DNA of 58,521 bases from Chiloscyllium plagiosum (lineage: Eukaryota). Position 1 is the stretch's first letter. Each line of letters opens with the position of its first letter. Below are positions 1 to 58,521 of the stretch, piece by piece. The translations under genes were made by a program, and so were the position numbers. Where the stretch lies: NCBI RefSeq assembly GCF_004010195.1, contig NC_057718.1:39415143-39473663 (forward strand), in the 5' to 3' direction. The notes under the pieces were generated by a model that was not told the origin of the DNA, searched no databases, and saw only the letters and a program-made list of their open reading frames with translations.

Positions 1-1134
1 ATGTTTCATCACCCTACTAGGTAACATCTTCAGTGGGCCTCAGGCGAAGCAGTGTACATGATTCCTGCTTTCTATTTATATGTTTGGGTTTCTTTGGATT
101 GGTGATGTCATTTCCTGTTCTTTTTCTCAGGGGATGGTAAATGGGGTCTAACTCGATGTGCTTGTTGATAGAGTTCTGGTTGGAATGCCATGCTTCTAGG
201 AATTCTCGTGTGTGTCTCTGTTTGGTTTGTCCTAAAATAGATGTGATGTCCCAATTCAAGTGGTGTCCTTCCTTATCTGTATGTAAGGATACTAGTAAGA
301 GAGGGTCATGTCGTTTTGTGGCTAGTTGGTGTTCATGTATCCTGGTGGCTAGTTTTCTGCCTGTTTGTCCAATGTAGTATTTGTTACAGTCCTTGCACGG
401 TATTTTGTAAATGACATCAGTTTTGCTTGTTGTCTGTATAGGGTCTTTCAAGTTCATTAGCTGCTGTTTTAGTGTGTTGGTGGGTTTGTGGGCTACCATG
501 ATGCCAAGGGGTCTGAGTAGCCTGGCAGTCATTTCCGAGATGTCAGACCTCTTGGCATCATGATAGCCCACAAACCCACTGACACACTAAAACAGCAGCT
601 AATGAACTTGAAAGACCCTATACAGACAACAAGCAAAACTAATGTCATTTACAAAATACCGTGCAAGAACGGTCACAAACATTACATTGGACAAACAGGC
701 AGAAAACTAGCCACCAAGATACGTGAACACCAATTAGCCACAAAACGGCATGGCCCTCTCTCACTAGTATCCTAACATACAGGAAAGGAAGGACCACTTC
801 AACTGGGACAACACATCCATTTTAGGACAAAACAAACAGAGACACGGACGAGAATTCCTAGAAGCATGGCATTCCAACCAAAACTCTATCAACAAACACA
901 TCGAGTTAGACCTCATCTACCATTCCCTGAGAAAAATAGGAAATGACATCACCAACACAAAGAAACCCAAACACATTAATAGAAAGCAGGAATCATGTAC
1001 ACTCCTTCACCTGAGGCCCACTAAAGATGTTACCTAGTAGGGTGATGAAACATCTGGAAATGAACCTTCCAGCTCAGCAAGCAAACCTACATCCAGAACC
1101 TCAACCTGAACTACAAATCTTCTCAAAACTCGCT
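1..1134. mobile_element. Penelope-like element 3' end (GIY-YIG endonuclease plus pLTR) as an inverted pair; left arm minus 1-~543, right arm plus ~544-1134
   Basis: ORFs 17..571(-) and 560..775(+) both carry a GIY-YIG motif (VIYKIPCKDCNKYYIGQTGRKLATRIHEH in the minus arm). The arms are reverse complements meeting at ~543. The right arm has a premature stop and the left arm runs off the window. Confidence 0.9.
1018..1057 (+). ncRNA. Decayed minimal type I hammerhead ribozyme in the Penelope pLTR (mirror copy on minus at 1-36)
   Basis: CCA-CU(A/G)AAGA-U-GUUACC-UAGUAG-GGUGAU-GAAA-CA-UC-UGG. The minus copy keeps CUGAAGA and overlaps the ORF stop codon (PTEDVT*). Confidence 0.7.
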
Positions 1135-1950
1135 AAAATATGCTTTTTTCATAATCATGAGAAGATGCTCACAAAATGTTGTTTATAAATGTTTTAATAT
1201 GCTATTAGGTGATTTTTAGAAGACTGTTCTTCACAAAGAAATGAGTTATAGTTGAAACTAGCAACCTTTATACCAAAACCATGCTGAAGTTTGGATTTTG
1301 CCAGATTTTCAGTCCAGCATTTGGAGTGCAGAATAAAGCAGCACACAAAACAACCTGGTCAATAAACAGCCTGGAGCTACATTGTGCATTCCTGTCTGAA
1401 TTAGTCAGACAAGATTTTATTTTAATCTTCTTCAATTAAAATTGATACAAAGTTCTGGTTTTTAGGTAATTCCAGTTTCTGTAACCAGTTGTCCCTGCAT
1501 CTATAAATGTGATCATGTTAGTGAATCATTTCAGGTTTTTGAAAGCCAAGGTTTAAATTCATTAGAGGTCAATACCCTTAACGTATAACTGAAAATATGA
1601 CATGAATCACTTATTATAAAATGCAAGAAATCAACAGTAATTTAAAATTTATTTACACAACCACACAGAAAAATTATTTTCTAGGTATCTCTACAAATAG
1701 CATTTTTGAACTTTAAAAGTCACTGGAAATTTCTACTGGGTATCGTTAGAAGCTGACAAATGAAGAACGTGCATGCCTTCTTTCAAACCAGCCACTTGTT
1801 ACTAATAAATTAAGAGTGAATATTAAAATATGTTCAAGTTCATAAGAGTATTCCTTATATTTGTAACCTTTATAGCATACAGAATAATAGTGTCCCAGAA
1901 CACATTTTATTATGAACATAAAGTAAAAATGCTGTCACATTTTTTAATAC

Positions 1951-2074
1951 CTGCAAGTACTGCTTTTTTGCATAACCTCTGCTCGATGGTATCCAGACAG
2001 TTTGCAGAACCCATCATTACTGTATACAATAGGCCAGTCCACTATTTGGGCATTCCCAAGCACAAAATTTGTAT
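1951..2074 (-). CDS. KCNH1: KCNH1 coding exon 2 (124 bp), PAS domain
   Basis: Acceptor ctttctttttctgcag| and donor |gtatta. Continues exon 1 in frame as [41 protein letters not shown](S). The residues NDTNFV, PIVY and RAEV match KCNH1 rather than KCNH5 (SESSFL, PVVY, RADV). Confidence 0.96.
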
Positions 2075-2126
2075 CTGCAGAAAAAGAAAGTAGATTTATA
2101 AATATCTTATTTTCACAGGACATTAT

Positions 2127-2417
2127 TAGATTACTTACAGTATGGAAACAGGCTCTTCAGCCCAACAAGTCCACACCAACCCTCCGAAGAGCAACCCATC
2201 CAGAGCACCCTATTCCCCTACATTTACCCCTTCACCTAACACTGCGGGCAATTTAGCATGGCCAATTCACCTAACTTGCACATTTTTGGACTGTGGGAGG
2301 AAACCGGAGCACCCGGAGGAAACCCACGCAAAATTTGCAAACTCCACACAGACAGTCGCCTGAGGTCTCTGGTTCTGTGAGGCAGCAGTGCTTATCACTG
2401 TGCTACCATGCCGCCCA
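2127..2417 (-). mobile_element. HE1-type tRNA-derived V-SINE
   Basis: tRNA-like head gggcggcatggtagcacagtg, V-domain gggtttcctccgggtgctccggtttcctcccacagtccaaa and a taatcta tail; homologous to 22037-22366 and 48248-48566. Confidence 0.85.
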
Positions 2418-2469
2418 TTATGTTTGTCCAATACCTTGAAGGGTGCAGAGAGCAATGTATACACACATA

Positions 2470-4060
2470 GCACCAACTCACCAAGGATTCTTTGGCAGCA
2501 GCTTCTAAATGCTTGACATCTACCATCTAACTTAACAAGGGAAACAACAGCATTGAAAGACCAGCCCCTATGATTTGTTCTCCAGCTACACACCATCCTG
2601 ACTTGGACCTACATTGCCATTCCATGACTGCCACTGGGTCACGTGGACATATGAGCTAGGAGCAGGAATAGGCCAACTGGTCTCTCAAGCCTGCTCCACC
2701 ATTTGATAATATCAGGTTATCTCAACTTCACTTTCCTGGCTTATTTCTGTACCCTTTGACTCTCTCATTAATCAAGAATCTATCTACCTCTCCCTTCAAA
2801 ATATTCAAAGACCTTGCTTCCACCTCACTCTGTTGAAGAGAATTCCATAGACCTTCATCTCTCAGAGAGGAATATCATTCTCATCTCTGATTTAACTGCA
2901 TGACCACTTATTTTTGAACAACGTCTCCTAGTTCTTATCTCTCCCTTCAGTTGGAAACATCCTTCCAGCATCTTCCCTGTCAAGTCTCCTTAAATTCCCA
3001 CATATTACAATAAAATCAAGTCAATTTGCCAAGCTCCAGTGAATACAGGCCAAGCCGTCCAACCTATTTGCATAAGGTAATGCTTTCATCCCAGGAATCA
3101 GTCAAGTGAACATTTTCTGAATTGCCTGACCACAATCTCAAGGCACAAGATATATATGGAAATAAATGGGAACATCATACCCGCAAGTTGTCCTGTAAGT
3201 CCCTTACTGTTCTGAATTGGAAATATATCACCATACTTTCAGTGTCACTGGGTCAAAATCCGGGAACTCCTTCCCTAACAGCACAGTAGCAGTGTGTACA
3301 CCAATTGGACTATAGCAGCTCAGCACCCCCATCTCACGAGCAACTAGCTAGAGATGGGAAATAAATGCTGACCCAAGAATGGCTTCCTATCTATGGTTAC
3401 ATGGTCTGATCACTCATCTACCATGCACCACTTGCTTTTATCCACACCCGCTGCAATGGCTGAAGATGTTCCATTTCCTGATTACCTGTCTCAATCACAA
3501 TCACAATTACCTGTTCCTTATCATGCATAAAACTAGATGACCCTAACCAAAGAGTTAGGTGCCATCTGAGACAAACTATCCAGGTACTTTTCCCCTCCTT
3601 GATGCACCACAACATTTGTACTTCAGTCTCCAGTTCAAATACGGAGCCAATGTTCTTTAAGCATCAGATGCTTACTGCTGACATGGTTTTTATGGATCAC
3701 AGTGCAGATCCACCAGATCCCACATTTTACAGCTGCAAAACATCACTGCCCTGTCAATTTATTTTGTTCATTTACTTATTTTAAAAAATATTTTATAATG
3801 AATAAATAAATACAATTAGTATTGTGAATAAATACTACAATCACGATTAGTAAACATTGGTACAAATTAAAACCTACAATTAGGAACAATTAACCAATAA
3901 ACTACCTCTTTAACTCCCTTTCAAACAGCACTGTGTGTGTACCTACACCACGTGAACTGTAACAGTTTAGGTGGGGAGCTCACTATCGCCTTCGCAAAGG
4001 CAATTAAGAATGGGCGATAAATGCTGGCCTAGCAAACAATGGCCACATCCCATGAAAGAA
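2470..4060 (+). mobile_element. Fragments of an old non-LTR (CR1/L2-group) 3' end at ~2470-2641, ~3130-3375 and ~3912-4060
   Basis: Shared motifs cactgggtca(aaatc), aactcc..aacagcac and gatggg..ataaatgctg; the same family occurs on minus at 11380-11810. Confidence 0.55.
2648..3125 (-). mobile_element. CR1 LINE 3' fragment
   Basis: Reverse-strand CR1 3' end (aggagcaggaataggcc...aagcctgctccaccatt...gagaattccatagac), degenerate. Confidence 0.7.
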
Positions 4061-4258
4061 TAAAAGCAAATACGTCTAATAATCAAGTACATCAAGCAAC
4101 CAGTTTCACCTTTAATTTCCCAGTAGAACTAACTTTAAAATAGATTAAGATTTAATCACTGATTGCAGTAGTTGAACAAATGTATTAGGTTTAGAATACT
4201 TATAAGGCGATTTTGACTTCTATTAATTTAAATGGAAATCAAAAGAAATGCTGATATT

Positions 4259-4612
4259 TTTAATCAACCTGCTTAGGCCTGTTATTGACAAGTCTTTGAA
4301 CAGGTGAGACTTAAACCCAGGCCTTCTAGCCCAAAGGTAGGGACCATACTACCTTAGCACAAGAGCCCTAACCTTCGAGTAAAACGTATCTATTCTAATC
4401 AACCTGTTCAGACACACATCTGGGATGGACTTAAACCCAGGCCTCCTGGTAAGGACACTGTTACTGTGCTACAAGACCAGTCTCAAAAGTTAGGTATATT
4501 TTCCATACTTTCTAATCTACCTGTTCACCTATACATCTCTGTAGCAAGTGGCACTTGAACCCAGGACTCCAGGTTCACAGAAGAGATACGACCACTGCAT
4601 TACCAGAGCCCC
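4259..4612 (-). repeat. Three head-to-tail diverged tRNA-derived short repeat units (~120-135 bp period)
   Basis: Recurring taatc(a/t)acctg..., actt(a/g)aacccagg and agagccc/agacc. The minus strand has A-box-like and B-box-like (ggttcaagtgcc) motifs. Confidence 0.65.
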
Positions 4613-6070
4613 TAATAGAAATGTATAACAGGTACTGAATCAGTGTCACCTGCTTTCTGATATCACCCAAAGTCAAAATTACACCTTTTTTCTTTAAGCT
4701 TTAGGTCGCAATGTTTCAATCTAACCCAACTGTTGAAATAAAAAATTATTTACATGTTTGGCAGGTAAATTTATCGCATTTCTATGCGATGAATGTTACT
4801 TACAGAAGAGTTATACAGAACCAAGGAAAAATAAATAACTAATGCAATTTGAAAACAAACGAGTAAATATATTTCTGCTGCATACTCTTGACTTTGATTT
4901 TAAACAACGAAGGAAGTCAGAAAAGGAAAGGCAGAAACTCTTCCCACAATGTTTCAAACATTCTTACAGACAGAAGGTGTGCAGAGAAATGAAGGGAAGA
5001 AAGAAGAAAACCAAAGATAAATACGTCAGATACTGAAAATCAAGAGAAAAACTGAACTGGGACCACAGTGAACAGGACATCTTATTAGCCAATACAATTT
5101 AATTTTCAGGAACTAACCAATGGAAATGAGATGAAAATAAAACATTAAAAAAACACTTTGATCTCATTAAACAATTCAAACCTGAATGAATGAAACCCCA
5201 CTGTTATCATAGTATTCAATGTCAGAGAGGTTGATTGGCAGTCATGAACACATGAAAAGATACTTGCACCAAGAATGAACCTCGCCTATAATCAATAGTA
5301 TGAACAGTTAAATCAGGAAGCCTGTGGTCAGCCACAGTGAAAATTAATTTAAATTATCTTGCCACAGTGGTTAGCCATGAGTGGTTACTTCAATGTAGCA
5401 CATTCAGAACTTCCAAAAGCTGCAAGTTACTCTTAAACAATTTGAAATAACAGATCCTGTTTCTTTTCAAGAAGCATTAAATCTACATTTAATAGGAATG
5501 AAATGCTTTTATTGTTACTTAAGGTTCAAGAACACTATTTATATTGGCATGGTGACAGAGATGGAAGGAACCACTATGTCCCAATAAATACTGCATCACA
5601 CTAACAGTTGAGGAGTTCTGGTGTAGTTTCTAAAATGGTAATATTTCATAACTCTGATAAACAAAGAGATCAAGCCCTTAACTTGACATGCTCAATGTAA
5701 TACTATATATACACTTTTCCCATTTAAAACAAACACTATAAGTACATATCTTGTTACAACTACATATCTCAACTTATCCTTTATTTTATCTCCTTTTTAC
5801 TTGTATAAAAATGTAACTGATCCCAACTAGTCTGGTTGTTTACAAGCTTAATTCCACTTTCCCATCTTCTCATTAATAAGACTTGCCTCTACTTGTTTAA
5901 TTTTCATGAAGCTTTGACAGAATTTCATCTAAGTAAAACAAGGAAATAGTATTATACCCTGTTTCGGAAATTCTTGTGTGAACAGGAAAATCAATTGTGT
6001 GTCTGCTAAAACAATCAAACTGAGTATGTCAAACAAGCTTTACAGAGGCTAAACCAGGAAGTGTGTAAAG

Positions 6071-6750
6071 TGTGACAATACTGTGCCTTTAAGAGATGTA
6101 TTGTGTCCTGTTTCTCCTACAAAGGAATATTGTCACAGTGGTGTAGAAATGTCTCCTTCAGACAGGCAGTTGGTTAAACAGCTCGAGTTCTCCCTGGGTT
6201 TCTTTTTTTTTTGAGACAAAAATGTCATAAGTGGTGGGGTCAGGGCTCCCATGAGCCAGGAAGGCTTTTAGTTTTGCTTTCAGTCAGTTGAAGGTTTCTG
6301 CTAGCTGCTAGAGTGACATCTTAGACAGCGACGCTTCCTCCTAAACAAAAATCAAATGTGGCAGACTGTTTCTTTCTTCTGGATTGGAGAGAGATAGCAC
6401 GTGACTATCATAACTGTTTTGCTGCATAGCATTTTTTGCCAAAGGGTGTGTTTATGGGATGCAGCCTGTATTGGAACAATTGATGATCAATCATTAAATA
6501 ATACATTATTTTGTTAGGTATTTCAATTGAGTAAAGTTATGCCAATTTTTTTTTGCATTCTAACTGTGTTATAATAATAAAATGTGTTTTGACCAAAGCC
6601 TAGTGGTGAACCAATCAAATCACATTTGGTACACAGCATTTTACACTTGCCTTTAAATAAATATTAAAGTTAGGGTTGAGGTTATCTCATTACAATACTT
6701 TGGCAGGAGTTGAGGGTGGAGGGAGAAGGATGATGGTCTGGTCTGTAAGT
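6071..6750 (+). mobile_element. Probable solo LTR
   Basis: Starts tgtgaca..tgcctttaaga, has an internal aataaa and an LTR-like composition; no TSD confirmed. Confidence 0.4.
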
Positions 6751-7242
6751 GGGCTTGTCTAGTGTGATGTGGTCCATAAGTAAACTAAGGAATGTAAATT
6801 ACAATGTCAAATCAAGTAGGGAAAGAAAAATAACAAGAGATAGAAATATAGACTGATTCAGAAAGGTGAAGATAAAGGTTTATTTTAAATCCCTAGCAAC
6901 AATTTAAACCTGAAGAGATGAGATGTCCCTGAGGGTAAACCACGTTTTAAAAATACAATAATACTTAGAAATGAAGGTACTGATCATATTAAACATTTTT
7001 TCTAAGTATGCGAGATAAAGCAGGCCAGTAATGTTTTGCAAGTTTTCCTGTTTGTAAACTTCTGGGTTTAAATTTGTAATAGTCCATAGTCAGTGCCAGA
7101 GAGACTATTTAGTAGCAATAAACTTTTCAGTCCATTGAAAGAAGACTTAAACTGAAATGGACAAGTCATAGCTATCTGAGGTGAATTTAGTTTGTATTTG
7201 CTATGCAAACACAGAAATGCCATTGTACATTCAATCACTAAA

Positions 7243-7445
7243 TGAATCAGAGAATCCCTACAATGTGGAAGCAGGTCATTTGGCCCATCGAGTCGACACT
7301 GATCATCCGAAGACCATCTACCCAGACCGACACCCCTACCCTATTCCTGTAACCTCACATATCCTATAGCTAATCAACCTAGTTTGCACATCACTGAAAC
7401 TTTAGGCAATTGAGCATTGCCAATCCACCTAATCTACACATCTTT
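7243..7445 (-). mobile_element. HE1-like SINE 3' fragment
   Basis: aatccctacaatgtggaagcagg...gccaatccacctaatctacacatcttt; similar to 49437-49798. Confidence 0.7.
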
Positions 7446-8920
7446 AACTCCATTTTGCTACTTTTTCCCCATAACCTTTTATTTCTTCACTGAATTAAAA
7501 TCTGTCAATCTTAGCCTTAATTATATTTAATGACACAGCCTCAACAACCCTTTTCATTCAAGATTTCCACAGTCATTATCCTCAGAGAAGCAATTCCTCC
7601 TCATCCCTGTTGTAAATGTGCAATCCCTTATTCTGAGATTATGGCCTCTATTCCTAGTTTAGACTCATCCATAAAATGAACAATGTTTCTTCATCGACCT
7701 CGTCAATTCCCCTAAAAATCTTATACTTCCTATAGAAGATCACCTCTCATTTTTCTATATTCCAATGAATAGAGGCTGTTTCCTCCTTACCTGGTATCAG
7801 TCGAGTGACCCTTCGCTCAACTATGTCCAATGCCAGTACATCTTTCCTTAATTAAGGGGCCCAAAACTATTTACACTATTCCAGCTGTGGTTTGACAAGT
7901 GCCTCCCTACTATTATGTTAACATCATATGTGCTTTCTTTATTGCTGCTAAACTTGTATAATAGCTTTTTGTGATCCACGGACAAGGACTCTCAAATTCC
8001 TCTCTTCTGTAGCCTTTTGCAGGTTTTCGTCATTTAAATAATAATTAGTTCCACTCTTCTTCTTGCTGAAGTGCATAACTTCACATTTTCCCACATAATA
8101 ATCCATCTGCCAAATTTTTGCCCACTTGCTTAAGCTGTTTATATCTCTCTGCAGAGTCTTTGTGTCATCTTCACCAATTGCCTTTATATCTACTTTTGTG
8201 TCAACCGCAGACTTGGCTACAGAATATTCACTTTCCTCCTCAAAGTCACTAATATATATTGTTAATAGAGTCATAGAGAATTACAGCACAGAAACAGACC
8301 CTTCAGTCCAACTCGTCCATGCCAACCAGATATCCCAACCCAATCCAGTCCCACCTGCTAGCACCTGGCCCATATCCCTCCAAACCCTTCCTAATCATAT
8401 ACCCATCCAGATGCCTTTTAAATGTTGCAATTGTACTAGCCTCCACCCTTCCTCTAGTAGCTCATTCCATACACGTACCTGTTTCCTGTGGCATTCCACT
8501 GGTTACAAGTTGTCATCCTGATATGCCCCCACCCTTTAACCCAATTCTCTGTGTTTTATTAATCAGCAAATCCTTTATCCACGCTAATACTTTATTAAAT
8601 AGCTTAATGTGTGATGCCTCATGAAATACCTTCTGAAAATCCAAACATATTACATCCACACTTCCCTTTTATCTACACTATTTGTTACCTCTGCAAAGAA
8701 TTCAAATACATTTGCCACATATGATTTCCCCTATATGAAGCCATGCTGACTCAGCTTCATCATTTTATGCATTTCTAAATGTTCTGTAATGATATCCTTT
8801 ATAACAGACTCAAATATTTTCTCAAATAATAGGTGTTGAATTAACTGACCTGCAGCAACTGTTTTTTTTCTTTCCCTTTTTAAATAAAAGTGTTACACGG
8901 GCAGTTTTCCAATCCTCTGG
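7446..8920 (-). mobile_element. Decayed CR1 LINE (RT to 3'UTR) with a younger CR1 3' end nested at ~8266-8477
   Basis: ORF 7948..8274 (AVDTKVD...LQRDINSLSKWAKIWQMDYYVGKCEVMHF) is CR1 RT-like. The nested piece begins atagagtcatagag...acagaaacagaccc. Confidence 0.85.
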
Positions 8921-8928
8921 GATATTTT

Positions 8929-9380
8929 GGGTGGCATGATGGCTCAGTGGTTAGCATTGCTGCCTCACAGGTTTGATTCCAGTCGCTGGCATCTGTCTGT
9001 GTGGATTGTGCACACTCTCCCTGTGTTTGCATGGGTTTCCTCCAGGTGCTTAAAAATGTTGATTCTCCTTCTCCTTTGATGCTGCCTGACCTGCTGCGCT
9101 TTTCCAGCAACACATTTTTAAGCTCTGATTTCCAGCATCTGAAGTCCTCACTATTTCCTCCAGGTGCTCCGGTTTCCTCCGCAGTCCAAAGATGTGCAGG
9201 TTAGGTGAACTGGACATGATAAATTGCCCCATAGTGTCCAGGGATGTGCAGGCTAGGTGGATTTACCATGGGAAGTGCAGGGTTACAGGAATAGGGTAGG
9301 GGGATGTGTCTGGATGGGAGGGTAAGTGTAGACTTGATGGGCTGAATGCTCTTCTTTCACACTGTAGGATTCTATGATTT
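8929..9380 (+). mobile_element. HE1-type SINE interrupted at 9051-9153
   Basis: Head gggtggcatgatggctcagtggttagc, V-domain and ttctatgatt tail. Confidence 0.85.
9051..9153 (+). mobile_element. Short hammerhead-family (family D) insertion, truncated within the ribozyme core, 15-bp TSD
   Basis: TSD tttcctccaggtgct at 9036-9050 and 9154-9168; body homologous to 11058-11152, 43822-43943 and 57870-57994. Confidence 0.8.
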
Positions 9381-9689
9381 CCAGAATCTAACATCAGACA
9401 GGCAGCAGAGTTAAACAGTTTCTTTTAAGAAATGCTCATTAGGTGAGACAATAATTCACTACAGTTTTGTATTTGAAATTAGAGACATCACACTACCACG
9501 TTTGGTACTTTGGTCTAAACTATTTTTGATTATAACTTCCCAAACTGCATTGACACTGAGAGGGAAAGTGGATTTTTTTTCAATGCTGAATAAAGGGATT
9601 GGTGAAGGGGAGAACAAGGATATTTGACGGAATACAGTAGTTCACCAAAAGACCACTGCTCTATTTACTGCCCTCTGACTCCCTAGCTG

Positions 9690-10400
9690 GAAGATGTTTG
9701 GCTGGCCACATACTTTATGTTGTTCCTGGTAGCCCCAGAGCTTTGTTAGTGAGAGATGTCATCAGTAAGATATCAAGGAATCAGCCCCTGGCCTACAACA
9801 GCCATCCTCTTCTGTTTCTGGATCAATAAAAAGTGGAAAGGTCAGTGCAAGTCACATAATGGTGTTGTGGCAGCTGCCAACACAATTGGCACAAACTTCC
9901 ATTATCCTTCTGCAGCGATCACATCAATGGAGCAAAAATCCTTATCGCTCACATGAGCTGGTAGTTCATCTTCTGATGCACTTTTGACCTCATGAACACT
10001 GCATATTATTCTCTGGAGATGAAGAGAGATGGCCATTGTTAAAAAATGCATAGATCTCTCAGTCCTGCTTTGATATCCACTGTCAAGAAGATGAAGAAAC
10101 AGAAATATGAAAGGTCTGACCTTCATTCATTTAGTAAAATGAAGAATTAAAATTACCTGATGGAAGCTTTTAAAATTATGAATGGGTCAGAGGAAGGGTG
10201 AAACCTTCTGCCCTTGTTCATGGAAAACCTGGAGGTGGGAAGGGCATTACTTAGAGGAATGGTGTCACTGACTTACACCTCGCCATTTTCCTGCATCCAC
10301 AAAAAATAAGTGCTGGCCAACCATCCTATCCTGTCACTGAATGAGACAACACAAGGACCCCTTAAGTGTCTCATCACCTGCTGCTGCAAATAATCCAGCC
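9690..10400 (-). mobile_element. Highly decayed PIF/Harbinger transposase remnant
   Basis: Minus-strand pieces KDFCSIDV, MEVCANCVGSCHNTI and GWLL*ARG*FLDILLMTSL echo the HARBI1-family motifs RKGFHSINV, VCARYPGSCHD and GWLLGDKGYPL..WLMTP. Confidence 0.6.
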
Positions 10401-10910
10401 GCAAGCAGGCCTGTACCCAGTGTGGCCAGCAGTCAAACATCACAGACACCCATGCCACTTGCCACCTCTAGGTGTAGTGAAGGATCCTCAAAGACAAAGA
10501 CAATCAATGCCTGACCAAGGGACTGGACAGGATGAAAGGTGGGGACTGAAGCAAACTACCTCCTACCCTTCCTTCTTTCCTTCCAACCTCTCAACCCCTC
10601 TCCCCACTGAGCATCCAACTGCATTCCAGATTGAGAACAGAGATGTATCTCCTGTGTTTCAACAGTTGAAGCAATAATTAACAAAGCCCACAAGTATTGC
10701 TTGTGACTGCTGGACAAAACCTAGAAGCTGCAAGACGACAGTAGAATTCCCTTATGATTATATTGTGAAATCACCCTTCCATACTTTATTTATGTGTATC
10801 CTGGGTCCTAGTCCTCCACAATCCTAGGACTCCAGACGCAGCGAAATGGGGCTAATTTACTTTGGGAAACTTGGTCAACATGGACGAGTTTCCATTTCCA
10901 CACTGTATGA

Positions 10911-10938
10911 TGTGTGTGTGTGTGTGTGTGTGTGTGTG
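10911..10938. repeat. (TG)n microsatellite
   Basis: Direct read. Confidence 0.95.
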
Positions 10939-11057
10939 TTGTGTGCGCGTGCGCACCATGATCTCATTGAATGGCAGTGTAGTTTTCATGAGCTAAATGG
11001 TCTAATGGACCACCTGGCAGTAGCAGATACAATGGGAGGAGGCTCATTCAGAATATA

Positions 11058-11252
11058 GCTGAAAATGTGTTGCTGGGAAAGCGCAGCAGGTCAGGCAGCA
11101 TCCAAGGAGCAGGAGAATTGACGTTTCGGGCATGAGCCCTTCTTCAGGAATCAGGTATGTTTAATTCTTCATTTTACTAAATGAATGAAGGTCAGACCTT
11201 TCATATTTCTGTTTCTTCATCTTCTTGACAGTGGATATGAAAGCAGGAATTC
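11058..11252 (-). mobile_element. Family D hammerhead element plus a captured inverted copy of 10063-10161, 15-bp TSD
   Basis: TSD ctcattcagaatata at 11043-11057 and 11253-11267. Hammerhead on minus at 11115-11152: GAUUC-CUGAAGA-A-GGGC-UCAU-GCCC-GAAA-CG-UC-AAUUC. Confidence 0.88.
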
Positions 11253-11379
11253 CTCATTCAGAATATAAACAATTGCACACACTGGTAATGCTGAATGGTC
11301 TGTTTCCATGCTGTAAATTCAGGACAGTTCTCTGTAACAAATGCCAGATGTGACGGATAGTAAGTTCTTAAATTGGGGT

Positions 11380-11810
11380 AATGCTGACTGGGCCAGCAAT
11401 TATAGCCCATTTCTATCTACCATCAAGACGACGCTGATGACCTGACTTCTTCAACTTCTATAATCCATTTGGTGCAGGTAGACCTACATTAGGGAGGGAG
11501 TTCCAAGATTTTTACCCAGTGACACTGAAGGAATGACAATATTTTTCCAAGTCAGGATGGTGAGTGGGTTGAAGGGGAATTTGCCGGTTGTGGTACTCCT
11601 ATGTATTTGTTGCTGTTGTCCTTCTAGATGATAATGGTTGTGGCTATGAAAGGTGCTTTCTAAAGAGTCTTGGTGAAATTTTACAGTGCATCTTGTCGGT
11701 GGTACATATTGTTGTTACTGAACTTTGGTTATGAAGGGAGTGTATGTTTATGAATGAAGTGCCAATCAAGTGGCTGCTTTGTTCTGAATGGTATCACGCT
11801 TCTCAGGTCT
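11380..11810 (-). mobile_element. Old non-LTR (CR1/L2-group) 3' end
   Basis: Reverse complement of the family at 3130-3375 (gggagttccaagatttttacccagtgacactgaaggaatg). Confidence 0.6.
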
Positions 11811-12089
11811 GATGTCCTCTTTGTATTCCTCCAGCAGATTAAGGGGACCTTGAGAAAGATGTTGATGGCCAAGCACCCTATTTCACCCTATTTCCTATAA
11901 AAAGGTACAGCACTCATATCCAGAGAATTTATATAATAAACATTGAGAGTGACAGTGAAGTTTTGACAAACTGTTCCAGAAAATCTCCCAATGTATTTCA
12001 AAAGAACTTTATCAAATCTCTGATTAAATATGGTCTACAGAGGAAGTTCAAGAATAATACAAGAGATTTCTAATCTTGCCATATAGTAT

Positions 12090-13242
12090 ACCTAAGGATT
12101 GGGAGTATTTTAGAATTCTGTAAAGGAGGGCCAAAGAACTCAATAGACTACGAATGTTAAATAGCATGTAACATAAAAATGCACTGTGACTATGGAAGCT
12201 TCTATAAATATATATAAAGGAAAAAATATCAAAAACAATGTGGGTCAATTTTAGACAGAGTCAGGAAAATTTATAATGGGAGAAAGGAAATGGCAGAGAA
12301 GTTAAATAATTGCTTCGTGTCTGTCTTAAGAACAAAAGAACAAGAAGGAGGAGAAGGCAAATCATTCCTTCAAGCCTGCTCCGCTATTTCATGCCATCAA
12401 TGGTAATCGCATCTCAGTCTCAACTCCACTTTCCTGCCCACTCTCCATAACCTTTCAACCCATTACTAATTAAAAATCTGTCTACAGTCTCCTTAAATTT
12501 AATCAATATCTAAACATCCACCACACCCTGGGGAAGTAAATTCCACAGATTCATGGCTCTTTGACAGAAGTAATTTCTCCTCATCTCTGTTTTAAATCTG
12601 CCACTGCTCAAGCTGTTTGTCCTAGATCCCTTGCCCATTTACCACAATTTTCTTAAATTGAGAACTTAAAATATGGACCTTTTGATCCTCTATTTCCAAA
12701 CCAATTGAATTCACGATTGAGATCCCTGTGTTCAATGATATGGCAACATCATTAACTTGACTGCGTTTCCTTCAAATGTTTACCAAACTTGAAAGGCCTC
12801 AGAAAAGATTTACAAGGATGTTGCCAGGGTTGGAGGATCTGAGCTACAGGAGAAGTTGAATTGACGAGGGCAGTTTTCCCTGGAGCGTCAGAAGTTGAGG
12901 GGTGACTTTATAGAGGTTGATAAAATCATGAGAGGCATGGATAGGATAAATAGAAAAAGTTTTTTTTTCCTGGGGTGGCATAGGTTTAGGGTGAGAGGGG
13001 AAAGATATAAAAGAGACCTAAGGGGCAACTTTTTCACGCAGAGGGTGGTACGTGTATGGATTGAGCTGGAGGTGGAGGGTAGTATAATTGCAACATTCAA
13101 AAGGCATCTGGATGGGTATATGAATAGGAAGGGTCGGAGGGATATGGGCCAGGTGCTGGCAGATGGGACTAGATTGGGTTAGGATATCTGGTCGGCATGG
13201 ACGAGTTGGGTCTGATTCTGTGCTGTACATCTCTATGACTCT
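12090..13242. mobile_element. Cluster of CR1 fragments (plus ~12090-12325, minus ~12330-12620, younger plus 3' end ~12785-13242)
   Basis: ORF 12895..13182 (RGDFIEVDKIMRGMD...NFFTQRVVRVW) is a CR1 C-terminus, with tail gtgctgtacatctctatgactcta. Confidence 0.8.
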
Positions 13243-14042
13243 AATTATCACCATGTTTTACTTCTCATTTTACTAAATTAACAAAAATGTTAAGGGACAT
13301 GAACGAGTAATTATAACACATGTCCAATAGTGGCTACCACCCATTATCTATTTATGAATAAAAATGTAATTAGCGACATCTAAATTCCAAATTAGTCACA
13401 AGTAACTAGTAGCTACAGTAATGATGTAATGAACAACACTGTTAAAGAATTGCAAAAGATTAAACAAAATTAATTGCATGGTCAATCTTTTTGATAAATT
13501 GACCTATTTATTTTAAAAAAACAGAAGCAAAGCTGTCTTCCACTCAGGCTGAACAAACCTGAAACTAAACTCAGTTAAAACCAACAGAGACACATGAGCT
13601 TTATGAGCCACAGATATTGACACAGGGCCATTCTTATCTTGTGAATGATGTTTCAAGGCAGTGCACGATTGCCAGAAATGTGTTTGAGATATTGTCAGAT
13701 GGCCCTCTTAAAAATACACAGCAGAACTTGAACAATCCTTAGAGTTGTCTGGTGAAATTGTTATTATACCTGGTCAGGTTCTGCCATTGCAGGATACCTA
13801 ACAGCAAATTAAACTGGTTCCTGAACCTTTAGCTCAAAATATTTTTGTTCACTAAGCTGCAGAAAGCACAAATTGATAACAGTGCAACAACCAGAATTTG
13901 GGTCTTGAATAAACTGGGAAAGAATCAGGTATCTACTTGACTAATAAGATTTAAAGATTCCTACATTAAACAGCAATAACATAATCACAATACTTCACAG
14001 GTTGTAAAGAACTTTGGCAGTAAAAATCACGATGTAAATGCA

Positions 14043-14181
14043 AGTTAATGTTTCGGGTTGAATCACTCAACCCAAACTTTGACTCTGATTTCTCTCCACA
14101 GATGCTGTCAGATCTGCCGAGCTTTTCCAGCAATTTCTGTTTTGTTTATGATTTACAGAATCCACAGTTCTTTCGGTTTTT
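14043..14181 (+). mobile_element. Family C short hammerhead-derived element (decayed) with a short inverted 5' arm
   Basis: tctctccacagatgctg..agatctgccgagcttttccagcaatttctgttttg; homologous to 42776-42876 and 45097-45228. Confidence 0.65.
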
Positions 14182-17100
14182 ATATAAATACAAGTCATTC
14201 TATTGGGATGTGAAAAAAGAGAGACGAATATGAACTAAAGGGAGTGAATTCAATGCCAAATCAGGTACAAGTGGAAAGAGAAAAAGAGAAAAAAAAAGTT
14301 TGAGAGAGAAAGAAAAATGGAAGAACCAGGATAAAAAAAAGTTTAGTATGTGACATTTTCAAAATCTTCTAAAACAATTTATAGTCCAAAGAATGAAATA
14401 CCATTTTTACAACAGGTAAATTTTGGTCTCCACAGAGGTTGTTTGACATTAATATTTAGCACATTGTTAATGGGATACTTAAAGGCTAACAAAGGCTTAC
14501 AATGACATGTCTGAAAAAACTGCAGTGGTTTAGTTTGCAACAATGACATTAATACAGCAAAGTGACAGCTCCAATAGTAAGGCAGTCAGTGAAATGCTGA
14601 TTTTGCAAAGCTAATGGTGTAGCAGCATAATTTGGACAGTGCTTTTCTTGGATATTTGCTGTACTTTTTACATACAAATTAATAAGTGACATTAACCTTA
14701 ATTTTATTTTTAGCAGCAAAATCAAGCACATTGATTTCCAAAGAAAATTATATTTTATCGTCATTTAAACCTTGTACTGTAATTTTGTTAATAATGATTG
14801 GAGGATTAGCACTGCACTGAATGGTAAGTTGGGGTTGACAACAACAGATATCATTTTAATTTTGTGTTGATAGTGTAAAGATCATCAATGAATCAGCATT
14901 CCCGTTACATCTCTCCGAATTTTTATTACCATTGACTTCATAGAACCATTGCGGCAATCTGTTGAATATCAGAGAAACTTTATTTTCAATTATTTTATGT
15001 TGATGTTAGAGAAAGGAGACACTCTCCACAATTACCAAGAAACAGTCAATACTGCAGCAGAAACTTGTAAATGCATCCAAACACGTAATTTCAAAGATCC
15101 CTTGTAAATGACATAACTTCAACAGCAAACTTATTTCTATCCGCTCTTATTGTTTTTCATCGATGACATAATAAGGAATACAAAAAAAAAGTCTGCAATA
15201 AGAAGGTAAACATTATGTTTTAATCCAATCACATTGTGCCCATTGCTGAGTATCTGAATTTTCCTTGGGAACATGTTATCCTCATTCATTTATTTTATTG
15301 AACAAAGATGCATAACACTACCCTATGGAGCTGTGTAAATATAACTCAGCGGAAAGCAAAGAGAGGAGGGAGAAAATAGAACTTCTATTGTTCTCCCCAT
15401 GGACAGAAAGAATAGTGGGTCAAAAAAATTCAAGATGCCATTCAGGAAGGGAAAAACTTAAGAAAAACTGGCAGAAGACAAAACCATAATTAAAGAGATG
15501 GACCTTCAGAAGGACTTATTAATAGTGACCAAGAGATACAGGTGGCATCACTGGGCAGGAACACTATGACGGTAAATCATTTATGAATATTAATTTACTG
15601 AGAACTATTTGGGTACAGGGAATGCTACCTGAAAGAGAACAGTTGCCCCTTAAATCCAAATCAAACTGGGCCGTGGGTCTTATTTTATCAAGTCCAGGGA
15701 TTGGTGGATGCCAACTACTGACGGTAGTTCCCTAGTGACACAGGTTGCTATGATGTTGAAAATAGCATCAGACAGGGTCAAAATGAATGGAAAAGTAACT
15801 CACAAAGGGTGTTTCCTGACTCCACATTAAGACACTGTATGGTTTCAAAAGGTTACTAAACAAAAATTTTCCTTCTCTTGATTAGACATCGGCAGAATTG
15901 TGCTTCCACAGTGCAAGCACTGCCTATTTATTTTTATAAGTTTTGTTAAGTGATTCTGAAGTGTGTATAAAAACCTAAATATGAATATTCAAGGAGCCTA
16001 ATGGCCTGACACTAAGACCATCTTTCAAACACATGAACCAATATGGCAAGGCATTTCTGTACCACGTCAAAGGTTGAATCTCGCCGCTTCATCTTCTGCC
16101 TCTAGAAAGGGCACAACAAAATCAAAATTCACACCCTTTGTGACTGAAGGAGCAGCTATCAGCTGCATGGAGTGGGAAGCAAGAATACATATGGGGACAT
16201 ACTGGAAAATATTATAGAAATAGATCGGTCAAGGCCAAAGTGTTAATTTTCCCAAGTATGGGGTTACTAAACCAATCAGAACAAGAATGTGAGCCATTTT
16301 GAAGATGTCAACATAGGTTCTGGCATTTGGGTTGAATTGTAATTTGTGATCCAGCTAGGAAACATGACAATGTCCATACTGAGAAGTTAAACCTCACGGT
16401 ACAAAGATGTAGATAAAACAGAAGAAATGTTTGCAGTTGAATCCAATTAGTGTAGAGGTAAGTGAAAACATTCTATCTATTTATCAACCATAAAAATTTA
16501 CTTTGAGGTCTGACTATGGAACAAATCTAAATCTCTTCCCTTTGATTAAAACTGATGGAATATCAAGAAGTATTAACACAAAATTTAAACGTTAATATTT
16601 TTGTTATTAACTGTTATATTGGAGAGGTCCCTCTGACTACATTTAGAAAGGCTATAATTATGACATGGGCATTAACAGTTCTTTACTTAGCTGATAAACC
16701 TATAAACCCTTTAAATCACTGAACTCAATACAGTGACATGAGTATTTTGTCAAACAAGTGAAATGATAGACCTCATCAATTCCAGGCAGCTTTTCTACAG
16801 AATTGGTTTCATCATTGTTCAACTTAAAATTGCTACCATAAACTTCATAAACTGTGGGATGTACTCTAATTCCTATCTATTGTTCTACCTTCTGTCACTG
16901 TGTCTGTCTCTTTCAATACTGTTGAATGTTTGCAAATCACCAACTTTCCATTCTTAAACAAATTACTTTTTCTGCCTAAGTGAGGCAGCCATAACTTATA
17001 AAGACTGCCCATTACTAAACAGTAAGTCAATATGCAATTATCTGAAATGTCATTAACGTAAATTTTGTAGATTTGTTATTGTTGAAAAGGCAATATTCTT

Positions 17101-17902
17101 GTTTATGTTTCATCAAGGAAAACCCATTAGAGAAGTTATATTTAGAGATACAAACTGCCATTCATTTATCACTTTTTTCTATAAAAATGTTAATAAAATT
17201 CAATTTTTAGATTTTGTTAAACAATCTGTACAAATCATAAACAAAGCCTGATTGGGTACTACTTAATTTAGGTCAACACGTTTGCAGTTTTGGTTATAAC
17301 AGATATTTTGTTGTACTGCGTATTAGAGATGGAGAGCTGAATAAAGCATGGGATTCAACTAAGTTCTTTAATCAGCTCAAAGCCTCCAGTCTAATATGAA
17401 CCATGTCGGCATTCACATTACAACAATCAGTCAGCAAGGTAAAATCCAATAGACCCCACAGAGTTTGTTTAAGTACTTAGGTTTTATTGTTTATAGTCTG
17501 CTAGGGATGTGACTTATCATTCATTGATAATCATTTGGTCAATCAGTTTGAATTTATGTAATCTGCCTACAATCTCTTGATACAGGTTTATGGAATCAAA
17601 ATTTTTTTTTTCCCATTCACAAAAAAAATAGAAAAGTAATAACTAGAACATTAAGCATCTCATTAATTAGCATCACAAAAAATTGGGGGGGGAAATTATT
17701 TACCTAAAATAAAATGTAAGTGTTGCCAAGTTAAATTATCTACTGATAGCTACATAGAATGGTCCTGCACATTTTCTGCTGCAGGTAAGAAAAAAGTTTG
17801 ATTCCATTCTCATCCTTTGCTTCTATCCTTGCTTTTTCAGGATAAAACCAGTTATAACCATGCAGTTATTTTGTTTTTTTTAAATCATAATTTGCAAAAT
17901 TA

Positions 17903-18370
17903 TACCAGGATGTTGCCTAGGATGGCAAGTTTTAGTTATGAAGAAAGATTGGATAAGCTGTGGTTGTTTTCCTTGTAGTACAGGAGACTGAGTGGGACAG
18001 GATTGATATGTATAAAATTATGAGGGACATTGACAGGGAAGACAGGAAGAGACATTTCCCTTTGTCAGAAGGATCAATCACCAAGGGCATAGATTTAATG
18101 TAAGATACTGAAGGTTTAGAGGAGATGGGAGAAAATATTTTTTTCACCCAAAGGATGGTAGGAATCTAGACTGACTGTAAGGGTGGTAGAGGCAGAAACT
18201 CTCATAACATTTAAGAAGTATTTAGATGGACATTTAAGTTGAAATGGCATACATGGCTATGGACCAAATGCTGGAAATGGGATTAGATTAACTAGGTGTT
18301 TTTGACCGGCATAGACTTGATGGGCCGAAAGGCTTATTCTGTACTGTAGATCTCTATAATTCTACAACTC
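17903..18370 (+). mobile_element. CR1 LINE 3' end
   Basis: taccaggatgttgcctagg...tttttcacccaaaggatggtaggaatct...ctctataattctacaactc. Confidence 0.8.
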
Positions 18371-20119
18371 AAAACCATTCACAACACATTTCAATAATTA
18401 TACTCACAGGCAGATCTAAAAAGAACACAATTGTTAAACAATTTGGGATAAAAGTATCACATTTCCTTAATCAACCCTTTTTGGTTTTATTGGTTACTGT
18501 GCATCTATATTTGATCTTTCAATGGGCTCAAGAGTGACACTGATCTTACATTTCCTCAAGATCACAAAAGCTCAGTGCACACTAACCATGAGTCAAGGAG
18601 AACAGAATCACAGCTGAAGAGCCTTGGTCAATATGGCATCAAAGGGGTTTCCCAACCATTTGCAAATATCAGACAGATTTATTCCATGCTGATCGGTTTT
18701 ACATGGGTCAAAGACAATCTATACACTTTAGAACTACACAATTTGCATGATTTCCCTGGGAAATAAAGTTTGTAAAACATATCCTAAACCCCAGAAAGCT
18801 AGTGCTGAAGAGTTAAGTTCCTTTTTAAAAGTGGTTCAAATAACTCCTTTTAAAAAGTGGTTTTGAAATGCGGGCTGTGTAGTTGAATATGGTGTTTCCC
18901 TAATAGAATATAAAAGGGTTGTAAAACTACACATCTAAATCAAATTTGTATTATGGTCTCGGAATATTTTACGTCAAATTTTCATTTGCAAACAGGTCCA
19001 AGTTGGAACTGGGTTGCGTGGGTATTTGTGGAATTGTTTGATCTGTTTTTTTTATTTGTTAATTTCAAACTATCTGATGATTCCTTTCCAGACACGGAGG
19101 CAAGTAAACCCCTGGAATTAAAATAAACGCACGAAATCGAAAAGACTACCACCTTAAAAACACTACATCCCTTTGATCTTGTAGTGTCGCTGTCTACTGT
19201 ACGTATTTCTATAGTATTGCTATCTTAAAGCAATTACTCTATAAGCACACTAACACTATATTACCGTTATAAAGATTCTCTCGTTCAACCTCCGTTCAAT
19301 ATTCTCAATTATGAAATCTGCTGACTCTAGTGAAATACAAGTGATATAACTGGGGAGGTTCGCTGCTTATCTCTTACGGCACTGTTTTGTTCAGTGCGGA
19401 ATAAATAACAAGAAGAAAATCAACCTTGTGCTGCCAGAATTACTGCGAATTGTCTTTGAGCACTGGATTTTGGAAAAAGAAACCTTTTTTTTGGAAACTG
19501 ACTCAACTGGAGCTTGATTATTATTCAGCAAAATGCTCAAATCTTTCTTAGAATATGATTGTTTCACACATCCAAATTCATAGCTGCTGCATTCCTTCCT
19601 CCATCCCGGAGAGAGTTTACATCTTTTGACTGCAAAAAACTTGCAGCGTTTGCAGGCTATCTGCCCTGCTGCATTGAATGTTCACCGCTCTTCCACACTG
19701 CAGGATGCACAATTCCCACTCGCATTTTAAAAGCTCTTGTGGTTTTCGTGATTCCCGGAGACGAGGGGGTGGTGGATGCCACAAAGGTGGTAGTGGTGGT
19801 GGTGAGGAGGTGGGACGGCGGGAGAAAAACAATTCAGGTCAAGGCATGCAATCTAGTTGCTGCACTCGCACTGTCTGTAAAAGCAGCCCCAAATACTCCA
19901 GGCGCTGCTGTGTCCACACTGTACTAACAACATGAACATGAACATTTATATTTCACTAACAGTAGTAATGAGACTTTGGCTGGGGGGGGTACTTGTTAAT
20001 CAATTGAAAAAGGAGCGAGAAACCCCACATATAACCCATTCAGTAGCAGCACTGTCAAGAGATAGAAAAAAAACATGCACTTTCTGATCTTTCTCCTGCA
20101 AAAATAAAACTAACTTTTA

Positions 20120-20870
<751 letters not shown>

Positions 20871-22036
20871 GGGAGATGTTACCTGTGGACAAGTTACTGG
20901 TCAGGGTTAACAAGGCAGATTCCAGATACTGAGATTCTAGAGTTTTGCTCAGTTTTTCCCTGAGCTAGGGAGGAAAAGAATCGAAGTTCGGTCGAATATA
21001 TACCGTTAACTGTGCACGCAGTCCATTGGAAAAAAAGTGTCTAATGGATAAATGTCTGTTTTCTATTCCACAGTTCTGTAACTGTGTTGTATGTACAACG
21101 TCTCATGAGTCAATTTTATCAGCGTGTGCTCAGGTGTAGGACGAGCGATTAAAATCCAGATGTATAGATACTACTTTTAATGCGGTAATGAACGGCCAGC
21201 AATTTAGAAACACGACTTTCCGGGAATTAACCGAGATTGGCTAGTGACTAACAAAATCAAACAGCATCACTGTGCTCTTTGAGTAGCGCATACGCTAACA
21301 CCAACTCCCAGCAACTGCAGTTATTTGACCGGGAAACATGCCTGAGATATGTGGATAAACAGCAAACACTAATGAACAACGAATGTAGTCTATTCCTCCT
21401 AGAATGAATCTTATGGTAATATTCACCTTTTCGATTTGTCATTAGGTGATTTTATTTGATTCCTGTCAATGTTTCAAGGTTTGTTTCCTTGAAGAGCAAC
21501 GCATCATAAACAAATTATACATGACCGGAAAACTCACTATGATTTTTCCATCTTTGCAACAATTTGTTGATAATATTTTGTTATTAATAAAAGTTCTAAG
21601 CATTCTTGCACCCAAACTGCTGTATCCTACAAGGTTGGATCTTTTTGGCCTTCGGTTCTTTTCAGTGGTTCTATAGTTCTGTGTCAAGACTACTAACGTG
21701 TGTTACAAACTTCAGATCACTGCACCAATTGCACTTATACTCTGCCTTTGTAATACAGTGCATTCAACAGGCTCATTGTCATGTCCTCTCATGAGGAGCC
21801 AAAGGATCAGATAAATCTTTCAAACTGCCCTATTTGGAATTATTTTTAAAAACCACCCACAAGAAATGCACAAAATATAGTTTTAGCAGATTTTTATTGT
21901 TTTAAATCTTTAACCCCATGTGAAGATTTTTTTTCTCAACAATATCCTTTCTTCCGTTCCTCTTGCAATGCCATTGACTAAATTGTGACATGCAGTTTCA
22001 CAGGCATTGGTTGCCCTTGCCTACAGTACCCAAATT

Positions 22037-22366
22037 TAGATTAGATTACATATGTAGATTAGATTACTTACAGTGTGGAAACAGGCCCTTCGGCCCAACA
22101 AGTCCACACCGATCCTCCGAAGAGTAACCCACCCAGATCCATTCCCCTACATTTACCCCTTCACCTAACACTACGGGCAATTTAGCATGGCCAATTCACC
22201 TAACATGCGTATTTTTAGACTGTGGGAGAAAACTGGAGCACCCAGAGGAAACCCACGCAGACACAGTGAGAATGTGCAAACTCCATATAGACAGTTGCCT
22301 GAGGCAGAGAATTGAACCAGGGTCTCTGGCGCTGTGAGGCAGCAGTGCTAACCACTGTGCTGCCCA
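22037..22366 (-). mobile_element. HE1-type V-SINE
   Basis: (TTAGA)n tail on plus, V-domain and tRNA head with B-box ggttcaattc. Confidence 0.88.
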
Positions 22367-22819
22367 TAAATGATCATTATTAGTTGACAAGTCACAATCA
22401 ACAACACTCAATACTATTGTAATCTAATTCCAGTGAGGTAGATTTCAGTGGGAATCAAAGAATAGCATCTAAAAGTGGCAACTTTGCTACACTTTTACCT
22501 GTCCTAGGGCACTAATCCCAGCTGTAAAACCCTCATACCACCCTTACTGTTCTAATTTTGTCATGATAGAGTGTCATTGATGGTGAATGTTCATTCCAAC
22601 CATGGACAGCCCTGATTATGCACAAAAACAACAGAACAAATCCATTTTTTTTCCTTTTACAATCCTTTAATAAATTGCCACCTACTCTTTGGCCTATCAA
22701 ATTAACAGAACATATTCCATTTAATAGTATACTTATGCTGTGATACAATATAGCACAATACCCAAGTACATTGACTCACAAAATTAGCTTTGTGTCAATT
22801 TGAGCAAAGGCATTGTAGC

Positions 22820-24405
22820 TAGATTTGCAGGAAACACAAATATAGGCAGAAAAGTATATTGTTAAGAAAACAGAAAAGATTTGAAGAAAGGTTTTGATAA
22901 TTTGAGTGAGTGGGCAAAAACAAGTCAGTTGGAGTTTCATGTGAGAAAATGTGAAGTTGTTCAGTTTGATAGAAAGAATGAGAAAACAGGGTATTAGTTA
23001 AACAGAGAAAGATTACAGAATTCCAAGGTCCAGAGAGATGTAGATGTTCTAGTGGATAAACCATAAATGGTTAAAATTCAGGTACAGAACATAATCAAGA
23101 AGGCCAATGGCATCCTTTATTATGCAAAGAATTTAACATAAAAGCGAGGATATTTTGCATCACTTGCGTAGTATTTGGTGAGAATACATCTCTCAATATT
23201 GTATGCTGTTTTAAAGAATGATGTAAATTAATTGAGGTAATTTAGAGGAGGTTTATGAGATTAATACCTAGAATGAGTGAGATGTTATATGATGATAGAT
23301 TGGACAGGCTGGGTTTGTTTTCATTGGGGTTTCAAAGAGTGAAGGCTGATTTGATATAAAATCTTGAATGGTCTTGATAAGGTGAATATGGAAAGGATAT
23401 TTCTTTTTATGGATCAGTCCAGCACTAGAGAGCCCTGTTTGAAATTAGGGATCACCCTTTTACATCTGAGATTGGAATATTTTTTTTCTCAGATAGTTGT
23501 GGAGCTTTGCAACTCTCTGCCTCAGAAGGCAGTAGAATTTTTAAGGAAGAATTTGTTAGATTCGTGTTAGGCAAGAGAATCAAAGGTTATTGGGGTGAGA
23601 TGGGAATATGGAAGTTGAATTTCAATCTTATTTAATAGCAGCGCAGGTTTGAGATGTTGAAGAGGCTACTTGTGCTCCTATTTCTATATTCATATGTCCC
23701 AGGTCTGCTTCTACATTGGAACAAATTTTCTGGCTCACTCCTCACACAAAGAACTGCTCATAAATAGATTCCTCTCATATTTGCAGGCAAAAGCATATCA
23801 TAACTTTAATTCATTGTAGTATCTTGATGTTGCATGTACACAGAAGTGGGCATCTTTTCAAAGTCGGCTTCTAACAAGCATCTCCCACAAGGGCAAACAA
23901 CTGTTTAGCATCAACCCTGTCAAGGATTTTATATGTTTCACGAAGGTCTCCTCACATTCTTCTAAGCTCCATTGCCTTCAAGCCCAATTTACTCAACCTT
24001 TCCTCATAAGAAAATTTCCCCATGCCCAGAATGAACCTTGTGATCTTTATCTGGTCTGCTTCCAATGCCAATATATCTTTCCCTAGAAATGGGGACCAAA
24101 AATGTTCACAATATTCTAGGCATCATTTATTGTAGTGTCTTGTATAACTTTAACAACACTTCCCCGTTTTTCTACTCCAGTTCCTTTGAAAAAAAGGTCA
24201 AAATTTCATTTATATTGCTTATGACCTGCTGAATTTGCATGGTTTTGTTTTGTACTTTATACACGGCAAATCCCAAATCCCTCTACTGCAGCTTTTTACA
24301 GTGTTTCCCCCATTTAAATCATTTCAGCTCCTCCATTCTTTCTGCCAAAATGCATAACTTTACATTTTCCCACATTGTATTCCATCTTCCAAAGTTTTGC
24401 CTACT
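22820..24405. mobile_element. Two old CR1 fragments (plus ~22820-23695, minus ~23870-24405)
   Basis: Degenerate CR1 RT and C-terminal motifs (gagtgggcaaaa...aaatgtgaagttg; FFSQIVVELCNSLPQKAVE). Confidence 0.7.
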
Positions 24406-27400
24406 AAATAAATATAAACCAGAATGCACAGTAGTTATTTTAGTGCCACTCTTTTAACTTCTGGGATTTGTTAAAAATGTGCATAAGATCTGCTAATGCA
24501 AAAAAAACGGAAGCCATTATGGTAAGTCTTTTATTTGTCTGACGTAAATACTGTTTGGATAAACTCACTAAACTATCAGGCAAGCTTACTGAAGAAGTTT
24601 TTATATACAGTATACTGTAACCAATATATTTTAATAAGCATCTGAGTTTCTTGTCATTATTTTTAATGTATGAAATCACTGCTCTTTCTATTCCTCAACT
24701 TGAATCACTGGAGCAGAACTGCTTTTCTGACTGATGAGAATGATCAATGCATAGCTGTACACCAACAATACTTTACTGACAGCATTTAAACCACAAGCAT
24801 TTCCATTATCCTATTTGAAAAGGAAGTGGCACTGCATGCAGCTGTTGTCCTGCTGGCCATAGCAAAGATATTCGCTTTGGTTCTATGCATGATTGACAAT
24901 CTCCATTTTTTTTTTTGTTTCACCTTTTTTGCAAGGAAGTGTAGAATGTAAGTTTAACCCAAACATTGAATTCCCATTTGTCAAACTACATTCAGTTCTG
25001 ACGGTATAAAATATGAACTTAAATAAAACTGTCATTTTGTTGCAGACCAAGTGTGCATTTTATCTAGCATTTAAAGATATTTTTAAAAGTTGACATTATT
25101 GTGTAAAGTACATATTTTCAGGTTGTGATTAGATCGCATAATTATGCATTCTGTGGAGTGGTGCATATTTCCCAATTAGTTACCATTGTTCACACTTTGT
25201 AGAAATCCTGATTCACATCTACTATTTTACACCATGCTTACTAGCATTTATTACAGGATGCAATTCAAAACCATAACGTTAAAACAAGTCATTTAGTAAC
25301 TAATGACATTAATATCATGACAAACAAGAAGCATAATCCAAGCCTTACCCTCATTTTCCCTGCATTTTCATTTGTAATTATCAGTAGTAAACATCATTTG
25401 TCAATCATTAGCTAATCTACCAAATTGCTCTGAACACCTTTGAATAATTCCTACCTGGGTATTTTATTCTGCCACACAGATCTATTCAATAAAAGTCCAA
25501 TTTCCAACCTTCTACTGCGCATTGGCTTCCTACTTTGGCCGATCCTGTAAACAACATTTGCTGTTAAAAATACTACTAGTTTTGCCCCAATCATTCTTTT
25601 ATGTCTATAAGCTTACATATACTTCTAAAACAATGCAAATAAAAGATTTCCACCCAAGCATTGTGTAGTACTGGAGGAATAACTCTTCTCTTCTTAGTAA
25701 CAATAGAATGAAAAATATTGGACTAGACTCTTCCTTCACAATTCCACTTGTGATATGCAAATTGCAGAGAATGAAGGAAAATTCCAGTAATAAGACGTGC
25801 CATCACCTCACTGCCCTCGCTTATATTTCCCTCCCCTCTTTTTAATGCAGACCATTGCTGACTGCTGTTTCCTCACACATTGTGTGAAAATTGTGGCAGG
25901 GCTATAAAACCCTGGCCTCAAACAGATTTTCTTGACATCCTGCAGTTACTACTGCTTTCTGGGAAAACAATGGTGTAACAATGCAATGCAATGTCAGTTG
26001 AAGAGGAGATTCAACTCTTACTCATCTCCAATGTGAGCTTCAATGTCTGTCAAGAGTCCAGTTTTCAGAGAGATCCACAGTAGCACTGAGATTTTGTAGC
26101 TGGGCACTGGTGAGCTCACTTCCAGTGACTGCCATCTGATTGAAGTCACAGTGATTTTAAAAAATGACCCCCAACCAATGGAATTAGAACTGGATTGGGG
26201 CAGATTTGATGCAGCAGGTGGAAGTTCCACCTCATCAGAACTGCAATGCAACAAAGGAAATTCAGTCCATTCAGATTAGTCCATTCGCAGTCAATTGCAA
26301 CTAGAAGTTAAAACTTCTCATGGGCAACATCTTTCATAGCAAATCCTACAAAAGGCCTCACTCTTACTGAAGCCTTTCAGACGACATTACTGTGTTCCAG
26401 CATAAAATAAGTTTAACTTAAATATTATAATTGTGGTTAATAAAATGGGAATGAGTCAAAGTGATTTTGACTAATATGTCATCAAAGTACACTACTGGCT
26501 CTAATCCAATCAACAGTTTACTGAGACATGCTATGTGCATTTTGTCCTAATACTATTAACTTTTTCAAACACATGTTTGGTGTAATATAAATCATGTACC
26601 CTAATTGTACTAATTCCAATATCCACATCACACATGTGCCACCATTCAGGTTGACAGTTGCATTTCATATCTTGACAAGCTTTTAATTGTTGATAAAACT
26701 TCCCATTTTTCTTCAGCTCTATTACATACTTGCTAGCTGTTTAGATTATGATTGAGTTCTTGATTCTGATTACAATTGGAAATTATTTTAAAACATTATG
26801 TAAATTCTATTTTACTTTGTCTTTCTAATTTTAGTTTAGATTGTTAAATTCCTAAACGAGAATCCTTTTTCTTTCAGTCTGATTTTTCACTTAGGCAATC
26901 CACAATAGAATAAATATAGTATTTCAATTTAAGTGTGGTAGACATTCTGAAATGCATTAAGCACTAAAATGAATAGAACCAAAAAAAATTAGAAAAAGAT
27001 TCGATACATGTAATCCACTTTGAGCAGTTGCAATTTATACACACAATTGGGTAAACCAGGCAAAACTTGATTTCCCAAACAATGCAATACAAATTCGATT
27101 GGTTGTAATGGGAAAAAGTATCAGTTTGACTAGACAAATAAATGCAGACTCTTGAAATCCTGAATTCTGGACTGGCCTGATCCTGCAAGCATTTTTAAAT
27201 TGCCAATAGGACTGTTATATAGTTGCATTAGATGTGAAATTCTGAATGTTAAATCACCTGTCACAAGGACAGAAAATAGAAAAGACTGCTGTCTCTACTT
27301 AGCTGCTGAAAAATGACAGTAACAAAGAAAGAAAAGCTTGTTGTAGGGAAAGTTGCCAACCCATGCTGCTTTTGAGAACCATAACATCTGTCACATATGA

Positions 27401-29719
27401 TGCACAAAGGCTGCATTGTTTGATTTATTTTATATTCACTGAAGGTCCCTTCCAGTTAGAATGGATATCAGCCATAATGGACAAATCAAGTTAACAATGT
27501 GTTTCTGAAGAAGATTATTTCCATGTGAAGCAAACCTTAAAGTCAATGCTAACTTTGAGCCAGAATCTCGTTACTTTTATTAAACTGAAGTATAAAATAA
27601 ACATGCAATCTCAATGCCTTGAGTTGTCAATTTCTTCTAAATTGCCTGCACATGCTGCAAGTAAGTCCTAAAAAAATACAACTACTGTCTGTACTGGCCA
27701 TAAGCAGTCAATGGGTGCTTATCCTAAATTGCTGTTTCAGGTGTCAGTGATAATACTGTAGTGCTCCAGCTACACTGTGTTCAAGCACCCTCTGCTGTCT
27801 TCATTTGAAGCAGCCTCTGTTAGATGTAAATGTGAGCAAAGAAAATACCACATTGTTGTATATGCAGAGGTCTGTTGCACCTTTTTTTCTGTTTTATTTC
27901 AAACTGAATCAGACAGTTAATTCCTGGTGAGTCTGTGTGTTTGTGGTGTACAAAACCTTTTATACTACTATAAGCTTCACTGAGATGGCCAACATGCATG
28001 CCCAACACATGAGCAACCCTAATTTGTGATGAAGCAAAATGGAGTTGATTCATTCAGGAAGGCACCAAATATATCAAGAAAATTAATTTAGAAAGCACAG
28101 GAGCCAAATTGTGGCATTAGAGGCAAAACACAAACTTCAAACAACCTTTCTAACCAACTGTTAAGATTCCCCAAAGGTGGCAGAGTCTGCAGATTGTACA
28201 TTGAACTTATGAGCCAAATCAGAACTCAGTGTACCAGAATGGAAATAAGTCATCTTTGATCCATGAGTCTGGAGATACAAATCTTGAGGGTCATTCTCAT
28301 TGTTACATGCTGTTAAACTCAGGCCCAAGCACTATACTTAACTACTTCTAAATAGTGCATTGGGTAAGATGTCTCTGGTACTGCTGTATTCAGTGCAGTA
28401 CCAGCCAATATGGTAAGAATATCCAAAAGGTGACATGGATGAGATTTGGTAAAATAAAATATGTTAAGCAATACATAGATACCTTTGCTGGCAAACTGTT
28501 GACCCCTGATCTTTTAAATTATGTTTATGTGCATTTTTCTTTAAAACTGAAAGTGAACTTTAAAATTGAAAGTGAATTACAGATGTGAAATATACTTAGG
28601 TTTTCAGTATAGTTACAAGTCTCAGTAATTGTTGACAATGCAAGCTGCACTAACAATTCACGTAAATTTGAAGTTGCCCAGCAGAAGTGGGTAGAAAATC
28701 AATCAAAACCCAATAATGCCAGATCACAACTTCGATATTTATAAAATTTTTTCACCCTTTCTCTCATTTCCACAGTCCAGGATCATCAACAGCATGTAAT
28801 TATATCACTTTGTGTCCAAAGCCATGGAAAAGATGTTGATCTAAGCAATAAATAAGTGATAAATATAACCTGATTTTGGCTTAAGTAACTTATTATTACA
28901 TCTTTCTCATTCACTTCAGTGATGGCAACCTACAAGATCACCTCACTGAATCCAGGTTCTCATCTTTCCCATTTGATCCAAATTAATTTTCATAGTTCCA
29001 TGCTAATATTTCTTATTACTTTTAACCAGTTTGTGTCTGAGTAAATCAAAATAATAAATTTATTGATCCTGTGCTACCAGTGGTGTGGCCAATCTGAGAT
29101 ACAACTCTGGAGCCTAGACTTTTCAGCCTGTGCATTCAGTAAATTGTCCTGATGTTTCATGTTGGATATATCTGAGGCATCCTTTGGCTTGAATGAACAT
29201 TGAGCAGGTACCGGGACACAACAAGCCTACCACCTGCCTGAAGTAAGAAACTGGAACCAGTTTTGTGATTGGTCTTCATTCAGATTCTTTAAGTAAACTG
29301 CTAGAACTGAAATAAATATTGAGAAATATCTGAGCAGGACAGGATATAGAGCACTGCATTACCGTGCTGTACATCTCTATGACTCTAACAGAAAATGTTA
29401 GACATACTTGGCAGCATCGTTGGAGAGAGAAACTTACTAAGTTGTCTGAATTTAACAGAAGGGAAGAATCCCCATATCCAGATCTAATTGGTGTCATATG
29501 GCCCATGTGGGAGGGCAATGGAGCAGGAAATGAGATTTTGACCTCAGTATCCAGTTAACAGCCAGCAGTCTTGGAAGCCAGCTAATAATAAATGAAATGG
29601 GGAGGAAGCCCAGTTGATGAAGTGAAGGTGCCACATTTAAAAGGGTGACAGTACTCAGATCAAATATTGAGATGACTGCATGGTCGGCTGCATAACAACT
29701 TGCTGCATCTCAAAGAACT

Positions 29720-29875
29720 GTAGTTCCCAGGTTTAATGATGCCTCTTAGGAGATGATTTCCAGGTAACAACTGCACATAGAGAGGTGTTCTTCCCAGTCA
29801 ATGGGAGAAAGAGGTCAAAAAGCCTCCTCAAGAAAACATGATTGGAGATCAGAGGAAATTGACAGTCAGGAGCCG
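29720..29875 (+). mobile_element. Decayed Myb/SANT-like Harbinger accessory ORF fragment
   Basis: Translates, with stops and frameshifts, to PRFNDAS*EM...AHREVFFPVNGRKRSKSLLKKT*LEI, which resembles the N-terminus of a Myb/SANT trihelix. Confidence 0.45.
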
Positions 29876-30254
29876 GGGAGATTACTAGCTCCTTTATAAA
29901 TGTCTTGCTGATAATTGCTAATATTGAACATTGGCAGAAGAAATCTTAAGAGAATGAATGGTAGTGGAAGGTGTTGGACAAAAATTTAGCAGCATCTTTA
30001 CAGTCCAAAAAGGATCTTACATCAGCAGAATAAAGGCATAGATTGCTGTGCTGAACTTTTCAAGGAAAACAGGATTTTTATCTTAGGGAACATTAGACCA
30101 TTCATTTCAACACTGCCTGATTCATCAATCAAAGTCGCTGTCTAGTAAAAAGCAATGGACACAATGGGGAGTGAGTACAGTTGATGTGAACATGTCTCAG
30201 CAGGCTTTCCATCTTCCACCTTTATAAATTTAAATTCATTCAAAGTTCTTTTGC

Positions 30255-30660
30255 CTGATCCTGTGTTTTCACCCCATGTTCACTGGCCTTGACTTCTGAA
30301 TGAGAAAAACCCTGTTTTTAAAATTCTCATCCTTGAATGCAGTCCTTCCATGGCCTCTCACAATTCCTGAACTTCCTCCAACTCCACAATACTCTGAAAT
30401 ATCAGTGGTCTTCTAATTCTAGCCTCTCAAAAATCCCAATTTCATTATTCCATCATTGATGGCCAAACCTTCACATGTGAAAGAATTAAGCTCTGTAATT
30501 TCCTGTCTCGACATCTCTTCATTTCTTTCAAATATGCATTAACTCTACTCTTTCGACCAAGCTATAGGCTATCTTTCCCAACATTTCCTTATGTGGCTCA
30601 ACGTTAAATTTGGTTGACACTGTTGCTGTGAGCTTTGGTACAATATTAAAGTTGTTACAT
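30255..30660 (+). mobile_element. L2 LINE 3' end
   Basis: tttaaaattctcatccttg...ccttccatggcctc...taagctctgtaatt...ctttcgaccaagct...ccttatgtggctc; typical of an L2 3' region. Confidence 0.6.
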
Positions 30661-31124
30661 AATTGTCAGTTGTTGTTTTTGTACACAAACAGTACATTTC
30701 CTCATTCTGTTCTCGTAGGTTAAGCCTACTTCCGAACAGAAAAAGAAAATCTGAAGTAATCAGGATATTCAATAATAATAATCAATAAGTAGAACAGAAT
30801 ACACACTTCAGGATCATGAAATAAATGCAGACTGTAAAGCCATTCTGTAATGTGCTGCATAGATTGGTTCAATTGTTCATCATCAACATAACAGATAGTC
30901 ATTTACAACTTGAAGCAAAATTTGTACTCTCAGTTTGTCTTCTGTGTTTTTTGCGCTCTATAGAAATGATTGAATACCCAGAGAGCCTTAAGTTTACTTC
31001 TTCATTTGGAAATAATCATTGTCAGTATGACTCAGCAGGCCATGCTCCCCTATCATTGTCTTTGAACGTGAATGCACTGGGTGGAGTAAGATGGAAATTT
31101 ACTGCAATGGCTGATTCCTGGACA

Positions 31125-31549
31125 AAGTTAAAAATCACACAACACCAGGTTATAGTCCAACAGGTTTAGTTGGAAGCACACTAGCTTTCGGAGCGACGCT
31201 CCTTCATCAGGTGATTGTGGAGGGCTCGATCATAACACAGAATTTATAGCAAAAATTGGCAGTGTGATGTAACTGAAATTATACATTGAAAAATTGATTG
31301 TCTGTTAAGCTTTGTTAAGTCTGTTAAGGCTTAACAGACAATCAATTTTTCAATGTATAATTTCAGTTACATCACGCTGCAAATTTTTGCTATAAATTCT
31401 GTGCACAATCGAGCCCTCCACAATCACCTGATGAAGGAGCGTCGCTCCGAAAGCTAGTGTGCTTCCAATTAAACCTGTTGGACTATAACCTGGTGTTGTG
31501 TGATTTTTAACTTTGTACACCCCAGTCCAACACCGGCATCTCCAAATCA
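31125..31549 (+). mobile_element. Family B fold-back hammerhead element (~190-bp inverted arms, two opposed hammerheads), 13-bp TSD
   Basis: TSD tgattcctggaca at 31112-31124 and 31550-31562; arms ~31122-31310 and 31329-31515; unpaired 3' tail to 31549. Confidence 0.9.
31425..31459 (+). ncRNA. Intact minimal type I hammerhead ribozyme motif (identical copies at 31179-31213 minus, 32391-32425 plus, 53536-53570 plus)
   Basis: CAC-CUGAUGA-A-GGAGC-GUC-GCUCC-GAAA-GC-UA-GUG: full core, 5-bp stem II, palindromic AGCU stem III and CAC/GUG stem I. Confidence 0.85.
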
Positions 31550-32219
31550 TGATTCCTGGACAGCAGCAAAGACTGGTCAAGGAAAATCTGATGGAAGAAG
31601 CAAGTTTAGTTGGGAGTGTATGATGGGCATGCTCCAATCAGCAGACTATTATATGCCATCTCCAGGCTTTCAATTTTTGTAGTTGTCTCTTTGCTTCTCC
31701 ATCACTCTATATTTTTTCAAAAAAAAATTCATAAGGCAGAAGAAAAGATTCTCGCACCTAATTAGACAGTTCCAGAATGCACTTGATATAATCACTAATA
31801 TCATCATTGAATCTGACATATATACATGATGGACTTCTTCTAGTTTCCAATCATAACTTTTGCATGTTCACCTTCCTATTATGTTTTATGTTTACATTGG
31901 TTCAATAATCCTACTTCAGCATATTTTTCCACAACACATTAAATCATCAAACTCTATAACTCCATTAGGTTTCTGTTCTTCCTATGAATCCAAAAGCTTT
32001 TAAAACCCAAACTTGGCAGCACATATTCCTACTTGATTTATCTTGATTTATTTCCTACATTGTTGAAACTTCCTGGTACCCTATGTTATGGGTTTGATCA
32101 TTCATCTTAGTTTATGAATCATGAAATCCACATTAAGTTTATCACATTATATAAAACTGTAGCTAGGAATAGCCTTTCACGGTATTTATTATAAATCATT
32201 GTAGATTGACAAAAGATGT

Positions 32220-32600
32220 GGAATTTGCTTTTAGGTAATTTTCATGGCCTAAGACATCCTAAAATGTTTGACAACCAATGATATTTGATTCGGAGATGCC
32301 GGTGTTGGACTGGGGTTTACAAAGTTAAAAATCACACAACACCAGGTTATAGTCCAACAGGTTTAATTGGAAGCACACTAGCTTTCCAATCACCTGATGA
32401 AGGAGCGTCGCTCCGAAAGCTAGTGTGCTTCCAATTAAACCTGTTGGACTATAAACTGGTGTTGTGTGATTTTTAACTAATGATATTTGAAGTTAGCAGT
32501 CAATTTGCATACCTCAGCATTTCCTAAATAGCAGTGAGATAGAAGACTAATTAATCTGTATTACTAATGTTGTTTGAAGGATAACTTTTTTGGGACACTT
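32220..32600 (-). mobile_element. Old Deu-domain SINE 3' part, interrupted by a family B element
   Basis: Reverse-complement similarity to the 3' half of 54500-54965. Confidence 0.45.
32289..32478 (-). mobile_element. Family B fold-back hammerhead element, 12-bp TSD
   Basis: TSD aatgatatttga at 32277-32288 and 32479-32490; junction tagctttc|caatcacctgatga. Confidence 0.9.
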
Positions 32601-32823
32601 AATAATCATAGTTTATCATTAAGTTATAATTTTGTTTTACTTCTTACTTCTACATTTATTTGTTGTCATTAGTTTATTCAATCTTATGCAAAATTGTAAT
32701 TGACCTCCATTTACAGAAACAACAATACCTATTTTCTGATCAACCTGTTCAGGAATACTATTACTATCACTGAAAGCCGGTATGACTTGAACCTTGGTGT
32801 TTTGTCATGGTTCTTGTGCTAAT

Positions 32824-32911
32824 GTGCCATCTGCTGGCTGCTTGAAATGACAGAAAAAGGGAGAAATACCTAATGTTGACGTCAGGCATATTAAATATTG
32901 CCACCTAGTGG
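32824..32911 (-). promoter_or_regulatory. Two co-oriented CTCF-like core motifs flanking a palindromic CRE
   Basis: Minus CCAGCAGATGGCAC (32824-32837) and CCACTAGGTGGCAA (32898-32911), with TGACGTCA at 32877-32884. Motif match only. Confidence 0.5.
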
Positions 32912-33099
32912 GTTTTAGCTAAATTGCACTTAATATGCATAACTAGCTCCAAAAACATACAACACGGCCAACTATTTATGCTTGCATTTTGGATATACAG
33001 TAGTTCCCCTTTTAGTGGTGCTCAAAGTTTTTGAAAAAGCCAAAGAGTTCAATATTTCAGGCTGCATAATTTGGTGTTTTCATATTTCTGTTATTATAT

Positions 33100-33800
33100 T
33101 GGTTTGAGCAAGTGCCAAGGTAAACCATGTTAGCCTTAACAAGTTTATTTTTTTGCAAAGTTAACTCTAAGGTTTGCCCTTTTCAGATCCTGGAACACTG
33201 CCTCTGGGTGGTCTAAATGGTCACTCCAAGTGTTACAATGAATTATTAAATCATCCAGGTAGTCTGCAAATTGCTGAGTCCAGTTTTATCTGTACTTGTC
33301 ATTCGTTGATAGGTTGCTGGGGCCTTTTTAAAGCCAAAGGACATGACCTTACATTGGCATGGGTCATCCATGATAAGAAAGCCTGAGATTTCTCTCATTT
33401 TGAGGGTCAAGGGGACTTGCTAGTTCTTGTTTCTGGAGTTGAATTTGCTGAGATAAGCCAAGAGACCCATTTTGTCTACAAAATCTTCAGTACACAGAAT
33501 TGGATAGAAGTTGTTCTAGTCACTGGATTTAGCTTTCAGTAACAAAGGTGGAGCTATCTTAATTCATCTGCTTCAGGATCAGTACAATGGCGGAGTCCAG
33601 TTCTGTCTCGGCTCAATATACTGATGCCCAGCACGTGCTGTTTCCTGCCTAGTTTGTCAGGGCTCAGCTGGTAGGGATTCAGACATAGCAGCAGGGGTTC
33701 TCTCACGTTCACATCATGCAATTTTAGTGGAGTACACCCAGATGATCTCTGCGGCTTTCTTTAGATCTCTTGAGCAGGATGGCCACAATCTCGCATTATT
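33100..33800 (-). mobile_element. Decayed Ty3/Gypsy reverse transcriptase remnant (may extend to ~35000)
   Basis: Minus-strand pieces QVPLTLKMREISGF, KVMSFGFKKAPATYQRM and YLDDLIIHCNTWSDHLDH..AVFQDLKRANLRVNFAK. Confidence 0.75.
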
Positions 33801-34569
33801 CTTTGGTCAGGGGGGTTAGCTGGGCATTTGAGTCTTTCACAATTCCAATGTTTGCGTGTTGGGTGTTAAACTGGGAGATCTTCCAATCTCTACTTCTAAA
33901 TTGACTCCTACTGGCTGTCCTTAGGTAAGTCCATGCTCTGGCAAATACACACTAGTTGACTGGGCTTTGTGCCCAATTCTATGCCATTTATACCTGAACT
34001 CCACTTGTACCAATTACAGATGCAATGAAACTTCAAGGATATTGAGTTTCCCTGTTCTGTTACTTTGGGTGAGATTGATATCCTACCTGTCCATATCTAT
34101 AGGAACATACTACGCGCAGATGGTAGTGCGGTTTCTGCAGACTGTCCTGTTGCTGGTTAGATTGATATCCTACCTGTCCAGGTCTGTACGAACACTACTG
34201 TACACAGATAGTGGTGCAGCTTCTGCGGACTGCACTGTTGCTGTTCAGCAGGCTGAGAAATTGCTCTATCTGCATGTCTATTTGGGAACTTCCCTGGTCT
34301 CCCTTTAAATTCAGAAAGGTGGCACTGGCTATCCAGACCTCCTTGCTCATCCAAAAGAGTACAAACTTGTTTTGTTTTAAAGTTTCCTGCTAAGCCTTGG
34401 ATGCTTCTATATGGCTTCTTTATCCTGGAAAGAAGCATTCTGTTGGCCACATTAAGGTTGTGCCTCTTTCACCTTCTCCTACTTCTATTTCAGCTGCTTT
34501 CTGGCTTTTTCTTGTAATTGTGCAGATTGGTTTTCGACACCTGGGAAGTATTAGCAGCACTTGAACTTT

Positions 34570-34752
34570 GGGGTTGGTTCGCTCAGTTGACGTGATGGTT
34601 GGTTTGGGCTCAATTTGCTCAACAGCTGAGATTGCCATGAAGGTCAACCTTGCCCCTCGCCTGAGGCATGGTAATCCTCAAGTTAAACCACAACCTCTCT
34701 AATGAGAGAGTAACGCTATGGTCCTCTGGGACTATGATGTCATTACATTACT
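34570..34752 (+). mobile_element. tRNA-derived SINE (other copies on minus at ~42882-43078 and ~52495-52685)
   Basis: Head ggttggttcgctcagttg and core cctgagg(c/t)(a/g)tggt..cctca(a/g)g(t/g)taa shared by the three copies. Confidence 0.65.
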
Positions 34753-35149
34753 TGTTTAAGAGGTAACAATTACTATAGGAATGGCCAGCACCATTCTGTC
34801 CCATGTACTGTATTATGGGACACCCTGGCTCAGAGTTTGCTGACTGGCTCACTAGCTCCTGCCACTCAACTTTGTGGCTGTTTGGTTTTGACAGGTGTCA
34901 TAATCACTAACTATGCATCTGCATCTATCCTGATCTCCACCTAATTCAGTCAGAAATGTGTTTACCAATTCTATTAGTGGTTCACTCCCTGCATCTGTTT
35001 TAAACTCTATGAGGTTAATGATGCCTTTGTGATCTCTTTAATTTTTCTGGCCTGATCGCAGCCCTTTTAAACCCAAGCCTCTTCCTCTGAACTACCCCAA
35101 CCTTCATAGGTGCTTCTGCCCCATGAGGACCTTCTGAAATCCTGCAAAA

Positions 35150-38100
35150 ATTCGTTGAAATTGTTCATCCTACACAGCCCCTTGTTGCTGATGTAAATTT
35201 AAAACGATAAAGAGCCAACACAAGTCTCTTACTCCACTGTTCACGTTTTCTGTTGTTATTCATTCAGTTTTTGTGAAGCATAACTGATAGGCTTTTTGAT
35301 CCCTATTTAATCTTCTTGCAGTAAAATGGAACCCACACCAATGATATCGACCCCTAATTTGAACAGCACCTCATAATTTGGTGCTGTTAAAAGCAGTGTA
35401 GTAGGCAGCACAGCTTGCAAGTTATCAAAGACACTGTGATATTCCTTTTGTCTATTCAAATTTTTACCTCATTTTAACAAACTTGTCAAAGGGGACACAA
35501 CGTTCTGAACTTCAGACCAAAACTCTGATAAAACTCTCTTATGTCAATGTATTGCACAGTATTGCATTTTGTCCTAAGTACAAGAAAATCCAAACTAGCC
35601 CTTATTTCCCTTCCGTAAATGTTCCTTGGCCTTGTCCCACAGTGGAGCCTAAATAATCACTTTTGTTTTGGAAAATTCACCTCCTATTTGTAACCAAATT
35701 GACTTTTTGTAACCAATCAAACAACTAATTAAAGTAGTGTTGATGTCCTTCCCAGGTTTGGCTGGATATAACTAAATCATTGAGAGAAACCATAGTTACA
35801 TAGTTCCTTAATTATTTTATTGCTTGATTGTTAGGACTTTGCCAATGAAAATTTTCATTCCAAAAGGCCTAAATTTGTATTGATAAAGTCTGTCCACTGT
35901 TACACAAGCTAATATTTCTCTGGATCTATCAGTCAATGGAATTTGCCAATACCTGTTCAGCAAGTCAATTTTGGTGATGAATTGTGAGTATCCAATCCTA
36001 CAACGTGGTTTTCCAAAACTGAAATGGACTATGCGTCCACTTTGGTTACTGCTTTGATTTTGTGATAACCAGTACAGAATTTGTAACCATCAGTTTCAAT
36101 GCCATCATGAGAGATGAGCTCTGGCTACTATAACTCAGTTCAATATCATTGTCCATAATAAACACAATCTCTTTCCTCATTTGAACTAATTTCTCTGGAT
36201 TGAGCCTGCAAAGTTGTTCCTTTATCAGGAACACATGACCAAAATTATTAGCATTAATATCCAAAGAAGTTTTTTTTCCTGCCCTAGTATTCAAAGTGAT
36301 GGATGAGTCTGTATTAGCCTTTGTAAGTCACTTCTGTAGCCTTCTCAATGATAAAATGTCATGCTATCGGACATTTTAAGCACTTCTGTATTGTCTAACC
36401 TAGTTTCTAGTAGCTCAACATTTAAATTTTCAATTTCTGACTCATTCACTAATTGTATTGATATTTTCATTTCACTCGCTATTTCTTTCTCAGCTGCAAA
36501 TACACTTTTCTCCTGACTATGTCCCGACCACAATATCTCTTTATCATATTGACTCATTGACTTTTCCTGCTGTCTGGAGTACTCACGACGTATGTTACAT
36601 CGTTGAATTTCTTTTTGATTTGATATGGTCCGGTGGACCTTGCTTTTCCAGAGACAGGTAATAATATTTTTGGCCTTTTTGGCCCACTTTCGCTTTTTAA
36701 TCTGTTCTAATTTTCATTGTTTATTGAGCACTCTCTGAATGTTTTTTCAACAATCCACCTTTTAAAAATATGAAACATAAGCTGAAAGCATAGTGTCTGA
36801 GTTTGTGATTATGAATTTTTCATAATCAATTTAACTGGTCCTTTCATGTCAAATCCATATATCAGTTCAAAAGGATTGAATCTGTGGGATGTTCCCAATG
36901 GCAATCAGTAACAAGGAATTCCTTCATCCCAAACATCAGGACATTCTTGACAACAAGCTCTAATCATGTTCTTCAAAGTTTGTGGCTATTTTTCTAATGC
37001 ACCTTGAGAATGTGGGCAATTATCCCTCTGTTTTGTTTTTGGTGTACAGATCTCTGAAACCAGGTCTCATCATGCATGGAATGTCGAAGTTGTTATGCAG
37101 CCACATAGCCACACAACTTAGAGGAAAAATGTTGTGGGCAATAAATAGAAAATACAAATTGCTTTATTCCTAAACTATTCATCATATCTTTGAGTATTTG
37201 TGACATAAAATTTGAGACTGGATCTGATTTAATTTCTTTGGATAATTCATACCTTGTAAAAAAAACTGAATTTACGTTTCCAGTATAATTTTTCCCGCAG
37301 GTACTGCTTCAGGAAATCATGTTGAAACATCAAATTTGTTAAAAGATATTGATTCTAATTTCTGGTTTTGAGTGGAATTCAAACACAATCTAAGACCCTG
37401 CTAAATAGTTTATGAAAGATGATTTCAGAATTCAAGGTGCAGGTTTATTTGTTGACTGGGATTTCTGGCAAAATGTAACTACATCTCTGGGCAACCCAGG
37501 CCAATAAAATGTTTTTTGTATTTTAGTTTAGGTTTTTCTAGTATTGAAGAGGTTGCCAATGGAAATTCATTTGCCAATGGGATATCATAAGCCTATCATA
37601 AAACATTTTCACAATACTAAGGTGCAACTATCACATGACAGACTACTATTCATTTCTCATTGGCTGGTATTTGAGATAGTCCCTATTTCTTCATTAATAC
37701 CTTGTCTTTCAAGTAATAGCATACAGATATGGGTTCCAATTCAATTTCTGAGTAGACTGTTTAAAAGTACAACTTTTTCAGAAGAATCCATTTGTTGCTT
37801 TTCTACTAAAAATGGTCTCGTTTTGTCAACCACATTTCCTTTGTCTCCAGTCTTTTCTGTATATTTTTTAAGGATTGTAAGCAATAACTGAATTTCCAAA
37901 TACAGCTTCCTTCTCTTTTTCCTCACTAATTTCATGGGTCTCAGTTCTAACTACAACACAGTCAGGAAACAATCCAGGATGCTCCTCTTTTAGCATCTCA
38001 GTTTCTTTTATCTCTACTGATTGTTCCACCAGTCTCAGTGAAGCAAATATTTTTGCACCAGCTAGGTCATTTCCCAAGAAATAATTAATTCTTTCCATCG

Positions 38101-39790
38101 CAATTTGTTTCACTGTTCAAACTGCAAATTCTCTATCTGTTATTCAATTCTTTATAATGGGGCTGGTTTGTAATCTCCATGTTTATCTCCATTAATGTTT
38201 CCATCTTCAGTATACCTTCTGGAAGACAAATAGTATCATCAGCCAACGTTAGTGATTAACGTGCTGCGGTGTCTATCAATATCTTTATTGTGTATCTTTA
38301 CTGTCAATCATCTTTTCATGATTGAAGCATAAGGAAATACCTGCCCTCTTGAAATGCTCAGAACCTCCAGTGGTCAGAATCTTTTTATCAACAGTCAAAG
38401 AAGAATTTTTATGGCTCTCCCTTCTTACTACATTCTAAAGAAACAAGAGTTATTTGTATTATGCTACAGTCTTAATACCTATTTCTTTTGCTTGCAGTCA
38501 TTTTCCTGATTATTTATTAAATGTTTTTATTGCTGCAATCAATCTCCCATTTAAGCAATGGTTTTTGGTATGTCCAATCTTATTACAATAGAAGCATATT
38601 ATTTTCTTTACATCAGTTTTGGTTGTTGCCTTTATTACTTTGAAATCTTTCTGTTTGATCTCTAAACCTAGTTCTTGTTGCATTTGCAGATATTTATTCC
38701 TTAAATTTCTGCTAACTTCTAACCGTCTATGGGAAATATCAGAATTGCTGTTTCTCAGATCTATGATCCTTGATGGTCTTTTAAATAAGAATTTAGGTTT
38801 ACAGGAATGCTGTTTTGAATTCTTCCATGATCATAAATCTGAAAAACTTACTTTAATTTCAGTGATTGAAACCATGGATTCCACCACATTTCTTTTTCTC
38901 TCGCAAATTCCACAAAGGTCCGATAACATTTCTTTCTTGTCATTCTAAATTTTAATTAATAAGCTTCAAGGACAATCCGATAAGCATTGAGTGTTTGTTT
39001 TTTTTTAACAGTTTCATGACCTGAAGATTGTTCTTCTGATAAGCGTATCATGGTTATACCTGTCAAAACACTATGCAACAAAAAGGTTCAAACATCTTTG
39101 AGCAACTGTGTTACTTTTCGAATGAAGTAAAATATTTTTCAATTCCATCCTCATAAAATTTAGGCATTAACATAAATTTTTCTTTAAATTAAATCCCTCA
39201 TTGGAATCAGAGTCTTCCTCTGCCATTTTTTGTCCTTCTTTACCCAAGGCTTTTTTCTGGTCAATTCTTGTTGCCTAATTTCTCTATCTCATTTGAGTTC
39301 AAGCTTCTTCAAATTTATTTCCTTTTCTATTACTCTCAATTTTTCTCTTTCCTCCCCTGTCTATTTCAAGCTTTCTTTTTTGTAATTCTCTCTCATCTTT
39401 CCTTTTCCTCTTCAATTTCCTTTTCTCTCTATTTATTCTCTAACCCAAATTTATTTTTTAAATTCTTAACTGTATCATCTCAATTTCATTTTTCCCTTCT
39501 CTTAATTCTAAATGTTAGATTATCATTTACAGTATCTCTTCCTTACAAGTCCCTGCACTTAGTTCTATTTTCAATTTATCTGCAAATAATCTCAAATTAG
39601 TCTGAGTCAAAAGTTTCAAGTAAGTCACTTTTATGTCCTCTACTCCCAGAAAACTCTTCAGACGTTGTGAAGACTCCACCACAACATTCCTATGATATTT
39701 CCAACACCTACATGTGCCTATTTTTAAAGAAAACAGATAAATAACCCACTTAAATTCAATGAACTTAAATCCTGGTCAAAAGACCACACT
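35150..39790 (-). mobile_element. Decayed Gmr1-type Gypsy LTR retrotransposon, internal region (gag-PR-IN-RT-RH)
   Basis: Minus-strand order: Zn knuckle CFYCNKIGHTKNHC (~38555-38600), protease-like IDTAA (~38270), integrase KHFYWPGLPRDVVTFC (~37490), KEIKSDPVSNFMS and SQGALE..QTLKNMIR (~37240-36960), GPYQIKKK (~36630), RT FITKIDLLNRYWQIPLT (~35960), RNase H-like (~35200-35380). Confidence 0.8.
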
Positions 39791-40600
39791 CTTTATGGTC
39801 CCTGAGAATGATACAACTGGATAATTAAGAGCCCACAATGAAATCTGAATTGACAGATCAATTTTTTGAAATTTTACTTAATGTGGCTATTCCCTGAAAC
39901 ATAGTCACATAAGACTGAAAGTTTTCCCTAATAGCAGAACAAACATTTATTACGCCATAAGACAAAAATGCTATCTAGATATAGAACACAGTTGGAAAGA
40001 TGTTCGGCAAATCAAAGTCTCAACTTATTCACCAAAAGCATCACCTTATAGTGATTTCAATCCAGCGAAATTACACCTCTATATCAAATCTTTAAGTCAA
40101 TAGATGCCTCTGCACTGCACCCCCCCCCCTCCCCCAGCAGTTCTGAGGTGTCTTCTTACATGAATAGTCAAAAATTGAGAGCTTAGAATTTCTCAGTTAT
40201 TAATAACCAACCAAATACTCCTGATTTGGAAGTATCACAAATCAAAAATGTTTTCATCGAGTTAACTGTGATTTTGTTTATCTGTCATGTACTCCTTTCC
40301 AGAAGGGAAACATTTTTTTTTTGCTTCTGATCATTTTAGGTCTCCTCTGAACCACTCTTAAAATTGTCAGTCTCTGAGTTTCATATGCTAAGATCAATCC
40401 TTGATTATCCTAAACCAACGAACAAACTAATACACTTTGATGTTTACCTCCACCTGTCATTAACCACCACAGGGAAACTGGGTTTCCATTAGCTCTCCAA
40501 TGTATCCTTGCTGTATGACACATACTGGATTAGGCTACCATTTGGAAACCCTATCAGACCTAGCTAAAAATGACATTTGGACCTTGGACAGCTTTGGATT
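39770..40600 (-). mobile_element. Probable 5' LTR and PBS of the Gmr1-type element
   Basis: Minus TGGTCTTTTGACCAGGATTT (~39789-39770) resembles a decayed tRNA-Pro PBS just upstream of gag; the outer boundary is uncertain. Confidence 0.4.
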
Positions 40601-40802
40601 CTCTGGGTACATTACCTGGCATCTCTCCCAGGAGCATAGGTAATTCCTCTCTGTTTCATTTTGCTCTGATTTTGAGATATTAATTTAACTTCTCGCATCT
40701 CTTGCTGCACATTCTCATTCATTCTTCCAGTCTTTTTTCTTTTCCTTTCTCTCTCCTGAAGTTCCAGTCATATTTTTAAGATTTACCAGCTCTTTGGCAA
40801 GT

Positions 40803-41731
40803 TATAGAGTCATAGAGATGTATAGCACAGAAACAGACCCTTTGGTCCAACTCATCCATGCCAACCAGATATCCCAAACTAATCTAGTTCCACCTGCCAG
40901 CACCCGGTCCATATCCCTCCAAACGTTTCCTATTCATATACCCATCCAGATGCCTTTTAAATGTTGCAATCGTACTAGCCTCCACCAATTCCTCTGGCAG
41001 CTCATTACATACATGTACCACCCTCTGCATGAAAATGTGGCCCTTTTTAGGTCTCTTTTATGTCTTTCCCCTCTCACCCTAAAACCTATGCCCTCCAGTT
41101 TTGGCTCCCCACCCCAGGGAAGTGACTTTGTCTATTTGTCCTATCCATGTCCCTCATGATTTTATAGCCCTCTCAGCCTCCAACACTCCAGGGAAACAGC
41201 CCTAGCCTATCCAACCTCTCCCTATAGCTCAAATCCTCCAACCCTGGCAACATCCTTATAAATCTTTTCTGAACCCTTTCAAGTTTCACAACATCCTTCC
41301 GATAGGAAGACCAGAATTGCACAAATTATTCAAACAGTGGCCTAACCAATGTCCTATACAGCCGCAACATGACCTCCCAACTCCTTTACTCAATACTCAG
41401 TAAAGGAAAGCATACCAAATGCCTTCTTCACTATCCTATCTACCTGCGACTCTACTTTCAAGGAGCTATGAACCTGCACTCTAAGGTCTCTTTGTTCAGC
41501 AACACTCCCTAGGACCTCACCATTAAGTGTATAAATCCTGCTAAGATTTGCTTTCCCAAAATGCAGCACCTCACATTTATCTAAATTAAACTCCATCTGC
41601 CACTTCTCAGCCCATTGGCCCATCTGATCAAGATCCCGTTGTAACCTTCTTCGCTGCCCACTACACCTCCAATTTTGTTGTCATCAGCAAACTTACTAAC
41701 TATACCTCTTGTGCTCACATCCAAATCATTT
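40803..41731 (-). mobile_element. Young 5'-truncated CR1 LINE
   Basis: ORF 41390..41623 (MGQWAEKWQMEFNLDKCEVLHFG...) and tail atagagtcatagag; same family as 46897-47735. Confidence 0.92.
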
Positions 41732-42775
41732 CAGGTTCTAAACCTCCATCTACCTGTTTTGGAGGAAGGCCCAAATGCTCAATCAACACTTCAGTATCTC
41801 TGTTCTTTTTTTAACCTCACTGGATATTTTTAATTCGAGATCCCTGGCTACAGTTTTCAACTGTTCTATGTTTAAGGATGTTAATGTTTTGCTCATCTCC
41901 TTTCTCTATAAATACCCTACATCAAAATTTTCCAACTTTATAGTGTTAGATTAAGGAAATATGTTGCAGTTATTCATTTGTTTTAAGGTTGGTTTCAGCT
42001 CCTTCTCTACTTCCAATTGGCTTCTTTTAGTATCCAATTCAGATCATTTATTTTATTTTAGGCTGTTTGGTCAAATTTGATTTATTTATATATTCAATCA
42101 TGGACTTGAGGCCCCAGTTGCTGTTGCATGCAGGGGAGAAAAAGACAGACTGAACTAATTTATTCTCTTCACCTTCTGTCGAGAAGCAGAGTGATTTAGT
42201 TTCAAATAGGCTGTGATGTATTTCAAGCTTCTTTTTTGGTAACATCAGTTTAAAATGAACATACAGCAAACTTTTACATTTAAATCAGGAGTATTATTCA
42301 TTCCAACAATTTAATCCAAGTTGGTCTTCACACTTGACAAACATACACTAAAGAAATGGGAAAAAAGTTTCACAACAAAGCATTGATCAAACCTAAAAGT
42401 GTAGATATTAAGTCGCATGAATCAGAGACCAGTGAATGTTTCTTCAGTCAGGAAGCAAATTTCAGATGTTTCAGACTGAAGGAATGTGAAAGTCCCTGCA
42501 AAATGTTATCCATTGCTTTTTGAAGAACTTCACACCATAGATCAACTTTGTGCATGAGGGTAATCTTGAGGTTCAAAGTTAACTCTTTCAAATCACATTG
42601 AATCATATATATGTGTGAGACAACTCCAACTCCATGAATATCTTAGACCCTGCTACCTCCTCAAAAAAAATCTTGTGACGTTGATCATGGTTAATGCGTA
42701 TTACCCGTTACTCAATGATTATGACTTTGTAGTCCCTACTTGGTTGTCTAGTTTTGTCTGACTTGAGTACTAAAA

Positions 42776-42876
42776 GGAACAAAACACTAATTGCTGGGAA
42801 AACTCAGCAGATTTGGCAGCATCTGTGGAGAGAAAGCAGAGTTAATGTTGCAGGTCCAGTGACCTTTTTTCAGAAC
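42776..42876 (-). mobile_element. Family C short element with a decayed hammerhead
   Basis: Minus GUU-CUGAAAA-A-AGGUC-ACUG-GACCU-GCAA-CA-UU-AAC followed by the family body. Confidence 0.65.
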
Positions 42877-43671
42877 ACTACAAGTTAAAGTCATCATAAC
42901 CTTTTCAGACCATAGGGCTGCCTCTCTGGTGGCAGCTTAACCTGAGGCCACCACACCTCAGACAAGGGGAGAGGTTGAGAAAGAGAGTTCTTCATGGCAA
43001 CATTGATCAGTGCGGGCATCGAACCCATCCTATTTACATTACTCCACACTGCAAGCCAGCCATCAAGCTAACTGACACAATTGAGCATTGGGGTTGCTCA
43101 ATCACTGTAATCAATTTTCATTAGCACACAATTTCTCTTACTTCTTTAGTCCTTTATAACCTGGGTTTTGAATTCATAAAGAACTTGTGTAGTCTTGAAT
43201 TCAGTAAGTTCTCACTTAAAATACGCTGAGTTGATGTGTTTTGCTTTAACGTCATTAGTAAAACATGAACATGGTATATTGATTTATGTTTCTTTTAGTT
43301 TAACGCTGGTTGCCACAGACTTTTGTGTCTTGGCCTGCCTGTGCTCAAGAATTCATCCCACAATTCTGCTCCCACACTCAGTCCTGAAGTTCCTTTGTTC
43401 TTCCAACAGTTCCTGCCCTGCCCACAGTCCCTCTTTAACAATCACCTCAAGTCCTGCTTCTGTTCTTCACTTTAAAGTTTCTGATATCTGCTTCTAACTA
43501 TACACCGGTCTGAACTTGCACTGATATCCTAGGCTCCAATTAGTGTCTGATTTGGCCAGCACTTCCTGCACCAACCAACATCTGCCACTAGATGGGACCT
43601 GGTCAATAACAGTAACATTTCATTAGGTAAGTTTAAGTTTAACAAGTATTTACAGTTCATACTTTTATATT

Positions 43672-44090
43672 TTGGAGGTGCTGGTGTTGGACTGGGGTGT
43701 ACAAAGTTAAAAATCACACACCAGGTTATAGTCCAACAGGTTTATTTGGAAGCACTAACTTTCAGAGCACTGCTCCTTCATCAGGTTAAAAATCACACCT
43801 TCATCAGGTGGTTGTGGAGTAGAAAGTGAGGTCTGCAGATGCTGGAGATCAAAGTTGAAACTTTATTGCTGGAACAGCACAGCAGGTCAGGCAGCATCCA
43901 GGGAACAGGAGATTCGACGTTTCGGGCACAGGCCCTTCTTCAGTATAAGAACATAAAATGTTTTGCTATAAATTCTGTGTCTTATGATCTTATACTCCAC
44001 AACCAGCTGATGAAGGAGCAGCACTCTGAAAGTTAATGCTTCCAACTAAACCTGTTGGACCATAACCTGGAGCTGTGTGATTTTTAACTT
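43672..44090 (-). mobile_element. Older family B fold-back element, 12-bp TSD, with a nested family D copy
   Basis: TSD tacttttatatt at 43660-43671 and 44091-44102; decayed hammerheads on both arms. Confidence 0.85.
43822..43943 (-). mobile_element. Young family D hammerhead element
   Basis: Minus strand starts CUGAAGA-A-GGGC-CUGU-GCCC-GAAA-CG-UC-GAAUC; one mismatch to 57872-57993. Confidence 0.88.
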
Positions 44091-45096
44091 TACTTTTATA
44101 TTGTATTCTTGTAAAAGAATATACCTAGAAAGGAATACCAACACCACACGCATGGCAAAAATTGGGTTAGTACTGAGCAAAGACAACAAGAAGTATAAAC
44201 AATAGTTTAATCACTAAAAAGAAGGCCTGGAAAGATACATGGAAGTATAACACCTTGGCATGAAAGTAAATTGTTATTTATAGGTGGGATATTGGAACCA
44301 TTCAACTGATAAGAATAACAAAGATCCATATCACATGAATACCATTAGTAACTAGGATAAGGCAACGCTGATAAAGACAGGGAAGTTAAACATCTCTACT
44401 GATAAACCTATAACATAGGAATATTTTAAGAATGAAAGAATAAGAGAGATGAAAGGAATATTCAAATATGAAAATGAAACATATTTATTGAAAAGCCTTT
44501 ATCGAAGGATTATTTTCAGGTTGAAAGATTGAGGAAAAGAAAGGATATCCAGAAATGAGCATAAACATCATAAATAAATTGACTGATAAAAGTTCACACC
44601 CTCATAAAGAAATCTTCATGGAATAATTAAGGAATAATGTTAAATGACACGGCATCACATGAAGATGGGAGAAACCTATACAGAGGGTTAACACCTACAT
44701 TTTCAAAGGACATGTCCAAATAACACAAGAATAAGACCCATTCCCTGAAATTTCAGCATACTGTTGTAAGGATCTTCAGGTAATAATTCTCCAAAGATAT
44801 TTTCTCCAGCCAGCAGAAGATATCTTGCTTGCTCAGGGCTTTAAGGTGAAACTTTATTTTAAATGTTGATAGATATTCCATTGTTAGACATTGTTAGATA
44901 TTTTGTTCTTAGTTGTTAATAAATATTCTTAGATATGCTTGATTAGGTATAAGTGACATGAAGTTTGATTCCATTAGATTTGGCATTAATCTTTTGATAG
45001 TTTTTGGCACAGCAGACTACATATACATAAAACACATTGCTTGTTAATTTTTGTAAAATTGTAAAATAAAATTAAAACTGTAAAATTGGTAAATCA

Positions 45097-45228
45097 AAAT
45101 AAAAACAAAGAACTGTGGATGCTGTAAATCAGAAGAAGGATCACTGGACCTGAAACGTTAACTTGCTTTCTTTCCACAGATGCTGCCAGTCCTGCTGAGT
45201 TTCTCAGCAATTTCTGTTTTTGTTTCAG
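45097..45228 (+). mobile_element. Family C element: inverted 3' tail followed by a hammerhead-starting body
   Basis: aaaacaaagaactgtggatgctgtaaatca (reverse-complement homologue of the 14149-14181 tail), then cagaagaaggatcactggacctgaaacgttaac. Confidence 0.7.
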
Positions 45229-45606
45229 TTTAAGAAATCATCTCATTTATTTTTTGTTTGTTACAAACCCTGATATTTTAAATGGGAAAGTTCATTGTCT
45301 GAGGAGAGATATCCCAGACCCTTAAAATATTGGGCATGTTTATTGCATAGCTATATTAAAATTAAATAGGCTATTTAAAGGAAGGTAGCATTCTCAGGCA
45401 GCTTATTCTCTCTTGGGATAGTTATCTAAGTCCTACAAACCCAAAACCAAGTGATTGTGGAATTGATTAGCTTGAATTCAACTGACAGAAGTTTTCAATG
45501 AATTATCTTGATCAAAGTTACCTCTAAATTAGAGTTGGAAGCTATAAATCAGTTCATTATGACTGAGAGAATGGAATCAGTAGAGAAAGTTTCATTCTAT
45601 ATATTA

Positions 45607-45764
45607 TGATTTGGTGATGCCGATGTTGGGTGTACAAAGTTAAAAATCACACAACACCAGGTTATAGTCCAACAGGTTTAATTGGAAGCACACTAGCTTT
45701 CGGAGCTAGTGTGCTTCCAATTAAACCTGTTGGACCATAACCTGGTGTTATGTGATTTTTAATT
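45607..45764 (-). mobile_element. Family B fold-back element (near-perfect hairpin centred on the ribozyme core), 12-bp TSD
   Basis: TSD ttctatatatta at 45595-45606 and 45765-45776; centre cactagct-ttcgg-agctagtg. Confidence 0.9.
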
Positions 45765-46134
45765 TTCTATATATTAACTCTTCAAGACTGGGAGATGTAC
45801 AATGGGTAGCTCACATGTCCACTCTTCCTCAAAGTAAATGCTCTGCCAAGAAAAGCTGAAAAAATGTGCTGACTCTCAAGTTCAATGCTCTGTTCAAGAA
45901 TACTCAGACATTTTGAGGTGACTTGGCTGCCTACATGGACTCTGAAATATTAAAGGATTACTGTTGACAGATGGGTCAAAAGGAAACTTGTTAGAAACTT
46001 GTCAATCTGGTCGCTATCATGAGAGATTTCACTACACAACATATGGATATTGCATCAAGGTAGCTGCGTTAAGACTTACCTAACTTTGGCACCATTTAAA
46101 ACTGGTGAGCTGTCTTTTTCCTTAATGGTCATGA

Positions 46135-46138
<4 letters not shown>

Positions 46139-46172
<34 letters not shown>

Positions 46173-46182
46173 TACATATATG
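46139..46182. repeat. (TA)n microsatellite
   Basis: Direct read. Confidence 0.95.
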
Positions 46183-46399
46183 TAGATACTTGAAAGTGTG
46201 TTCAGCCAAAGATGGGTATAATCATTTCAGCCAACTGGACTACATAAGCTTCACAGATTCCTAGCTCCTCCATTTACACAGCCAATTCAGACCCAATTAA
46301 CTCTGAACTGATATATCTACAATTTGCTCCTGCATCTCATTAGGTCTCAGTATTTCTTCAGACCATGTTAAATGATAATATTAGAAACATCCCTACTTG

Positions 46400-47930
46400 C
46401 TAGCTCCAATTTGGAGGGTACCACATCTCACAATGGTATGAGACACCCTTTCTGGACTGTAGTGTAAGATCCTGTTACAGTCTAGGAATTGAAACCTCAA
46501 GTTCAGAAGACCTATGACTTGTTCCTGTATGGTGCTGATCAAAGTGCGAGCAGTATTGTATATTCACTCTGCGTCAGTCTAGAGGTTTTTTAAAGGTATC
46601 TTGAGAGCCATGTTTGGAGGGGGTAACCCCTGTTTCCCAGGAACCATCCCTGTATGGTCTAAAGACTTTGAAAAGAGCTAGGAACCTCTGATGTCTCAGT
46701 ATGTAATAGTCATAGCAACTCCCAGGATTTTTTGCTGCAACCTCCATAAATTTGCATCCATATAATATATAATTGAATATTATGGACTGGAAGCCTTTTC
46801 TGTTGACAAATCCTCCACATTTTTAATAACATCATGGAGGCAATAGCACCCTTCAGCTGGAGGAAGCCAGTGATGGTGAAAAGTCCCAGAGCCCTAGTTG
46901 ATGGGCCAATGGGCCGTTGAGTGGCTGATTGGGTTTAATTTAGTTAAATATGAGGTACTGCATTTTGGAAAGTCAAATCAGGACAGGACTTATGCATTTA
47001 ATGGTAAGGTCCTGGAGAGTGTTGCTGAACAAAGAGGCCTTGGATTGCTGGTTCATAGTTCTTTGAAAGTGGACTCTCAGAATAGTGAAGAAGTCGTTTG
47101 GTATGCTTGACTTTATTGGTCAGAGCATTGAGTATTGGAGTTGGGAGGACATGTTGTGGCTGTACAGGACATTGGTTAGGCCACTTGTGGAATATTGTGT
47201 GCAATTCTGGTCTCCCTCGTATAGGAAGGATGTTGTGAAACTTGAAAGGGTTCAGAAAACATTTACAAGGATGTTGCCAGGTTTGGAAGGTTTGAGCTAT
47301 AGGGAGAAGCTGAATAGGCTGGGGCTGTTTTCTCTGGAGCATCAGAGATTGAGGGGAGATCTTATAGAGGTTTATAAAGTCATGAGGGACATGGATAGCA
47401 TAAATAGAGAAGGTCTTTTCCCTGGGATGGCAGAGTCCAGAACTAGAGGGTATAAATTTAGGATGAGGGGGGAAAGATTTAAAAGGGACCTAAAAGGCAA
47501 CTTTTTCACACAAAGGGCGGTGCATGTATGGAATGAGCTGCCAGAGGAAGTGGTGGAGGCTGGTACAATTACAATATTTAAAAGGTATTTAGGTGGGTGT
47601 GTGAATAGGAAGGGTTTGGATGGATATGGACCAGGTTCTGGCAAATGAGACTACATTCGTTTAGGATATCTGGTCGGCATGGATGAGTTGGACCGAAGGG
47701 TCTATTTCCGTGCTGTACTTCTCTATGACTCGATGACTTCCATTATCACTGGAGAATGATTTAAAAAGATGTGCTCTGGGAAAAATGCCATGTTTATGAA
47801 TCAAAGATTGGGAGTTACCACACAAGGCCCCAGTTGCTCCTTGAAAAAAATCACTGGCATAAAATTTCAGGGCAGCAGTGACCTTGATGGCCACTCTGGA
47901 TGGGAATGCCAAAACCGTCCTTCTGAGTGC
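46400..47930 (-). mobile_element. PIF/Harbinger (HARBI1-like) transposase pseudogene split by a CR1
   Basis: VAIKVTAALKFYASDFFQGATGALCGNSQS (ORF 47661..47912), then past the CR1 ITGFLQLKGAI, FVNRKGFQSI, NPGSCYDYYIL, GWFLGNRGYP and EQVIGLLNLRFQFLD..LHYSPERVSHTIV. Confidence 0.8.
46897..47735 (+). mobile_element. 5'-truncated CR1 LINE
   Basis: ORFs 46898..47110 and 47085..47648 (LYRTLVRPLVEYCVQFWSP...LRGDLIEVYK...FFTQRAVHVWNELP). Confidence 0.93.
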
Positions 47931-48247
47931 AAGTCCTCTTCCAAAATGTGATGGAGTGGGACATTCTTAATTGATGCCTGCACTATCTTTGCAACAGTTG
48001 AAGAGAATGACCACAAAGCTTTTCGATCCAAGATCTCATCATTCATTTTTACTGCTTCTTCTTCTGGAAGTATAGCAACTGCTAGAACATGGTGTTCTAG
48101 AAGCACTGACGATGTTCTAAATGCTGTTTCCTTCTGGACTATATTTGGAGGTGCAATGAGACCACAACGACTCCAATGATAATGTTTTCCATGTGAACTC
48201 AATGAACAGAGATTCTGTAGAAAATGTCGGAAAGATAACACAGATTT

Positions 48248-48566
48248 GGGGCGACACGGTGGCACAGTGGTTAGCACTACTGCCTCACAGCGCCAGAGAC
48301 CTGGGTTCAATTCCCGACTCAGGCGACTGACTGTGTGGAGTTTGCACATTCTCCCCGTGTCTGCGCGGGTTTACTCCGGGTGCTCCGGTTTCCTCCCACA
48401 GTCCAAAGATGTGCAGGTTAGGTGAATTGGTCATGCTAAATTGTCTGCAGTTTTAGGTAAAGGGGTAAATGTAGGGGAATGGGTGGGTTGCGCTTCGGCG
48501 GGTCAGTGTGGACTTGTTGGGCCGAAGGGCCTGTTTCCACACTGTAAGTAATCTAATCTAATCTAA
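48248..48566 (+). mobile_element. Full-length, young HE1-type V-SINE
   Basis: A-box tggcacagtgg, B-box ggttcaattcc, V-domain and (TAATC)n tail; CpGs retained. Confidence 0.92.
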
Positions 48567-49436
48567 TTTATTGAAGGAATAGCTGACCCCTCACATTCAT
48601 CACAATAAAACTTCATGTTATGTCCTCATTAGTGCAACATGAAATCTTCCCAAGGAAATCATTAACATGCCTCTCTAAAGAGCTCTGAGGCATGTCTGTG
48701 AACTTATGTAATTATGTGTCACAAAACCAAATTGTTCATACTACATTGGAATTAGAATTGTGCTAGTAAATCATCATACTCTCCCCCTCCAAACAAAGCT
48801 GCCTTCAACATCCCAGATGATGTGCTTGCATACTTACATTTCAGTGTGAGAATTTAGTAGCTGTGAAGTTAAGATAGCATCTTTAAGATGTATTTATGGA
48901 ATTCTGGAATTTTGCCTTATGAAAAATAACTTACATTCATGTTCTTAAGTGGCTGATGAGCCTAATCTTACCGTCACATCTTCAACCACAGGTGGCAGGT
49001 GTTTCCGGGAGGGGGGTGGGGTGGAATAGGCCCTTGGCCTTGATAATGTTGGCACATCTTACCCTTGCTCCTTTACTTCCTCTTGCTGACAGATGTTTTC
49101 AAAGATTTGCGTCCCTTCATATAGGAGTTTCCTCCAAGTCAATTTCTTTTGAACAAGATGTATATTGACATCTATGTTGCATTTCTTGAGGGAAACCTTC
49201 AAGTTTTCTTTATACTCCTCTCATTTGAGTGCCTTTCTTGAGCTGGATGAAGATGATTTGCTTTGATAATTGGAACTCAAGCATCCTAAGCATATGGCCA
49301 GGCCAGTGGAGTTGATTTTGAATGATCATGGCCTCAATGCTTGTGCTATTAGCTGCTTCAAGTACACTCATGTTAGTACAACTGTGCTCTTAGATGATGT
49401 GGAGAATCTGTCTCAAACACCATTGAGGATACGTTC

Positions 49437-49798
49437 ATAGAATTCATAGATTTCCTACAGTGTGGAAATAGGCTATTCAGCCCAACAAGTCCACACCGAC
49501 TCTCTGAAGAACATTCCACCCATACCCATCCCTACCTAACCCTGTAACCTTACATTTCCCGTCATGGCTAATCCACCTAACGTACATATGCCTGAACACT
49601 TTGGAAAATTTAGCATGGCCAATCCACCTAATCCCAACATGTATGGACTGTGGAAGGAAACCAGAGCACCTGGAGGAAACTCACGCAGACATGGGCAGAA
49701 TGTGCAAACTCCACACAGTCACCTGAGACTGGAATTGAGCCCAGCTCCCTGGCACTATGAGGCAGCAGTGCTAACCACTGAGTCACCATGGCACCCCC
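49437..49798 (-). mobile_element. HE1-like SINE nested in the RTE
   Basis: Head ggtgccatggtgactcagtggttagcactgctgcctc (minus) and V-domain. Confidence 0.85.
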
Positions 49799-49844
49799 AT
49801 ACTTCTCAAGGGTATTGAGGTGGCTCAGAGCCATAAAGAAGATC

Positions 49845-49925
49845 AGGTAGTTGGTTTGCTCGCTGAGCTATTGGGTTTGTTTTCAGACTGTTTGACACCA
49901 TCATCAGCAAGTCTTCGGTGAAGCT
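49845..49925 (-). mobile_element. Decayed Penelope pLTR end
   Basis: Minus cttcaccgaag..ctgatgatg..tctgaaaacaaaccc..agctcagcgagcaaacc resembles 1005-1090. Confidence 0.55.
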
Positions 49926-51474
49926 TTGAAGAATGATGCCAATGAAGACATAGAAAAGGGTCGGGGCAATGACACATCCATGCTTGGCGTCTGCCTTCAC
50001 TTCATAGGATTCTGTCATATTGGCATCCATAAGGACTGTTGCTGACATCTTTTTGTGGAGGAGATGGAGGACATTGATGAATTTCACTGGACAGCAGTCT
50101 TTGTCAGGGTCTGCCGTAGCACTTCCTGATTGATTGAGTCAAAAGTCTTGGTTAGGTCAGTGAATGCTATGTGGAGTGATTGATGTTGTTCCTGACATTT
50201 CTCTTGGATTTGCAGACTGGTAACAATCATGTCCATAGTTCCACGGTTTGGCTGGAAGCCACACTGGCTTTCAGGAAGGATGTTCTTAGAGACTAGGAGA
50301 AGGCACCTAGTGAGGATTCTTGTGATGATCATCCCAGCAATGGAAAGTAGGGAGATTGCTCAGTAGATCCCACAGCCCATCCTTTCTATTTTCTTGAAGA
50401 TGGTGGTGATAGCAGCATCCCTGAGATCAGCAGGGATTTCCTCTTTGTGCCAATTTTTCAGGAACAATTGATGAAAATGTCGGGTAAGCTCTGCTCCTCC
50501 CAAGTTTGAAAATCTCTACTGGAATCCAGTCTACTTCTGTGGCTTTTCCGTTCTTCATGTGTCTAATGGCAATTTCACTTTCTACCAAACAACGTAGGCG
50601 TTCAAGATCATGTTTAATGGGGAATTGGGAGACTTCCTCAAACACATCCTTGTCGATGATTAGATTACAGTTTAGGATTTCTTTGAAGTGTTCTCTCTAT
50701 CAGAGGCTAATGTTTTTTTCTGTCTCCATGACAATTCATACATTTCAGGTTCCAAGATTGAGCTTGACTTTGATTTTCAGATCAAAGCTGGATGAGTCCA
50801 CTGGATGTGGTTTTCCAGTCAGGTTGGTGACAGAACAGACTATTTTTCAGGCTCATTTTCTAACCCATCCCCCATGCAGGGTGAGCAGAGTGATCCTGTA
50901 AAGAGCTGCTCAGTCATGAAGAAAACTTCCAAAATGCTCTCCTGTTCCTATTCCAAGAGTGAAATGACTGTGTCAAACTTCACCCCCAACATGCTGGTCC
51001 AAAGCAAAGAATTTTCTGATCTCACACTCTAATCCCAGACAGCTCTCGCCAATCACCAGATGGTTTCTATTGTGGATGGGGTGGTTTGAACTCCTCTGGG
51101 TAGATGACTTGTGTGGGACATTTTTTAACATAGGAATGGCAGCATTCATCCACTGTTGCAGCCGTTGATATCACACAAATATCTTCTAGCAGGATCACTG
51201 TTGAGGACTTGTTTTGGATTGTTCTTTGTCTGGTTCCTCCCCTCTGACCTTACCATCATGGGCGGCCCTTCCAGGATTCAAAACTTCTGACAGCATCACT
51301 CTCGCAGTCAACAGAGAACTCAAGTCTCTGCATTGCAGCAAAGTGGCAATCCACAGAAAGATAGTTCAAAGAAATTCAATATGAAACACAAGAAAAGCAA
51401 TTGTATAAATTAGTATCCTTTTACAAATTTCTTAAAACATAGAACAAAAATGGAACTTCACTGTGTGACAGAAG

Positions 51475-51672
51475 GTGGTTCGCATGAGGAAGTGATGGAT
51501 GTGGGCACAGTTACAATATTTAAAAGACACTTAGATATGTACATGAATTGGAAAGGTTTGGAGGGATATGGGCCAAAAGCAGGCAGAAGGGACAAATTTT
51601 GTTTGGGATTATGTTCGGCATGGACTAGTTAGACCAAAAGGTCTGTATCCATGCTGTGTGATTCTATGAATC
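51475..51672 (+). mobile_element. CR1 3' end
   Basis: gaggaagtgatggatgtgggcacagttacaatatttaaaagac...tgattctatga. Confidence 0.8.
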
Positions 51673-53241
51673 TATCACATTGAGCAGTAGAGTTATTTGG
51701 AGTCATGACTCTCAGGTGTGCATTAAGCTAGTACCGAGCAATGCCAAAAGCCTGGGAATGATTTGTCACCCTTCCCTGCCATATGGAGATAGCCATCCTA
51801 AGTTTTCAAACATTGAAAAGAGAAACAGCAGCTAGTCAGCTAGTTATATCGTGAATATTCATTAATGTCAATAATTAATTCTGGAACTAAAAACATAGCA
51901 AGTGGAAGTTACCGACAATAAGGAGCATCATTAATGATGATTCCCAAAGGATTAAAATCAAAACTAATTGTGTTAATTAGTAACAAGTGCCAAAGAAGAA
52001 GCTTTGTTTAAAAAAACATATTTTTGTTCTGGCTGGCTTTGCTCTCCCTTCCCCAGTTCATCATCTATGACAACTAATTACTCTTTGCCATGGATAAAGC
52101 TACGTGTGTGAGCAGACCACAGAGCAACAACAAGGCTGGTGAAACCCTATTTTGTAACTTTCTTAATCTAGTTATCAAATATGCTAAATCCAAGCAAGCT
52201 AGACCCCAGCCTCTTGTATTTTGAAGTGTCTTACCTAATCTTCAGGGGTGCAATGTGACAGGAGAATATGAGGCTATCTAACTGCCAAGCATAAACATAA
52301 TCAAGTATTCTTTTGCATTCAAATTAGGTATCATTCCAAATTTCTCAATTTAAATTGAGGCTCTGCCACATTGCATCAGAAATCTAAGGGCTAGGCTGTC
52401 TCAAGGTTTTTCAAAGATAAGTTAAAGTTGCGCAGCTAAATTCTGCTGTATTTTGCCAGGCAGTCTAACTCTCTTTTTTTAATATTTCCTGCTCCAGGTC
52501 ACCATACTCTTGATTTCTCATTAGGGACAGATAACTGGTAGCAGTGATTTACCCTGAGGATCACCACACCTCAGGTAAGGGAAGAAGTTGAGAAGGAGAA
52601 CCCTTCATGATAACCTCAACTAGTGTGGGAATTGAACCTAGGTTGTTGGCATCGCTCTGTATCACAGACCAGCCATCCAAGCTATTACTCAAGAATGTCA
52701 TTCAAAATAATACGAAAAAGTACTGATGATAGGCATTCCTTTGGCAGCTGCAATCATACTGCATGATTTAGATAAAGAAGTTTACGTCAGGGAATAAGAA
52801 ATATAAATACAACTAAAGCTGAAACGTTTGCTTCCCCTTCCAATTAAAATGCATATTGTGTCAGGAGATCCCTATCTTCGTTTTAGGAGAGACATACCTG
52901 CTATTTCAAGGTAACTACTAATAAACAGAAATAGTGCTTTTCATAGGAGGTGAAAATGTGTACAGCATTTGGATTTGATGTCACTACATCCTTCCAGTTC
53001 TTTACAAAGGACTTCCACAAAATCAGAAAATATGCCTTCTATGTCTATTCAAGAAAATGATAAAAACTCTGTTTGAAGGTGCAATACTATTACCACATGA
53101 TTTGTGGAAGGGAGCTTACACTCAGGCTGCAGGTGAGATTCCCCAATTTAACATAGTTCAAGATGGGATACTGCAAAACATTAAACTCCTGGCTAAGTAT
53201 TAAAGAATTGACTCTCTTCTTCATTTTCCTGCCCTCTTGTT

Positions 53242-54416
53242 CGTCATGACGAGGATAATTCAAAACCTGATCCCTTCCCTTGTGGATACCCTTCCCCGAG
53301 ACTCAAATGAATTTTTGTTTCAAAAGGAGTTAGTTTAACTAGGGTTTCTTGAGTTAACGAAGCATAAGTTTATTAATTACTAAATACAATTAATAACATT
53401 ACATATAACACATAGATTAAAAATAGACAAAAAGATAAACTTTTGAAAAGCAGACATACAGACCATTCTCTGAGTTAAAAATCACACAACACCTGGTTAT
53501 AGTCCAACAGGTTTAATTGGAAGCACACTAGCTTTCACCTGATGAAGGAGCGTCGCTCCGAAAGCTAGTGTGCTTCCAATTAAACCTGTTGAACTATAAC
53601 CTGGCGTTGTGAGATTTTTAACTTTGTACACCCCAGTCCAACACTGGCATCTCCAAACCATTCTCTGAGTTGCTTGCAAAGAATGGATGGACAAATGTTG
53701 CACCCATTGCTTTGGAGATTACTGGTAGCGTTGATCTTGGGAGGTGAATAGTCGATTCTAAAGTTCTTACTTTTGCAAATTAGTTGAGATTCTGTTCTTG
53801 TCATTTCTTTTGACTGTGACTGAATTCGAGTATTCAGGGCATGAGACAGTGCTTTTGTTGCCCTATTTCTTTTTGTCTTGTGTGGTAGCTAGCTGACTTC
53901 TATCAGAGTCTTCTTATACCTTCAATGTAAGAGTGACTAGGGGATAATGTTTTCACTCGGACCTTAGTAGTGCACTAGTGTTCAAATGCAGGCTAATACA
54001 CACCATTCTCATAGTTTGCCACCACATACAAGTGTATTCAGTTCCACTAGCAGAATCCAGTAGAGTTGAAACCGTTTTTTGAACCCTGTCCTTGTGTATT
54101 CTCCAAAGTAAAAAACATAAAATGTGATTGCAGTTTGGGACATTATCCGGGGGGTGGGGGGGTGTTGTCAGCCTTTTGTTATCTATGTATCACAAGAAAT
54201 AACAATCTAGTCTGTTTTGACTTAGTTGCCCCTTTTAAGGGTTGTTGTTTAAAATTCACTTAACATCTTTAGGTATGACATTCTATGGATCACTCTGTCT
54301 CCAGACAACCACGTAATATATCCATAGCCATTTTTACTCTCTCTTGGAAACACATTTTGGAAAGATAAGTTCAAAATGTTCTTAGCACTCTGGAGCTCTG
54401 ATCCATGATCATGACA
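53242..54416 (-). mobile_element. Possible solo LTR hosting a family B insertion
   Basis: Terminal inverted (c)gtcatga...tcatgaca and a polyA signal on minus (tttatt ~53369); no TSD seen. Confidence 0.35.
53477..53656 (+). mobile_element. Family B fold-back hammerhead element, TSD up to 15 bp
   Basis: accattctctgagtt at 53462-53476 and 53657-53671; junction tagctttc/cacctgatga sharing one c. Confidence 0.9.
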
Positions 54417-54499
54417 CATAAAGTAAAGGTATTGCTAGGAGACAACAATATCAGAAATTCAGGGTACATTGGATGGCACTAATCAGTGCTTCATGTTGT

Positions 54500-54965
54500 T
54501 AAGTTGCAGATCCTTATTTTCTGAGTCAAAAATTATGGGTTTAAGTCTCAGTCCACAAACTAAAACATATAACGCAAGCTTGGACTTTATTGCAGTCTTG
54601 AGGGAGTTCTACACCACTGGACTTACTGTCTTTCTGATGAGATGGCAAAGTGCAGTTTCACCTTTCCTGGCAGACATTTTAAAATTCCCATGATACTAAT
54701 TGAAGAAGAGCTGGGAAGAGTGATTCCTGATGAAGGGCTTTTGCCTGAAACGTCGATTTCGAAGCTCCTTGGATGCTGCCTGAACTGCTGTGCTCTTCCA
54801 GTACCACTAATCCAGAGTCCTTTACAATATCCTGACCATCATTTTAACATTCCCCAAAAGTATAAAAAAGACTACATTTCAAAAGTAATTCCTTTGCTAT
54901 GAAGCATTTTGCAAATTCCTGAGGTTACAAAAGGCCCATGAAGAGTGCAATTTCTTTCTTTCTTT
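54500..54965 (+). mobile_element. Deu-domain SINE (SacSINE1/AmnSINE1-like) with an L2-type tail
   Basis: gagggagtt...gtctttctgatgagat...aaaattcccatgatactaattgaagaagagc...cctgagg..aaaggc..tgcaatttctttcttt. Confidence 0.65.
54722..54815 (+). mobile_element. Family D element beginning with a near-intact hammerhead, inserted in the Deu-SINE
   Basis: 54722-54759 reads GAUUC-CUGAUGA-A-GGGC-UUUU-GCCU-GAAA-CG-UC-GAUUU. Confidence 0.8.
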
Positions 54966-55139
54966 AACATGACCCGAAATATTAAAATGGACACGTGGAT
55001 ATTTGGCACACAAGCATTGATTCAAAGCAAACTTCTTGGATGTTTGTACACTTTTACAGAAAGTGTCTCTAAACTGGGTGAGAGACTATGGTGTACATGA
55101 GGATGGTTCAGGGATGAAGGAAGAGGCCTCATGGAGTCT

Positions 55140-55320
55140 TGAATATGGCACTGGAGATGCTGATGGCAGAGATACAGAGATTCTGTTTCTGGAGATGGAA
55201 GGAGGTCTCTGAGACAAATAATATGGTGATGTGGGAGGAGATCATGAAGAACATCACAATCAGCAGCCATGCATCCAGAACGGCACTCCAGTGCTGCAAG
55301 AAATAATCAATTTAACATGG
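55140..55320 (+). mobile_element. Decayed Myb/SANT-like Harbinger accessory ORF fragment
   Basis: ALEMLMAEI...MWEEIMKNITISSHASRTALQCCKK resembles the W..IA....RT..QC.KK trihelix motif. Confidence 0.55.
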
Positions 55321-55429
55321 AAAATCAAAGGAAGATCTCAACTTATAAACAGACTTTTCAATAACTCACTACAATCAGCATCACTGTTATGATGGCACCT
55401 TGCCTTTAAAAGAGATCATCTTTAATGCG

Positions 55430-57545
55430 CTGCGTGCAAAGGCGGATTTAACTCATTTGAGAAAAGCAAGTGATCAATTAATTTGGAAGACCAGTATGGA
55501 ATAGTTCGGGACAAATTATGTTTAACCAGCTAGATTTTTTCATTAACAATGACAGAAAGAGTTGATGAGGGTAATACTGTTGACATGGTATATATAAACT
55601 TTAAAGGGCATTAATAAAGCACAATATAACAGACGTGTAAGCAAAGTTAAAGCTTGTGGAATAAAAGGGACAAAAGAAACATGAATATGAAATTGTCTGA
55701 AGGACAGGAAATATTTTTCTGACTGGATGGAATAGTGTTGTAGTCCTGCTTGTCCTGATATGTATGCTGGGAAGAATATTTCCCATAATGCTGTTAAACT
55801 GATGGGCCTCAGTTAATAGCACTCTTCTGAAAAATGGTAGAACACCTGCAATTCTTTAGTTCTTTGGTATCATCCCTGAATTTAAGGAAGAGAGGGTGCC
55901 AAGTGGACAGGGTTAGTGTGGCTTGATAGAGTGCCAGGCAAGAAAGGGTGTCAAGTGAGTTGGATGCTAGATAGGTAGATTCCCAGACTGAAGGAGGCAA
56001 AGAGATCATATGTGACACTAAACTGGGTGGTAGTATGTGCTGTGAAGAGGATGCTAATAGGCTGTAGGGTGACTTGGGCAGACTGGCCGAGTGGCTAAAT
56101 ACTTGGCCAATGCAATATAATGTGGATAAATGTGAGGATATCCAGTTTTGTCACAAAAACAAGAAGGCAGATTATTATTTGAATGGCTGTGGTTTAGGAA
56201 AAGGTGAGGTGCAACAAGACCTGGGTGTTATGGTGGAACAGTTGCTGAAGTTTGGCAGCAGGTAGTGAGGAAACCTAATGGCCTGCTGACCTTCATAACG
56301 AGAGGTTTTGAGTATCGGAGTAAGGATGTCTTGCTGCAGTTATACAGGGCCTTGGTGAGGCTACACCTTGAGCATTATGTGCATTTGGTCTCCTAGTCTG
56401 AGGAAGGACACTCTTGCTTGAGGCAGTCCAGCGAAGGTTCATCAGTATAATTCCCAGGATGGCAGGACTGACATATGAGGATAGATTGGTTCAACTGGGC
56501 TTGTATTTGCTGAAATTTAGAAGAGTGAAGGGGGATCTCATAGAAACATACAAAATCCTGACAGACTGCACAGGTTAGATGTGGAAAGAATGTTCCCGGT
56601 ATTGGGGAATTCCAGAACTAGGGGTAACAGTCTAAGACTAAGGATTAAGCTTATGAGGAAGAATTTCTTCCCTCAGAGAGCTGTAGAATTCTCTCCTGTT
56701 AGGACCAGTTCATTAAATATATTCAAGAGAGAGCTGTACATGGCCCTTGCATTTAAAGGAATCAAGGAGTATGGGGACAGGACAGGAATGGGATACTGAG
56801 ATTGCATCATCAGCCATGAACGTATTGAATGGTGGTGCAGTCTCGAAGGGCCAAATTGCCTCCTCCAGCACCTATTTTCTATGTTTCTATATGATTAAAT
56901 ATATTGGATGTCAGGGTGGGTGGGGAAATTGGGTCTATCAGGGCAAGGTTAGCAGTGGTGTCGGGGGCTAGCAAATGGGGGTGGTGGGACAGGGGAGACA
57001 ACCAGGTCCAGATTGGAGGCTAGGTTATGACTCAGTGGCAGGGGTGAAGATCAGGTCCATATTATGAGAAAGGGGAGCAGATCCAGAACAAAGGGGAGTA
57101 ATGAATGTGGACCAGTGCAAGGGTGTTGGGTCTTGGGAGGAGAAAAGGGAATATCAGATCAGGATCTGGGATATTGGATAGATATTGGGGGTGTGTGAGG
57201 TAGGTATTGTGTCATGTATGTATAGAATAGGCTCAGATTATGTATTTAATAGTCAGATTATATATTTAATAATTCTAACTTTTTCTGAGTAATCATTTAC
57301 TTATTTTTACTGGAACTCTCCAAACCCTCTGATTTAAATGGATACACAGAGAATGGTAAGGGCATGGAATGCCCTACCTGCTAAGGTAGTCAACTCAGCC
57401 ACATTAGGGAGATTTAAACAATCCTTAGGTAAGCTCATGGATGATTTTGGGATAGTGTAGGGGGACAAGCTGAGAAAAGTCCACAGGTCGGCGCAACATC
57501 AAGGGCCGAAGGGACTGTTCTGCACTGTATTGTTCTATTCTATCT
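55430..57545 (+). mobile_element. CR1 fragments (~55430-55715, ~56015-56892, ~57345-57545)
   Basis: ORFs 56074..56265 and 56581..56799 are CR1 RT and C-terminus, with typical 3' tails. Confidence 0.8.
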
Positions 57546-57869
57546 ATTTACTTTTGTGTGTAGAGGAATTGCCCAGCAGGATCTTTAATTTTCCAGAGCA
57601 ATTATTTCAGAGTCTGTTGAGATGGGGATTCCATAGGGTCCTCATGCACAACTCCCATCTCCACTGGAATAATGACTGTCTGGCCATTGGAAAATCCAGG
57701 TTGATACCTGCAGCTTTTGTGTTGCTTGTGTAGATTTCAGTATCAGTAGAAGATTGGTGGTGATTCTAGACTGTAGATACATGAAAATATCAACAACTAA
57801 TAAGACCAACTAATATCAAGGTCCAAGGTCCAGGAACACAGACCTTCAGTTTTGTGAGAAAATCACGAG

Positions 57870-58027
57870 GAGAAAGTGAGGTCTGCAGATGCTGGAGATC
57901 AAAGTTGAAACTTTATTGCTGGAACAGCACAGCAAGTCAGGCAGCATCCAGGGAACAGGAGATTCGACGTTTCGGGCACAGGCCCTTCTTCAGGCCCTCA
58001 TTCCTGTTCCAGCAATAAAGTTTCAAC
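57870..58027 (-). mobile_element. Young family D hammerhead element with a 24-nt inverted arm
   Basis: Hammerhead core on minus at 57961-57993; 58004-58027 is the exact reverse complement of 57904-57927. Confidence 0.88.
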
Positions 58028-58029
58028 GA

Positions 58030-58521
58030 CCAATGATGTTCCACAGGGATCAGTGCTGGGGCCATTGTTGCTTGTAATTTACACAAATGATCTGGAAGAG
58101 GGCATTGTTGGCCTGGTCAGTGAATTTGCAGATGACACGAAGATTGGTGGAGTAGCAGTAAGCCTAGTGGACTGTCAAAGAATACAGGAGAATATAGATA
58201 GTCTGGAGAGTTGGGCGCAGAAGTGGCAGATGGAGTTCAATCTAGGCAAATGTGAGGTGATGCATTTTGGCAAGTCTAATTTTAGAGCAAACTATGCTGT
58301 AAACAAAGAGTCTTGGGAAAAGTTGATGAGCAGAGAGATCTTGGAGTTCAGGTCCATTGCACCCTGAAGGTGTCTGCCCAGGTGGATACAGTGGTCAACA
58401 AGGCTTCGGGTATGCTTGCCTTCATTGGACGGGGTATTGAGGAAAAGAGCTGGCAGGTCATGTTAAAATTGTACAAGACATTGGTTCGGCGGCATTTAGA
58501 ATACTGTGTACAGTTCTGGTC
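58030..58521 (+). mobile_element. CR1 RT region running off the window end
   Basis: ORF 58053..58367: LGPLLLVIYTNDL...FADDTKIGG...WAQKWQMEFNLGKCEVMHFG. Confidence 0.92.

Follow-up and report, generated by a model that had tools for sequence, protein, structure and literature searches.

Hammerhead-bearing short repeats of Chiloscyllium plagiosum: probable stumps of Penelope-like elements and candidate run-off copies of the mRNA leader

Minimal hammerhead ribozymes, tails, inverted arms and heavy truncation are published features of Penelope-like elements (PLEs), and the class of element described here is already known. According to the accessible text of Cervera and De la Pena (2014, PMC4209133), the pLTRs of metazoan PLEs carry minimal type I hammerheads with an extra nucleotide separating position 9 from 10.1, a G10.1-C11.1 pair and a palindromic segment at 15.2-16.2; several covarying families occur per genome, most motifs are single and tied to truncated PLEs, and dual motifs lie on opposite strands. 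All these traits are shared by the repeats of C. plagiosum. That text includes neither a shark nor mapped stump ends, and it gives 4,000-9,000 motifs for the coelacanth and Xenopus, compared with about 0.8 million events, most of them decayed, when our sample is extrapolated to the genome. The accessible descriptions of EN+ PLEs, of which the Neptune and Penelope/Poseidon clades are relevant here (Arkhipova et al., 2013, PMC3846280; Craig et al., 2021, PMC8557442), likewise agree with our families in the single ORF with RT and C-terminal GIY-YIG domains, the heavy 5' truncation, the inverted 5' copy, the 30-40 bp tail on one arm, the target duplications, and the TATA box plus Inr in the pLTR. 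However, two features seen here, a fixed 5' boundary preceded by G and polyadenylation upstream of the priming sites, do not appear in the accessible parts of those two papers.

Two further systems are close. In the available account of PAc, a Poseidon element of Anolis (Frangieh et al., 2024, PMC11167929), reverse transcription in vitro begins at two internal start sites that bound the tail, both target strands are cut and extended, the hammerhead lies upstream of the starts, and the main template is unprocessed, uncleaved RNA. The same arrangement is consistent with our data, whereas the PAc ORF starts in stem II with the RT starts within it, and the ATG of our family A stands at the tail end; moreover, a multi-copy mRNA template is proposed for PAc, as opposed to the leader priming and run-off considered below. 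Animal non-LTR retrozymes, as far as their accessible descriptions go (PMC7229834; bioRxiv 10.64898/2026.07.22.740005), are also non-coding, pLTR-related and equipped with type I hammerheads. They form head-to-tail tandem repeats with mostly canonical hammerheads and are expressed as circles, whereas the copies here are dispersed or head-to-head, minimal and decaying: only 10 of 330 segments had a same-strand neighbour within 300 bp, and the window contained no such array, although a few may exist in other parts of the genome. According to the bioRxiv text, the majority of PLE insertions have a truncated 5' end and one terminal repeat only. A literature search in which subscription papers were thinly covered found no work joining hammerhead ribozymes, Penelope and sharks, and its titles and abstracts held no description of run-off or cap-G Penelope stumps.

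The window analysed here is a stretch of 58,521 nucleotides of contig NC_057718.1. The 13 short sites and the element at 1-1134 named in a preliminary description were present at about those places and belonged to four families (A-D), as had been proposed. The density claimed for them, about one per 5 kb, was borne out across 1.15 Mb of sampled genome, where 265 repeat events (A 33, B 152, C 65, D 15) were found in 1,148,052 non-N bases, or one per 4.3 kb. The hammerhead motifs are genuine: with a strict type I descriptor that required at least 3 bp in stem I and at least 4 bp in stem II, four matches were obtained in the window, all of them in family A (31210 on the minus strand; 31428, 32394 and 53539 on the plus strand), compared with a mean of 0.02 in 50 order-1 Markov control sequences. 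The first 574 kb of the sampled genome contained six strict matches, compared with 0-1 in 10 controls. An Rfam scan with E up to 10 matched no hammerhead model and returned only miRNA models, on fold-backs.

Positions are given below relative to hammerhead core C3 = 0. The majority sequences of all four families showed the minimal type I layout, with CUGANGA, an extra nucleotide, stem II with G10.1-C11.1, GAAA, UH, stem I and a palindromic stem III, the last being AGCU in A and ACGU in B, C and D, as expected from the preliminary description. Most window copies outside the four strict matches are incomplete, and core and stems were intact in 6 of 27 spanning copies of A, 40 of 89 of B, 2 of 23 of C and 2 of 9 of D. 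Three stems described earlier needed correction. Stem I GAUUC/GAAUC is a composite found in no window copy, the family form being AUUC/GAAU (young) or AUUC/GAUU, and stems II AGGUC/GACCU and GUUACC/GGUGAU have arisen by decay from GGGUC/GACCC and GUUACC/GGUGAC, respectively. Compensatory changes in the stem pairs, as judged by eye in alignments, distinguish B from C and D from E. No excess conservation of the core was detected across copies; the catalytic G12 decays like other CpGs, with mismatch rates of 0.15-0.50. The core decays neutrally in the copies, which is largely the outcome that had been named beforehand as speaking against ribozyme-bearing families of this kind. When two copies were co-folded, the double hammerhead was not the minimum-energy structure, a result of little weight since the core pairs are non-canonical.

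Family A is represented in the window by inverted pairs. In the pair at 31119..31553, the arms span -110..+89 (minus) and -109..+124 (plus) within a 13-bp target duplication, and each has a TATA box and a hammerhead that is intact, with C3 at 31210 and 31428. The plus-strand hammerhead at 31425..31459 reads CAC, CUGAUGA, A, GGAGC/GCUCC, GAAA, GC, UA, GUG, with a cut predicted from the hammerhead consensus after 31456. The pairs at 32286..32478 (+21..+120 minus, -7..+82 plus; 12-bp duplication) and 53473..53661 (+21..+82 minus, -3..+121 plus; 15-bp duplication) each have one intact hammerhead, at 32394 and 53539. Both arms of the pair at 45602..45769 (+16..+125 and +24..+87; 12-bp duplication) are devoid of CUGANGA, and the decayed pair at 43671..44091, on both strands, encloses a nested minus-strand copy of family B (43821-43943), whose core is intact and whose stem I is missing its 5' strand.

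The other family B stumps lie at 9054..9154 (plus; +21 to +120, no CUGANGA core, 15-bp duplication), 11057..11254 (minus), 54723..54807 (plus) and 57867..58027 (minus). The second has its core at 11147, with a G before AUUC and the first stem I pair broken, and is accompanied by about 100 bp copied from 10063-10161, both lying within a 15-bp duplication. The third belongs to the older subfamily (-4..+80), is also preceded by G, and shows G10.1-U11.1 and a U-U mismatch. The fourth, a tailed copy of the young subfamily inserted in a LINE RT remnant, is missing the 5' strand of stem I and is followed by a short, internally deleted inverted arm. Family C is present at 14041..14171 (plus; starting at +11, no CUGANGA core), 42781..42876 (minus; -3..+92, core decayed) and 45097..45231 (plus; core U4A, preceded by a short inverted piece). 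The element at 1..1136 is a head-to-head pair of putatively Poseidon-type, GIY-YIG-containing 3' ends of family D with a hammerhead in each arm and a 13-bp target duplication. Its left arm is tail-less and extends about 70 bp beyond the window edge, whereas the right arm has a tail; G5A occurs in one arm and stem III CpG decay in both. A 189-aa open frame (17..586, minus) comprises a PLE ORF end with the GIY-YIG domain (PF01541, E 2e-4, just under the cut-off) and runs into the hammerhead, and no Cys linker was seen in this pair.

Longer copies of every family continue upstream into a GIY-YIG frame, and those of A and B also into RT. The earlier view of minimal type I hammerheads of Penelope pLTRs, spread by Penelope RT/GIY-YIG, is supported. 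In random loci, A, B and C reached GIY-YIG C-termini, and the D hammerhead followed a GIY-YIG frame; alignments anchored on the ORF (24, 22, 30 and 20 loci) gave the order ORF end, UTR, hammerhead. RT and C-terminal GIY-YIG were found in one ORF upstream of the pLTR at A loci L131/L135 and B loci L273 and L124, with RVT_1 at E 6e-6, under the cut-off, in the family A loci and at E 4e-9 in L273. The domain evidence consists of the GIY-YIG end only for C, and of GIY-YIG plus the thumb region for D. Most of the 142 longer relatives of family A were RVT_1 proteins, 830-1000 aa in length, and GIY-YIG was present in many. The Neptune-type linker between RT and EN (CX2-5CxxC) was seen in A and B as CX4CxxC, the published EN+ form, and in a C-like frame of locus L142, whose family assignment is uncertain; it was not seen in D. 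Judged from this linker and other motifs rather than from a reference-element tree, A, B and C are classed as Neptune-type and D as Poseidon-type, although Nematis elements also carry the linker according to the accessible text of PMC8557442. Long open frames first listed for family B turned out to be assembly gaps between inverted arms and were discarded.

In full-length family A copies, about 130 nt of the repeat sequence form the 5' leader, which ends at the ATG. A same-strand hammerhead and tail ended about 298 nt before the N-terminal query in 8 of 30 loci, and three further loci started past the core, so that the tail was present in 11 of 30. In the 10 loci listed, the tail end coincided with the ORF start MTTIDT (ATG in nine, GTG in one). 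The 3' end is thus repeated as the 5' leader of the full-length ORF, as in a partial-tandem pLTR, with the order TATA (-40), hammerhead (-3..+31), poly(A) signal (+38), first end (~+85), tail end (~+121) and ATG. In family B RT loci, a same-strand 5' leader was reached in 0 of 30.

The copies agree with published PLE ends in having a 30-40 bp tail at one end, an inverted 5' copy and a target duplication. The possibility raised earlier, that they are merely randomly truncated Penelope ends, largely holds, except that their truncation points were not random. The 5' ends pile up 25-95-fold at the 5' edge of the hammerhead. In the random sample, ends at -12..+2 versus -160..-13 numbered 29 versus 3 in A, 22 versus 4 in C and 68 versus at most 27 (25-fold) in B, the B figure being taken after 14 long copies of older subfamilies had been moved; 17 such copies in total were reassigned as not short. 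An apparent peak at -2 in family D was dropped because it consisted mostly of long family E copies, so that the evidence from ends covers A, B and C. The base preceding the predicted start A was G in 6 of 6 copies of A (-8), 11 of 22 of B (-4; 9 of 12 unpaired ones) and 3 of 5 of C (-4), or 20 of 33 pooled versus 23 of 91 where copies were truncated farther upstream (Fisher p 5e-4); these counts are small, pooled over all loci examined, and refer to positions picked after the end peaks had been seen. In a second group of A ends, at -4..-2, G preceded just 2 of 19. A target duplication could be located for four G copies; it excluded the G, along with 2-3 further extra bases, in three of them and included the G in the fourth. 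A TATA box stands at a fitting distance from the predicted start in A (-40) and C (-33), and none was found in B. At the other end, two 3' peaks lie about 35 nt apart, with the tail on one arm in PLE manner: 56 of 63 inverted pairs combined a tailed and a tail-less arm. Target duplications of at least 8 bp flanked 33 of 61 inverted pairs, compared with 2.4% of controls, and 20 of 141 short unpaired copies.

A poly(A) library from a related species contained 343 reads carrying poly(A) after +54 of family A and 398 carrying it after +60, upstream of both predicted priming sites; alternatively, these reads could be host read-through transcripts. For family B no poly(A) site was listed in this library. 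Neither circular RNA joints (a weak test in one such library) nor pile-ups of read begins or ends (library type hides 5' ends) were listed.

We consider it probable that the repeats are dead-on-arrival stumps of four protein-coding Penelope-like families and that many of the short ones are run-off cDNA copied from the 5' leader of the element's own mRNA in its capped and uncleaved state. The fixed 5' ends, the G excess, the one-tailed pairs and the poly(A) sites upstream of the priming sites all point to this reading. The RT/GIY-YIG protein would cut the target with a 10-17 nt stagger and prime on the two target ends at two internal start sites (~+85 and ~+121), one per end. Each cDNA would be copied 5'-ward through the intact hammerhead, which is predicted to cut only as a dimer, via the palindromic stem III, and would halt at the cap with addition of a G, or earlier, e.g., at the foot of stem II. 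Less often, it may go on into the 3' UTR and ORF by way of a jump, circle or read-through template, and finally two cDNAs would join head to head or one would be lost. The hammerhead would be kept by selection in master elements and decay neutrally in the copies. An added G of this type was read as a reverse-transcribed cap in the accessible part of PMC2912911. Run-off does not explain the segments that start inside or past the hammerhead (A 16/53, B 69/186, C 43/75).

Ordinary 5'-truncated 3' ends from long templates, read-through tandem RNA or ribozyme-made circles, would produce the pile-up if the RT paused, snapped back or used microhomology at the folded ribozyme, and the boundary would then not be an RNA 5' end. 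This is rather unlikely. In its favour, PLEs commonly show heavy truncation, inverted arms and tails (PMC8557442, accessible text), tandem and circular templates have been proposed (PMC11167929 and PMC4209133, likewise), a further cluster of ends lies at the 3' foot of stem II (10/115 at +22 in C), and the boundary is the first stem I base in B, C and the second A group. However, a pause would be expected 3' of the fold and not after the RT has unwound it, a G at one position per family is not predicted, both arms often end near the same 5' point, and the family A peak with G (-8) sits 5 nt outside stem I. We regard it as very improbable that the ends record processing of the template, either through ribozyme cleavage that leaves the 3' product or through a 5' exonuclease that trims the RNA as far as a protein-bound ribozyme fold. 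The main boundary does lie at stem I, and 12 of 270 B ends fall at +28..+31, around the predicted cut, versus 3 at +22..+27; however, +32..+37 has 10 ends and the CpG at +27/+28 can stop alignments. In addition, most short copies hold a whole uncut hammerhead, cut or trimmed RNA has no cap to yield the G, and no read pile-ups were listed in the library, whose type hides 5' ends.

In the preliminary description, the short units had been viewed as SINE- or retrozyme-like families that are not autonomous and whose transcripts are cut by the ribozyme and mobilised again in trans; this now appears improbable. Most copies have no ORF and share a 5' boundary, copies such as 31119-31553 retain a TATA box, and pLTR-derived retrozymes are reported in vertebrates, including one chondrichthyan, in the accessible text of the bioRxiv study. 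In the sample, no copy reached an ORF end for two minor loop variants of B, with 4 copies each, or for three of A, including the GUC loop of the window; however, the GUC loop occurs in full-length A leaders (L239, L249, L260) and the common B variants all have ORF-linked copies. Every family is linked to GIY-YIG, and the A sequence is itself a full-length 5' leader. Inversion junctions vary from copy to copy, and same-strand neighbours within 300 bp are rare (A 1/53, B 7/186, C 2/75, D 0/16) and mostly not abutting, so that head-to-tail arrays are almost absent. No family majority has a Pol III A/B box pair, no tRNA-, 7SL- or 5S-type Rfam match occurred at these sites, and the neutral decay of the core and, weakly, the unlisted circular joint also argue against families of this type.

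In LTR retroelements, minus-strand strong-stop DNA is a short cDNA that is primed in the 5' leader and runs off at the cap. By analogy rather than membership, family A shows a U3-R-U5-like order of TATA, start, poly(A) site and priming sites; the primer here, unlike that of LTR elements, would be target DNA, so that a failed product integrates. It is possible, and we suggest it tentatively, that PLEs prime reverse transcription in the 5' leader of capped uncut mRNA and that the target-primed strong-stop cDNA as a rule jumps across to the repeat of R, with its hammerhead, at the polyadenylated 3' end; the stumps, which number in the hundreds of thousands, would then be jumps that failed and would still show the cap G.

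In repeat annotation or ribozyme scans, such stumps would wrongly be counted as SINEs or functional ribozymes. Their value lies in the copy ends, since an estimated 0.8 million insertions open the steps of PLE replication to statistical analysis, through a 5' boundary that is fixed and bears a cap-like G, the use of one priming site at each target end, and polyadenylation upstream of the two priming sites. The regeneration of the PLE pLTR was described as lacking an obvious mechanism (PMC2377424), and the accessible text of PMC11167929 leaves the later steps of PAc retrotransposition unvalidated. If true, the strong-stop jump would explain pLTR regeneration, and the stumps would be the fossil record of its intermediate.

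The sites at which the preliminary description had placed hammerhead-bearing insertions were present in the window, and its four families were recovered (here A, B, C, and D, with positions counted from core C3 as 0). Stem I is CAC/GUG in family A, AUUC/GAAU or GAUU in B, AGUU/AACU in C, and CCA/UGG in D. The one fold per family proposed there held for four complete hammerheads, all of family A (0.02 expected under a strict descriptor), but in the remaining window copies the core was absent, half of stem I was absent, or the structure had decayed. Three of its stems proved to be decayed or composite versions of the family stems, and the G of its “GAUUC” stem is the junction G preceding the family B start. 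Read by eye, stem I carries compensatory changes between B and C (C-G to U-A and U-A to G-C) and between D and a fifth, D-related family, E (C-G to G-C). Family E, with stem I GCA/UGC, was seen in the sampled loci L153, L147, L294, L306, and L208, and in L153 it occurs with a Poseidon-type RT frame. A decayed D/E-like pseudo-LTR (pLTR) remnant missing from the earlier list lies at window 49850-49930 (minus strand), within a LINE RT fragment; in it CUGAUGA is followed by a D-type downstream block.

The density of about one copy per 5 kb estimated from the window was borne out in a random genome sample made up of 120 segments, each 10 kb long and starting at a round coordinate of a large contig. 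The 1,148,052 non-N bases contained 33 insertion events of family A, 152 of B, 65 of C, and 15 of D, or one event per 4.3 kb; extrapolated very roughly, the genome would hold about 0.8 million insertions.

These repeats are very probably stumps, that is, short truncated copies, of protein-coding Penelope families. Upstream of longer copies in the random sample, a UTR and then a GIY-YIG C-terminus were found in family A (L058, L052), B (L064, L061, L066, L056, L029), and C (L031, L057), and family D follows a GIY-YIG frame inside the window. All ORF-anchored alignments (24 loci for A, 22 for B, 30 for C, and 20 for D) showed the same order: the end of the ORF, then a UTR, the hammerhead, about 85 nt of further sequence, and an optional tail (about +85 to +121). 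An RT and a CX4CxxC linker were present in A and B loci, and no such linker was seen in family D; in PMC8557442, this linker marks Neptune/Nematis. Protein searches of the genome yielded 20,641 (A), 66,632 (B), 29,229 (C), and 113,303 (D) first-look candidates, which are not copy numbers. The family A N-terminus gave only 1,004 candidates, as expected because 5' truncation is heavy. In locus L142 (5460-6384), a C-like GIY-YIG frame and a short UTR precede a B-type hammerhead end, and this arrangement is either a chimera or a further subfamily.

A hammerhead and tail on the same strand lay just upstream of the family A N-terminus in 8 of 30 loci, with three more beginning past the core, and the tail ended at the ORF start codon in all 10 family A loci examined in sequence. 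Thus, the same family A unit of about 130 nt forms the 3' end of insertions and, in the autonomous element, the leader at the 5' end. The leader of family B was reached in 0 of 30 RT loci. In long insertions of family B, the two inverted arms are often separated by assembly gaps of 1-4 kb (L151-L162); therefore, full-length B copies are under-assembled.

The preliminary description had instead regarded the repeats as SINE- or retrozyme-like families of their own. That reading is considered unlikely because longer copies enter GIY-YIG frames, same-strand neighbours, on which the retrozyme reading turned, are rare among copies of families A-D, and Pol III boxes, on which the SINE reading turned, are absent from all four. 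The fold is maintained in master lineages, and the individual stumps decay neutrally, since core mismatch is close to downstream mismatch and G12 changes like other CpGs. Among hammerhead-spanning copies pooled over all loci (108 A, 185 B, 64 C, and 54 D), the median mismatch was 0.065, 0.035, 0.117, and 0.037 in the non-CpG core and 0.056, 0.041, 0.156, and 0.065 downstream, respectively. This comparison is biased towards a matching core, since only copies spanning the hammerhead were used, and subfamily variants are included among the downstream positions. G12, the general base of the hammerhead, is part of a CpG in each of the four families; it was altered in 26% (A), 15% (B), 50% (C), and 41% (D) of copies, much as other CpGs were.

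The 5' ends were strongly concentrated near the core. Between -12 and +2 there were 29 ends in family A and 22 in C, versus 3 and 4 between -160 and -13 (95- and 54-fold per base), and in family B, after 14 long old-subfamily copies had been reassigned, 68 versus at most 27 (at least 25-fold); the comparison rests on A, B, and C, the family D data being void. TATAAA occurs at -40 in A and at -33 in C, and no TATA box was found in B. Motifs resembling the Inr consensus, TCATTC in B and TCAGTT in C, have their A at -4. A G immediately preceded the exact-match start in 6/6 copies at A(-8), 11/22 at B(-4), and 3/5 at C(-4), pooled 20/33 versus 23/91 at upstream truncation points (p = 5e-4). No excess was found at other start positions, including a second A group at -4 to -2 (2/19). 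Relative to the target duplication, the G lay outside in three and inside in one of the four G-bearing copies with a findable duplication. An extra G at full-length L1/SVA 5' junctions is read as reverse-transcribed cap in PMC2912911.

Head-to-head pairs combined one tailed and one tail-less arm in 56 of 63 cases and two tails in only one. Duplications of at least 8 bp flanked 33 of 61 pairs, compared with 2.4% of controls; among short unpaired copies the figure was 20 of 141. The tail asymmetry and shared flanking duplication indicate that each pair is one insertion of two differently primed cDNAs. Nesting was also observed: a family B copy sits inside a family A inverted pair at window 43671-44091, and L150 and L153 carry further Penelope-like elements (PLEs) within PLE ends. 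One family B stump has about 100 bp of nearby DNA fused to its 5' end (window 11156-11254, source 10063-10161; 97% identity, inverted, about 1 kb apart), within its 15-bp duplication; the insertion seems to have involved a switch of template to neighbouring DNA.

For an Anolis PLE, PMC11167929 describes two internal RT start sites bounding the tail, cutting and extension of both strands, and a requirement for RNA about 55 nt past these sites; the template was mainly uncleaved RNA. Should the same apply here, the full binding site would exist only in the 5' leader, as the leader runs on into the ORF, and priming there would give cDNA of 90-130 nt, through an uncut hammerhead, ending at the cap. 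Such run-off would account for how short the stumps are, why most lack an ORF, and why they share a fixed boundary preceded by G, and we consider it the somewhat likelier origin of the short class. Long copies would have to arise by a jump to the 3' repeat, from a circle (a route proposed in PMC4209133), or by poly(A)-site read-through. Hammerhead cleavage by the stumps themselves is unlikely, because inverted pairs carry their two hammerheads on opposite strands; a monomer is also predicted to be unable to fold actively, since its stem III would have to cap a 2-base loop, the same structural argument as in PMC4209133.

Reads from a single-cell poly(A) library of a related species (one run, about 2% of it, mapped to the family A leader) had poly(A) tails after +54 (343 reads) and +60 (398 reads), 3' of AWTAAA (+38) and 5' of both genomic 3' ends. 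The reads may be host read-through transcripts, but the family A poly(A) signal works in the related species. The two tail sites correspond to L252:1132-1138; family A carries AATAAA or ATTAAA, and one flank recurs in 122 reads. The run listed no poly(A) site for family B, whose boundary at -4 recurs with mixed flanks (190 reads); it listed no read-end pile or circular joint for A or B. A library of this kind does not reveal 5' ends.

Elsewhere in the window, a GC-rich segment at 20100-20700, in which a CCTCC repeat occurs alongside open frames (no Pfam match in the one tested), may represent the promoter or first exon of a host gene. A frame at 38513-38830 (minus strand) with a CCHC zinc-knuckle-like motif and a weak Pfam zinc-finger match is probably what remains of a gag-like frame from an LTR retroelement. 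An abundant SINE-like family (2125-2416, 7248-7441, 22058-22373, 48300-48560, and 49445-49796) resembles the shark HE1 SINE. LINE fragments lie at about 8000, 12850, 40800-41680, 46900-47740, 50084, and 58020, and the two RT fragments tested matched RVT_1 in Pfam.

Minimal hammerheads in PLE pLTRs, with several covarying families and mostly truncated copies, are described in PMC4209133; PLE truncation, inverted arms, and tails in PMC8557442 and PMC3846280; and pLTR-derived retrozymes, one chondrichthyan among them, in bioRxiv 10.64898/2026.07.22.740005. The open-access literature yielded neither a shark-specific description nor an account of cap-G run-off stumps. The kind of element is already known, and the interest of these families is modest and carried by a testable mechanism. 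Dispersed copies of family A could provide host transcripts with poly(A) sites.
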